From NCBI GenBank assembly GCA_976551045.1, contig CDPCPM010000050.1:2790001-2854000 (forward strand): a stretch of DNA of 64,000 nucleotides. Reading direction: 5' to 3'. The notes below the pieces were generated by a model. It saw nothing but the letters and a program-made list of their open reading frames with translations. It was not told where the DNA came from and did not search any database. Below are positions 1-64,000 of the stretch, piece after piece (position 1 is the stretch's first letter; each line of letters starts with the position of its first letter). The translations under genes were made by a program, and so were the position numbers. Source of the stretch: Glaucostegus cemiculus. Taxonomy: Eukaryota.

Positions 1-558
1 GAGAGAGAGTCCGGGATAATTTAGAAATCAAGTCAGGTGATGTTGCGGAGATGGAAATCTGCTCGCTATTTTCGGCTCAATCACATCCTCGTCTCTCCTC
101 TGGCGCAGCAAAACTGCTAGCGTCACCTCATCCAATGCTGTAGCTACCTCCAGTCTTGTTGTTTGCTGTCTGATCACGAAGCTTAATACTCCTCATGACA
201 AATCTTAAAAAATGTTTTTGTGGTCAATTCAAGACATTACACTGTCTCTATTATCAGGCACTTTGTGTGCTTGGATATCATTTAAAGCCCCCTGGACGCT
301 AAATTTCAAAGTCTGCGTAAATATATTTGGATGGCAATAATTTTCACTTGAAGTATTTCCCTCCACCAGGAAAAGGGGTGTTTTTTTTTTTAAAAAATTC
401 TTAATATTGTGAAGATCTGGTAAAAACTTCACGATCGATATGGAAACAAAGCGAAAAAAATCTGCGCACTGATACTGTTGTCCCGAAATTAACAACTGAA
501 AGGGTAAACAATCGAAAACTGATGATTGACAAATTCCCACTTTCAATAGTTTACTTAC

Positions 559-900
559 TGTTCAGGTTCAGCTTGGTCCCTTTCCCGAAGATAAATACAT
601 TACCATCCGACACACTACAGTAATAATCGGCGGCGTCCTCCGATTGTATGTTGGTGATGGTTAAATGCATCTGGTTGCTCGACTTATCCACGGAACCGGT
701 AAATCGATCTGGAATTCCCGAAACCCGGTCGGTAAGTTCATCCCACATTGGGCTGGGGACGTTCTCGGCTTTCTGCCAGTACCAGCTTGCTACGTAGTTA
801 TTAGTGATATTTCCTGACATGGTACAAGTGATTTGCACTGTATTTCCCGGTGAACGTGAAATAGACGGGGACTGAGTCAAGATCACCTCCGCGTTTATGG
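559..900 (-). CDS. IGL: Ig light chain (lambda/type II-like) germline-joined VJ exon, cluster 1; intact; its C exon lies left of the window
   Basis: Reads INAEVILTQSPSIS...ITC...SWYWQK...GIPDRFTGS...EDAADYYC-SVSDGNVFI-FGKGTKLNLN with both Cys, the FR2 Trp and FGxG in one exon. Acceptor ttcaccAG at 901-902, donor GTAAGT at 553-558, 342 nt. Confidence 0.96.
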
Positions 901-990
901 CTGGTGAAATAATAAAATCATCTGAGAACCTTTCAATGCATTAGCGCAATGTTAGGAGCAGCAATATTAACTATTTGGGGTTCTACTTAC

Positions 991-1039
991 CGTGTAAAAA
1001 GAACACCATTGTAGCAAGAACCCGAACCCATTCCGCCAT
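991..1039 (-). CDS. IGL: Leader (signal peptide) exon, cluster 1: MAEWVRVLATMVFFLH
   Basis: ATG at 1037-1039, 49-nt phase-1 exon ending at GTAAGT (985-990). The 90-bp intron splices in frame to the VJ exon. Confidence 0.93.
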
Positions 1040-1094
1040 TGCGAAGGCAAGTTTTGCGACGATAGTCCAGTTCTGGTCTCTTTGGGAGACTGGC

Positions 1095-1157
1095 CTTATG
1101 AAGTCTCAAATCTCCGAACGTCACTGCACTGATCATGCAAATTTACGCTCACGTGAC
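1095..1157 (-). promoter_or_regulatory. IgL V promoter, cluster 1: E-box CACGTG (1150-1155), octamer ATTTGCAT (1135-1142), CRE half-site TGACGT (1118-1123), TATA-like CATAAG (~1095-1100)
   Basis: Perfect octamer in light-chain orientation about 100 bp upstream of the ATG. The same module recurs upstream of all five leaders. Confidence 0.85.
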
Positions 1158-1759
1158 CTCGGATAAACGAATCGTGGGTCACGTGTTAACAGGTCCTCCA
1201 CACTCCAGGACTTTCTGGAAAGGAGAGAAAATGTTGAACGGACAGAAGTGTACAGGAAAATATCAGAAAAAAAGAACAGACTAAACCGTGCGGTAAAATC
1301 AAGAGGATCAATGGAGTTACTGTACGCTTGTGATTTACAAATCCGAGTTCCGGTGCAAACAGAAACAGCTGAGAGCGGAATGGACGTCAATTACCCAGAA
1401 TTAGTACTCGATACATGTTCAACACGTTAATTATTGAAAATAAAACGATGCTGATATCTGAAGCTGTTTGAAAGCTATTTTATAATGGATATCAGGGACC
1501 TATTTAGGGTCACAGAGGAAAGTCCAGGATCCGTTTATTTCGACTTGTGATTCACGTTCCAAATTCCTGGCTGCTATTTCATCCGATAACACGGTATAAC
1601 CTTGAAGCCAATTCCCTTATATTTCTGCTTGACTGGGAGATTAGCTTCACAGTGAATACATACGTTAACGGGTTTTACCTGACATCTCACAACACTATCA
1701 GCATCGCTGGTCCAAAGAAATCAGTAACATTTTCAGTGGCTGTCAAAAGAGAACCGTAA

Positions 1760-2420
1760 AGTTGCACAGAAGGGGAGTAAGAAACGTGAGGGAGCAAAAG
1801 TGATCAGGGTTCAGCACTTAAGCGTGGGGGAAGACAGACTTTCCTGTGACTTAGAGAAATGGGGTCCATGTATAAAAAGTATTTAAATCTGAGTCGCAAA
1901 TCTAAACAATGGAAACTACAAAGGTATAAAAAGCAGGTTGGCCAGGAGCAAATGGCGAGCTTCGTCGAAAAGTATGGTTATGCAAATGCAATCGCTAACA
2001 CTTACACTTAAAAACTGTTATGCATTACGTCTTTTCGGTGCAAATGTACTGGGAAAAAAGTGATCCAATCTTGGCTTACAAAACAAGTTGAGGCTGGTAA
2101 CAGGGGCGATAAAAAGTTAGCAGAAACAAAGCAACAAGATTGCAAGAAAGAAGCCTAAAGATTGGAAGCAGTTTAGAATTCAGCAAAAAAAAGCAAAATG
2201 GTCGATTAAGAGAGGAAAAGATGGAGAATGAAACTAAGTTTTCAATAATGTAACAACATTATAAACGTTTAAAAGACAATTGGACATGTACATGGATAGG
2301 AAAGATTTAGAAGGATGTGAACCAAACGCGGGCAAATGGGACTAGCTCAGATGACAATCTTAGTCAGCATAGATCGTTAGGCCGAAGGGCCTGCTGCTGT
2401 GCGATATGACTTTATGGCTC
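1760..2420 (+). mobile_element. Degenerate CR1-type LINE fragments, including a CR1 3' end at ~2260-2420
   Basis: CR1-like 3' end (ttggacatgtacatggataggaaag...ggccgaagggcctg...ctgtg). The 5' portion is homologous to relics at 21.6, 47.1 and 60.4 kb. Boundaries approximate. Confidence 0.6.
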
Positions 2421-2805
2421 TGAATAAACTCTGCATTAGCCAAGACTTTAATACCACTAAACAACAGACAGAGCCTAGACGATCAATAAAGATCAGAGGC
2501 TAATCGAGTAACATCTGCATCCAGCCAGTATCACAGAAATAGCAAACTTGGCAGTTTCATCTTTCAGCATCCATCTGCAGGTCAGGTCGAAACAGTAGGA
2601 CAGACGCATCAAAGATTATGACAGTAAAGGTGTGTACATTAGGGAGGAAATGTGCACAGGTGTGATCAGCGTTAATTTCAGACCCAATGAAGTTTTAGAT
2701 TATGGGTAATAGCCAGACTAGAAAATTACTTATTGTTTATCAGCTACTGCTTTCTACCACCAGGAGAATCAGAATTGCGCCACATAGAACATTACGAGGA
2801 AGAAA

Positions 2806-4123
2806 GAATCAGAATCAGTTTTATTGTCACAACCATATACATACATTGTATGCATAGGAGCGAGATACCGTCCTCCTCAGGTGCTCGTCCCATAAAAATA
2901 AGATAACAACCAACAGAGACACACATACACACTTGGCAGAATACACAGTACAAAACATTACACATTAGAAGCTATGGAGGTTAAAATTAAATTATTACAC
3001 AGATTAAATTAAAAATGGCCAGTAAATAAATAAATAGTTATTAAAGTGAACGGGCTGGAGTCGGGCATTTAAAGTGCTGGTGCATTTCTGTGCACCTAGC
3101 ATCTCTTAGTGTTAACAAAGGAAGATGGAGGGATGAGCGAGTTTGCAGTTCTGATGGCTTGTGGAAAGAAGCTATTGTTCAGCCTGGTCGTTCTTGCCCT
3201 GATACATTTAAGCCTCCTCCCTGATGGCAAAATTGTGAAGAAGTGGTGGGAGGGGTGAGAAGGGCCGGCCATTATGCTTTTGGTCTTCCTCACACAACGG
3301 TCTTTGTATATGTCTGCGAGGGATGGAAGCGAGACACCTATGATCCACTCCGCAGCCCTAACTATCTTCTGGAGGGACTTCCACCCAGCAGCTGAGCAGC
3401 TCCCAAACCAAACAGTGATACATTGAGTCAGGATGCTCTCAATGGTCCCTCTGTAGAAGAATTTCATGACGGAGGGAGGGGGGTACGCTTTCCTCAGTCT
3501 CCGCAGGAAGTAGAGGCGTTTCTGAGCATTCTTCGTGAGGGCCGTAATGTTAGTGGACCAGGTCAGGTCGTCGGTGATGTGCACCCCCAGGAACTTGGTG
3601 CTGCGTACTTGTTCCACAGCAGACCCATTGATGGTCAGCGGGGCGTGCACACGGTGACCCCTCCTAAAATCCACTATCATCTCCTTTGTTTGTCCACATT
3701 CAAGGAGAGGTTGTTGTCATGGCACCACACAGCTAGTTGTTTCACCTCCTCTCTGTAGTCCGACTCATCGTCATTCGTGACAAGACCCACCACTGTCGTG
3801 TCATCGGCAAATTTAACAATGCGGTTGGAGCTGAATCTGGCCTCACAGTCGTGGGTCAACAAGGTGAACAGGAGCAGACTGAGCACACAACCCTGTGGGG
3901 AGCCAGTGCTCAGTGTGATGGTGCTTGAGGTGTTTTCACCAATTTTGACTGACTGCGGCCTGCAAGTTAGAAAATCCAGTATCCAGTTGCAGAGAGGAGA
4001 GTTAATGCCCAGAGCGCTCAACTTCCTGATAAGCTGTTGCGGGATGATGGTATTGAAAGCGGAGTTGAAGTCGATGAATAGCAGTCGGCAGTATGAGTCC
4101 TTCTTCTCTAAGTGATATAGTGC
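2806..4123 (-). mobile_element. 5'-truncated Rex1/Babar-type non-LTR retrotransposon (RT + C-terminal region) with one frameshift
   Basis: ORFs 3677-4189 ([26 protein letters not shown]) and 3096-3680 (MIVDFRR...KFLGVHI...RLYFLRRL) are joined by a 1-bp deletion near 3688. 3' AATAAA plus (GATTCT)n tail at ~2806-2826. Flanks rejoin to match the empty site at ~23030-23050. Confidence 0.88.
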
Positions 4124-4649
4124 AGACTGGATAACACGCGATGTGTGAATTCGCCTGGAGAACCACAACAATGCCGAGAGCTGCCTCATAATAACATCCC
4201 AGACTGATCACAGAGAAAGGCGAGGGGGGGGGGGGTGGGGGGGGGGTAGAGAAGCATGCAGTGGAGTTAAAAGCAGAACATTCACTGTCACCGGTGCATT
4301 TATTCAATGTGTCGTTCATAAGACTGACGAACACACAATCCTTGTATTCGCTGGGATTATTTTTGTGATAAATAGCTTGATGCAGAACGGAATTACTGCT
4401 TTAAAATAAGGCATCCATGTGTCCCTTTGTGGCTTCAGCAGTTGAGAAATGTCATTCCAGTAAGATCTTATAGCTTGTTACATCCCTTATTTTTATATTA
4501 AAATTAGTCCAACTATTTGGTATAGAACAAACTTTCAAGAGCATCGCTATATGTACCTGGATATGAAATGCCAAGCGGTCGCCGAGTTAGAAAATATGCA
4601 CTCCTGCCACATGCTGTCATAAAATGTGGTGAGAAATTTAACAAAACAG

Positions 4650-4900
4650 TTGAAGGAGTGACTCCATGAATTCAATGCCATAATACAAAATGTTAACGCA
4701 AGAATGAAAATTGAAACATTCTCAGTTTTCTCCACCATGAAATACCAACAACATTGGTCGTCTCAGCCTCGTCCTGAGATCCTCACTGTCACAGCACACA
4801 GTCTTCAGCCAACAAAATGCACTCCACACAATATCAAGAAATGGCTGGGCACACAAGATGTAGTAAAAACCCGAACCTCGACAATATACGGACAGTGGTA
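4650..4900 (+). mobile_element. Old LINE fragment; paralogous copies at ~23600-23860 and ~49080-49330
   Basis: gtcttcagccaacaaaatgcactccacacaatatcaagaaatggctg resembles an elasmobranch LINE ORF2 segment, by recall only. Heavily decayed. Confidence 0.35.
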
Positions 4901-5270
4901 ATGAAGATCTTAACAACTCCGATATAACTTGGCATTCTTTCTTATCTTCAGCATTTATTTCCTCCAGAAAGTAATCTCAAAATGTTTTTTTACACTCTTA
5001 ATGTTTTTGAAAAGTGTGACTCCACCACTGGCTGCCTTTATGATTTAGTAAATAGTTCAACAGAACAAAGAAGAGATACCGAGTTATTGGTTGGGATGAA
5101 AACATTTTACAAACACATTATGTTAGGGCTAATTGAATCACATAATTCAGTATATACATTTTTGTCAAGTAAGTTTTTGCCAATTGTGTACGTTGGGTAC
5201 CGACATTGGGTCGGTAGCAGGCACAGAACCGAACCCCTACACTCACTGAAAGATAGACCTCAATGTGGTC

Positions 5271-5373
5271 CAGTCCCGATGAAGGGTCTCGACCTGAAAC
5301 GTCGGCTGTCCATTTCCCTCCATAGATGCTGCCTTACCCGCTGAGTTCCTCCAGCATTGTACATGTTGATCTA
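5271..5373 (+). mobile_element. Short Penelope-like repeat carrying a minimal type I hammerhead ribozyme motif (5271-5308, core mutated)
   Basis: CAGTC-CCGATGA-AGGGTCTCGACCT-GAAAC-GTC-GGCTG followed by gatgctgccttacccgctgagttcctccagca. Flanked by direct repeat AATGTGGTC (5262-5270, 5374-5382). Absent at the paralogous sites ~24216 and ~49698. Confidence 0.72.
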
Positions 5374-5595
5374 AATGTGGTCATTCATGTGCGGATATGC
5401 TTCGTCATATAGCGTACATCCCCAAAAGCTGCTAAATCTAGATTTCTCCTTATTGTTACTAAAGTACCATAAACGGATATTAAATGGCTTTGTTCAACTT
5501 GCTAACGAAAGTGAAATTTTGTCAATGCAAATTGCAAACCGATAAAATAAATAATTATTTCAGGTGACAGTGAGTGTGAAATATGTGATACGTTT

Positions 5596-5609
5596 CTGCC
5601 ATCTGCTGT
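5596..5609 (-). promoter_or_regulatory. Candidate CTCF site (ACAGCAGATGGCAG)
   Basis: Near match to the CTCF core. Homologous to the sites at 11680, 24451, 35992 and 49960. Confidence 0.45.
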
Positions 5610-7170
5610 TCAAGTCGCACATGACATAAAGTTCATGACACCAAGAAATACTGACAGTTCCATGACACTCTGTATCACGCCACACGTGACCGGAATTTTG
5701 GGAATCCACCTGAACGTGAATGACGAGATCCTACTGGGGATTCCAGACAGTTTTCAGACATGGAATTCTACGTAGAGTTGGGGTGAAGTCCATAAGTGAA
5801 GAAGAAAATCATTAAAATCACACGGTTAAGCTGGCAAACAAAACGACAGGGATCAGCCCATTATTTTGAATCAAGATGAAAGGCTGCGCAGGACAATGAT
5901 TAGTCTGAGGTAATCAAAATGTTTTGGGTTAACTAACCTTGTTTTACAGTTTTTTAGATGTTAAGCTAACTTGGCTAATATTTATATTTTTCAGTTTTAA
6001 TCACTTCAATTTTTATTCCATTGTTCATCGGCTCACAATAGATTTCGAGCCTTTCTACATTTCAGGAACATTCAGCAGCGTCTAACGTCCGCGAGGCTTT
6101 CACAGCCGACAAAACTTCAAAGCTATTTTCAGTCTTGCATTTCAGACTGAAGAACATCAGCGTTCACAGGACATCGCGGAATCCTCAGAAATTAAGTCCA
6201 CGCTTCCCTGTACGTCATTGAACAGCACTGCTGGCTTGGTAACATATTCTGGCGTGGTTCTCGGTAGAGTAACAAAACGACTTGTTTTGAAGAGGGTGTG
6301 GAATTATAAATTAATATACAGATACATTGATACATAAATATCAGAGGCTTGGGAATGACCCAGGTTCATACACGTCAATTTTCTGACGAAGCGCAATTCA
6401 TGAAAATGCATAAACGTGTTATTTGTAAATTATTTCAGAGCAACGTTCATTGATAATCGGCTGTCACAGAAACACGATCTCTTTGACTGGCCAGTGTAAT
6501 GATCAGGTAAAGAGAAGTACGCAGAGTTGCGAGTCAATTGGTCTATTTTACACCCACAAGGGAAGTGCATTGGGAATGTTTTCCGCAGAAAATTCTGTGG
6601 AAGATACCTGCATCAAATGAAAGGAGCAGGAAAGAATGCCACAAGCGGATCATGTGACAAGTTATTACGCACTCATTGGATTAAATTCACCGTAATATGG
6701 GCGTGCAGAGATGTATGTTATACTATAATATTTCAAAAAAGAGATTTCAAAGTGTAGACAAACTTCAGACAAATATGTTCCTGTCATTTGATTCCTACCT
6801 AACTTCAGTGCAAATCTTTAGAGTCCTTTTCCGGTGTATCCAAAGAATATTTAATATAATATTTATGACTACTTGCCACAAGCAGCCAGACATGTCAGAA
6901 TAGTTCGGCATCCTGGACGAGCAGAGAGACACTAATCATTCGACCGAACTTCACAAGTGCTCACAGAATCTAAATTAGACACCCGCAGACCAACGATATC
7001 TATACAGAGAAGAATGAATGGGAAAGAGAACTCCAGAGACATGGAAGAAAATTCTTCAGTTTGTTAACACATCTTCAATGTGTGCTAGGCGCTCTTTGAT
7101 GCAGTTTAAGGTGGTTCGTAGGAATCATATGCCCAAGGACAAGTTAGTCCGTTTTTATCATCATATAAAT

Positions 7171-9019
7171 AGAACAATAGAACAATACAGCACAGAACAC
7201 GCCCTTCGGCCCATCAAGCTGTGCCATCCTACAAACATCTCCCAAACTAACTCTTTCCACCCTCATATCCTACTATTCCACATTCTTCCATGTGCTTATC
7301 TAACAATCTCTTAAACCTGTCCAACGTATCTGCCTCCACTGCCACCCCAGGCAGTGCATTCCATGCACCAACCACTCTCTGGGTGAAAAACTTCCCTCTG
7401 ACATCTCCCCTATACTTTCCACCTATTATCTTAAAGGCATGCCCTCTCGTCTTGAGCATCTGCGCTCTGGGAAAGAGGCGCTGACTATTAACTCTATCTA
7501 TTCCTCTCAATATCTTAAACACCTCTATCAAGTCCCCTCTCATCCTCCTCCTCTCTAATGAGTAGAGCCCTAGCACCTTAAGCCTCTCTTTATATTCCAT
7601 ACCCTCCAATCCAGGCATCATCCTGGTAAAATGCCTCTGTACCCTCTCCAACGCCTCCACATCCTTCCTATAATGCGGCGACCAAAACTGAACACAATAT
7701 TCCAAGTGCGGCCTAACTAGAGTTTTGTAAAGCAGCATCATCACCTCTCTGCTCTTGAACTCAATCCCTTTATTTATAAAAGCCAACATCCCATAAGCCT
7801 TCTTAACAGCCCTATCCACCTGCGAGGCAACTTTGAGTGAACTGTGGATATGAACCCCCAGATCCCTCTGCTCCTCTACACTGCCAAGAACCTTACCATT
7901 TACCTTATACTCTGTCCTGGAGTTTGTCCTCCCAAAGTGCACCACCTCACACTTCTCCGGATTAAACTCCATCTGCCGCCTGTCAGCCCATTTCTGCATC
8001 CTATCAATATCCCCCTGTAAGCTCCTACAGTCCTCCACACTATCTACCACACCACCGATCTTGGTGTCATCTGCAAACTTACCAACCCATCCCTCCACTC
8101 CTTCATCCAAATCATCTATGAATATAACAAAGAGTAGAGGCCCCAGAACTGATCCCTGCGGGACTCCACTAGTCACAGCCCTCCAATCCGAGGGCACTCC
8201 CTCCACCATAACCCTCTGCCTTCTACAGGAAAGCCAATTTCTTATCCACACAGCCAACCTCCCCTGGATACCTCGACCTCTGACCTTCTGAAGAAGCCTG
8301 CCATGAGGAACCTTATCGAACGCCTTACTAAAATCCATATACACTACATCCACCGCCCTGCCTTCATCAAGCTTCCTCGTCACCTCCTCAAAGAACTCTA
8401 TCAGGCTCGTGAGGCAAGATCTTCCCTTCACAAAGCCATGCTGACTGTCCCTAATCAGTCCATGACTCTCCAAGTGCTCATAGATCCTGTCCCTCAAAAT
8501 CCTTTCCAACAGCTTACCTACCACAGACGTGAGGCTCACCGGTCTGTAATTTCCCAGACTATCTCTACTGCCCTTCTTAAACAAGGGAACAACATCCGCT
8601 ACTCGCCAATCCTCCGGCACCATCCCCGTGGACAACGAGGACTCAAAGATCCTCACCAGCGGATCAACAATCTCCTCCCTCGCCTCCCGAAGCAGCCTGG
8701 GGAATATTCCATCGGGCCCCGGAGACTTATCAGTCTTGATACTACTTAACAATTTCATCACCTCCTCCCTCTCTATAGCTACATACTCAAGAATATTACC
8801 CTTGTCAGCACTCACTGTCACATCATCAAGGCCCCTCTCCTTGGTGAATACAGAGGAGAAGTATTCATTAAGTACCTCCCCTACCTCTGCCGCCTCCAGG
8901 CACATCCTCCCACCTTTGTCCTTAATAGGCCCCACCTTTACCCTAGTCATCCTTCTGCCCTTCACATAAGAGAAAAAAGCCTTGGGATTTTCCTTAACCC
9001 TACGAGCCAACATCTTGTC
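7171..9019 (-). mobile_element. Young 5'-truncated CR1 LINE with an uninterrupted ORF2 3' half (RT domain)
   Basis: ORF reads KSPGPDG...NYRPVSLTS...QHGFVKGRSC...YMDFSKAFDKV...GVPQGSVLGP...KFADD...RPHLEYCVQFWSP with no stop. 3' (ATTGTTCT)n tail at 7171-7186. Possible AAAT TSD. Confidence 0.95.
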
Positions 9020-9319
9020 AAATACTATATGTGACAGATGTAATTGGAAGGTGGCTTCCCTGACACATATGTTTTGGTCTTGTCCTCTTTTGGAAAAATA
9101 TTGGAAAGACATTTTTACCATCTGTACTGAATATTGATTTACAACCTCATCCTATCACTGCAATTTTTGGGTTACCGATGATGGCATCTCGCCATTTATC
9201 TGCCTCTGCTCGTCGTATGATCGACTTTGTCACATTAATGGCCAAACGATCTATTTTGTTCAAAAGGAAAGATCCAATACGTCACACCACGTTTCAGTGT
9301 TTTTCTCAAACTATAGCAT

Positions 9320-9548
9320 TGTAGCGACTCACGATATGGGGAAACGCCGTCGGCCGTCGCGGGGAACCGCGCGAGTTCCCGCGATAGCGCCGGAAGGTGG
9401 GACTTCCGGCTGGAGTATGACGTCACTTCCGCCAGTCTGTTTTTCGTAGCTCGGGATATGCGTGGCTTTTGGTGAGTTATTAAAAACGTGCTCGATCGAG
9501 TCTCCATGTCCTCAGGTTGTTTTAAGTCGCACCCTGCTGGCTGCTACA
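9320..9548 (+). mobile_element. 229-bp solo LTR (TGTAGC...GCTACA) with 4-bp TSD GCAT
   Basis: TG...CA ends with 6-bp inverted termini. GCAT at 9316-9319 and 9549-9552. ATTAAA at 9479-9484. Removing it restores the L1 frame (QTIA-WLNLEKI). Confidence 0.85.
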
Positions 9549-10589
9549 GCATGGTTAAACTTAGAAAAAATAGGAGTGGTATTGTTGATCCTTCGCTTAC
9601 ATTTGAGGAAGTTTGGAGTCCATTTATTTAATATTTCCATATGATACAAGCTGAAAATTTTCAGATCCCTTTCAATAAACTTTGAATACAGAGGCGCGGA
9701 GTTGACGATATAATAATGTTTTTGTTAATTGAAGAAATATCAGTCCATTTTTGAAGTTTTTGGGTTTCTCTTGTTTTATTATTATTATTATTGTTATTTT
9801 GATTTGAGGATATCTATACAAAGGCATCTCCATATCAGTCCCTATAAAAATTCAAAGTTTCCACAGGTAAGATTGGAAATAAGGGTAAAAGATGCATGGG
9901 AAGTGAGATTAAGAATGTGGTTTAAACTTGAAAAGCAAAGATGTCAGATTTTGTATTCTGACGTATCCGTGAAGTAGTGACAGATGCTGAAGTACCAAAC
10001 GGCATTTTGATGTGGGTGCAGCCAGATAGGATAATAAGTGGCCATGTCAAATGAGCACTGTAAACATTGAACTCTGTGACGTGCTGATTTCCGGGAGCAG
10101 AGGGAATGATATTGGTGCAATGGCATGAACCTCTTCAGTTGCACGGGTTATGAAGGTGAAGACAGGTATATGACTGGGCAGCGTAGGCGCCATGAGCAGT
10201 CATGGTGAAAATAGGGACAGCAGTCAGAAATCTGGGAATGCCACTCAAAGCAGTTCCAAATGCGGTTATTTTGTATTCAGTTCAAATCATTTCATTGACA
10301 TTTCGGTGTTGCAACTAAGAGATCACAGGGTGTAATTTCACAGTAATCCAGTGTTATCCTTAATTTCCTGGCCAACGAACATCTTCATAAATGAATAAGT
10401 GGGTCATTGTCACACTGCTGTTTAATGGGACATTTCACAGTTGTATCTCCATTCGAATCAGCGAGGCAACGCCGGTTCTCAGAGCAATCCCATCTGTCCC
10501 GTGGTCATACTATTTAATTGGAATATATACTTTCACCAAAATCCAGTATATAATTTGTATTAGCCAATCAAGCAAAAAAACTGCATTTC

Positions 10590-10760
10590 TTTGGAGATCC
10601 CGTGGAAACCGGTGCCCACGGCTTCCGGGGGTTAGGGGAGAGGACGGGGCAACTCAGTCAGTCACAGGGAGGAAGTGTACATTCCATTCGGGCAGAACCA
10701 AGATAGGAACTGGGTGTCTGAGGCTGTGAGAGAGCGTCACCATCCGCGGCGTCGCCCTAG
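10590..10760 (-). mobile_element. Old V-SINE relic; paralogous relics at ~13630-13795, ~38140-38300 and ~51990-52140
   Basis: Decayed ggaaaccgg...cccacg...cacagggagga...tgaggctgtgag pattern resembling the young V-SINEs at 34.8 and 36.2 kb. Confidence 0.55.
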
Positions 10761-11679
10761 TTAGTTACAGGACATTCCATGCGGCCGAGAAGTAGAGCTG
10801 TGATTTCCTGAAAATCTGAAGAACGATGCTTGGGGACTTTCCGCGAGATCCCTGAATTCGTTTATCTAATAGAGTCTGTGGATGCAAAAGGGGAAACAAA
10901 GGTACGTTACTTTTTTTATTTGTTAACTTTATATTTCAATTAATAATTATTTTAAAAACTTTCACGTTTTAGGGGTTAATTGTTGATATTTTAATCAGGT
11001 TTAAATAAAAGCATGAAATTCCTCGTAATGTTTTCCGAATGTCAGAGAAATTCAGACACAGAGAAATTTCTGGAAGTTTGATCTAGGGCAGAGTTTGAGC
11101 TGGGCACCAACATTGGCAACGCATTGGAGACAGTTTTCACGAACGGGGCCTGCTTGGCCATCACAAGATGCAGTTATTTCATCGGGAATTGTGTGTGTAA
11201 CAGGTAAGGAAAATGTAAATTATGTTTGGTTCAATTATTTCTTTTCTGGTTGAAGGTTCCGCCGCACTCAGCCGTTCGCTACTTGGTTCTAGGTCACCGT
11301 CGGACAGCGAAATAGGCCTTCCAGACCCGGAGGAAACAAGTTCGGTGGGCGTTGATTGTGGATGGCATATCGTGTCTTCACTCAGGAAACACGGGGACAA
11401 AAGATGACATCATCACTTATCAGTGTTTATCTCCACCTACCATGATTTTGTTAATCACTTTAGGGTCATGTGATACTTTCGGAGCCCTTGAAGATCGGTT
11501 CTGTTCAATGTAAATTACTGCTCGTTACTCTTACTTTAGTCGAAGTATGGAAATGCCTCTTCAATGAATTTTCAAAACAACATATGACTTCATTGTCCAT
11601 GTTAAATGCAAATTGTCGACATATTGAAGTAAATAATTTTTTTACTCATCATTCATATGAAGTAAAACGTGATGCATTC

Positions 11680-11693
11680 GCGCCAACTTCAGG
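11680..11693 (-). promoter_or_regulatory. Candidate CTCF site (CCTGAAGTTGGCGC), weaker copy
   Basis: Paralogue of 35992-36005 with one core change. Confidence 0.35.
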
Positions 11694-14600
11694 TGACACA
11701 TGAAACACAGACCACAACATGCCGAGAAATGTTGGCAGTTCATTGTCGAGTTGCCGGTATTTACCATGCCACATGTGAGAGGAGTTAGGTGAATCTTAGG
11801 AAAACGTGGATGACTTCAACTTATTGACAACACTCTGACCGTGGATTCCAGAAAGTCCTCAGACATTGGACTTCACATGGAGTCCATATGAAGTCGAGCA
11901 GCGGACAAGAAAATTCTTACCCTTTCCGGTAGTTACCCCAGTAAATCTGTACACGAACCACTAGCCCGTTCATCTGAATCAAGATTAACGCTAACGAGGG
12001 AAGGTTTAATTTTTGAACTAACCGAACTTGTGTCACTGTTTTCGAAACCTGTTTAACAATTAAATGAACATATGTGCATATTCCTTAATTTTAATAACTT
12101 CAAAATAATTTGAAATGATTCTTTCTATTGCATCATAATGTTATTCCATTTCGCCTGCGTATCAGGAATGTTCAGCAGAATGCAAAATCCGTGAAGACTG
12201 TCACAGCCGACAAAAATTCAAAACGGATCTTTTTCAGTCTGGTCTTTTCCGATCAATGAACACAAAGGAGTAATACAACTCCGGGTATCCGCAGAACGTA
12301 AGTCCACACTTGCCGCACTCCATTTACCAGCTCAGAAGGCTCGCCACTGGTAGCACGATTGGGCCTATCTCCCAGGCAAGGCACATTTTGTTTTACTTGG
12401 GAAATGGTCCTTATCAAAATGTTAGTGAGTTAGGGAACGAGTGGAGGTTGATGCCTCTGAAGTGAAATTCATTCTGTACCATTGAACCACGCGATGAGTA
12501 CACAACACAGTTACATGTAACGCAGATTGTGAGATCACTAACAATCTGCCGTCACAGAATCAACGAGCTCACAGGTTATCCAGTCTAATCTTTAAATAAA
12601 GGGAAGGATGCAGGAGTTAAATTACCAGTCCTTATTACGCCAATCAGGAAAGCGCATTGTGAGTGTCGTCTCTGGAAATTTCTGCTGAAGTTAAAACCTA
12701 AAATGGAAAAAGCAAGTATTCCATGAAAAGATCTGTGACAAGTTATTATACACACGTTGGAGCACATTCACCATCATACCGGTGTGATGTGAGCAATGAG
12801 AGGTGAATATTATATAGCAATATTTCAGAAATGAATTTCAAGGCATCATGCAGCAGGCACATTGCCCAGGACATACTTCTGTCATTTTACTCTCAGTTAA
12901 CTTCCGTGTGGGTCTAAACAAACCTTTCCTCATATATCTGGGGAAACCGCAACAATATATCTCTGAGACATAAGAGACGGCAGAAGCTGGATCATGAGGA
13001 CCAACATCTGGCGGGACACAGTGGGTCGTGAAAATCTCAGGGAACTTGCACCGTGCAGACACACATGTCAGAATAGCATGGAAGCCCGAAGAGGAGAAGA
13101 ACTGATCAGTAGAGCAAAATTGCAACCATCCCGTCCCACAGCCCCCACCCCACACCATCACCAAAGAATCAAAATTACCATGGTGAAATTATCACGGAGA
13201 AAGTAGGGGCAATGGCCCGAGGGTTTGGAACTGTAGCTAAGGTGGCAAGTTATTTTTCTTCAGCTGTTTATACCATTGCGGAGTGCATGTCTCTGCTGCA
13301 TGGAAAAGCTCACAATGTGAAAATTCAGGGAAACCCAGGAAGTTGTCCTTGTTCTCCTGACAGGAAATAATCCTCATACTATGTTCTGAAGGAAATAAGT
13401 GGGTCATTGCCTCATTGCTGTTTATGTTGGCCCTCTACCAGATACTTCCAAATTTTACAACGAAATTAAAGGAGGCCATTCCACCCGTTGAGACTATGCT
13501 GTCCGTTGAGACTATGCTGTCTCTCCCAGTAATCTCAATGTTCCCATTTTCCAATTATTTCTGCAATTCATTGTTTCATATTTGCTATCCAATACCCCCC
13601 ACAGTAGGGATAATTTGCCGCGGCAAACTAACATAACAACAACCCATCTTTGGAGGAAACCGGAGGACGGGGAAACTGGAAGCGACGAAAAGAACCTGAG
13701 CAGCGCACACTGACAGTGCACACAGGATCGAAACTGGGTCTCTGAAGGTGTGAGGCAGTGTCACTACCTGCAACGTAGCTGTGCCGCCCACCATTTTCTA
13801 TCGCAGGATACACCTTGTAATCCAGGAGTATCGCTGCGTCAGAGATTCTGTAAGACTCTGTCCAGACCTTTTATATGATCCATGAACTGGTTCATCGGAA
13901 TGAAGATTGTGGGTGTAAAGAGGAAGGGAAATGTCAGTTAAGTTTCGCTTAATTATTTAATTCATGTTTCATATATTTAATTATTTGAATCTCATTTTAG
14001 TAGTTCAGTACTTTTATTTACCATCACTTTAATAAGGTTTAAATTAAAACATTTAATATGTTACACTGGTTCTAAATGTTAGAGGATTTCAAAAGCAGTT
14101 CCAACAGTTTATCCGACAGCCAAGCTGAGAACGGGTTTCCCTGTGTCAAGGGCTTCAAGGTGGGTTTTCATAGAGTTGCCAGTTCTGGACATCAGAAGAT
14201 GCCAGTCCATCATTCAACTCTCTGGGCACTCAAGACTTCTGCTGCTTGTCTCTGCGACACTCTCGGCCAGAGAAATTGGACTTCCAGGACCAAAGAAGGC
14301 AAGTTCAGCAGCCGGCGAGATTGGGTGCCAACTCCGCTCCCAAACAGGAACCCGCGACCACAAGTCGACTCGATCATTCTCCACGCTCATTTGCACGTTT
14401 ATTTTCCTCAATCACTAAACCGTTTCCCCACCCCCCACCCCCTAATTTTTACCAGTCGTTGACGTTACATCATTTAAATACAGTTTTGGACAAAATACTG
14501 AATCATGTCTTATGACCCCAACTGAACTCCGCTCAACTGGCCAATCAGAGAAAAAACCCTCAAACATTTCTTTCCGTCCTCTGCCTCCCAACCAAATGCC

Positions 14601-15626
14601 AGCCCATAGTTTCAAATATTTGTACATTTGATTCCAAGGGAATTATATACGTATTCATGTCACCCGGCTCTGAAAACCACAGTTGCTCAACGGCCACAAT
14701 GTATCACATTTCACATGCTAAACCCGATTTAGAATATCCCCTTACCAGAGCAAACCATTGCATTTATTCGTCCTTCCAGAACGTAGGTTATCCTAACTTG
14801 GGTAACCAAATATTTGTGTGTTTCCTTCATTGCTTTAAAAGTGTGAAAACTTAAGCAGTTCCACATAAATCTGGCACTCCCTGGTTATTCTATAGCCTGG
14901 CCCTCTGGAAACCAGTCAAAACTTTTTTTCTTTTATTGGTGGAGATTGAATCTTGCGTTGTTCTGCGTGTAATCCGTAATCAATCTGGATACAGGCTACG
15001 TTACTGGAAGATGCTGTGACGAAATTGTCATTTTTATTATGAAACTGTATTAATTAAATGCGACTCTGCTCTAACCTGGGCGGCTGTGATTCAAACCTTC
15101 CAACACCTTGCAGCTGCGATAGATTGGTTTATAATATTACCGTTTACGAAAAGAGAAAGGCTACCGAAAGACGCTTGAAAATAACTATTATGTCATGCGA
15201 AAATATTGCACGGCACTAAGTCCGGGATATCCGAATGGAGACGATTCTACCTTTGTCCTTAACTTGTGAGACTGGATCACTGAAAAGAAATTGCACCAGG
15301 TATCCTGTTCTTTTCCTGGAGATGGCGACCTACGGTTGCCTAATCTCGTAATCCTCCTAACAATATATTTTAAGATTACTTCACGAAACATCAAATTATT
15401 GTTAGCATCATATTTGTTAACAGATATTCAAAGCATTACTATTGCTGGTATCGATTATTATGGGGAATAACAGAAAATTTATTGCATTCCACTTTTATTG
15501 TTAAACCAACCCTCTCTAGTCATGTGTAATACGATTGTGGCCAGAACGTTCAAGCCCATATGTTGAGTATTTGCTGTGATTGAAGATGTTTTAAAATAAT
15601 CAAACGTGTCATATCGAAACATGATA

Positions 15627-15632
15627 TTTATT
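15627..15632 (-). terminator. AATAAA polyadenylation signal of the cluster 2 C exon
   Basis: About 40 nt after the stop. Same context downstream of all four C exons. Confidence 0.75.
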
Positions 15633-15670
15633 TTCACATGTTAAAAAAATCAGAACATAATTTGCTTCAT

Positions 15671-15993
15671 TTAGGTACAGCTGGATCTCGCGATCATTGT
15701 CTTAAACGGGTTTGCCTGAGTCTCGTGTTTAACCACACGGGAGTAAAGCTCGTGTGAGTTCCAGGCGGAGGCTGGCAGAGTCAGGTAACTGCTCGCACTG
15801 AACGTGTTGTCCGTGTCCTGCTGGACGCGGTTGGTCTCAACGCCATTCTTCCTCGCACTGCCGTCCACGGTCCACTCAATGTCCACAGCGCCCGGGTTAA
15901 ACCCGCTCACCAAGCACACCAGGGTAGCGGTTCTCTTTCTCGTCATTTCTTCTGCTGAAGGCCGGAGGACGGTCACCGCAGGTGGTCGCGGAC
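15671..15993 (-). pseudogene. IGL: IgL constant exon, cluster 2; open frame but second Ig-fold Cys changed to Arg; partner VJ has a stop
   Basis: PRPPAVTVLRPS...ATLVCLVSGF...W...SSYLTL...HELYSRVVKHE...RSSCT*. Acceptor ttttcAG at 15994-15995, 323 nt like the other C exons. CGT at 15737-15739 where the paralogues have TGT. Confidence 0.9.
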
Positions 15994-18900
15994 CTGAAAA
16001 TAGAATCAAACGCAGGAAGGTCAATTATTGATTGGCATCCAAGTCTGAATCAACCCGTGTTGTCTTCGATGTCATTGGATTCCTATGAAATCTTCGTCAA
16101 AGAAACATCATTAATACAACTTACAGAGCAAGAGAAGCCCAGATGCTTGCAAATATTATAATATGACAATATTTTCTGAATACCGACACCTGGCATAAGA
16201 CAATATCAAATCTTCTTCAAAGAAAACGAATTAAACCTTCGCATATGTCCAATGTCATAATTTACAGCTCCCTCAAACATATCGCAGATTTATCTATTTT
16301 GTTCCATTTCCTTTACTTATTTGACTTTTAAATAGAATTTGGAACCGAAACTGAAGGATTCAGGGAGTATTGTGAACACGAAAGATTAAAATCACTCTGT
16401 ACACCAACTCAATGTCACGTTTTCTTCTGAGCTAAGTTTCCGCAGAAGATGTATCCAGGGAGCTGTACATTTAATGCAAAGAAAATCTGAATTTTAGTTA
16501 AATATTCAGTAATGCTATCTGGAAAGATAGTGTAACACTCATCTCAAATCATTCGGCTCTATTCACTTTACTACTATCTTTGTTTGTTTCTTTTTGACTC
16601 AAGCTCCAACAGATTTTGAAGAAGATGGCAAAATGCTATTTGACTATCCGTGAGACCTGCTGTTAATCAGTGCCTGAACCGCTTATCAATTGGCCGTCTC
16701 TTCCAGGTTCCCGCCCGCGCCCAGTGAAGAGTACATCAATCAAAGGTTGCAAGGACTTCCCAGCAATCACGTCTCACGAGCAATCTGCTTCTCGGGAACA
16801 GATCCAGAGCCAGGGGGTGGGGTCACACATGTCATTTCAATAAAGACAATCATCTTACAATAAATAACGTGTGTTTCTCAACAAATATGTCAATACCAGA
16901 AATGATTTTATGGAATTAGCCTATCATTGAATCCAAAAATATCCTTGCCAATATGTATCAATCGTCCCACACCGATGAAGCAAGTCTCCCTTCACATTCA
17001 CATTGCTATTTGTGGGAGAACACTGTGCGCGGATTATTTGTGCTATTCTCCAAATTGCTGTGCTGGATAAACTTAAAGTGCGTTGGGACCCTCTCACGTG
17101 CAAAGACACATCTCAGCAACACGGGGGATCCCACGCAGGCGACAAATCTCTTGCTGTTCTGAGGATTCGCCTTCAGATCCACAAATTTACCTCACTTTCA
17201 ATCCCTTCAAGTTTGTAAATTGTAGTGCGAGTCAAAAATAGTTTGACAGTTAACTACTTGACAGTGGCCCGGAATACGTATTTCCCAATATGGATGATTA
17301 ATGAAATGATATATGATTTAAGACAATGTATTTTTTTAAATATCGCGCGTTTCCAGTTTCAACCTAATGTAGCAGAATGATAGTTACTAATTGATAATAG
17401 TTAAAATCGCGACAGGTTACCGACGTGTTCTGAGGTATTCAGCTTCCTAGGTGAAAATAAAACATACAGGTCCAAAATCTAATATTGATGTACAAAAGCT
17501 CTGGAATAGTAGTCAGGATTATTCATATTGGGAAAAGTGAATAAAAAGATATAATACTGTGGCCCGAGTCTGTATAATATGCGCTTCCTGTGTCTGATCT
17601 TGAAGGTGATCTGGAAGATAAGCGACAGTTGCAGAAATTTGCAACGTCCCCTTAAATATATTAATATTAATAATGTTTGAATCGAATTAAGACGTATCGT
17701 ATATGCTTTTTTAAAATATAACTTTGGCCAAACATTAACTTCAACAAGATTTAGGGACCGTGTATAGGATTGTAAACAGACCAAAGACAACCCGACACTC
17801 AGTCACTCAGAAGTTGAAAGCCCAGGAAGAAGTCGTTCTCGCAGCCCGAGATTTGAAAACATAACTCGTCATCTGTCTTCGTAGATTTATCTACTACACT
17901 AAAGCCTGATCTGCATTGGGTTTTTAGATGGGGTACAACACGCTCTCACTACACCTTGGGGGGGGGACCTTAATTTCTTTCAGTATTTTTCAAATAATTA
18001 CAATAACACCCGTTTAAGAAGCACTTTTAACGGCGTAAGATATCGCAAGGGAACAATCCAAGACAAAAATTGAACCCAACATTAGAAGATACCAAGCCAA
18101 AGGAACAGAATTTTGGAACAAAGAAAACGGAGTTCAGAGGATTTTACGTGGCATGGCGCGGGGGAAGCTCAGGCGGAAGCTAGAAAAGTTACGATGGCGA
18201 TGCTGAGGAAGAAGAAACAAATTTCCAGCTCGATAACTTACTCCGCTTTGCTCCTACTTCATTTCATCCACTAGTGAAAACTCCCCAATGCCTTTGCTCC
18301 CCTGACTTTCCTGGTCCACTCTCAAGCCTCGCAATACTGGTAAAATCTCAACAAAGGCTCTTTGACATCTCCAGGTTTAAGCAGCATCAAAAATTTATCA
18401 AACGTCTTTTTTATTTATTCATTAAATCTCATCGGACATTGACTCTACATAATACATTATATATGCAATGATTTCACTTCAACTAAGTCTCTTTGCCAAG
18501 TAAATGGATTTTCTATTTTTAGTCTGTAATGTTCAAAACATTAGGGGACAAGTGCGTTTGAAATCCGAATGAAATAAATTGACCATAGATACCACTGTTG
18601 CAAGGATTTTTAAAAAAATTAAAATAGGATACTTTGGAAGATATTTGCTTCGGGCGTAGCTCATGGTACCACGTTCCTATATAATGTTGCCAAATAACAG
18701 TTAATTTTGTTGGATATTGAACTGTCGGTGACACAAATCATAGGACGAGTAGGAAAGCCGAATGCCGGTAATAACATGAAGTACTCAAACTCCGCAAGTG
18801 TTTTCGGAGATAATCATAAGATCAAATCAAACTGGCTGTTGATTGTTGTGTTGCCCTAGTGTCTACTCTCGTAGATGAGTGACTGTTCTGGCAAATGCAC

Positions 18901-19369
18901 GCCATGCCCTGGAACATTTGCAGTTATAAATTCTCCCAACGGGTTTAATGGGAATTAACAAGGTATCCGATTATTTTAGATTTCCTTTTTGGATTGATTC
19001 TGGTCATACATTTCAGCGACGCTCTAGAGAAGGGGGTTGAACCAGTTTGTAACAATATGCGAGGCACATAGAATTCCCAAAGGAAGTCCATCTCGCAACC
19101 CCGGCTTCTTGAAACTTAGTTCAATATGTGCCCTTTCAATTGTTATCTTACTTCTTCTTCGAGCTTGTCATGCACTCTGCTTGATCCTGTGTTGGAGCTG
19201 AGGCACTAAACGTTCTTTTATAATATAGTGCGTGAACCCTCATTTCTCTAGTAATTGTAATACCTTCCATTGCCATAACGTTGTCTGTGACACAGAATGT
19301 CCTATAGCAAGATTATTTAGTTGCCCTTTTGAAGCCAAGGAGAGAAGACTATATCAAATGACAGGAGCA

Positions 19370-19700
19370 GATTTTTAGGCAAAGTCGTATCGTTTTAGGA
19401 GTCGTTCGAAGAATAAAGAAACAGAGGCAGCGAGACAGAGAGGATAAATGTCAGAGGGTCGGAGATGACTAGGTGGAAGGTTGTCAGCTCTCAGGACGAC
19501 TTGATAACAAAGATGAAAATGATTAAGTGGAGACATCGTTTAACTATGAAAATGTACGTCAACAAGGATAAACGGGCGTGAGTCAGGACAACGAGTACAG
19601 TGTTTTGGATAACTGCAAATTTGTGGAATAAAGAGAGAGGAAGAGAGCGTCTGGAATAATTTAGAAATCAAGTCAGGTGATTTTGCGGAGATGGAAATGT
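19370..19700 (-). mobile_element. Decayed L2-like LINE relic in the J-C intron; paralogues at ~1-60, 31210-31630, 44890-45230, 56380-56780 and 58000-58430
   Basis: The best preserved copies show gaattccagagcttgg...cagctgaaagc, resembling an elasmobranch L2 3' region by recall only. Confidence 0.4.
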
Positions 19701-20182
19701 GCTCGCTATTTTAAGCTCAAAAACATCCTCGCTTCTCTGGCGCAGCGCAACTGCTGCTGCCAGCTCTCCTCGCCGCTGCTGCCTCCACTCTTGTTGTTTC
19801 GCTTCTGCTCTCGAAGCTAAATCCTCGTCATGGCAAATCAAAAATCGTTTCTGTGCTCACTTCAAAACTTTACACTGTCTCTTATATCAGGCACTTAGTG
19901 TGTTTGGTTATTATTTAAAGCCTCCCGGACGCTGAATTTCAAAGTCTACGTAAATATATTTTGATGACATTAATTTTTACTAAATGTCTTTCACTCCACA
20001 AGGCAAAGGGATATTTTTTAGTTCTTACTATTGGGAAGATTTGATATAAACTTCACGAGCGATGTGTAAACAGATCGAAAAAATATTTCGCCCTGATACT
20101 GTTGTCCGATTACTATCAACTGACGGGGTAAACAATCCAAAGCAGGTGATTGACACATTCCCACTTTCAAAAATTAACTTAC

Positions 20183-20515
20183 TGTTCAGATTCCGCTTGG
20201 TTCCTTTTCCGAAGGCAGATGTATTACTAGCAACCACAAGGCAGTAATAATCGGCGGCGACCTCCAATTGCAAGTTGGTGATGGTTAATTGCATCTGGTT
20301 GCTGGAAGTGTCCGAGGAACCGGTGAATCGATCAGGAATTCCCGAAGCTCTGTCGTTGACGATATCCCATACCAGGACCGGAGGGCTGTCAGCTTTCTAC
20401 CTGTACCAGCTCGCCCCGATGCCACCTCCTGATATGGTACAGGTGATCTGAACGGTTTTCCCCGGCGAGGTTGAGATAGACGGGGACTGATTCACGATTA
20501 GCTCCGTGTTTATGG
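20183..20515 (-). pseudogene. IGL: Germline-joined VJ exon, cluster 2, with in-frame TAG in FR2
   Basis: [62 protein letters not shown]...[26 protein letters not shown] at 20397-20399. Splice sites intact, 333 nt. Confidence 0.95.
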
Positions 20516-20605
20516 CTGAGGAAATATCAAATTCATCTTAGAACCGTTTAATATATCAGCACAACTTAAATAACAGTAGTGCCAATGATATGAAGTTTTA
20601 CTTAC

Positions 20606-20654
20606 CGTGGAAAGAGAGCAGCAACGCGGCAATGCCCCCAATCCACGGCGCCAT
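20606..20654 (-). pseudogene. IGL: Leader exon, cluster 2: MAPWIGGIAALLLSFH (intact, part of a pseudogene cluster)
   Basis: ATG at 20652-20654, 49 nt, GTAAGT donor, 90-bp intron. Confidence 0.9.
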
Positions 20655-20714
20655 GTTTGAGACGAAGGGAAATTTTGAGACAGAAGTCTACTTCTGGGTA
20701 CTTGCGAAGATTCA

Positions 20715-20777
20715 CCTTATGAAGCCTCAAATTTCGCAACGTCACGGTATATTCATGCAAATTTCCACTCACGTGAT
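20715..20777 (-). promoter_or_regulatory. IgL V promoter, cluster 2 (CACGTG 20770-20775, octamer 20755-20762, TGACGT 20739-20744)
   Basis: Perfect octamer and the same motif order as the other clusters. Confidence 0.83.
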
Positions 20778-21559
20778 TTCGAATTATCCAGTTGTGGATC
20801 ATCTGTTAATCGGTTTCATCGAAGCTCCGGGCCTTTCAGAGTAGGAAGGAAAAAATGGAAACCCCATTTAAGTGTATAGGGGAATGGGAGAATACAGCAG
20901 GCTGCACCGTGCCGTAAAATGAGGGGGATCGATGGAGTTACTGTTTTACCAGACCAGGCACCACCACAGACAGCAACAACTGAATATGAAATGGACTTCA
21001 GTTGTTCTGAAGTAATGCTGGATAAATGTTCAGCTAGTTAATTGTTATAAAACAAAACAGTGACATTCATGAAGCCGTTTGTAAGCCATTATATTGATGC
21101 ACATCGGGAACCTACTTAACTCACGGAGGAAAGTTGATATCTGTTTCAACTTGTGATCCATGTCCCACGTTCCTGCGTACCAGTGCGATGCCGAACATCC
21201 TTAAAGCTGATTCCTTGTTTGAGAATTTAGCTACCAAATAGAACCCGATAAGTACATTTGTAACAAATAAGTTAACGGTTTTTAACTGCTATCTCACAGC
21301 ACCATTTCTCAATAAGCATCTTTCAACCAAAGAAACTAATAACCTTCTCATTGTTGGAATGAACATCAAATGAGAATCTGTGAAGATATTACCTCCGCAG
21401 TGGGACAGAATGACACCAAGCAGTCACTCCAGCTACGGGCGATTTAAATTTCAGAAGAGTTTGTAAAATCACTTGAACTGAGAAGAAAGGAGAGGGGTTC
21501 ACGAGTTTAGTGACTACTTTTCCTGGAATATGGGTGTCTGATTAAAATTTTAATTTGTA

Positions 21560-22720
21560 TATTGTGGGTGACGATGGCTGTTCGGGGGAGTGCATTTGGC
21601 AAGGCCAGGAGGCAATTGCACAAGAGAATAAGAAGAGTGAGAAGGCAATAGTGATCTTGCGTGAGTACGTAGTTAAGGGTGGGGGCAGACAGGCGTTTCT
21701 GTAACTGTAAGAACTGGGGTCCATGTATAACACGTATTATAATCTGAGTCCTAAATCTAAAAAATAAAACGTCAAAGGTGTAAGAAGTAGAGTGGTTGCA
21801 AACTTCATCGAGGGGCATGACGATTTCTAAGCAGTCGCTAATACATACAAATCTGTTATGCATTCATTTTTTAATAGAAAGGGACAAAGGGAAAGATGAT
21901 TCAATCATAGTTAATAAAAGAAGCGACCGTTTGTATTTAATCCAGAGAAAAGTGATAGAATTTTGCTCGGAAAAAAAATCAGTCGGAAGCGTAAGGAGTG
22001 GGTGCAGTTTAAAATTCAACAAAAAAAAGACCAAATGATGAATTGCAGAGAAAACACTGAGAATGAAAGTAGACTTGAAATAACAATAAAAAGGACTACA
22101 AAACCTTCTACAGATATGTAAAATAGGAATGACGATATGTGTAAGTCTCCTACAGTGAGAGGCCGACGGATTTACAAAGTGGAACAACGATATTTTGTAC
22201 TATTTTCATGGAAAGTGTCACAAATAACTTCCCAGAAATGCAAAGACCCAGAAGTGTAATGAGAAACACAGGTTGAGGAAAATTAGTTTCAGTCAAAGTT
22301 GAGTTAATGGGATTGAAATCCGATATACCCGCCCCCCTACCCGACCACATAACACGAATCCCATATTACCAAAAGGAGAAGGCATAGAAATAGTGTGTGC
22401 AATAATTTCCATATTACAAAGTTCTATGGCGACTGAAAACGCTGGAGGATGGCAAATATAATCAGACAATGTAAAAATAGAGAGAGAGGGAAATCAAGAA
22501 ATTGGAATCCAGTGAGGTTCGCATCAGTAACAGGGAAAACGCAAGGTGTACAATGACGGTTGTGCTAACCAGATACTGAACGCCATTAGGCAAGGTCACC
22601 GAAGCTTTATGGCAAACCAATATTGTTTGACAAACTTGCTGGAGATTTTTAAATAAGATGCAACTGGTAGACAAGTCAATGGAGAACAAGTTAATGTGAT
22701 TTCTCTGGATTTTCAGGAGC
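21560..22720 (+). mobile_element. Ancient, internally deleted CR1 relic upstream of the cluster 2 promoter
   Basis: Decayed ORF1-like (aagaagagtgagaaggcaatagtgat...gacaggcgtttctgt) and ORF2-like (tgtttgacaaacttgctggagatttt...gtgatttctctggattttcag) segments. Confidence 0.65.
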
Positions 22721-24450
22721 AACGAACTTGCTATTTAATGCAAAGCTTCCGTTTCAAAGCTGAATTCCTCCCCTGCATCGCAGTTTCATCTATTAGGAGT
22801 CATCCGTATGTCACGTCCCAGCGGTGGAACGGACACACTGAAGTTTCTGACAGTCTCGGGATGCATATTTGGGAGGAAATAGGCCTAGGAGTAATCAGCA
22901 CTAATTTCAGGCCCAGTAAAATCTTAGATCATGGGTGAAGCTTTTACAGGGGAACTACTTATTACTTATCACCTGTTGCTTTCGACCTGCTGATGAATCA
23001 GTATTGCTCCACGTCAAACACTATGTGGAAGAAAGATTGAGGATAACAAGCGATCCATGCAGTTGCGCGGAGAACCACGAAAATAATAAAGGTTGCCTGG
23101 TAGTAAACTGCCAGCTTGATCTCACTGAACGTCGAGTAGCAGAGCAAGCAGTGGAGGAAAACAAATCTTTGACTATCATTGGTGTGTTTATTAAATACAT
23201 TATTCATAACATTATCCGCCACACAATACCTATGTTATCGGGGTTTAGCGTCATGATAAATGGTTCGGATGGAAAACAGAATTACTGCCTTAAAATAAGG
23301 CACCCAGGCGGCCCTTTGCACCATTAACAGTAGGAAAATTCATTCAAGCAAAGTCCTTACGGTTGGTATATTCCTCATTTTTCTACTAAACCTTGCTCGA
23401 CAGTCAGTATAGAGCAGCCTCCCGGGAGCATCGGCAGATGCACCTGGATAGTAAATGCCAATCTGAGAAGCAGCAATAGCTTCTAATGTGCAGAAATAGA
23501 AACTTATGCACCAGTGTTTCGCCGTCTGCGGTCCACAGGCCACAACCAGTCGGTGAGATGGAAGGCGTGCACTTCTGCCACATCCAGTCAGTAAACGTGG
23601 CAGAGACTTTAAAAAGCATTGGAATGTGTGATTCCATGAACACGATGCTAGAAAGCAGAATGTTAACGCGAGAAAGACTGAACCATTTTCAATTCTCTCC
23701 AGCCTAAAATACCAACTGCATGCATTACTTCGGCCTCCTTTTAAGATCCCAACTATCACATGACCCAAGTTTCGGTCAACACAATAAATTCCATATGATA
23801 TCAATAAATGATCAGCCACACGAGGTGTGGTAAAAACAGGAAGTTGGACAATATCCTGACTGTGGTACTGAATATCCAAAGAAGTCTGATAGAATTTTAT
23901 TCATCCCCTCTCGCCTTCAACGTTTATTTCCTCTGGGCAAATACCTCAGAATGTCCATTGCATTCTTAACGTTTTTCTAACACTTCTGATGCAACTAATG
24001 GCTGTTATAATGATTGTATTCGAAGTCAGACGGAACAAAGAATAGAAAGCGAGCTCGTGGCTGGGATGAAAGTAATTTATCAAACGCATACCGTTCTGAC
24101 TAATTCGGTCAAATGTTTCAGTGTATAAAGTTAAGTTATTCTCACTTTGGGTTTGGGCGACTGGTCGGCAGCAGAGACACAGCCGATCACGTATACTTAC
24201 TTAAAGATAGATTGAAATGTGGTTATTCCTGTGCAGATATGGTTTGTCCTCTGAGGTTACGGATGCGTGCGCATACATCTCCAAAAGCTGCGGAACTCAG
24301 ACTCCTTATTGTTAGTATTGTTGCTGAATTATCCTAAACGGGTATAAAATAGTTATTGGTCGTATTACTAACGGAAAATCAGTTCCTTGTCGATGCTAAC
24401 TGGAAATTGTTTTACGCACCGGCAGGTGAGAAATATTATGCGATACGTTT

Positions 24451-24464
24451 CTGCCATCTGCTGG
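24451..24464 (-). promoter_or_regulatory. Candidate CTCF site (CCAGCAGATGGCAG)
   Basis: Matches the CTCF core consensus CCASYAGRKGGCR. Lies between cluster 2 and cluster 3. Confidence 0.58.
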
Positions 24465-27400
24465 TCACATCGCAAATGGCACGAAGGCCAGAAGCAGCTG
24501 AGCGTTGGCAGTTCCATGAAAAACCGCCTGTTTGGACCATGTAACATCGGACCGGAATTTTAGGGATCGGCCAGAAGGCCAATGGCTTGAACTCACTAGC
24601 GACCCTCTTCCAGCGGATTCCAGGGAGTTCTCAGAAATGAAATTCTCTGTGAAGTCCATTTGAGGCCCATCAGGGAATGAGAAAATCATAAAAGTGAAAG
24701 GCTGTTAAGATGGGAATCGAAACAAGAGCAACGACCATTGAATTGAAGCAAGGGGAACGGCTGCGAGTGAAGACAATTCAAAAGTTTTGGATTAGCATCA
24801 TTCAAAAGTTTTGGATTAACTGACCCTGTCTTTCAGTTTATAAAAAAAATATGAAGACTGTTGAGGTGCTAATTGACTTTCTCAATATTAATACATTCAA
24901 TTTTATTCTGTTGTCGAACGGTTACAATAGTTTTCGAGTTCATCTGCGTGTCAGCAATGTTCAGCAGCATCAAAAGTCCGCGAAGGCTTTCACGGTCGAC
25001 AAAATTTCAAAGCCATTCTCAGATTTGCCATTTTAGATTAAAGAAGGCCAATGAGCACGTCAGCATCAGGGGATCCTCAGGAATCAAGTCTACAATTACC
25101 TGCATGCAATTCACCAGTGCAGCTGCCGCTCAACATATTCTGGCGTGGCTCCCGGGAAAGCCATTAAACTATTAATTTGAAAATTATTCATTGATATATA
25201 AGTATCAGTGGGTTGGGAATCAGCGAGGTTCGTGCATGTCAACTTTCTGGCGAAGTGAAATTCAGGCAAATACATAAACGTGTTACTTGTAACATTAGTG
25301 TAACACTCACTAACCACGGCTGTCACATAAACACCATCTCATCCAGTGTACTGATTCGGTAAAGAGAAGTACGTGGGAGTTAGAGTGATAATCATTCATC
25401 AGGGAAGTGCACTGGGAATATTTCTGCAGAAAATTCTGTTGAAATTGCATGGATCAAATGAAAGAACCAGGAATGAATTACACAAGAGGATCATGGCAAA
25501 AGTTATTACGAACGCATATGTGGAAATTTACCGTTATATGCCCGTGACTTGTGCAAGGAGAGATTAATATTAAACTGAATGCTATATAAAAAATTCCAGG
25601 AGTACAGAAGCATCATGTATGTTTCTGTCATTTGACTCCCACTTAATTCGAATGCAATTCTTTTCAGTCCTTTTCCGATTTATCCGAGGAATATCGTTAA
25701 CGAATGTTTGTGAGCATTTCCTCCAAGCGCTGTGATATGTCAGAAAAGCACGGCACCATGGAAGAATAGAGGAACGCTGATCATCATACTGAATTTAAAG
25801 TCCCCACAGCAATCTAAATTATGCACCCGCAGAAAACGTTATTTGCACAGAGGTATCTCAATATCACTCCTTAAAATAATGCAAAGTTTCCACGCGCGAT
25901 GTTGCAGATGAGGGCAAAGGTTGCACGGATATTGCCATTAAGAACGTGGTTTAAACTAAAGAAGCAAAAGTGCAGGATTTTGCATTCTAACATGGCAGTG
26001 AAATACTGGCAACGGCTGAGGTATACAACAGTATTTTGTGTGGGTGCAGCCAGATCAGATAATACGTGACCAAGCAAATGTCCACTGTAAACATTTGACT
26101 CCGTGCCACAAGGATTTCAGAGAGCAGGCTGGATGACACGGGTGGAAGATCATGTAACTCTTCAATTACACAAGTTTATGATGGCACAGATAGGGATATG
26201 ACTGGGCAGAGTGGGAGCAATAAAATGCCATGGTGCAAACGAGCAATAGTCAGAAATGCGGGTTGACAGTGAAAGTCATTTCCAAAGTGGTTACTCTTTG
26301 GTTGAAACCATTGCATGGAGATTGTCTATCTTGGATATAAGATAACACACGGTAAAATATCAGTGACCCCCAGGATGTTGTCGTTGCATTCCTGGCCAAC
26401 GAACGATCCTGATCAGTTAATAACTGGATCATTGTCACGCTGCTGATCAAGGGTCTCTGCCAGACATTTGACAGAGCGCCAATACCGGTTCTCATACCAA
26501 TACCATCTGCCCCATTCTTCTGCGATTTCATTGGAATAAATGCTTTCACCAAAGCCCATTATATAATTTATATTCGCCAATTGACCAAGTAAGCAGCATT
26601 TCTTTGGGTCGTCGGTGGAGACGGTTTTCATGAGCGGGGCCTGCTTGACCATCACACGACGCGGTTATTTCATTGGGGATTGTGGGTGTAACAGGTAAGG
26701 AAAATGTATATTACATTTGGTTTATTTATTTCTGTTCTGGTTGAAGGTTCCGCCGCAATCAGCCGTTCGCTACTCGTTTCTAGGTCAGCGTCGGCCAGCG
26801 AAATGGGCCTTCCAGACCCGGAGGAAACAAGTTCGTGGGGCGTTGAATGTGGATGGCATATCGTGGCTTCACTCAGGAAACACGGGGGACAAATGATGAT
26901 ATCATCACTGTCAGTGCTTATCTCCACCTACCATGATTTTGTTTAACACTTTATCTCTTTATTTTCTCATTTTCACCAGTCCTCCCACTTACTCCGCCTC
27001 CTGATGTTTTGCGATCCGCAGACTCCTGTATGTCACTCTTTGTTTTGGCACTGAGGGTATCCAACTACCCAGCCAATCAGAGAACAATTTTGAATTCTGC
27101 TTTCAGTTTCTCTCTCCCAAACAGTTACCAGCCCACATTTTCAAATAATTTTACATTTGACCTGAAGAGGCTGCTTATATGTATGTAATCCTGTTCCACT
27201 CTCACCTCTTGTAGAACCAGTGTCTCCACGGCTACGTTCTGTCACAGTTCAAACGTTAAATCTCCCTATCAATCTCCTTGTCAGAGCAAATTATCCCATC
27301 TCTTTATTCCTCCAGACCGTTGCTTATCCCAACTAGGGTAGCCACACTGTAAAGTTGTATGTGTTTTAATACGCTTTAAAGGTGTGAGACCCCAAACCAC

Positions 27401-27810
27401 TCCTCATAAATACAACTCTTCCCCGCGATTCACTGCCCGAGACTTCTAGAAACAAGTGGGAATTGGCCTCGTTTCTCCATGGAGAATGCTATTTATGTTA
27501 CTACTGATGCTGAGTCCGAAATGGAACAGAATAGACAATGACCCTGATGGATACTGCGGCGAGGTTGTCATTATTGTGAAACAGTATTTAACAAAGGAGA
27601 CTGCTGAAAACTACGCGACAGTGATTCAAAGATTCTATAAATCTGAAGCTGCGAGAGTTTGGCTTCAGATGAACACTTGTGTAAAATGTAAATACTAAAA
27701 GGCGCTTGGAATTCATCCGATTGCTTAGAAAATAAAAATGAAAGAATGCCAAAATCTAGCAAAAAGCCGAATCACGCATTTGGGAATAAATTGCGTGAGG
27801 AGGCAACTGA

Positions 27811-28666
27811 TATAGAATGTACGGAAAATAGAGGCTGTACACATGTTTATTCATAATTTGCTCTGTGTCTAAGATGGCCGCTGGTCTCCCTAAGGTGACC
27901 GCTTCTTCTTTTCCAGCCCAAGCGCGGGAAACTTAGTGCAGAAACATGTAGCTCATTAAGCAGAGGATTAGTTCATTCCAAGAGAGACACTTTTGATCTA
28001 TGATAGCACATTAAATAGATAGTTAGCTCATTGCTAGGAAGAAACTATTTTGATCTATTGTGTAGCTAATGATTTTATAGCGGCCCCCTTTTGATAAATG
28101 AGAAGCCTGGTGCCAGCGAGGGATAGTTTTTGTACCTAATAACCTAATAACTGATAGTTCTGTAGTCTAATGCCAGTACTCACAACGCCCAGAAATAATT
28201 GGGGTATCCTGTGAGTGAGTCAAGAAATACAAGTGTCACGAGAAGGATAAAACTGTGAAGATAAGAGAGACCATGATGTATTATGACCATGTAATTGGGC
28301 TATGAAAAGGTATATTATTAGTAGAGCAGTGCCTAGTACTGATGTTATAATTGCATGTATTAATTAGACTGAAAGATAACTGTAGCGAACATGATATGAG
28401 TAGACTCGAGGTAAAATAAAACAATTATAAGTGGGTTAAGGAATGCGGAGTCTGCAGTTAGATGTCACAGTGTAGTTGAAATTGATGTGATTGATTATGC
28501 TGATTGAGCTGGGAAGTGGCCATAAAAAGAGCTGTAAGCCTCTGTTCGGGGGCACTAAGCGAATGGCTCACTGAGTGTCACAGCCTTTGTTTGCAAATAC
28601 AAGTTTAACTTCTTGGAGAATCTTCTGTGTCTCCTGGTTGTTCTCGGATCTCGGTCAACCACAACA
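27811..28666 (+). mobile_element. ~856-bp solo LTR (ERV-like) with 4-bp TSD CTGA
   Basis: CTGA at 27807-27810 and 28667-28670. Ends TA (probably mutated TG)...ACA. TATA-like cataaaaa at 28521 followed by cctctgttcgggggc and a polyA-like aaatacaa. Flanks rejoin to match empty sites at ~15280 and ~39777. Confidence 0.75.
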
Positions 28667-29035
28667 CTGACAGGAGATTGCACCACGTGTCCTAGTTCTT
28701 TTCTTAGAAATACGGACTCGAGGATAGTTCATCCCGAAACCCACCCAGCAATAACTCATTTCAAATATTGTCAGTGGAATTCATGAAATATCAAATTTTG
28801 GTCACCATTATATCTATACTCACACGTTCAAAACATCACCGTCTTTGGTACAAAGCCGTCTTCAGTATGAGGGATAAGGGAGATTTTATTGCATTTCTCC
28901 TCTAGTGTAATTACACTGGCGCTCTGATCAGCGAAGAAGAGATTGCGGCCAATGGATTCAAGCAGGCACACTGCACATCAGTAGTGATTGAAAATGAGAC
29001 AACCAAGATCAAACATGTAATATCGAAACATGACA

Positions 29036-29041
29036 TTTATT
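29036..29041 (-). terminator. AATAAA polyadenylation signal of the cluster 3 C exon
   Basis: About 37 nt after the stop, conserved context. Confidence 0.78.
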
Positions 29042-29077
29042 TTCACATGTGAAGAATCAGTACATAGGTTGCTCGAA

Positions 29078-29400
29078 TCACATACAACCGGATCTCACGA
29101 TGTTTGCCGTAAACGGGGTTGCCTGAGTTTCGTGTTCAACCACACAGGAGTAACGTTCATGTGAGTTCCAGACTGAAACTGGCAGAGTCAGGTAACTGCT
29201 CGCACTGAATGTGTTGTCCCTCTCCTGCTGGACCCGGCTGGTCACAACGCCATTCTTCCTCGCACTGCCATCCACAGTCCACTCGATGTTCACAGCGCCC
29301 GGATTAAACCCGCTCACCAAACACACCAGGGTAGCAGTGCCTTTTCCACTGATTTCTTCAGCTGAAGGTCGGAGGACCGACACCACAGGGGGACGCGGAT
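29078..29400 (-). CDS. IGL: IgL constant exon, cluster 3; intact
   Basis: PRPPVVSVLRPSAEEISGKGTATLVCLVSGFNPG...W...YSCVVEHETQ...RSGCM*. Both Ig Cys and the penultimate interchain Cys present. Acceptor at 29401-29402. Confidence 0.96.
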
Positions 29401-29487
29401 CTGAAAAATAGAAGCAGATGTGAACAGATCAATTATTGATTAACAATAACATCTAAATCAACCCAGGCAGCAATTGTGGAAGCAAGG

Positions 29488-29590
29488 GGACGGACGACCT
29501 TTCGGGCTGCGACTTCTGTCTCTACAGATGCTGCCTGACCCGCTGAATGCCTCTAGCAGTTTGGTTTTTGTTTTGCTGCAGTGTCTTTCT
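29488..29590 (+). mobile_element. Partial copy of the Penelope-like short repeat in the cluster 3 J-C intron
   Basis: cagatgctgcctgacccgctgaatgcctctagcagt is similar to 5323-5357. Preceded by an inverted partial hammerhead piece (acgacctttcgggctgcgact). Confidence 0.6.
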
Positions 29591-32090
29591 TCACTGCTTT
29601 TACAATCTACATCGCTAGAACCTCATTATATCCTCATTTTCACATCGCTGTTTCTGAGACAATAGGACGCGCGGACTGGCTGCAGCGTTTCCCAAATTGC
29701 GGTGCTGAATGCACTCACAAGCACTGGGACACAGGCTGTGGAAAGTGCGACATCAATGCACGTTTGTCCCTTGTCTTAATAAAAATTCAAAACTAGATTA
29801 AAATATCCTGAGTAAAGCTGCTGAAGATAATTGGTCCTAATCTCTTCCCTACGCCACCCCCACAGACATAACTGACCTGCTCCCCACCCCCAATTTTATA
29901 TGACAGAATGAATCTGCCGTGAGTTAATTGTAAAACTGGAACTTGAGGTCGAAGTACGTTTCAAAAGGAAAAACGTGTCTTTAAATATGAATTTTACACT
30001 CGTGTAATTGGGATCCAGAGTCCCAGCCGCTGTAAACATCTGATATTGAGGAATTGTGAACGGTGCAGCACCATGTCTCAAACAGAACGCAATCAATTGT
30101 CAGTCGTCAATTGAGTTGTTGTTCTGGGGATTAGCTTTAAAATGCTGTACTTTCATTCCATTCAAATTCGAAAACTGGATTCTGAGTCACACTGAAAGGT
30201 GAGCTTCAAATCCCATTTACTCCTACATCATCAACAATGAAGGCCAAATTTTTGGAGTGAAATTTATTTTGTCCGGTGGAATATTGATCAGTCCTTACGA
30301 TCGCGTTAGCGTATCGGTTATTCCCTGCGAAGTCGACCCAGCTTCATCATGAGGTTGTCCCTTAACGCAGGTATGCACTGCATGTTTCCAGATATAGATT
30401 ATTAATTAAATAAGGTATGGATTAGAAAAGACATTTGTTCCTTTTTATCTCCGGCTCCCTGTTCCAACCCGAACTATCTGAATATTATTTAATATCATGA
30501 CAGATAATAGGCACATTCTCCGATATTAAATTTTCGGTGCCGCGAATCACAGAACCAGCTACAAAACGCGCTGGAGAAGGTGCACAGAACCTCTGACAGG
30601 ATATTCCGGAAAACTTATTGGGCTCATTTCCTATGTTGGTCACATCGTGAGATCTGTGCCTATCAAAGGGAGTTAACGTGATCGTGGCGTCGAGGCGTTT
30701 AAGGTTCCTCTGTGTGATTTCGAAGATGACAGAGAGCTGCAGCAATTTGCCACACTCTCCCCTCTGCCGTTAACGTTCTACAATCACGGGGATGTTTTCA
30801 TGGGAATGAAATGGTAAAACAAAATGTTTTCATGTTGCAGTTTTCAGTATTTCAGAGACTGAATTGAAACCAGTCAAAAGACAATGCAAGACTCGGAGGT
30901 TTATAAGATTTATAAGGTCAGAAGGAAGTCCATCTCACATCTCGCTGCTTTTGAAGCGTACTTCACTCTCTGATCTTGTGTGTTATCTATTTATTTCTTT
31001 TCAAATATTCCACGCGCACTCATGGATCCTTCCTTGCATATGGGGCACTACTGCTCTCAGATTACTTTGGCTAAAAACGAAGCCTAATTTCTCCAATCGC
31101 CACGCAAATAATTACAAAATAATCGTTGAGATAGCGCCTTCAACAACACAACATGTTTCATAGCAACACGATGTGACCAACATAGGAATTGATCCCAATA
31201 AGCATTTGAAATCAGAAGAGCAGGATTTAAGGCAAAGTCCTAACTTTTAAGAGTGTTTGAAAGGGTCAAAGAGTGGTCGCGACGTAGAGTGGTTTGGAGA
31301 TGGAATTCCAGAGCTTGGAACACTTTCAGCTGAAAGCAATGCAAGAGGCTGAAGACGTTGAAATCGCTGATGATCAAGTGGCGAAAATTATATCTTAAAC
31401 GGTTAAAAGGCCAAAGATAACAAAAATGAAATTGTTCGAACCCTGAGAATGATGTCATAAGAAGGGTGTAAGTCAACAAACACAGAAGGGGACCGGGGGT
31501 GAGAGGGACTCGGGTGAGAGTGGAGAAAAGGAGATCAGAGTTTAGAAGAGCTTAATGTTTCTGAGGCTGACAACGGGGGAGGTGAAGCGTAAACTGGAAA
31601 AGTCAAGTCGGGCGATATTGCGGAGGAGGAACCAGATATTCTTAATTCTTACCTCCATAACTTCCTTCGCTCTCTTCCTACCTGACACCATCTGATCTAT
31701 GCCTTTGCTGCTTAAGTTCTTGACTTTTCCAATCTGCTCTCAAAGTTGAAGCCTCTCACTTGTAACATTTTAATAAATGGCTTTTAAATTCTCTTCAAAA
31801 TTCAACGCCATCAATAATATCAGGGGCCATTTAGTTATTTTTAAAAGCTTATTGGTCACTGAATCCCAAACTACATCAATATATTTTAATGACATTTGAA
31901 GTTACTTCGTCTATCAATCTATCAAAGTTTTTTTTTCTTGTTTTAGTTGTTTTTATACCAAAGATCAGGGGACAACAGGATCAGTGCTTTCAAACCCAAT
32001 GAAAATAATGGACACTTAGATTATTGTTCCAAAGGTTTGTAACTGGAAAGCAACAACTTACAACTCTTGGAATGTCGCAAGTGTACTTAC

Positions 32091-32435
32091 TGCTCAAGTT
32101 CAGTTTGGTTCCTTTCCCGAAGGTGAAGATATTATAACCTATATTCATAGCGCAGTAATAATCGGCAGCGTCCTCCGATTGCACGTTGGTGATGGTTAAA
32201 TGCAGCTGGTGATTCAATGAGTCCAACAAACCGGTAAATCGATCTGGAATGCCTGGACCTCTACCATAGCTTCCATGCCACACAATGACTGGGGCGCTGG
32301 CGGGTTTCTGCCGGTACCAGCTCCAGTAGTAGCTACCGATGCTGCCTCCTGATGTGGTACAGATGATCTTTACGGTTTGTCCCGCAGTAGCTGAGGCAGA
32401 CGGGGGCTGAGTCAAAACAATCTCTGCGAATGTAT
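32091..32435 (-). CDS. IGL: Germline-joined VJ exon, cluster 3; intact
   Basis: TFAEIVLTQPPSASATAGQTVKIICTTSGGSIGSYYWSWYRQKP...GIPDRFTG...EDAADYYC-AMNIGYNIFT-FGKGTKLNLS. AG at 32436-32437, GTAAGT at 32085-32090, 345 nt. The QPPS start is lambda-like. Confidence 0.96.
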
Positions 32436-32522
32436 CTGGTGAAAGGCAAATTAATGTTAGAATCGTCAAATATCCGCACAATGTGAAATGCAGCGATATT
32501 TTGGATTATGCATTGTCCTTAC

Positions 32523-32571
32523 TGTGGAAACAGAACACCAGTGCGAAAAGACCGCGCATCCATTCAGCCAT
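32523..32571 (-). CDS. IGL: Leader exon, cluster 3: MAEWMRGLFALVFCFH
   Basis: ATG at 32569-32571, 49 nt, GTAAGG donor, 87-bp intron, in frame with the VJ exon. Confidence 0.92.
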
Positions 32572-32633
32572 GGTGAAGGAGATAAAGGGATGTTTTCCGA
32601 CAGAAGATTGCTTCTGGGCTCCTTCCAAGCCTC

Positions 32634-32704
32634 CTCTTAAGAAATGTCAAGTATCGTTACGTCACCAGCTATTAATCATTCATACAAATTACTGTCGACG
32701 TGAC
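32634..32704 (-). promoter_or_regulatory. IgL V promoter, cluster 3, with variant octamer ATTTGTAT (32682-32689) and variant E-box (32697-32702)
   Basis: Positional homology and unchanged octamer-to-ACGTGA spacing. TGACGT at 32659-32664. Confidence 0.75.
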
Positions 32705-33479
32705 AACGCAATATGAAATCATGGGTGGGAAATTTACTCATACTTACATAGCACCAACCCATTCGAGACGAAAGAGTGAAACACAATGAAGTGCACAGGC
32801 AAACAGCAGAAAGCAGCAGAGTAAACAGTGCAGAGAAACGGGGAGGAACAATGGATTCACTGTACATTTAAGCTGCACAAACACCAATACTGCCACAGAC
32901 GGGAGAAGGTGAGGGGCAATAATTGCTCAGTTGCCCAAGGAAGAGGAGTTCATGCACGGCCAAGAGACTGGCCGATAAATATATTGTAAATCGAATAAAG
33001 TATTGCGCGAAAGCTAATTCTGAAGATTTAAAAAAAGAAAAAAAAAGTCATGTGTGTTATCCTGTGTGCGCTGGCGCAGGATAACATTCAACACAATTAC
33101 CTTCGGGTTCTGCTTCAATGAAATTCCGGTTTGAGATTACAAACTGAGAGGTGCATTGCTAACACGTTGATACAAGTTAGTACATTGTTAAAGGTTAACA
33201 GAGATTTTATTGGTGTTTAAGTGACAGCTCACAGCACAATTTCGCGAGAAGCATCTTTGGACCGATTAAAGTAGTGCATTTTCCATTGCGAAGATGAAGG
33301 GTGAAAGAGAGTCTTGAGCTGTTAGTTTTGCAGGAATAAAGAACGTGCGCGACCTGTCACTTCAGATGTGGTCTGTTTGAAATACAATGGAGAGTTCGAA
33401 AAACAAAACCAATGCAACAGAGCCGAGAGGGATTCAGTAATTATTGCCTGCTATTCCTGGAATCTGGATGGAAGATTCA

Positions 33480-34535
33480 AACCATGGGCCTAAATAAAAA
33501 ACGATGTAAACTATATTATAAGAAATAGGTTCACTAATATAGGTCGGGAAGTTGCATTGAAAGGTATGACGGTGGAGAGATACTGGCTAACATTCAAAGA
33601 CGTGAGGAAAAAATATTATTGGGCTGAAAGCGGATTAATCCCGAATATTAGTAGATAATCAGCAACCATGATTCCTAAAGGAGGTAGTCATTGAAATAAT
33701 GGATGTACTGATTGCCACCTTCCTAACTTCTAGAGGGAATAGAACTGTTAGCGGGTAGCTAATGTAAGCACATTGCTGAGAAAATGAGTTGGGGGAGAAA
33801 TCTAGTAATTACAGGCGTACAGGTTGTAATAAAATCCTACCTCAGAGTTTAGTGTCAAAATTAAATCATATAGGACTGGGACAATATACTGGCATGTCTT
33901 GAAAATTTGTGGACTCACGTGGAATAAAAACAGGCAGTCATTATCTGTACGAATCAGTGCTTAGGACGCACCTATCTGCGGTCTATATCAAGAGTTCGAT
34001 GGAGGAACTGAATGTAATGTTCCTAAATTTGGCGATGACATGAAATTGGGTGGGATCTACTTGCCATAGAGGGAATGCAACAAATTACTGGGATGGCGGT
34101 ACTGTCGGTTAGGGAGAGATCGGATCTACTGTGCTTGTATTTCTAAAATTTAGAAGTATGCGAGTAAATGTCATTCAAATTACCACATTGCAATGTACAA
34201 GGTTTTGAGAGGAGTTGCCAGGCTTGGTATATGGAGGACGTTTCTCCTGGCTGCGAGGTCCATTAAAGCGAGCACAGCCCTAGGGTAAGGGCTGCCAGAC
34301 TTATTACTAGATGGGGCGACATTTTCACTCAGAAAGTGGTGAACATCTGTAATTCTCTGCTACAGAAAACTGAATATAGTTCAAAAGAAGAAGACAGATA
34401 ATGCAAAGGGTATGAAGAGATATGGGAGAGAGTGGAAATACGATACTGCAATTGCAGGCCAAATATCATCGCACTGAATAGAGGAAAGGCTAGAGGGGCC
34501 GAAGGGCCTGTTTCCGCTCCTATTTTTCTATGTTT
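33480..34535 (+). mobile_element. Decayed CR1 relic ending in a CR1-type 3' end
   Basis: aaatttggcgatgacatgaaattgggtgg (KFxDD region) at ~34025. 3' end ggccgaagggcctgtttccgctcctatttttctatgtt at ~34497-34535. Confidence 0.7.
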
Positions 34536-34837
34536 CCACCATCGGGTATTTTCTGCCCTTCGGCACCCTCATGACTGTAGATGGTTGGGGCTGTGTGGGG
34601 ATAATCGTAACTGCGCGGTGGATATTATGTAAATATCTTCCCATGCACCTCGCTTTATGTTCACGCTTTCGAATAGAAACGTATTGACGATAAACCACTT
34701 CAATGCATTTGAAAAATACTGGCGTGTTGGTAGCCCGAAGAGGTTGAGATAATGGTAAATCTCATAGGTTACTGGATTACTGGAGTCTGGCCGCGAGTGT
34801 CTGGAAAGGAGGAAATGTAGAAACCTAAGAGTGACAT

Positions 34838-35086
34838 TTTCATTTTATTTATTTACAACGTGGTAACAGGCCCTTTAGGCCCAACAAGTCTACGCCGCCC
34901 ATTTTAAATCCCCAAATTAACCTACCCGTACGTCTTTCAGAATGTGGGAGGAAACCGGAGCACCCGGAGGAAACCCACGCAGACACGGGAGAACATACAA
35001 ACTCCTTCCAGACAGCGACGGGAAACGAACCCCGATCGCTGGCGCTGTAACAGCGTCGCGCTAACCGCTACGCTATCGTGCTGCCC
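34838..35086 (-). mobile_element. Young tRNA-derived V-SINE (HE1-like)
   Basis: Central core GGGTTTCCTCCGGGTGCTCCGGTTTCCTCCCACA on the minus strand, tRNA-like head with A/B boxes, A-rich tail. Confidence 0.88.
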
Positions 35087-35991
35087 TTTGGGAGCAAGTT
35101 TTCACAATATCGCCGGGAAGTTACTAAACAATAAGCCTGCCCATTTACAGCATTCTAGAACAATTGACGTTTAACTTGACTTGCACTTTTTTTGTTATTT
35201 TTCACTTGAAGTTTTACCTGCGGAAGTTGTTTAAAGTTCACTGAGAGTACGGTTTAGCCGAACTAGTGCCTGGTCTCATCGGGCCCTGCAAACAATGTGT
35301 CTCATATATTCGCACATTGCCTTTACTGAATTGCGAAAAATTGTCCTGGGATCGATAACGGTGAACTTCTGTGTTCCTCACTTTCGAGATTCTTTTCCTA
35401 GCGGTGCCATTTCCGGAATGTATCAGGAGTTCTCCGATCCCGCTGTGCCAGTTCTACGAGCCAATTTATTTAAATTGGAATTCCGCAGCAGTGCGGAGGA
35501 ATGTTCAGAACAAAGTTACGGGCATTTTAAAACACGTCTTTTGTTATAATTTTTAACAAGTTAATTTTCAAACCTCTTTAATGAATTTTGAAATCTTATT
35601 GATTTTTCTCAATACTTTATAAATACGTTTGTCAGTCACAGACATCCAAATATTCGTAAATGTCACAGGGCACAAAGTTGACGCCTGAAGGTCTGTCTCA
35701 GTTTCCAGAGGATCTTCGTGAATGGTTTGGCTTTACCTACCTCGGCCAGTTCCGTTGTTCGACGCTAAGCTAACGCACAGAGCTTCCAATCTTAGGGTCA
35801 TCTGATACTTTAGGAGCCCTTGAAGATCAATGTAAATTACTGCTTGTTACTCTTACTTTTACCGAAGTAAGATAAGGGCTCATCAATGAATTTTCAAGAC
35901 GTCCTTGTCCATGTTAAATGCAAATTGCCGACATATTGTTGGAAACAATTCTTTTTCTCGTCAATCATATGAAGTAAAACGTGATGCATTC

Positions 35992-36005
35992 GCGCCACCT
36001 TCAGG
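35992..36005 (-). promoter_or_regulatory. Candidate CTCF site (CCTGAAGGTGGCGC)
   Basis: CTCF-compatible core at the position homologous to 24451 and 49960. Lies between cluster 3 and cluster 4. Confidence 0.5.
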
Positions 36006-36202
36006 TGAACTCGCACATAAAAATCAGACCACAACACGCCGAGAACTGTTGGCAGTTCATTGTATTTACATGCCACATGTGAGAGGAGTTATGTGAATCT
36101 GAGTAAAACGTGGATGACCTCAGCTTATTGACAACACACTTACTGTGCATTTCAGAGAGTCCTCAGATATTTGATTTCACATGGAGTCCATATGAAGTCC
36201 AG

Positions 36203-36436
36203 CAGCGGCACGATAGCGTAGCGGTTAGCGCGACGCTGTTACAGCGCCAGCGATCGGGGATATATTCCCGTCACTGACTGTAAGGAGTTTGTACGTTCTC
36301 CCGTTTCTGCGTGGGTTTCCTCCGGGTGCTCCGGTTTCCTCCCACATTCCAAAGACGTACGGATAGGTTAATTTGGGGTTTTAAATGGGCGGCGCGGACT
36401 CGTGGAGCAGTGTTACCGCGCTGTAAATAAAAAAAA
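36203..36436 (+). mobile_element. Young V-SINE, same family as 34838-35086, opposite orientation
   Basis: gcggcacgatagcgtagcggttagcgcgacgctgttacagcgccagcg...gggtttcctccgggtgctccggtttcctcccaca...ctgtaaataaaaaaaa. Absent from the paralogue at ~11900. Confidence 0.9.
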
Positions 36437-39400
36437 TGAAAATTGTTAACCTTGCCGGTAGTTACCCCAGTAAATCTGTACACGAACCACTGGCCCGTTC
36501 ATTTGAATCAAGGTTAACGCTAATGAGGGAAAGTTTAATTTTTGAACTAATCGATCTTGCGTCACTGCTTTCGAGACCTGCTTAACAATTAAATGAACGT
36601 ATTTGCACATTTGTTAATTGTAATAATTTCAAGTTAAATTGAAATGATTATTTCGATTGCATCATAATGCTATTCCATTTCGTCTCCGTATCGGGAATGT
36701 TCAGAAGAATGCAAAATCTGTGAAGACTGTCACAGCCAACAAAAATTCAAAGCAGATTTTTTTTCAGTCTGGCCTTTTCCGATCAATGAGCACAAAGGAG
36801 CAATACAACTCTGAGGATCCGCAGAACGTAAGTCCACACTGTCTTACTCCACTTACCAGCTCAGAAGGCTCGCCACTGGTAGCACGATTGGGCCTATCTC
36901 CCAGGCAAGGGACATTTTGTTTTACTTGGGAAATTATCCTTATCAAAATATTGGTGAGTTAGGGAACGAGTGGAGGTTGATGCCTCTGAAGTGAAATTCA
37001 TTCTGTACCATTGAACCACGTGATGAGTACACAACACAGTTACGTGTAATGGACATTGTGAATCACTAACAATCTGCTGTCAGATAAAGAAAGGAGCTCA
37101 CAGGTTGTCCAGTCTATTCTTGAAATAAAGAGAAGGATGCAGAAGTTAAATTACCAGTCCTTATTACACCTATCAAGGAAACGCATCGTGACTGTCGTCT
37201 CTGGAAATTTCTGCTGAATTAAAACCTAAAATTGAAAAAGCAAGAATTCACATGCAAAGATCTGTGAAAAGTTATTATGCACACGTTAGAGCACATTCAC
37301 CATCATCGGGATGTGATGTCAGCAGGAGAGGTGAATATTATATAGCAATATTTCAGAAATGAATTTCAAGGCATCATGCAGCAGACACGTTGCCCAGGAC
37401 ATACTTCTGTCATTTTACTCTCAGTTAACTACCGTGTGGGTCTAAGCAAACCTTTCCTCATATATCTGGGGAAACCGCAACAATATATCTCTGAGACATA
37501 AGAGATTGCAGAAGCTGGATCATGAGTAACAACATCTGGTGGGAAACAGTGGGTCGTGAAAATCTCAGGGAACTTGCACCGTGCAGACACACATGTCAGA
37601 ATAGCATGGAAACCCGAAGAGGAGAAGAACTGATCAGTAGAGCAAAATTGCAACCACCCCGTCCCACAGCCCCCACCCACACCATCACCAAGGAATCAAA
37701 GTTACCATGGTGAAATTATCACGGAGAAAGTAGGTACAATGGCCCGAGGGTTTGAATTGTAACTAAAGTGACAAGTTATTTTTCTTCAGCTGTTTATACC
37801 ATTGCGGAGAGAATGTCTCTGCTGGATGGAAAAGCTCACAATGTGAAAATTCAGGGAAACCCAGGAAGTCGTCCTTGTTCTCCTGACCAGGAAATAATCC
37901 TCATAATATGTTATGAAGCAAATAAGTGGGTCATTGCCTCATTGCTGTTTATGTTGGCCCTCTACCAGATAGTTCCAAATTTTACAATGAAATTAAAGGA
38001 GGCCATTCCACCCGTTGAGTCTATGCTGTCTCTCCCAGTAATCTCAATTTTCCCATTTCCCACTTATTTCTGCAATCCATTGTTTCACATTAGCTATTCC
38101 ATACCCTCCACAGTAGGGATATTGTGCCGCGGCTAACTAACATAACAACCATCGTTGGAGGAAACCGGAGGACAGCGGGGAAAGTGGGAACGACGAAAAA
38201 TACCTGAGCAGCGCACACAGACAGTGCACACAGATTCGAAACTGGGTCTCTGAAGGTGTGAGGCAGCGTCACTACCTGCAAGGCAGCTGTGCCGCCCACC
38301 ATTTTCTATCGCAGGGTACACCTTGTAATCCAAGAGTATCGCTGCGTCAGAGATTCTGTAAGACTCTGTCCAGACCTTTTGTATGATCCATCAACTCGTT
38401 CATCGGAATGAAAGTTGTGGGAGTAAAAAGTAAAGCAAATGTCCGTTAAGTTTCGCTTAATTATTTAATTCATGTTTCATATATTTAATTATTTGAATCT
38501 CGTTTCAGTACTTCAGTACGTTTATTTGCCATTACTTTAATGAGATTTAAATTAAAACATTTAATGCGTTATACTGGTTCTAAATGTTAGAGGATTTCAA
38601 AAGCAGTTCCAACAGTTTAACAACTGGCAAGCTGAGAGCGGGTTTCCCTGTGTCAAGGGCTTCATGGTGGGTTTTTAATAGAGCGGCTAGTTCTGGACAT
38701 CAGAAGATGCCATTCCATCATTCTACTCTCTGGGCACTCAAGGCTTCTGCTGCTTGTCTCTGCGACACTCTCGGCCAGAAAAATTGGACTTCCAGGACCA
38801 AAGAAGACAAGTTCAGCAGCCGGTGAGGTTGGGTGCCATGTCCGCTCGCAAACAGGAACCCGCGACCACAAGGTGACACGATCATTCTCCACGCTCATTT
38901 GTGCGACCATTATTTTCCTCAATCACTGAATCGTTGTTTCCCCTTTACCAATCGTCGCAGTTACATCACTTAAATGCCGTTTTGGACAAAATACTTTATC
39001 ATGTGTTCTGACCCCAATTGAACTCCGCTCAACTGGCCAATCAGAGAACAAATCCTCAATCATTTCTTTCTATTCTCTGCCTCCCAACCAAATGCCCAGC
39101 CCATAGTTTCAAATATTTGTACATTTGATTCCAAAGTAGTTATATACGTATTTATGACACCCGGCTCTGAAAATCACAGTTGCTCAATGGCCACAATGTA
39201 TCACATTTCATATGCTAAACCCGATTTAAAAATATGCCCTTTCCAGAGCAAACCATCCCGTTTATTCATCCTTCCAGAACGTAGATTATCCCAACTCGGG
39301 TAACTATATACTTGTGTGTTTCCTTCTGTGCTTTAAAAGTGTGTAACGCCAAGCAGTTCCACATAAATCTGGCACTCCTTGGTTATTCTATACTCTGACC

Positions 39401-40115
39401 CTGTGGAAACCAATCAGAACTTTTTTTTCTTTCATTGATGGAAATTGAATCTTTGTTGTTCTCCCTGTAATCTATAATCAATCTGGATACAGACTATGTT
39501 ACTGAAAAATGCTGTGGCAAAATTGGCATTATGACTATGAAACTGTATTAAATACATGCGACTCTGTTCAAAACTGGGCGGCTGTGATTCAAACCTTCCA
39601 TCACCCTGCAGCTGCGATAGATTGGTTTATGATATTAACGGTTGCGAAGAGAAAGACTACCGAAAGTCGCTTGAAAATAACAATTATGTCATGCGAAAAT
39701 ATTGCACGGCACTAAGTCCGGGATATCCGAATGGAGACGATTCTACCTTTGTCCTTAACTTGTGAGACTAGATCACTGAATAGAAATTGCACCAGGTATC
39801 CTAGTTCTTTTTCTGGAGATGCCGACCCACGGTTGCTTAATCTCGTAATCCTCCTAACAATATATTTTAACTTTACTTCGCGAAATATCAAATTTTTGTT
39901 CTCATCATATCTGTTAACAGATATGCAAAACATTACTTTTGCTGGTATAAAGTAATCGATTAATATGGGGAATAACAGAAAATTTATTGTTAAACTAACC
40001 TTCTCTAATCTTTTGTAATACGATCGTGGCCAGAATGTTCAAGCTCATATGATGCCCATCTGCTGTGATTGAAGATGTTTTAAAATAATCAAACGTGTAA
40101 TGTCGAAACATGATA

Positions 40116-40121
40116 TTTATT
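40116..40121 (-). terminator. AATAAA polyadenylation signal of the cluster 4 C exon
   Basis: Conserved context, displaced to ~190 nt after the stop by the duplicated C tail. Confidence 0.7.
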
Positions 40122-40158
40122 TTCACATGTTAAAAAATCAGAACATAATTTGCTTCCA

Positions 40159-40247
40159 GTAGGTACAGCTGGATCTCGCGATCATTGTCTTAAGCGGATT
40201 TGCCTGAGCCTCGTGTTTAACCACACAGGAGTAGAGTTCGTGTGAAC
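40159..40247 (-). repeat. Second, diverged copy of the 3' end of the C exon (SHELYSCVVKHEAQANPLKTMIARSSCT) in the 3' UTR of cluster 4
   Basis: Direct repeat of ~40312-40400 at a 153-bp offset. Confidence 0.92.
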
Positions 40248-40311
40248 TTTATCAATCAGACATTTAATATCTGAATACGACTTTTTTGGAGAAACTTAAC
40301 AATGGCTCGAA

Positions 40312-40634
40312 TCACATACAACCGGATCTCGCGATGTTTGTCTTAATGGGGTTTGCCTGAGTCTCGTGTTTAACCACACAGGAGTAAAGCTCATGTGAGC
40401 TCCAGACTGAGGCTGGCAGCGTCAGGTAACTGCTCGCACTGAACGTGTTGTCCGTGTCCTGCTGGACGCGGCTGGTCTCAACGCAATTCTTCCTCGAACT
40501 GCCGTCCACGGTCCACTCAATGTCCACAGCGCCCGAGTTAAACCCGCTCACCAAACACACCAGGGTGGCGGTTCCCATTCTTGCCATTTCTTCTGCTGAA
40601 GGACGGAGGACAGTCACCGCAGGTGGTCGCGGAT
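40312..40634 (-). CDS. IGL: IgL constant exon, cluster 4; open frame with an extra Cys (RKNCVE); partner VJ is a pseudogene
   Basis: PRPPAVTVLRPSAEEMARMGTATLVC...YSCVVKHE...RSGCM*. Acceptor at 40635-40636, 323 nt. Confidence 0.92.
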
Positions 40635-42118
40635 CTGAAAATAGAAGCAGACGCAGGAAGGTCAATTGCTGATTGACATCTAAGTCTGAATCAACCCACG
40701 TTGTCTTCGATATCATTAGGTCCCTATGAAATCTTCGTCCAAAGAAACATCATTAGCACAACTTGCACAGCGAGAGAAAACCAGATCCTTGCAAAGATTA
40801 TACAATGGCAATATTTTCTGAATACCGACACATGGCATAAGACAATATCAAATCTTCTTCAAAGAAAACAAATTAAACTTTCGCACATGTCCAATGTCAT
40901 AACTTACAGCTCCCTCAAGCATATCACAGATTTGTCCATTTTATTCCATTTCATTGACTCATTTGATTTTTAAATGGAATTTGGAACCGCAACTGAAAGA
41001 TTTAGGGAGTATTGTGAACATGAAAGATTAAAATCACGCTATGCACTAACACTTTGTCATGTTTTCTTTTGAGATAAGTTTCCGCAGACGATGTATCCAG
41101 GGAGCTGTGCATTTAATACATATGAAATCTGAATTTTAGTTAAGTATTCAGTAATTCTGTCTGGAAAGATAGTGTAACACTCATCTCAAATCATTCGGCT
41201 CCATTCAGTTTACTACTAGCTTTGTTTGTTTATTTTTAGCTCAAGCTCCGGACAGATTTTGAAGAAGATGCTATTTGGCTATCCGTGAGGTCTGCGGTCA
41301 ATCAGTGCCTGAACCGCTTATCGATTGGCTGTCTCCCACCCGTGTCGAGTGAAGAGTACATCAATCAAAGGTTGCAAGGACTTCCCAGCAATCGCGTCTC
41401 ACGAACAATCTGCTTCTCGGGAACAGATCCAGAGTCGGGGGCGGGGGTTGTCACAAATGTCATTTCAATAAAGACAATCATTTTACAATAAAAATCGTGT
41501 GATTCTCAACAAATATGTCAATACTAGAAACGATTTCATGGAATTAGCCTATCATTGAGTCCAAACATATCCTTGCCAATATGTATCAATAGTCCCACAC
41601 CAATGAGGCAAGTCTCCCTTCACATTCACATTGCTATTTGTGGGAGAACACTGTGCACGGATTATTTGCGATATTCTCCAAATTGCAGCGCTGGATACAC
41701 TCGAAGTGCGTTGGGACCGTCCCACATGCAGAGACGCATCTCAGCAACACGGGAAATGCCGCTCAGGCGACAAATCTCTTGCGGGTCTGAGGATTTGTCT
41801 TCAAATCCACAGATTTACCTCACTTTCATTCCCTTTAAGTTTGTAAATTGTAGTGCAAGTCAAAAATAGTTTAACAGTTAACTCCGTGACAGTGGCTCGG
41901 AACACGTATTTCCCAATATGGATGATTAATGAAATTACATATGATTTAAGAGAATGTATTTTTTTTTTACTATCGCGCGTTTTCAAGTTCCAACCTGATG
42001 TAGCAGAATGATAGTTAATAATTGATAATAGTTAAAATCGCGGCAGGTTACCGACGTGTTCTGAGGTATTAAGTTTACTAAGTGAAAATGCAACATAGAA
42101 GTACACAACCTAATATCA

Positions 42119-42987
42119 CAAGATCACAAGACAAGGGAGCAGAAGTAGGCCATTCAGCCCTTCGAGTCTGCTCCATGAGAAAAGAAAAGATAAAATATCT
42201 ATCCCCAATTTCCAGCCTTATCCCCATATCCCTTGATACCTTGATTAATTAGGTACCTATCCAACTCCCCTTTAAATGCCCCCACTGACTGAGCCTCTAC
42301 AGCTGTATGTGGTAGAGAATTCCACAACTCCACCACCCTCTGACGAAAGTAATTTCTCCTCATCTCTGTTTTAAACTGGTTTCCTGTGATTCTAAGTCTG
42401 TGCCCTCTAGTCTTGGACTCACCCATCAAGGGAAACAGCTTTTCCACATCCACTCTATCCATTCCCTTCAACATTCTAAATACTTCTATGAGGTCCCCCC
42501 TCATTCTTCTGTACTCCAACGAGTACAGTCCAAGAGCCAATAAACGCTCATCATAGGTAAGCACTTTCATACCAGGAATCATCCTTGTAAACCTCATCTG
42601 GACCCTCTCCAACATCAGCACATCCCTTCTAAGGTGTGGGGCCCAAACCTGTACGCAGTATTCCAAACGAGGACGTACCAGTGCTCCATAGAGCCTCATC
42701 ATCACTTCCCTACTTCTATACACTATACCTCGCGAAATGAACGCCAACATAGCATTCGCTTTCTTTATCACCGATCCGACCTGGTGGTTGACTTTTAGGG
42801 TGTCCTGCACGAGTACCCCAAGTCCCTTTGTACTTCCGTACTTCCAATTTTCTCCCCATCTAGATAATAATCTGCCTGTTCATTTCTTTTGCCAAAGTGT
42901 ACTACAGCACATTTGTCAACATTGAATTTCATCTGCCATTTCTTTGCCGATTCACTTAACCTATCCAAGTCCTATCCATTGATATCC
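42119..42987 (-). mobile_element. 5'-truncated CR1 LINE in the cluster 4 J-C intron
   Basis: ORF 42199-42810 (KANAMLAFI...LVRPRLEYCVQVWAP...RGDLIEVF). (TCTTGTGA)n tail. TSD AATATCA at 42112-42118 and 42988-42994. Empty paralogous site at ~17481. Confidence 0.93.
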
Positions 42988-45706
42988 AATATCAATGTAC
43001 AAAAGCTCTGGAACAGTATTCAGGATTATACATGTTGAGAAAAATGCAAAAAAAGATCAAATATTGTGGCCCTGAGTCATGAATATGCGGTTCCAGTGTC
43101 TGATCGTGAAGGTTATCTCGCAGATAAGCGACAGTTGCAGCAATTTGCAAAGTCCCCTGAAATATATTAACATTTATAATGTTTGAATCGAATTAAAACG
43201 TATCGTTTATGTTCTCTTAAATATAACTTTGGCCAAACATTAACTTCAACAAGATTTAGGGACTGTGTATAGGATTGTAAACAGGTCAAAGACAACCCGA
43301 CACTCAGTCACTCAGAATCTGAAAGCCCATGAAGAAGTCGTTCTCGCAGCCCGAGATTTGAAAACATAACTCGACATCTGTCTTCGTAGATTTTTTTTTA
43401 ATCTACCGCACTTTAAAGCCTGATGTGCATTGGGGTTTTAGACCCAGGGTACAACATGTTCTCACAACACCTTGGGGGAAGTACCCTAATTTCATTCAAT
43501 GTTTTTCAAATAATTACAATGATGCCCATTTACGAAACACTTTTAACGGCGTAAGATATCGCAAGGAAGCATCACAAGACAAAACTTGAACCCAACATTA
43601 GAAGATCCCAAGCCAAAGGAACAGAACTTTGGAACACAAATAACGGAGCTCAGAGGATCTTACGTTTGTGGAGCATGGAGCGGGAGAAGCTCAGGCGGAA
43701 GCGGGAAAAGTTACGATGGCGATGCTGAGGAAGAAGAAACAAATTTCCAGCTCGATAACTTACTCCGCTTTGCTCCTACTTTATTTCATTCATTGGTGAA
43801 AACTCACCAATGCCTTTGCTCTCCAGACTTTCCTCGTCCAATCTCAACCCTCGCAATACTGGTGAAATCTCAGCAAAGGCTCTTTGACCTCTCCAAGTTT
43901 AAGCAGCATCAAAAAGATTTTCAAACGTCGTTTTCTATTTATTCATTAAAGCTCATCGGACATTGACTCCACATAAATATATTATATAGGCAATGCTTTC
44001 CTTTAACCTAAGTCTCTCTGCCAAGCAAACAGATTTTCTATTTTTGGTAGGTAATGTTCAAAAAATCAGGGGACAATTCCGTTTGATAACCGAATGAAAT
44101 AAAATGACCATTGATATCATTGCTGCAAGGATTTTTTTCAACTAAAATAGGATGCACTAGAAGATATTTGTTTCGGCATATCTCATGGTACCACGTTCCG
44201 ATATAATGTTGCCAAGTGACAGTTAATTTTGTTGGATATTGAACTGTCGGTGACACAAATCATAGGACGAGTTGGGAAGCCGAATGCCGTTATTAAAATG
44301 AAGTACGCAATCTCCGAAGGTATTTTCGGAGATATTCATAAATGCAAATCGATCTGGCTGCTGATTGTTGCGCTGCCCTCCTGTCTAATCTCGTAGATGA
44401 GCGATTGTTCCGGCAAATCCACGCCATGTCCTGGAATATTTACAGTTATAAATTCTTCCAATGGGATTAATGAGTATTAATAAGACACCCGATTGATTTA
44501 GTTTTGTTTTTAGGGTTGATTTCGGTCATGCATTACAGCGGCGCTCTAGAGAAGGGGGTTAAACCGTCTGTAAGACAATGCGAGACACATAGAATTCCCA
44601 AAGAAAGTCCATCTCGCAATCCCCGCTCCATGAAACTTAGTTCGATATGTGTCCTTGTCAATTATCATTCTACTTCTCTTTAAAGCGTGTCATGCACTCT
44701 GCTTGATCCGGCGTTGGAGCTGAGGCACTAAACTTCCTTTAAAAAATTTGCGTGAACAAAACACCCTCATTTCTCCTGTAGTTATAATACCTTCCATTGC
44801 CGTAACGTTGTCCGTGACACAGAATGTCCTCCAGCAAGATTATGTAGTTGCCCTTTTGAGCCAAGGAGAGAAGACTATATCAAGTGACAGGAGCAGCTTT
44901 TTCGGCAAAGTCGGATCGTTGTAAGAGTCGTTCAAAGGAAAAAGAAACAAAGACAGCGAGGCAGAGAGGATAAATCTCAGAGGGTCGGAGATGACAGAAA
45001 TGGAAGTTTGTCAGCTCTCAGGACGATTTGATAACAAAGATGAAAATGATTAAATGGAGACATCGTTTTACTATGGAAAATGTACATTAAGAAGGATAAA
45101 TGGGCGTGAGTCAGGACACCGAGTACAGTGTTTTGGATAACTGCAAATTTGGGGAATAAAGAGCGAGGGAGGGACAGTCCGGAATAATTTAGAAATCAAG
45201 TCAGGTGATGTTGCGGAGATGGTAATGAGCTCGTTATTTAAGCTCCAAAACATCCTCGCCTCTCTGGCGCAGCAGAACTGCTACTGTCAGGTCGCCTCGC
45301 CTCTGCTACCTCCACTCTTGTTGTTTCCCGTCTGCAGTCTAACCTAAGTCCTCGTCATAGCAAATCAGAAATCGTTTCTGTGCTCACTTCAAAACTTTAC
45401 ACTGTCCCTTACATCAGGCATGTTGTGTGTTTGGTCATTATTTAAAGCTCCCTGGACGCTGAATTTCAAAATCTACGTCAATATATTTGGATGACACTAA
45501 CTTTTACTAAAAGTCTTTCACTCCACCAGGCAAAGGGATGTTTTTCAGTTCTTAATATTGGGAAGACTTGGTAAAAACTTTACGAATGATGTGTAAACGG
45601 AGCGAAAAATTGCGCACGGATACTGCTGTTCCAATACTATCAACTGATAGAGTACACAATCGAAGACTGGTAATTGACACATTCCCACTTTCAATAATTT
45701 ACTTAC

Positions 45707-46039
45707 TGATAAGATTCAGCTTGGTCCCTTTCCCGAACGTAGATATATCACTAGCAACCACAAAGCAGTAATAAACAGCGGCGTCCTCCCATTGCACGTT
45801 GGCAATGGTTAATTGCATCTGGTTGCTGAAAATGTTCGAGAAACTGGTGAATCGATCTGGAATTCCCGACGCTCTGTCGTTGACAATATCCCACACCAGG
45901 ACTAGGGGGCTGTCGGGTTTCTGCCTGTACTAGCTCGTCCCCGTGCCACCTTCTGACATGGTACAGGTGATCTGAACGGTTTTACCCGGCGAAGTCGAGA
46001 TAGACGGGGACTGAGTCACGATTAGCTCCGCGTTTATGT
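45707..46039 (-). pseudogene. IGL: Germline-joined VJ exon, cluster 4, with the conserved FR2 Trp changed to TAG
   Basis: [62 protein letters not shown]...VYYC-FVVASDIST-FGKGTKLNLI. TAG at 45930-45932, 333 nt. Confidence 0.95.
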
Positions 46040-46129
46040 CTGAGGAAATAACAAATTCATCTTAGAGACGTTTATTGTATCAGATCAACTTAAAGAACAG
46101 TAGTGGTAATGATGTGAGGTTTTACTTAC

Positions 46130-46178
46130 TGTGGAAACAGAACAGCAACGCGGCAATGCTCCCAATCCATCGCGCCAT
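46130..46178 (-). pseudogene. IGL: Leader exon, cluster 4: MARWIGSIAALLFCFH (intact, part of a pseudogene cluster)
   Basis: ATG at 46176-46178, 49 nt, GTAAGT donor, 90-bp intron. Confidence 0.9.
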
Positions 46179-46238
46179 TATTGTGACGAAGCGAAATTTT
46201 GAGACAGAAGTCTACTTCTGGGTACTTGCGAAGACTCA

Positions 46239-46301
46239 CCTTATGAAGTCTCAAATTTCGGTACGTCACGAAATATTCATGCAAATTTCCACTCACGTGA
46301 T
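46239..46301 (-). promoter_or_regulatory. IgL V promoter, cluster 4 (CACGTG 46294-46299, octamer 46279-46286, TGACGT 46263-46268)
   Basis: Perfect octamer within the conserved module. Confidence 0.83.
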
Positions 46302-47069
46302 TTCGTATAATCGACTCATGGGTCATCTGTTAACTGGCTCTTTCACAGATCCAGCCCTTTCGGAAAGGGAGGGAAAATGTAAGTGCCATTTATGTGTATA
46401 GGGGAATGGTAGAATACAGCAGGCTGAACCGTGCTGTAAAATGAAGTGGAGCGATTGGGTTTCTGCATGCCTATGACTTACCAGCCCGGGTACTACCATA
46501 GACAGAAACAAATGAAGATGAAATGGACTTCAATTGCTCAGAAATAATGCTGGATAAATATTCAGCCAGTTAATTGTTATAAAACAAAACAGTGACGACT
46601 TATGAAGCTTTTTGTAGGCCGTTTTAGTAATGCAGACCTACTTAGTATCGGAGACCTACTTACCTCACAGAAGAAAGTTTGAAATCTGTTTCAAGTTGTG
46701 ATCTATGTCCCAAATTCCTGCGTACCATTGCGATACCCTACAGCCTTAAAGCTAATTCCTTGTTTGAGAGTTTATCTACCAAATAGAACTCGATAGGTAT
46801 ATTTTTAACAAATAATTTAACGGTTTATAACTGCTATCTCATAGCACCATTTCATAATAAGCAACTTTGAGCTAAAGATATTAATAACCTTTTCATTGTT
46901 GGAATAAAGGTCAAAGGACAATCCGTGAAGCTGTTAACTGTCCAGCTACGGACGATTTCAATTTCAAAAGAGTTTGTAAAATCACTTGAACTGAGAAAAA
47001 AGGACAGAGGTTTACGAGTTTAGTGAGAACCTTTCATGGAATATGGGTGCCTGATTCAAATTTTATTTC

Positions 47070-48240
47070 CAATATTGTGGGTGAAGATTGTTCGTCGGGG
47101 GGGGGGGGTGCATTTGGAAAGGTCATGAGTCAATTGCACAAGAGAATAAGAAGTGTGAGAAGGCAAAAGTGATCTTGCATGGGTCCGTATGCAAGGGTGG
47201 GGGCAGGCAGGCGTTTCTGTAACTGCAAGAACAGGGGTCCATGTATAGCACGTATTATAATCTGAGTCATAAAACTAAAATAAAATTAAATCTGCAAAGG
47301 CATAAGAAGTAGAGTGGTTGGGAAATTCATCGAAGGGCATGATGATGCATAGAGGGTCGCTAATAATTACAAATCCGTTATGCATTCTTTTTTCATCCAA
47401 AGGTGCAAAAGGAAAGGTGATCCATTCATGGCTGACAAAAGAAGTGACAGTTTGTATTTGATCCAAAGAAGAGTGATATAATTTTGCTCGGAAAAAATAT
47501 CAGTGGGAAGCCTAAGGAGTGGGTGCAGTTTAAAACTCGGCAATAAAAAAAAAAGACCATATGATGAATTGCAGAGAAAACATTCAGAATGAAAGTGGAC
47601 TTGAAATAACAATAAAACGCACTAAAACAACTCCTACAAACATGTAAAATACAAAGGAAGCATGTGGAAGTCTCCCACAGTGAGAGACCGACGGATTCAT
47701 AAAGAGGAACAAAGACATTTCTGTACTGTTTTCATAGAAAATGTCACAGATAACTTCCCAGTAATGCAATAAATCAGAAATCTAATGAGAAGTACAAATT
47801 AAAGATCAGTTCCAATCAAAGTCGAGTTAATGGGACTGATATCTGATAAAGCCCCTCCCCCACCACAAAATATGTTTCCCAAATTAAGTAAAGCAGAAGG
47901 CATAGAAATAGTGTATGCAATGATTTCCATATTACAAAGTTCTATTGCGACTGTAAACTTTGGAGGATGGCACATATAATTAGACAGTATAAAAATGGAG
48001 AGAGAAGAAAGCCAAGGAATTGGAATCCAGTGAGGTTCACATCAGTAACAGTGAAAACGCTGAGGTCTACAATAACAGTTGTGATAATCAGACACTGAAC
48101 GCCATTAGGCAAAGTCAACGTAGATATATGGAAGAGAAATACTGTTTGACAAACTTGCCGGAGATTTTTTTTAAATATACAGCTGGTACACAAGTCAGTG
48201 GAGAACAAGTTAATGTGATTTCTCTGGATTTTCAGGAGCA
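47070..48240 (+). mobile_element. Ancient CR1 relic upstream of the cluster 4 promoter (paralogue of 21560-22720)
   Basis: Collinear with the cluster 2 relic. Confidence 0.65.
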
Positions 48241-49959
48241 CTGAATTTGCGCTTTAATGCATGCAAGACTTCCGTTTCAAAGCTGAATTCCTCCCCTGCA
48301 TCGCAGTTTCATCAACCAGAAATTATCCGTATATCACGTCCCAGCGGTAGAAGGGACACACTGAAGTTTCTGACAGTATCGGGATGCATATTTGGGAGGA
48401 AATAGGCCTAGGATTAAAAAGCACTAATTTCAGGACCAATAAAATCTTAAATCGTCGGTGAAGCTTTTACAGGGGAACTACTTATTGCTTATCACCTATT
48501 GCTTTCTACTTGCTGATAAATCAGAATTGCTCCACGTCAAACACTATGTGGAAGAAAGATTGAGGGTAACAAGCGATCCATGCAGTTGCGCGGAGAACCA
48601 CGAAAATGATAAAGATTGCCTGGTAGTAAAATGCCAGCCCGATCTCACTGAACGTGGAGTGGCAGAGCAAACAATGGAGGAAAACAAAACTTTGACTGTC
48701 ATTGGTGTGTTTAATAAATACATTATTCATAACATTATCCGCCACACAATACCTATGTTATCGGGCTTTAGCGTCATGATAAATGGCGGCCCTTTGCACC
48801 ATTAGCAGTAGGAAAATTCATTCAAGCAAAGTCCTTACGGTTGGTATATTCCTCATTTTTCTACTAAACCTTGCTTGACAGTCAGTATAGAGCAGCCTCC
48901 CACGAGCATTGGCAGATGCACCTTTATAGCAAATGTCAGTCTGAGAAGCAGCAATAGCTTCTAATGTGCAGAAGTAGAAACTTATGCACCAGTGTTTCGC
49001 CGCCTGCAGTCCACAGGCCACAACTAGTCGGTGAGATGGAAGGCATGTACTTCTGCCACATCCAGTCAGAAAATGTGGCAGAGACTTCAAAAAAGCCTTG
49101 GAATGTGTGATTCCATGAACAGGATGCTGGAAAGCATAATGTTAACGCGAGAAAGACTGAAACCTTTCCAATTCTTTCCAGCCTGAAATATCAACTGCAC
49201 GCATTACTTCGGCTTCCTTTTAAGATCCCAACCATCACATGACCCAAGTTTCGGTCAATGCAATAAATTCCACATGATATCAATAAATGATCGGCCTCAC
49301 TAGTTGTTGTAAAAACAGCAAGTTGGACAATATCCTGACTATGGCACTGAATATCCAAAAAAGTCTGACAGAATTTTATTCATCCCCTCTCGCCTTCAAC
49401 GTTTATTTCCTCTGGGCAGAAATCTCAGAACGTCCATTGCATTCTTTATGTTTTTCTAACGCTTCTGATGCAACTAATGGCCGTTTTTATGATTGTATTC
49501 GAAATCAGACAAAACAAAGAACAGATAGCGAACTCGTGGCTGGGATGAAAATAGTTTATCAAACGCATACCGTTCTGACCAATTAGGTCAGATGTTCCAG
49601 TGTATAAATTTAAGTTTTTCTCAAGGTGTACTTTGGGTTTGGGCGACTGGTCAGCAGCAGAGACACAGCCGAGCATTTATACTTAAAGATAGATTGAAAT
49701 GTGGTCATTCATGTGCAGATATGGTTTGTCCTCTAATGTTATGGATGCGTGTGCATACATCTCCAAAAGCTACTGAACTCAGATTCCTTGTTGTTGTTAA
49801 TGTTGTTGCTGAAGTATCGTAAACGGGTATAAAATAGTTTTTGGTCGTATTGCTAACGGAAAATAAATTCTTTGTCGATGCTAAATGGAAAATTGCTTCC
49901 CTATAAAATAAATAATTATGTTACGTGCCGGCATGTGAGTAATGTTACGCGATACGTTT

Positions 49960-49973
49960 CTGCCATCTGCTGG
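49960..49973 (-). promoter_or_regulatory. Candidate CTCF site (CCAGCAGATGGCAG)
   Basis: Core identical to 24451-24464. Lies between cluster 4 and cluster 5. Confidence 0.58.
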
Positions 49974-52916
49974 TCAAGTCGCACACGACACGAAGGCCAG
50001 AAGTAACTGAGTGTTGGCAGTTCCATGAAAAACAGCCTGTTGAGACCATGTAACATCGGATCGGAATTTTAGGAATCGGCCAGAAGGCGAATGACGAGAA
50101 CTTACTGGCGGCCCTCCTCCAGCGGATTCCAGAGAATTCTCAGAAATGAAATTCTACGTGGAGTCCATTTGAGGCCCATCAGGGAATGAGAAAATCATGA
50201 AAGTGAAAGGCCGTTATTCTGGGAATCGAAACAAGAGCAACGACCCATTGAATTGAAGCAAGGGGAACGGCTGTGAGTGAAAACAATTCAAACGTTTTGG
50301 ATTAACATCATACAGAAGTTTCGAATTAACTGACCCTGCTTCGCAGTTTAAAAAAAATATGAAGACTGTTCAGCTACAAATTGACTTCCTCAATATTAAT
50401 ACTTTGAATTTTATTCTGTTGTTGAACGGTTACAATAATTTTCGAGTTCATCTGCGTGTCGGGAACGTTCAGCAGCATCAAAAGTCCGTGAAGTCTTTTA
50501 CGGCCGACAAAACGTCAAAGCCATTCTCAGACTTGCCATTTTAGATTACAGAAGGCCAACGAGCACGTCAGCATCAGGGGATCTGCTGGAATCAAGTCCA
50601 CAAATATCAGTGTGTTGGGAATCAGCGAGGTTCATACATGTCAACTTTCTGGCGACGTGAAATTCATGCAAATACATACACGTGTTACTTGTAATATCAG
50701 AGTAATACTCACTAACCACGGCTATCATATAAACACCAACCCAACCAGTGTATTGATTCGGTTAAGAGAAGTACGCGGGAGTTAGAGTGATAATCATTCA
50801 GCAGGGAAATCCACATTTTCTGCAGAAAATTCTGCTGAAATTAGCTGCATCAAATGAAAGATCCAGGAATGAATTCCAGAAGAGAATCGTGGCACAAGTT
50901 ATTACGAACACATTGGTGGAAATTTACAGTTATATGCGCGTGACATGTGTAAAGAGAGATGCATATTGCACTGAATTCTATCTATTAAAAAGTTCAAAGA
51001 GTTCAGAAGCATCATGTATGTTTCTGTCATTTGCCTTCCATTTAACTGGGGTGCAATTCTTTCCAGTCCTTTTCCAATGTATCTGAAGAATATCGTGAAA
51101 GAATATTTAAAACGTTTGCTCTAAGCACTGTGATGTGTCAGAAAAGCACGGCACCATGGAAGAATAGAGGAATACTGATCATCAGACTGAAATTTAAAGT
51201 CCCCTCAGCAATCTAAATTACGCAGCCGCAGAAAACTTTATATCCACAGAGGTGTCTCAATATCACTCCTTATAATAATGCAAAGTTTCAACGCGCGATA
51301 TTGCAGATGAGGGTAAAGGTTGCAAGGGAAGTGTAATCAAGAACGTGGTTTAAACCGCAGAAGCAGAAGTGCAGGAGTTTGCATTCTAAATGTCAGTAAA
51401 ATAATGACAGAGGCTGAGGTATACAACAACATTTTGTGTGGGTGCAACAAGATCAGATAACACATGACCAAGCAAATGTCCCTGCAAACATTTAACTCCG
51501 TGCCACGAGCTTTTTAGGGAGCAGAGTGGATGACGGGGGTGGAAGATCATGTATCTCTCCAATTACACAAGTTTATGATGGCACAGATAGGGATATGACT
51601 GGGCTAAGTGGGATCAGTAAAATGTCATGGCGCAAAACAGGGAGAATAATCAGAGATCTGGAAATGACAGGAAAAGCCAATTCAAACGCGGTTACTTTTT
51701 GATTTGGTTTAATCCACTACATGCAGATTGTCTATATTGCATATGAAATATCACAGGATAAAATATCAGGGATACCAAGGATGTTGTGGTTGAATTCCTG
51801 GCCAACAAACGATCCTCATCACTCTGCTGATCAAGGGCCTCTGCCAGACATTTCACAGCGAGCCAATGCCAGTTGTCAGACCAATCCCATCTCTCCCATT
51901 CTCCTGCTATTTAATTGAAATATATGCTTTCACCAAAGCCCATTATATGATTTACGTTCGCCATTGACCAAGCAAGCAGCAATTCTTTGGGGCGTCGGTG
52001 GAAAGCGGAAGCCACAGAGGTCGGGGGAACTGAGGAGGTCACAGGGAGAAAGTGCAAATTCCATACAGGCAGCGCCAAGATAGAAACCGGATGTTGGAGC
52101 TGTGAGAGAGCTTCACCACCCACAGCGTCACTGTGTTCCACCACAGGACACTCCACGGAGCCCAGAGGTAGAAATGAGTTCTCCTGAGAATCCGTAAGAT
52201 TGTGCTTGGACCTTCAGGTAGATCTAATGAATTCAGTTATCAAATGAAGCTTGTGGATGTAAAAGGGAAAGCAAAGATAGATTACATTCGTTTCATTTAA
52301 TTATTTCAATTATTAATTATTTTTAAAACTTTCATGCTTTAGGGGTTCAATTGTTAACATTTTAATCAGGTTTAAATAAAAGCATGGAAAAACGGTTTCC
52401 GAACGTTAGAGAAATTCAAACACAGTTAAGTTTCCAGAAGTTTGATCGAAGGCAGAGTTTAGAGGGGTCTCGCATTGTCAAAGCTTTGGAGACGGTTTTC
52501 ATGAACGGGGCCTGCTTGACCATCACATGACGCATTTATTTGAATGGGGATTGTGGGAGTAAAACCTAAGGCGAATGTAAATTACATTTGGTTTAATGAT
52601 TTATTTTCTGGTTGAAGGTTCCGCCGTACTCAGCGGTTCGCTGCTTGTTTCTGGGTCGGCCCCAGCCAGCGAAATGAGCCTTCCAGACGCGGAGGAAACA
52701 CATTTGGCGGCCATTAAATGTGAATGGCATATCGCATCTTCACTGAGGAAACACGGGGACAAATGATGACATAATTCTCTCAATGCTGAACTCCACCTGC
52801 CATTACTTTGTTTATTCATCAATTTATTTTCTTATTTTCACCAATCATCCCACTTTACTCCTCCTCGTTATGTTTTGCGATCCGCCAGCTCGTATACATC
52901 ACTCTTTGTTCTGACC

Positions 52917-52997
52917 CACAATTGTTCTCTGATTGGCTGGGTAGGTGAAGAACACTCTTTGTTCTTCACCTACCCAGCCAGTTAGAAACCAACTGTG
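52917..52997. repeat. Inverted repeat: perfect 21-bp arms (52934-52954 / 52960-52980), 5-nt loop, imperfect 17-bp extension
   Basis: tggctgggtaggtgaagaaca-ctctt-tgttcttcacctacccagcca. Confidence 0.93.
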
Positions 52998-53841
52998 AAT
53001 CCCTGCTTTCGACTCCTGCCTCCCAAACAATTGTCAGCCCACATTTTCCAGTAATGTAACATCTGACCTGGAGATCCTGACTGATATTTCTGTGGACCTA
53101 TTTCAGAGTCGTCCATTGTGGAATCAGTTTCTCTACGGCCACATCTCACATCTCAAATGCTAAAGCTCGCTCTCCCAGAGCAAATTATCCCATCTATTGC
53201 TTCCTCCAGATCGTTGGTTAGACCAACTAGGGTGGCCAACTTTTAAGTTCTTTAGTGCGTGTCCTTAAATGCGTGAGACGCCAAGCAGCTCTTCATGAAT
53301 CCAGCACTCTTCCGTGATTCTGGTCCCGAGACCGCGAGAAACCACTCGGCATTAGCCTCCTTTCTCTTGTGCTGTTTCTTGCGATGAGTTTGAAATTAGT
53401 CTGGATAGAGACTATGGCCCTGGAGGATACTGTGGCGAGGTTGTCATCATTGTGAGCTAACACTGAAAGAAGAAGACTCTACTAAAGCTGGGCAGATTCA
53501 AAGATTCTAACGAGAGTTTGGACGTGAGATAAATCCTTGCGTGATAAATTCGTGCGTAAATATAATTACCGAGCGGCGTTTGAAATCATCCTATAGTTTG
53601 GAAAATAAAAATAATGCAATTTCAATGCTTAACAGCGCTGTAAATTGAATGAAGATGATTCATCGGTCAACGTGGGAGATAAGAGAGATTTTATTGTATT
53701 CCCCTACGTGTAATTTTGCACTGAACCTCCGATCACCTCAGAATTCGATTGCGGCCAATCAGTTCAAGCCGACACGCTGCACATCTGCTGTGATTGAAAC
53801 TTTTTCAAATAAATTCAAGTATATAATATCGAAACATGATA

Positions 53842-53847
53842 TTTATT
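53842..53847 (-). terminator. AATAAA polyadenylation signal of the cluster 5 C exon
   Basis: About 37 nt after the stop, conserved context. Confidence 0.78.
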
Positions 53848-53883
53848 TTCAACGGTAACGAAATAGTACATAGGTTGTTTGAA

Positions 53884-54206
53884 TCACATACAACCTGATC
53901 TCTCAACGTTTGCCTTGAGCGGGGTTGCCTGAGTCTCGTCTTTAACCATACAAGAGTAACGCTCGTGTGAGTTCCAGACTGAGGCTGGCAGAGTCAGGTA
54001 ACTGCTCACACCGAACGTGTTGTTCGTGTCCTGTTGGACCCGACTGGTCTCAACGCCATCCATTCTACCTCTGCCGTCCACAGTCCACTCAATGTCCACA
54101 GCGCCCGGATTAAACCCGCTCACCAGACACACCAGGGCAGCGATGCCCTTTCTCATGATCTCTTCTACTGAAGGTCGCAGGACGGAAACCGCCGGCGGCC
54201 GTTGCT
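53884..54206 (-). CDS. IGL: IgL constant exon, cluster 5; open frame
   Basis: QRPPAVSVLRPSVEEIMRKGIAALVCLVSGFNPG...W...YSCMVKDETQ...RSGCM*. Acceptor at 54207-54208, 323 nt. The usual CxVxH His is Asp here. Confidence 0.94.
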
Positions 54207-57200
54207 CTGAAAAATGGAAGAAAATACAGGAAGGTCAATTATGATTTCACATCGAAGTCTGAATCAACCCGAGTCCTCGGCACTGCTCTTACAATTAGCG
54301 TCACTGCAACCGAATGAAAACCTTTGTCCTGCAGAACCTCAGTGATACACATTGCACAGCCACAGAAGCTCAGAGCTCTGGGGGGGGGGGGGGGAAGTGT
54401 GTGTATTTTCAAAATATTGACACATAACAACAGATAAAACAAGCTGTTGCAAAAGAACATTTCAAACTAATGACACGTCTTTCATTTCTAAATTAATAGC
54501 GCCCTCAAAGATCTCTCCTATTTTTCAAAAGCCCCACTTCTTTCGCTCGTTATGGATTCAAATAGAATTTGGACCTGAATTTGAGGGGACGGGAAGCGTC
54601 GTTAAAATGAATGATAAAAATAATTTTGGGCACTCTTACATTCTAATATTTTCGCCTGAGTCAAATTTCCACTTGAACTGTATCCAGAAAGCTGTGAATT
54701 TAAAAAGTAGCAGATCCTAAGTTCTGGTTAAATATTTAGTAATATATAAGAGAAAGGTACCGCACTAGCTCTCATCATTCCCGATTCAGTTTCGTTTACG
54801 GCCAACCTCGTGTGTTGCTTTTTGTCTCGGGTTTTCTTCTAATTCTGAAGGTGACAAAAATTCTATTTAATTGCTTTTGAGGCCTCTGGACAAACCCTGA
54901 ACCGCAGGTTCTCCCAGGGTCAATAAAACAAAAAATCGCCGGTATGTAATGTGCGAGTTCTTAACACGCACGACAATGCAAGGAATTAATTACTTGCGAA
55001 TAAGTTATATTTGAATCCAAAAATCAACCAAGATTGATAAAACAACTTATCGCCCCATGGAAGAATACTATGCGCGGATTATCAAACGTTGAAAAGGCGT
55101 CACAGTAATCGCGTCACACAAGCAATCTGCTTCACGGGAAAAGATCTAGGATCACAGGGCCACACAACATGTCATTTCAATTAAGGCAATCATTTTCCAA
55201 TAAATACTATGTGATTCTCACCAAGTATGTCACAGCTAGAAAATAATGTCCTAGAATTAAGCTGTAGTTGAACCCAAAAATGTCCTTACCAATGTGTCCA
55301 CTATCCAAAACCGATGAAGCAGAGACACCCTCATTTTCAAACTGCTTTTTCCGTGAGAATTCTGTGCGCGGATTATCTGTACCGTTTCCCATTGGTGGCA
55401 CTGAACGCACGAACAGCGCGTTGTGACCGTTTCAAGACCAAAGACACATCTCAGCTCGAACGGAATTTCCTTTCAGGCAACAATTCTTTTGTCTTACTAA
55501 GGATTCGCCACTTACGTGGCTTTAATTCCCTTCAAGTTTGATAACTACGTTGGGAGTCAGCAAATTCGGCAGCGAACTCCCTTGAAGGTGACACGGAGTG
55601 GATATTTAAAGATATAGATTTTTAATAAAACAACCTAAACTTGAACGGAAGTATTTCGCTTTTTTATCTCGTATTATCCCGTTCTACCCTGATTTATCAG
55701 AATACGTTAATAACACAGCATATCCAACGATATTGAATTTTCGATGACACGAATAGCAAAACCACAGACATAACTCAATATATTGAGAACACAAGCACTG
55801 ATAACATATTCAGATATATTCGTATTCAGAAATGTGCATAACAAGAAAAAGCAATGTGGCTCTGGCTCTGAATATTATTTAGTTCAAGGTGATCTCGAAG
55901 ATGCCAGAGCATTACAGCGAGTTGTACACTGTCTCTTCAAATGTTTTCATGGGAATTAAGAAGTATTGTGTAAGGTTTTTGTATTTTAGCCCAACAATGA
56001 TTTCAACCGGACTATAGTGACCCAATGTAAGCGGTCAAACACAATCCAACACTCTTAGAAATTGAAAGCTCAGAAGGAAGTCCATCTCGCAGCCCAAGGC
56101 TTTAAAAACATAACTCGATGTCTATCTTTGACAGTTGCTTATCCACTTCACTTTAAAGCTCGCCGTTAATTCCGCTTTTACATTTGGGGTACAAAATCGT
56201 CTCCGAACACCTTGGAAAATATCCGAATTTCTCGAAATATCCTATAAATAATTACATTCACAAAGTCCTTTCAAGGACTCAAAAATATCCCAATGAAATG
56301 TTGCGCGACAAAAATTGACCCCATCAACATCAGAAAGTCTCACGGCGGAGTAACAGAATTTGAGACCAATGCATAGCTTTTCAAAATTCTTTAAAGCAAA
56401 GAGTTAGAGAGAGGAAAGTACAATCAGGAGGGAATTCCACCACTTGGACGATTTGCAGCCGAAATGCCAACTACCCATCGTGAAAGCATAAAGTTAACAG
56501 ATGGTTAAAAGGTCAATGTTACCTGATCAAATATAAAGAATCAAAGTGTGGAAGACTATAAAAATGGAAATGGCTCAACCCTCGTACGATTGAGCTGAGA
56601 CTTTGATCGTGAGGCATTCCTTAACAAGGAACAACAATAAATCAGCAAACAAAGGTAGGAGAGTGGTTCGGAGCGAGCAGGGACACACAGAACAGAGTTG
56701 AGTGGAACTAACGATTTCGCGGAGTGTGGACTGAGGGAAGGTTGGACGTAAATTGGAAAAGTTAACACGGGCGATTTGAGAAAGGGGAAAGAGAGTTCTA
56801 GCTCGGTAGCTTCCTCAGCACTGTTCCTGCCTCAGCTCATCCTCCGTTGAAAACTCATCTATGCTTCTGCTATATTGACTTTTCCGTCCACTCTCAAAGC
56901 CTCGCCTTATTGGTGACATCTTAACAGTGGCTTCAATGACCTCGTCACGCTTCAATACCATCAATAATATAAATTGCTCTTTGGTTGTTATTTAAAGCTT
57001 ATCAGACATTGAATCCAAAGCCCTACATAAATATATTCTATTATTTATTTTCACTTGAATTAACTCATCCTGCCAAGCAAAGGGATTTTTATTTACTTTT
57101 TAGTCGGGATTGTTCAAAAGATCAGCGGTCAATTCCCCTGAAATCCGAATGAATCACAAAATATTGATATGATTGTTGCAGGGATTTTTTAACCTAAAAA

Positions 57201-57650
57201 ACATACACTGGAAGATATTTGCTTTTGCACTCGTGTCGCCGAATAATATCACCATTAATTGTTGTCATTTTATGGGGTGTTCGGATACCGATGACACGAA
57301 TCGTAAAACGAGCAAAAAAGAATGTCATTTTAAAAAAAAGTAAGGCAAGAGAACTGAAACTATATCTGGAGATATTCACAGTAAGGGAAATTAATGTGGC
57401 TCTAGATTCGAATGTACTCCTCTTCCGGTGTCTGATCTGCTCTCGTCACACGATCCCCCAGAATCGTGATGGTTGCAAAACCTCCGGAGGGTTTTAGTGG
57501 GAGATAACATTTTGCGCGTTATTTTTTTATTTGAATTTAGAGGTTTTTTTACGGTCATTAATTTCAACGTGTTTGTAAGGAACATGGATAAACCAGTCTG
57601 GAACACAATATGAGAATCATTGACTCAGAATTCCCAAAGGAATTTAAAAA

Positions 57651-57754
57651 AAAGACATACGGGTAGGTTAACTTGGGTGTTTAAAATGGACGGAGCGGAC
57701 TCGTAGGGCCGTAAGGGCCTGTTACCACGCTGTAAATAAATTATTATAAATTAA
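57651..57754 (+). mobile_element. 5'-truncated V-SINE (3' part only) in the cluster 5 J-C intron
   Basis: Matches 36351-36430. Flanked by AATTTAAAAA at 57641-57650 and 57755-57764. Confidence 0.82.
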
Positions 57755-58920
57755 AATTTAAAAATCGACCTCGCAGCCCTGTTGTTTTAAACTTAGTTCA
57801 AGATTTGCCTTTGTAATTTTTTTATCTACCTCTCTTTAAAGCTTCCTTTGCATTCTTTAGACCCGAGGCACAACACGTTTACAAAATACCATTATTTCTC
57901 AAGTAATTATAACAACATCGATTCCGTTGTCGACTGCACAAAATATCCTGTAGGAATATTATGGAAGCAAAATTGAGGAAGGCGAAATTAAACGAGAAGA
58001 GCAGATTTTTAGGCAAAGTCGTAACGTTTAGGGTGACTTTAAAGGTGGAGAGAGAGAGGCAGCGAGGCAGAGAAGCTCAAAGAGGGAGTTCCAGCGTTTC
58101 GGAATATGGCAGCTGAAAGCGCGACGAACCACTGTGAAAGCACTAAAATTCATTGATGATCAAGTGGCCAAAATTAGATGAACTCAAGCATCTCAGAGGA
58201 CCTGAGATTACAAAAGTGGAAAGGTATTAACCCTAAGAACGATTTGATAACAAAGATAGGAATTATTACATCGAGACGTCGTTAAAATAAGAGATGTACA
58301 CCCGCAAAGCCAGCAAGTGCGAATTAGGGTATGGAGTCAGGGTTTTGAAATACCGAAGTCTGACGAAGGAAGAGCAAGAAGAGGTCAGGGATAAATATGA
58401 AAGTCAAGTTGGACAGTGTTGCAGACGCTGAAATAGGCGTTCGCTATTTCCAGCTCAGCAACATGCTCGCCTCTTCTGCCGCAGTATAACTGACGGGGTC
58501 ACTTCGTCAATGTATTTTCTCACTCCATTCTGAACTTCCCTGTCTGCTTTCGCAGCTAAATCCTCGCAGTCATGGCAAAAACTGAGAAATGATTTCCGTG
58601 TCATCTTGAAGACTTTAATATCAGACGCCTTTTATGTTTGGTTGTTTACATTTCATGGTATGCTGAACTTCAAACTATACATAAAATTATATTCTAATAC
58701 TTATCCTCATTATTAAACAGATTCACCCCACCAAGCAAAGGATTCTATTTCGGTTTTTTTTTCAGTCCCTCATATTCCAAAGACCAGAGAATAACTTGAG
58801 CGATGAAGAAACAGGATGGAAAATACGGATTAATATTATTGTGCCAAGGAATTACACCTGAAAGGAAAAACAACAGCGATTGACAAATTCTAATTTTTAC
58901 ACTGTGAACAATTTACTTAC

Positions 58921-59262
58921 TGCTCAGATTCAGTTTGGTTCCTTTCCCGAAGATGATTATACCAGAGCTCCCCATGCCACAGAAATAATCAGCAGCATCT
59001 TCCGACTGCACGTTGGTGATAGTTAAATGCATCTGGTTGTTTGACGAATCCATGGCACCGGTAAACCGATCTGAAATTCCCGTGGCTCGGTCAATAGCTT
59101 CTTCCCACACAAGGATGGGAGCGCTGCCGGGTTTTAGCCAGTACCAGCTCATGCCACAGCTCCCAATATTACCGTCTGACGTGGTACAGGTGATCTTAAT
59201 GGTCTCCCCCGGCGAAGTTGAGATAGACGGGGACTGAGTCAAGGCCATCTCCGCTTTAGTGG
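58921..59262 (-). CDS. IGL: Germline-joined VJ exon, cluster 5; intact, with an extra Cys in CDR1
   Basis: TKAEMALTQSPSISTSPGETIKITCTTSDGNIGSCGMSWYWLKP...GISDRFTG...EDAADYFC-GMGSSGIII-FGKGTKLNLS. AG at 59263-59264, GTAAGT at 58915-58920, 342 nt. Confidence 0.96.
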
Positions 59263-59351
59263 CTGGCGAAGTAACACATTAATCTTAGAACTTTTAATCC
59301 ATTAGCACGATGTAAAGAGCAGCAGTATTAACGAGTGAGTGTTCTACTTAC

Positions 59352-59400
59352 TGTAGATGCAGAACACCAGTGTGGCGAGAACCGAAATTATTTCAGCCAT
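59352..59400 (-). CDS. IGL: Leader exon, cluster 5: MAEIISVLATLVFCIY
   Basis: ATG at 59398-59400, 49 nt, GTAAGT donor, 89-bp intron. Confidence 0.92.
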
Positions 59401-59458
59401 GGTGAAGGAGAGGAAAGTTTGGCGACAGAAGTCCGGTTTTGGTCTCGTTCAAAGCTTC

Positions 59459-59529
59459 GCCTTAAGAAACCTGGAAATTCGGAACGTCATTAAGTATCAA
59501 TTATACATGTAAATTTCTAACCACGTGAC
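59459..59529 (-). promoter_or_regulatory. IgL V promoter, cluster 5, with variant octamer ATTTACAT (59507-59514), CACGTG 59522-59527, TGACGT 59484-59489
   Basis: Positional homology and conserved spacing. Confidence 0.77.
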
Positions 59530-60309
59530 GACTAATGATTAATTCACACGTCAAGTGTTAACTGATTCTTCTACAGTTTCAACCATTCCAGGAAAAGAAA
59601 AAAAAAACCGTTAAGTGCACTGAAGTATGTCGGAGAATAGTAGAAAACAGTAAAGTGGAGAGGAAGGATGGACATACTACATGCTTGCGTTTTTTTATTC
59701 AATTACACGCTCAGATGAGAATGGGCGAGAGTGAGAAGCAGCGTTAGGACTTGATAAATGTGCCATAATGGGACAAGTATTTTGTTCAGTGAGTTATTTT
59801 GTGGCAAAAACATTGAAGATTTCACGAAAGGTTTTGAAAGCCCTTTTAGCAAAAGATCTGAGGGATCTTAAGGTCACACCAAAAAATGTAATATCTGTGT
59901 GTTTCAACTTGTGATCCACGTCCAAAACTCCTGTGCGCTATCTGGTATCCAAAGGCACTTTATAACCCCTGCACCAGATTTCTTTGCATTGTACTTGAAT
60001 GAGATTTCATCTCTCAAGGTTAACGCAAGATGCATACTTCTATAAATACATTTAATGTCTTCAACGGGTATTTCACAACACGATTTTGCCATGAGCATCT
60101 TTGGACCAATGAAGATAGCAACCTTTCCCTAACAGAGATAGAGGGCAAAAGAAACTCCAGGAAGGAGCGTCCTCTTCGCTTCAGACGTGATCGATTGAAC
60201 TTTAAATAACAGTTCGTAATATCACAGTAATAGATGAGAAATGAGGGAGATTTGCGAGTTCAGTAACTACCTGCCTGTTATTTTGTACAAGATAGATGTC
60301 TAAATCTTA

Positions 60310-61600
60310 TTTCCCCTTGAGGAAACTGTTTCCATCGGGGGAGTGGAGTCAGATCCGGGTGCGTGGCACCACGAGTGACTCAACTGCATCAGAGGGGAGG
60401 AAGAAGAGTGAAAGGGCAGTGGTGGTGTGAGATTCATCAGTTCAGGGTGGTGGCCGTCGGGCGTTTCAGTGGCCGCAGATGTGACAGTGTTGTGCCTGAG
60501 TCAAGGATGTCACTGTACAGCAACAAAAGATCCTAAAAAGAGAACGGAGCGGATGAAAAATCAGATGGGGTGGTTCATATCGGTACCGACGACATGGATT
60601 AAAGTAAGGGAAGAGGCCCTGCGGACAGAATTTACAGGGGTAAGAAAGAGGTGAAGAAACGGGAGCTCAATGGTAGAAACCTTAGGATCACTCCGTGTAA
60701 CCCATACAGAAGAGACGATGCGGGAGAGAGGGCTTTAGATTTTTGAGGCAAAGGCATGAAATCTGGAACATGTGAACGTTTACAACTGGGACAGGTTGCA
60801 ACCCAGAAGGACCGGGGCCAGAATATGTAACAACGACAAGAGATGATGCATTTGAAAAAGCTTTTGGTGATGTTTCACATGAGAGGTTAGGGTGCAAAAT
60901 TCGAACACAGACACGTAATAAAGAGGCATTGAATGAAAATAGTTATCAGACTGCAAGCAGAGAGTCATGGAGTTTTACAGCACCAAGCAATCTCTCCGGC
61001 TGAGTTTGCCCATGCCGACCAAGGTGCATGACTGAGCTAGTCCCATTTGCCTAGATACCTCTAAATCTTTCCTAAAAGTGGACCTGTCTACATGTTATTT
61101 AAACGTAATTGCATCCATCTCTTTCACTTCCTCTGGCAAAGGAGAAGGAATGAATGGACGTTTTCGGTGACTAATGCTGGGATCCGTGCTTGGGACCCAG
61201 CTAATCACGAAATGTATCAATGATTTGGAGGAAAGAACAGAACGTATAATTTTGTGTTCATAACACAGAAATGCACTGAATAGTGAACTGTGAGAAGGAT
61301 GCAAAGTGGTAAGTTGCGTAAGCAAATTCATGATGGAATTCACTGCGATAGGAAAGGTGAATATTATGGAAAGGATTAAAGCTTTTACAAAGTAATATGT
61401 GTGTCTGGACACACTGTTCGCCCAAAGTGATCATGAGGTGAAGTGGTATATTTTTCTTCATTGCAAAAGGCCTCAAGTGCAGAAACAAGGCCATTTGTCA
61501 CACGGTGATCCTGTGCCTTGGTGAGATCACACCTGGAGTAGTGCATGTGCAGTCGTGGTCTCCTTAATTATGGGAAAAATATACGTCTCGTTTCCATACC
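60310..61600 (+). mobile_element. Decayed CR1 relic(s) including an ORF1-like segment; a short minus-strand CR1 3' end is embedded at ~60960-61140
   Basis: ggaagaagagtgaaagggcagtggtggtgtgagattcatcagttcaggg...gttcatatcggtaccgacgacat (CR1 ORF1-like) and ggtgagatcacacctggagtagtgcatgtgcagtcgtggtctcct (RPHLEYC region). Confidence 0.65.
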
Positions 61601-62512
61601 CTATGGAAAAACAGTGATTAATTATCCTACCTATGCCCTCATAATTTTATATAGCCCTCTAACGCTACCCCTCAGCCTCCTTCACTCCAGGGAAAACAGC
61701 CCCAGCCGATCCAATCTCCTTATAAGTCAAGCCCTCCGACCGATGCAACTTTCCTGTAAATACATTTTGTACCCTCTCCAACTTAATCACATGCTTCCTA
61801 CAGCGTGGTGACTAGAATTCCACACAATACTCCAAGTGCGGCCCAATCAACAACCTGTACAACTGTAACATGGCGTCCCAACTCCCATACTCACCTCAAA
61901 TGATGAAAGCAAGCATACCACATACCTTCTTCACCACTCAGCCTACCTGTAGCACCACTTTCAGGGAACTTCGTACTTCTATCTCAAGGTCTCGCTGTTT
62001 AATATCACTCCCCATGGCCCTGCCGTTCATTGTGTTTGTCCCAGCCTAGTTTGACTTCTCAAAATGCATCACTACGCGCTTGTATGAGTTAACTCCCATC
62101 AGCCATTCTCTTGCCTACTTTCCCAATTGATCTCGATCCTGTTGTAACCTTAAACAATCTTCTTAACTCTCCACTATAATTTTCGTGTTGTCTGTAGCCT
62201 TACTGATCATGCCACTTACATTCTCTTCCAAATCATTAATATATGTGACAACAAATAAAGGAACCAGCACAGATCCCAGCGGCACACAGCTGGTTTCATG
62301 AAAAGCAAACATCCACTACCATGCTGTTCCCTGCCATCAAGCAAATTCTGTGTCCAATTTGCGCTATCACCCTGGACCCTATGCAGTCTCACATTCTGGA
62401 TCAGCCTACCCTGCTGGACCCACTCAAAGGCCTCACTAACGGCAATGTAGAAAATGTCCATCACCCTGCCCGCATTCACACTTCTGGTCACCTCCTCAAA
62501 AAATGTAATCAA
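61600..62512 (-). mobile_element. Decayed CR1 ORF2 fragment (RT region)
   Basis: Visibly similar to the CR1 at 7.2-9.0 kb (cacacaatactccaagtgcggcc; gtcacctcctcaaaaaa). Translation begins ITFFEEVTRSVNAGRVMDI. Confidence 0.8.
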
Positions 62513-63759
62513 TTAAATGGTAAAGAAGAACCGAAAGGTGGATTGACCTACTCCTATTCCTGTTTTCCTTCTTTCTCTGTTTTTATCATCTCACGTTTGT
62601 ACTATGCTATATCCTTATGACTGAAGAAGCAGTGATAATTGAAATATTCCCATCCATATCATGTACAACTGTTGCGGCTAATTCCTATCCAAGTTCCATT
62701 TTCAAAGCTAAACGTCCCGGTGATGAACCTCTACAACACATTTTAAAATACTGCTGCCTGAAGATTTTGGGAAATGGAGACCAATGGATTAACTGAGGTG
62801 TTATCAGAGATTATCAGTAAAGGGGGATATAGAAGCTTGGAAAGGGAGCATTGCCCGTGACTTAACCTTAGAGTTTCCTAAGGTCAGGCGAAGCAAATTA
62901 TATTATCAAAAATCCATTGAGTATACGATAAAATATATGATTTGAAAAGTTTGGTCGAATGAGACTGGCAAATATGTGACCACGTGCTCGCAATATTGTC
63001 GTTTCTGCACTGGGCAGCAGTTGTTCTGGAATCCGTAGCGCTGCACATATGTAGCCTCGGTGCCTTTCTCCGCTTTCTCAATTCCTTTTCTAGCGCGTAA
63101 TGCAAATCATTGCCAGAAGGTTTCTAGAGTCATGAACGAATTCCGACGTCACAAACTGCATGGCTGACCCCCACCGACCATTATTCCGATGCGCTCCGCC
63201 GCTTGTCAAAGCACTGACTCAAGATGTACACTTAACACAGGGATGTTTGCACTAGGATTCTGTTGTACAGGATCCGCGAGCCCATTCATTTAAGTGGCGA
63301 TTACAGTACATTGGGAAATAAAGTTAAGAACAAGGTTACTACCATCTCAAAATATTTGTGTTTGGTTAAATATTTGTAACAGTGGTGCTTTGTTTGGGTT
63401 GATTCATATTTCTAATCCTTTGAATTGTTTATTTAATCGCTCAAAATAATGAAACATCTTAATAGAGCTCAAAGTTGATGGTGGGTTTTGCGCAGTGCCT
63501 CAGGTTTCCAGAGGCCCTTGGTTGGTGGGACTTCTGCCCATCACACCTCATCCAGTTCAGTTCATCGTCACCTTGCTGACACACAGAGCCGTTTTGAGAT
63601 CGTCTGAAACGTCCAGATGTGAGAAACATAAGGAGCGAGTGGAGCAGCAGGCGCCATTCGTAAACATCCGGGCCAATCTCTTTGAGGGATTCATTTCTCA
63701 ATGTCGAGAATGGTGTCCATTCAAGATTCCTGCCACAAAGATGAATTTCCCCAAAGTTT

Positions 63760-63860
63760 CTGACAAAGTGTCTTCCACTTGAAAGGTTAGTTCTGCTTCC
63801 CTTTTCACAGATGCTGCGTGACCTGCTGAGTTTTTGCATCGTTCTTATGTTTTTGGTATT
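63760..63860 (+). mobile_element. Degenerate copy of the Penelope-like short repeat
   Basis: ctgacaaagtgtcttccacttgaaaggtt...cagatgctgcgtgacctgctgagttttt resembles 5271-5373. Confidence 0.55.
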
Positions 63861-64000
63861 AATTTCTCCCTTCTATCTAACAGTACGTAATGGGGTTTAC
63901 AGGGTACAACATTTCCACCAACTGGCCCAGAGGCAGAAAGCACACATCAGTTAAATGACCGCTGTTTTTGAATTAACAGCACATGCCTCTGATTGTATGC

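Follow-up and report, generated by a model that had tools for sequence, protein, structure and literature searches.

Candidate CTCF-type boundary sites between germline-joined lambda light-chain clusters of a ray

A CTCF-type motif recurs between the clusters of an immunoglobulin (Ig) lambda light-chain array in the ray Glaucostegus cemiculus. As judged from the sequence, its copies are likely to be working CTCF sites and boundaries between light-chain mini-loci, copied with the gene unit as the array grew; the probability of this reading is put at roughly 55%. Because the key letters of the site were kept while the surrounding DNA drifted, the site probably isolates every gene from those next to it. 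The initial annotation of this DNA had proposed CTCF identity, an insulator or loop-anchor role and a device by which pre-joined genes choose one cluster. The sequence tests support the first two proposals and leave the third unsupported. A literature search found no paper on per-cluster CTCF-type sites of this kind.

The lambda array and its CTCF-type sites

The window (the whole stretch of 64,000 nucleotides that was analysed) belongs to an array on the minus strand of contig C50 that comprises 12 clusters of germline-joined lambda light-chain genes (Table 1). In 12 of the 12 minus-array V exons, V runs into F(G/A)KGT. No RSS match was found at the V exons of either lambda array of the contig, minus or plus strand, and all V exons of both are pre-joined. 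The window promoters carry boxes that we take to be E-box-, octamer- and CRE-like. The clusters are lambda-like L-VJ-C units, self-contained and of 8–18 kb each, with the features of cartilaginous-fish lambda (type II/NS3) germline-joined light-chain genes as classified in PMC4279169.

Table 1. Genes, CTCF-type cores and one repeat remnant of the window; the higher coordinate of each gene row is the leader ATG
Feature	Position	Strand	Score (bits)	Remarks
Leader + germline-joined VJ exon	554..1039	minus		Open frame; C outside window
CTCF-type core	5594..5612	minus	16.9	Upstream-motif letters partial; 4.6 kb before leader ATG 1039
Reverse-transcriptase (LINE-type) remnant	7247..9151	minus		Flanked by both sites of the first spacer
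Decayed CTCF-type core	11678..11696	minus	10.4	Core column 11 is T; 5 bp deleted immediately upstream
Lambda cluster L-VJ-C	15671..20654	minus		Probable pseudogene: VJ (20178–20504) with in-frame stop; second Cys of C read as Arg
CTCF-type core	24449..24467	minus	21.1	3.8 kb before leader ATG 20654; 4.6 kb after C exon 29078
Lambda cluster L-VJ-C	29078..32571	minus		Frames open; VJ 65% identity to sandbar shark lambda chain
CTCF-type core	35990..36008	minus	16.7	3.4 kb before leader ATG 32571
Lambda cluster L-VJ-C	40312..46178	minus		In-frame stop inside VJ (45702–46028)
CTCF-type core	49958..49976	minus	21.1	3.8 kb before leader ATG 46178; 3.9 kb after C exon 53884
Lambda cluster L-VJ-C	53884..59400	minus		Frames open
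Sixth, diverged copy	63910..63928	minus	11.0	4.5 kb before leader ATG 59400; flanks fit family profile

The five 14-mers listed by the initial annotation, on the minus strand at 5596, 11680, 24451, 35992 and 49960, were found there and nowhere else in the window. Their described placement also holds. Collinear matches of about 1.4 kb on the C side, together with a core-masked flank profile that recovers all five, put them at the same aligned point; those at 5596, 24451, 35992 and 49960 lie upstream of leaders at the distances claimed; and each of the four complete spacers carries a site, one of them two, the decayed core being the second copy within a partly duplicated spacer. The sixth copy, absent from that list, sits in the partial fifth spacer. 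The match to the CTCF consensus stands for four of the five 19-mers, which take ranks 1–4 of the window, and is weak for the 11680 copy, which is rank 14 among 17 window matches of at least 9 bits. All bit scores rest on a reconstructed version of matrix MA0139.1, which covers the ZF3-7 core.

Across the whole minus array, a homologous co-oriented site is present in 10 of 11 spacers, with one more upstream of the first cluster, and the 13 copies in all are of common ancestry, every one on the minus strand. The flank profile test yielded no homologue in the 3′-most spacer, which was scored as a miss because the flanks of site 2709586 (10.3 bits) failed this test. Copy 2872491 was found with its core masked, the core itself scoring 16.3. 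The four most diverged copies retain only the core and about 15 bp on each side; they were not linked to the main family by core-masked profiles and were linked to it by an ungapped flank profile. An origin as a dispersed repeat or transposon was rejected: matches that cover the site occur only on C50 inside the array, and the 40 matches outside it cover query bases 349–401 only, which correspond to a repeat beside the element.

The scores stand above background. None of 600 column-permuted matrices gives a same-strand best match of at least 16.7 bits in all four window spacers. Over the minus array the best co-oriented match reaches at least 14.5 bits in 9 of 11 spacers, the opposite strand doing so in 2 of 11, and 0 of 600 permuted matrices attain nine spacers (maximum 5). 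Minus-strand matches number 12 in 200 kb, whereas resampled DNA gives 0.7 per strand and the neighbouring 240 kb of non-Ig DNA 3–4 per strand.

The upstream ZF9-11 motif of CTCF sites, set off from the core by a 5–6 bp linker, is optional and occurs at 13–15% of sites. The full set of its letters (T, G, C/T, T) occurs in 8 of 13 copies versus 4.6% of 305 control matches, a post hoc comparison on related copies; in their strict form the four letters are complete in 1 of 13. The combination of the core, T-G-Y..T letters at the 5-bp-linker position and a location between transcription units resembles the enhancer-blocking IL3 insulator and its upstream motif, as portrayed in PMC12885311. In contrast to that insulator, the window copies have a degenerate upstream motif and are putative insulators.

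Possible insulation and enhancer tethering

As boundaries, the sites would each be bound by CTCF and cohesin. Such a site, situated after the 3′ end of one cluster and before the next cluster's promoter and oriented in the direction of transcription, would stall loop extrusion. The stalled extrusion would block the spill-over of enhancer action or active chromatin, and activating one cluster would then leave its neighbours off. Expression of one cluster at a time would presuppose such insulation, but the insulation would not itself do the choosing. Tandem CTCF sites insulate according to PMC7087399, and skate TADs rely on oriented CTCF according to PMC10115646.

Several observations count against this reading. 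The plus-strand lambda array of the same contig is poor in strong sites, with a co-oriented match of at least 14.5 bits in 3 of 23 spacers (1 of 15 in its distal part), although most of its V exons are open. The 3′-most spacer without a homologue counts against an insulator too, as does the orientation of the sites at another light-chain locus, C436, which point back at their cluster, the opposite of the window sites. Loops of 8–18 kb are, moreover, small for insulation by extrusion.

The site could instead be the tether of a local composite enhancer, some 250 bp long, which forms a loop with the adjacent promoter about 4 kb away; its effect would then be to assist activation and not to block it. 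Across the three window lineages, a block from about −215 to +70 is indeed alignable, much of the spacer being not; it contains words that we take to be E-box-, NF-kB- and Myb-like, and the site is directed at the next promoter. Against this, the reduction of the four most diverged copies to little beyond the core and the fact that the block is not clearly better conserved than other islands further upstream make an enhancer tether unlikely.

A possible role in cluster choice

In a protocadherin-like mode of choice, the co-oriented sites would act as rival loop anchors; in each B cell one of them would be captured by a distant enhancer that the clusters share and that has opposing sites, and the capture would select the cluster to be expressed. 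At protocadherins, every promoter contains a CTCF site that faces a common enhancer bearing opposing sites. Unlike such promoter sites, the ray sites lie about 4 kb upstream, in units that each have their own C exon. Their distance to the next V exon is at least 2.3 kb and mostly 3.6–4.7 kb, outside the promoter, and near the window leaders no CTCF match of at least 10 bits was found, leaving the promoters without one. The two best-scoring sites precede V exons with stops. A scan of 240 kb past the 3′ end of the array, which left out 300 kb of the gap, revealed no cluster of strong opposing sites; the 4 plus- and 3 minus-strand matches of at least 14.5 bits in these 240 kb are scattered and at background level.

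The distribution of sites also argues against choice, since strong ones are missing from most plus-array clusters and since RSS-bearing heavy-chain clusters, which rearrange, carry paralogous CTCF-type sites as well. The claim that pre-joined genes need the sites to pick one cluster is left unsupported by these two points and by the location outside promoters. In favour of such a choice, all 13 sites have the same direction, the weaker plus-array sites face them across a 630-kb gap, and every V exon of both arrays is pre-joined. Clustered protocadherins likewise form a tandem array in which each unit has a single co-oriented CTCF site and expression has to be restricted in each cell (PMC7087399, PMC3333863), and at Pcdh and Igh the use of promoters is balanced by co-oriented sites in tandem (PMC7087399). 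On balance, protocadherin-like choice is judged distinctly unlikely.

Retention of the core against neutral decay

The copies share one ancestor and are, for this reason, not independent. It could be supposed that the ancestral unit held a single chance CTCF-like word, which was copied along with the clusters and has no function, a supposition in keeping with the decayed 11680 copy and with a sister array that does without strong sites. Raw identity is equivocal. The 19-mer is more conserved than its flanks in three of six lineage pairs (18/19, 16/19 and 14/19) and equals them in the three pairs that involve the CCTGAAG lineage (11–12/19), so that conservation equal to the flanks, an outcome that the initial annotation would take as refuting its proposal, is seen in part. 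Of the 19 core columns, 11 do not vary among the three lineages of the window, compared with 40% overall; eight flank stretches also reach at least 14/19, and the core forms no peak there.

Across nine copies, 14 parsimony changes spare columns 5, 7, 9, 10, 12–15 and 19 (P=0.006, permutation). They avoid the informative columns of CTCF. On the flank tree, with a length of 2.1 substitutions per site, a mean score of about 1 bit would be left after neutral decay, as against 17.3 observed; at the flank rate the observed mean was kept in at most 0.04% of 20,000 simulated runs (P<=4e-4), and in the most lenient simulation (core at half the flank rate, perfect starting site) P was 0.17. These results, and the failure of permuted matrices on the same duplicated DNA ever to reproduce the pattern, render passive inheritance improbable. 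Binding of the word by another factor is highly improbable: CANNTG, an E-protein word, lies in or beside the 19-mer in 9 of 13 copies and ATGGC, the YY1 core, in 6 of 13, but the E-box takes three different core offsets and is missing in four copies, ATGGC is missing in seven, and the invariant columns are those of CTCF.

Comparison with other Ig loci and known systems

In mammalian antigen-receptor loci (IGCR1, 3′Igh CBEs, V-associated sites), CTCF-type sites also organise an Ig locus, some of them 3′ of the constant region, according to PMC10293834, PMC7826415, PMC3920468 and PMC3499808. The mammalian sites shape one large rearranging locus, whereas the ray site repeats with each never-rearranging L-VJ-C unit. 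Skate TAD borders, with divergent CTCF sites, come from the same animal group, and the C157 light-chain locus of the ray has a divergent arrangement between clusters; according to PMC10115646, skate TADs have a median of 800 kb, while the ray units are far smaller and the window sites tandem, not divergent.

Both other light-chain loci, C157 and C436, have their own per-cluster CTCF-type sites, each family being confined to its locus. At C157, reverse-forward-forward sets follow four of the four fully seen plus-strand clusters. At C436, a site comes after 6 of the 9 C exons on the plus strand and after none of the 7 on the minus strand. The IgW locus has CTCF-type sites with the upstream motif. 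No homology was demonstrated between the window family and the C157, C436 or IgW sites (C157 flank P ~0.07).

Cartilaginous fish have up to hundreds of small side-by-side Ig clusters, and rearrangement is almost only intra-cluster (PMC4279169). Expression of their receptors seems to be clonal, for which limiting factors and rare promoter-enhancer assembly have been proposed as the cause in PMC2435157, a paper in which the word 'insulator' is absent. In the pre-joined lambda genes, rearrangement cannot do the excluding. A tentative generalization is that shark and ray Ig clusters might be CTCF-bounded mini-domains, gained or reshaped separately in several isotypes, which would form the physical basis of cluster autonomy. 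If this were true, the mini-domains would be marked at lambda by tandem sites, at C157 by divergent sets, at C436 by reverse sites and at IgW by upstream-motif sites; they would confine recombination within a cluster and let pre-joined genes switch on singly. The candidate sites at cluster borders provide exact coordinates for testing three-dimensional insulation as the basis of autonomy, with the sister array, mostly without sites, as a built-in contrast. The outcome would bear on the relation of the cluster layout to the single CTCF-organised loci of bony vertebrates.

Two minor observations may be added. The one IgNAR-like cluster covered, at C132, lies between two sites that face each other (21.8 and 18.4 bits), a single case at background density that was not counted as evidence. 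The letters TATCAC after the core are common to the window family and the C157, C436 and IgW sites.

A family of oriented CTCF-type sites between lambda clusters

The five CTCF-like motifs reported between lambda clusters by the initial annotation all lie where it placed them, at one aligned point of the spacers and at the distances from the leaders that it gave; a sixth copy had been overlooked. When the window was scanned with a core matrix approximating the MA0139.1 counts, four of the five were the best-scoring matches. A flank profile of these five copies, with the core masked, recovered two close copies and a distant one (E=8e-7), the latter collinear over 3 kb with a copy upstream of the first cluster that was recovered by a search including the core. 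Four further sites, selected on matrix score and afterwards checked by their flanks, are scored as homologues because their fit to the family profile exceeds that of 98-100% of 305 control matches; a fifth such candidate failed the flank-profile test and was removed. The family comprises 13 members, without exception on the minus strand: one is the copy upstream of the first cluster, and the others are distributed over 10 of the 11 spacers. Searches of the animal's own genome (2.85 Gb) confine the element to contig C50, which carries the window.

Locations of the features discussed (window coordinates unless a contig is named)
Feature	Location	Detail
Family copy	5596	16.9 bits
Family copy	11680	10.4 bits
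Family copy	24451	21.1 bits
Family copy	35992	16.7 bits
Family copy	49960	21.1 bits
Family copy, sixth	63910	
Distant family copy	C50:2872491	16.3 bits
Copy upstream of first cluster	C50:2897421	
Unrelated plus-strand match	38863	16.6 bits
Spacer with two site sub-types	C50:2782925-2780702	2.2 kb apart
TATCAC-like word	24440-24445; C157:2329287	+23..+28 after core
Plus array	C50:1630000-2070000	~25 clusters
Minus array	C50:2700000-2882000	12 clusters
Distant joined clusters	C50:2.075-2.14 Mb	four
Leaders	1039, 20654, 32571, 46178, 59400	
V exons with in-frame stops	20178, 45702	
Partial C duplicate	40017-40245	adjoins C at 40312
LINE-type remnants	3096-4207, 7247-9151, 42199-42879	Pfam RVT_1 in two of three
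Inverted 249-bp element	34836-35084, 36205-36443	88% alike
Repeated site segments	C157:2325332-2498281	L117-L134
Reverse-facing sites, examples	C436:879612, 1061127, 1221987	
IgNAR-like cluster	C132:2251840-2345052	L197-L206

Bare copy counts prove little, because the copies descend from a common ancestor. When these spacers were rescanned with 600 matrices whose columns had been permuted, matches of 14.5 bits or more never extended to 9 of the 11 (maximum 5), and the median best score never came near 16.7 (maximum 13.2). Under neutral simulation (20,000 runs on a tree of length 2.1 built from flanks only), the observed mean of 17.3 bits was attained in 0.04% of runs started from a perfect site and in none started from extant copies; at half the rate, the figures were 17% for a perfect site, 0.7% and 0.1%. 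The 14 changes reconstructed in nine copies fall in tolerant matrix columns (P=0.006), in a test favoured by sampling, five of the nine having been picked for CTCF resemblance. The expectation that the motif is more conserved than its flanks is borne out by raw identity in three of six pairs and not in the others, and in three window lineages the best conserved stretch lies elsewhere than the core. To judge from these sequences, constraint is on the CTCF reading and not on each letter.

One spacer of the minus array contains two sub-types of the site, and the window spacer of 35990 looks like this spacer after deletion of its second site.

Candidate factor and proposed role

The sites of this family are probably genuine CTCF sites. 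Core columns C5, G7, G10, G13 and G14 are invariant. In the IL3 insulator oligonucleotide, an upstream motif precedes the 19-mer by 14 bases (extract of PMC12885311), and the bases contacted in it are named in part of a structure paper (PMC10484683); its T and G are kept in 9/10 and 8/10 representatives (one later dropped), among the best kept upstream columns. A loose four-letter version, a post hoc criterion with degenerate window copies, is found in 8/13 copies vs 4.6% of controls. Shark CTCF has 11 fingers and skate TADs obey the CTCF orientation rule (extracts of PMC7471279 and PMC10115646, respectively). Two other readings are very unlikely: an E-box, in or adjoining 9/13 copies at shifting offsets, and YY1, with an ATGGC-like word in 6/13.

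What these comparisons establish, at the level of sequence, is an oriented CTCF-type site under selection, placed after one cluster's C exon and ahead of its neighbour's promoter. CTCF and cohesin would occupy such sites, which would then curb both enhancer reach and the extension of active chromatin from one cluster to another; tandem CTCF sites can insulate (extract of PMC7087399). Since the neighbours of an activated cluster would not be dragged in, such insulation would fit the proposal that activation of shark Ig genes is rare and single (extract of PMC2435157). We put the probability that the sites act as cluster boundaries at roughly 0.55. That each site tethers a local enhancer is less likely. 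The initial annotation had suggested either insulation or the choice of one pre-joined cluster per B cell; the boundary role is favoured, and protocadherin-like selection of the expressed cluster by its site is improbable because the sites lie outside promoters, both of the strongest stand ahead of V exons with in-frame stops, and the 240 kb of the downstream gap that were read hold background-level matches only.

The element type is known and its arrangement apparently undescribed: a survey of literature listings, mostly outside subscription journals, found no study of CTCF at cartilaginous-fish Ig clusters.

Sites at other immunoglobulin loci

A need specific to pre-joined genes, as originally supposed, is unsupported: the plus array is mostly devoid of strong sites, and RSS-bearing heavy-chain clusters have CTCF-type sites as well. 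Matches of at least 14.5 bits are co-oriented in 3/23 plus-array spacers and opposite in 2/23; nine sites belonging to a weaker family (9.1-17.8 bits) extend over the first part of this array, and the last 15 spacers contain one strong co-oriented match. On contig C117 (200 kb), co-oriented paralogous sites lie 13-20 kb upstream of two heavy-chain V exons that have an RSS-23 at their 3' side, in clusters that we infer to be IgW from their many C domains; the sites have modest scores (14.7-14.9 bits) and upstream-motif letters, and site density on the stretch is near background (4 plus, 2 minus).

On contig C157 (200 kb), a set of three sites of a single family, one reverse and two forward (13.5-21.0 bits; mutual likeness 76-91%), comes after each of the four plus-strand joined clusters seen in full, and a reverse site comes after a fifth, up to the end of the stretch read; three degenerate minus-strand clusters lie among them. 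A 33-letter pattern of this family gave 31 matches, 30 on C157 and one on contig C1480, against 0 in the control. The predicted arrangement is that of a textbook divergent boundary, and the case is stronger than the window's. On contig C436 (200 kb), a reverse site (15.9-23.1 bits) lies ~2 kb after plus-strand C exons in 6/9 cases and after minus-strand ones in 0/7. Comparison of both families with that of the window demonstrated no kinship.

A segment of 0.1-1 kb, present in both inverted and tandem copies, carries the C157 sites. A TATCAC-like word follows the core in the window family (first location in the table, and homologues) and also in the C157 family, which seems unrelated; old homology or an extended binding preference may account for it. 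An IgNAR-like cluster on contig C132 lies between facing CTCF-type sites of 21.8 and 18.4 bits.

Gene content of the lambda arrays

In the window, five VJ exons and four C exons lie on the minus strand; one of the VJ exons shares 65% identity with a sandbar shark lambda chain. All 12 minus-array clusters have a direct V-J junction, and an RSS search of both C50 lambda arrays listed no match. The plus array, on the plus strand, lies tail to tail with the minus array, ~630 kb apart; a V/C search of the 240 kb adjoining the latter returned zero additional matches. About 60-130 bp upstream of the leaders, the promoters contain TCACGT, ATTTGCAT (presumably octamer-like) and TGACGT in constant order. 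The end of the inverted 249-bp element at 36200-36250 matches a genome-wide repeat.
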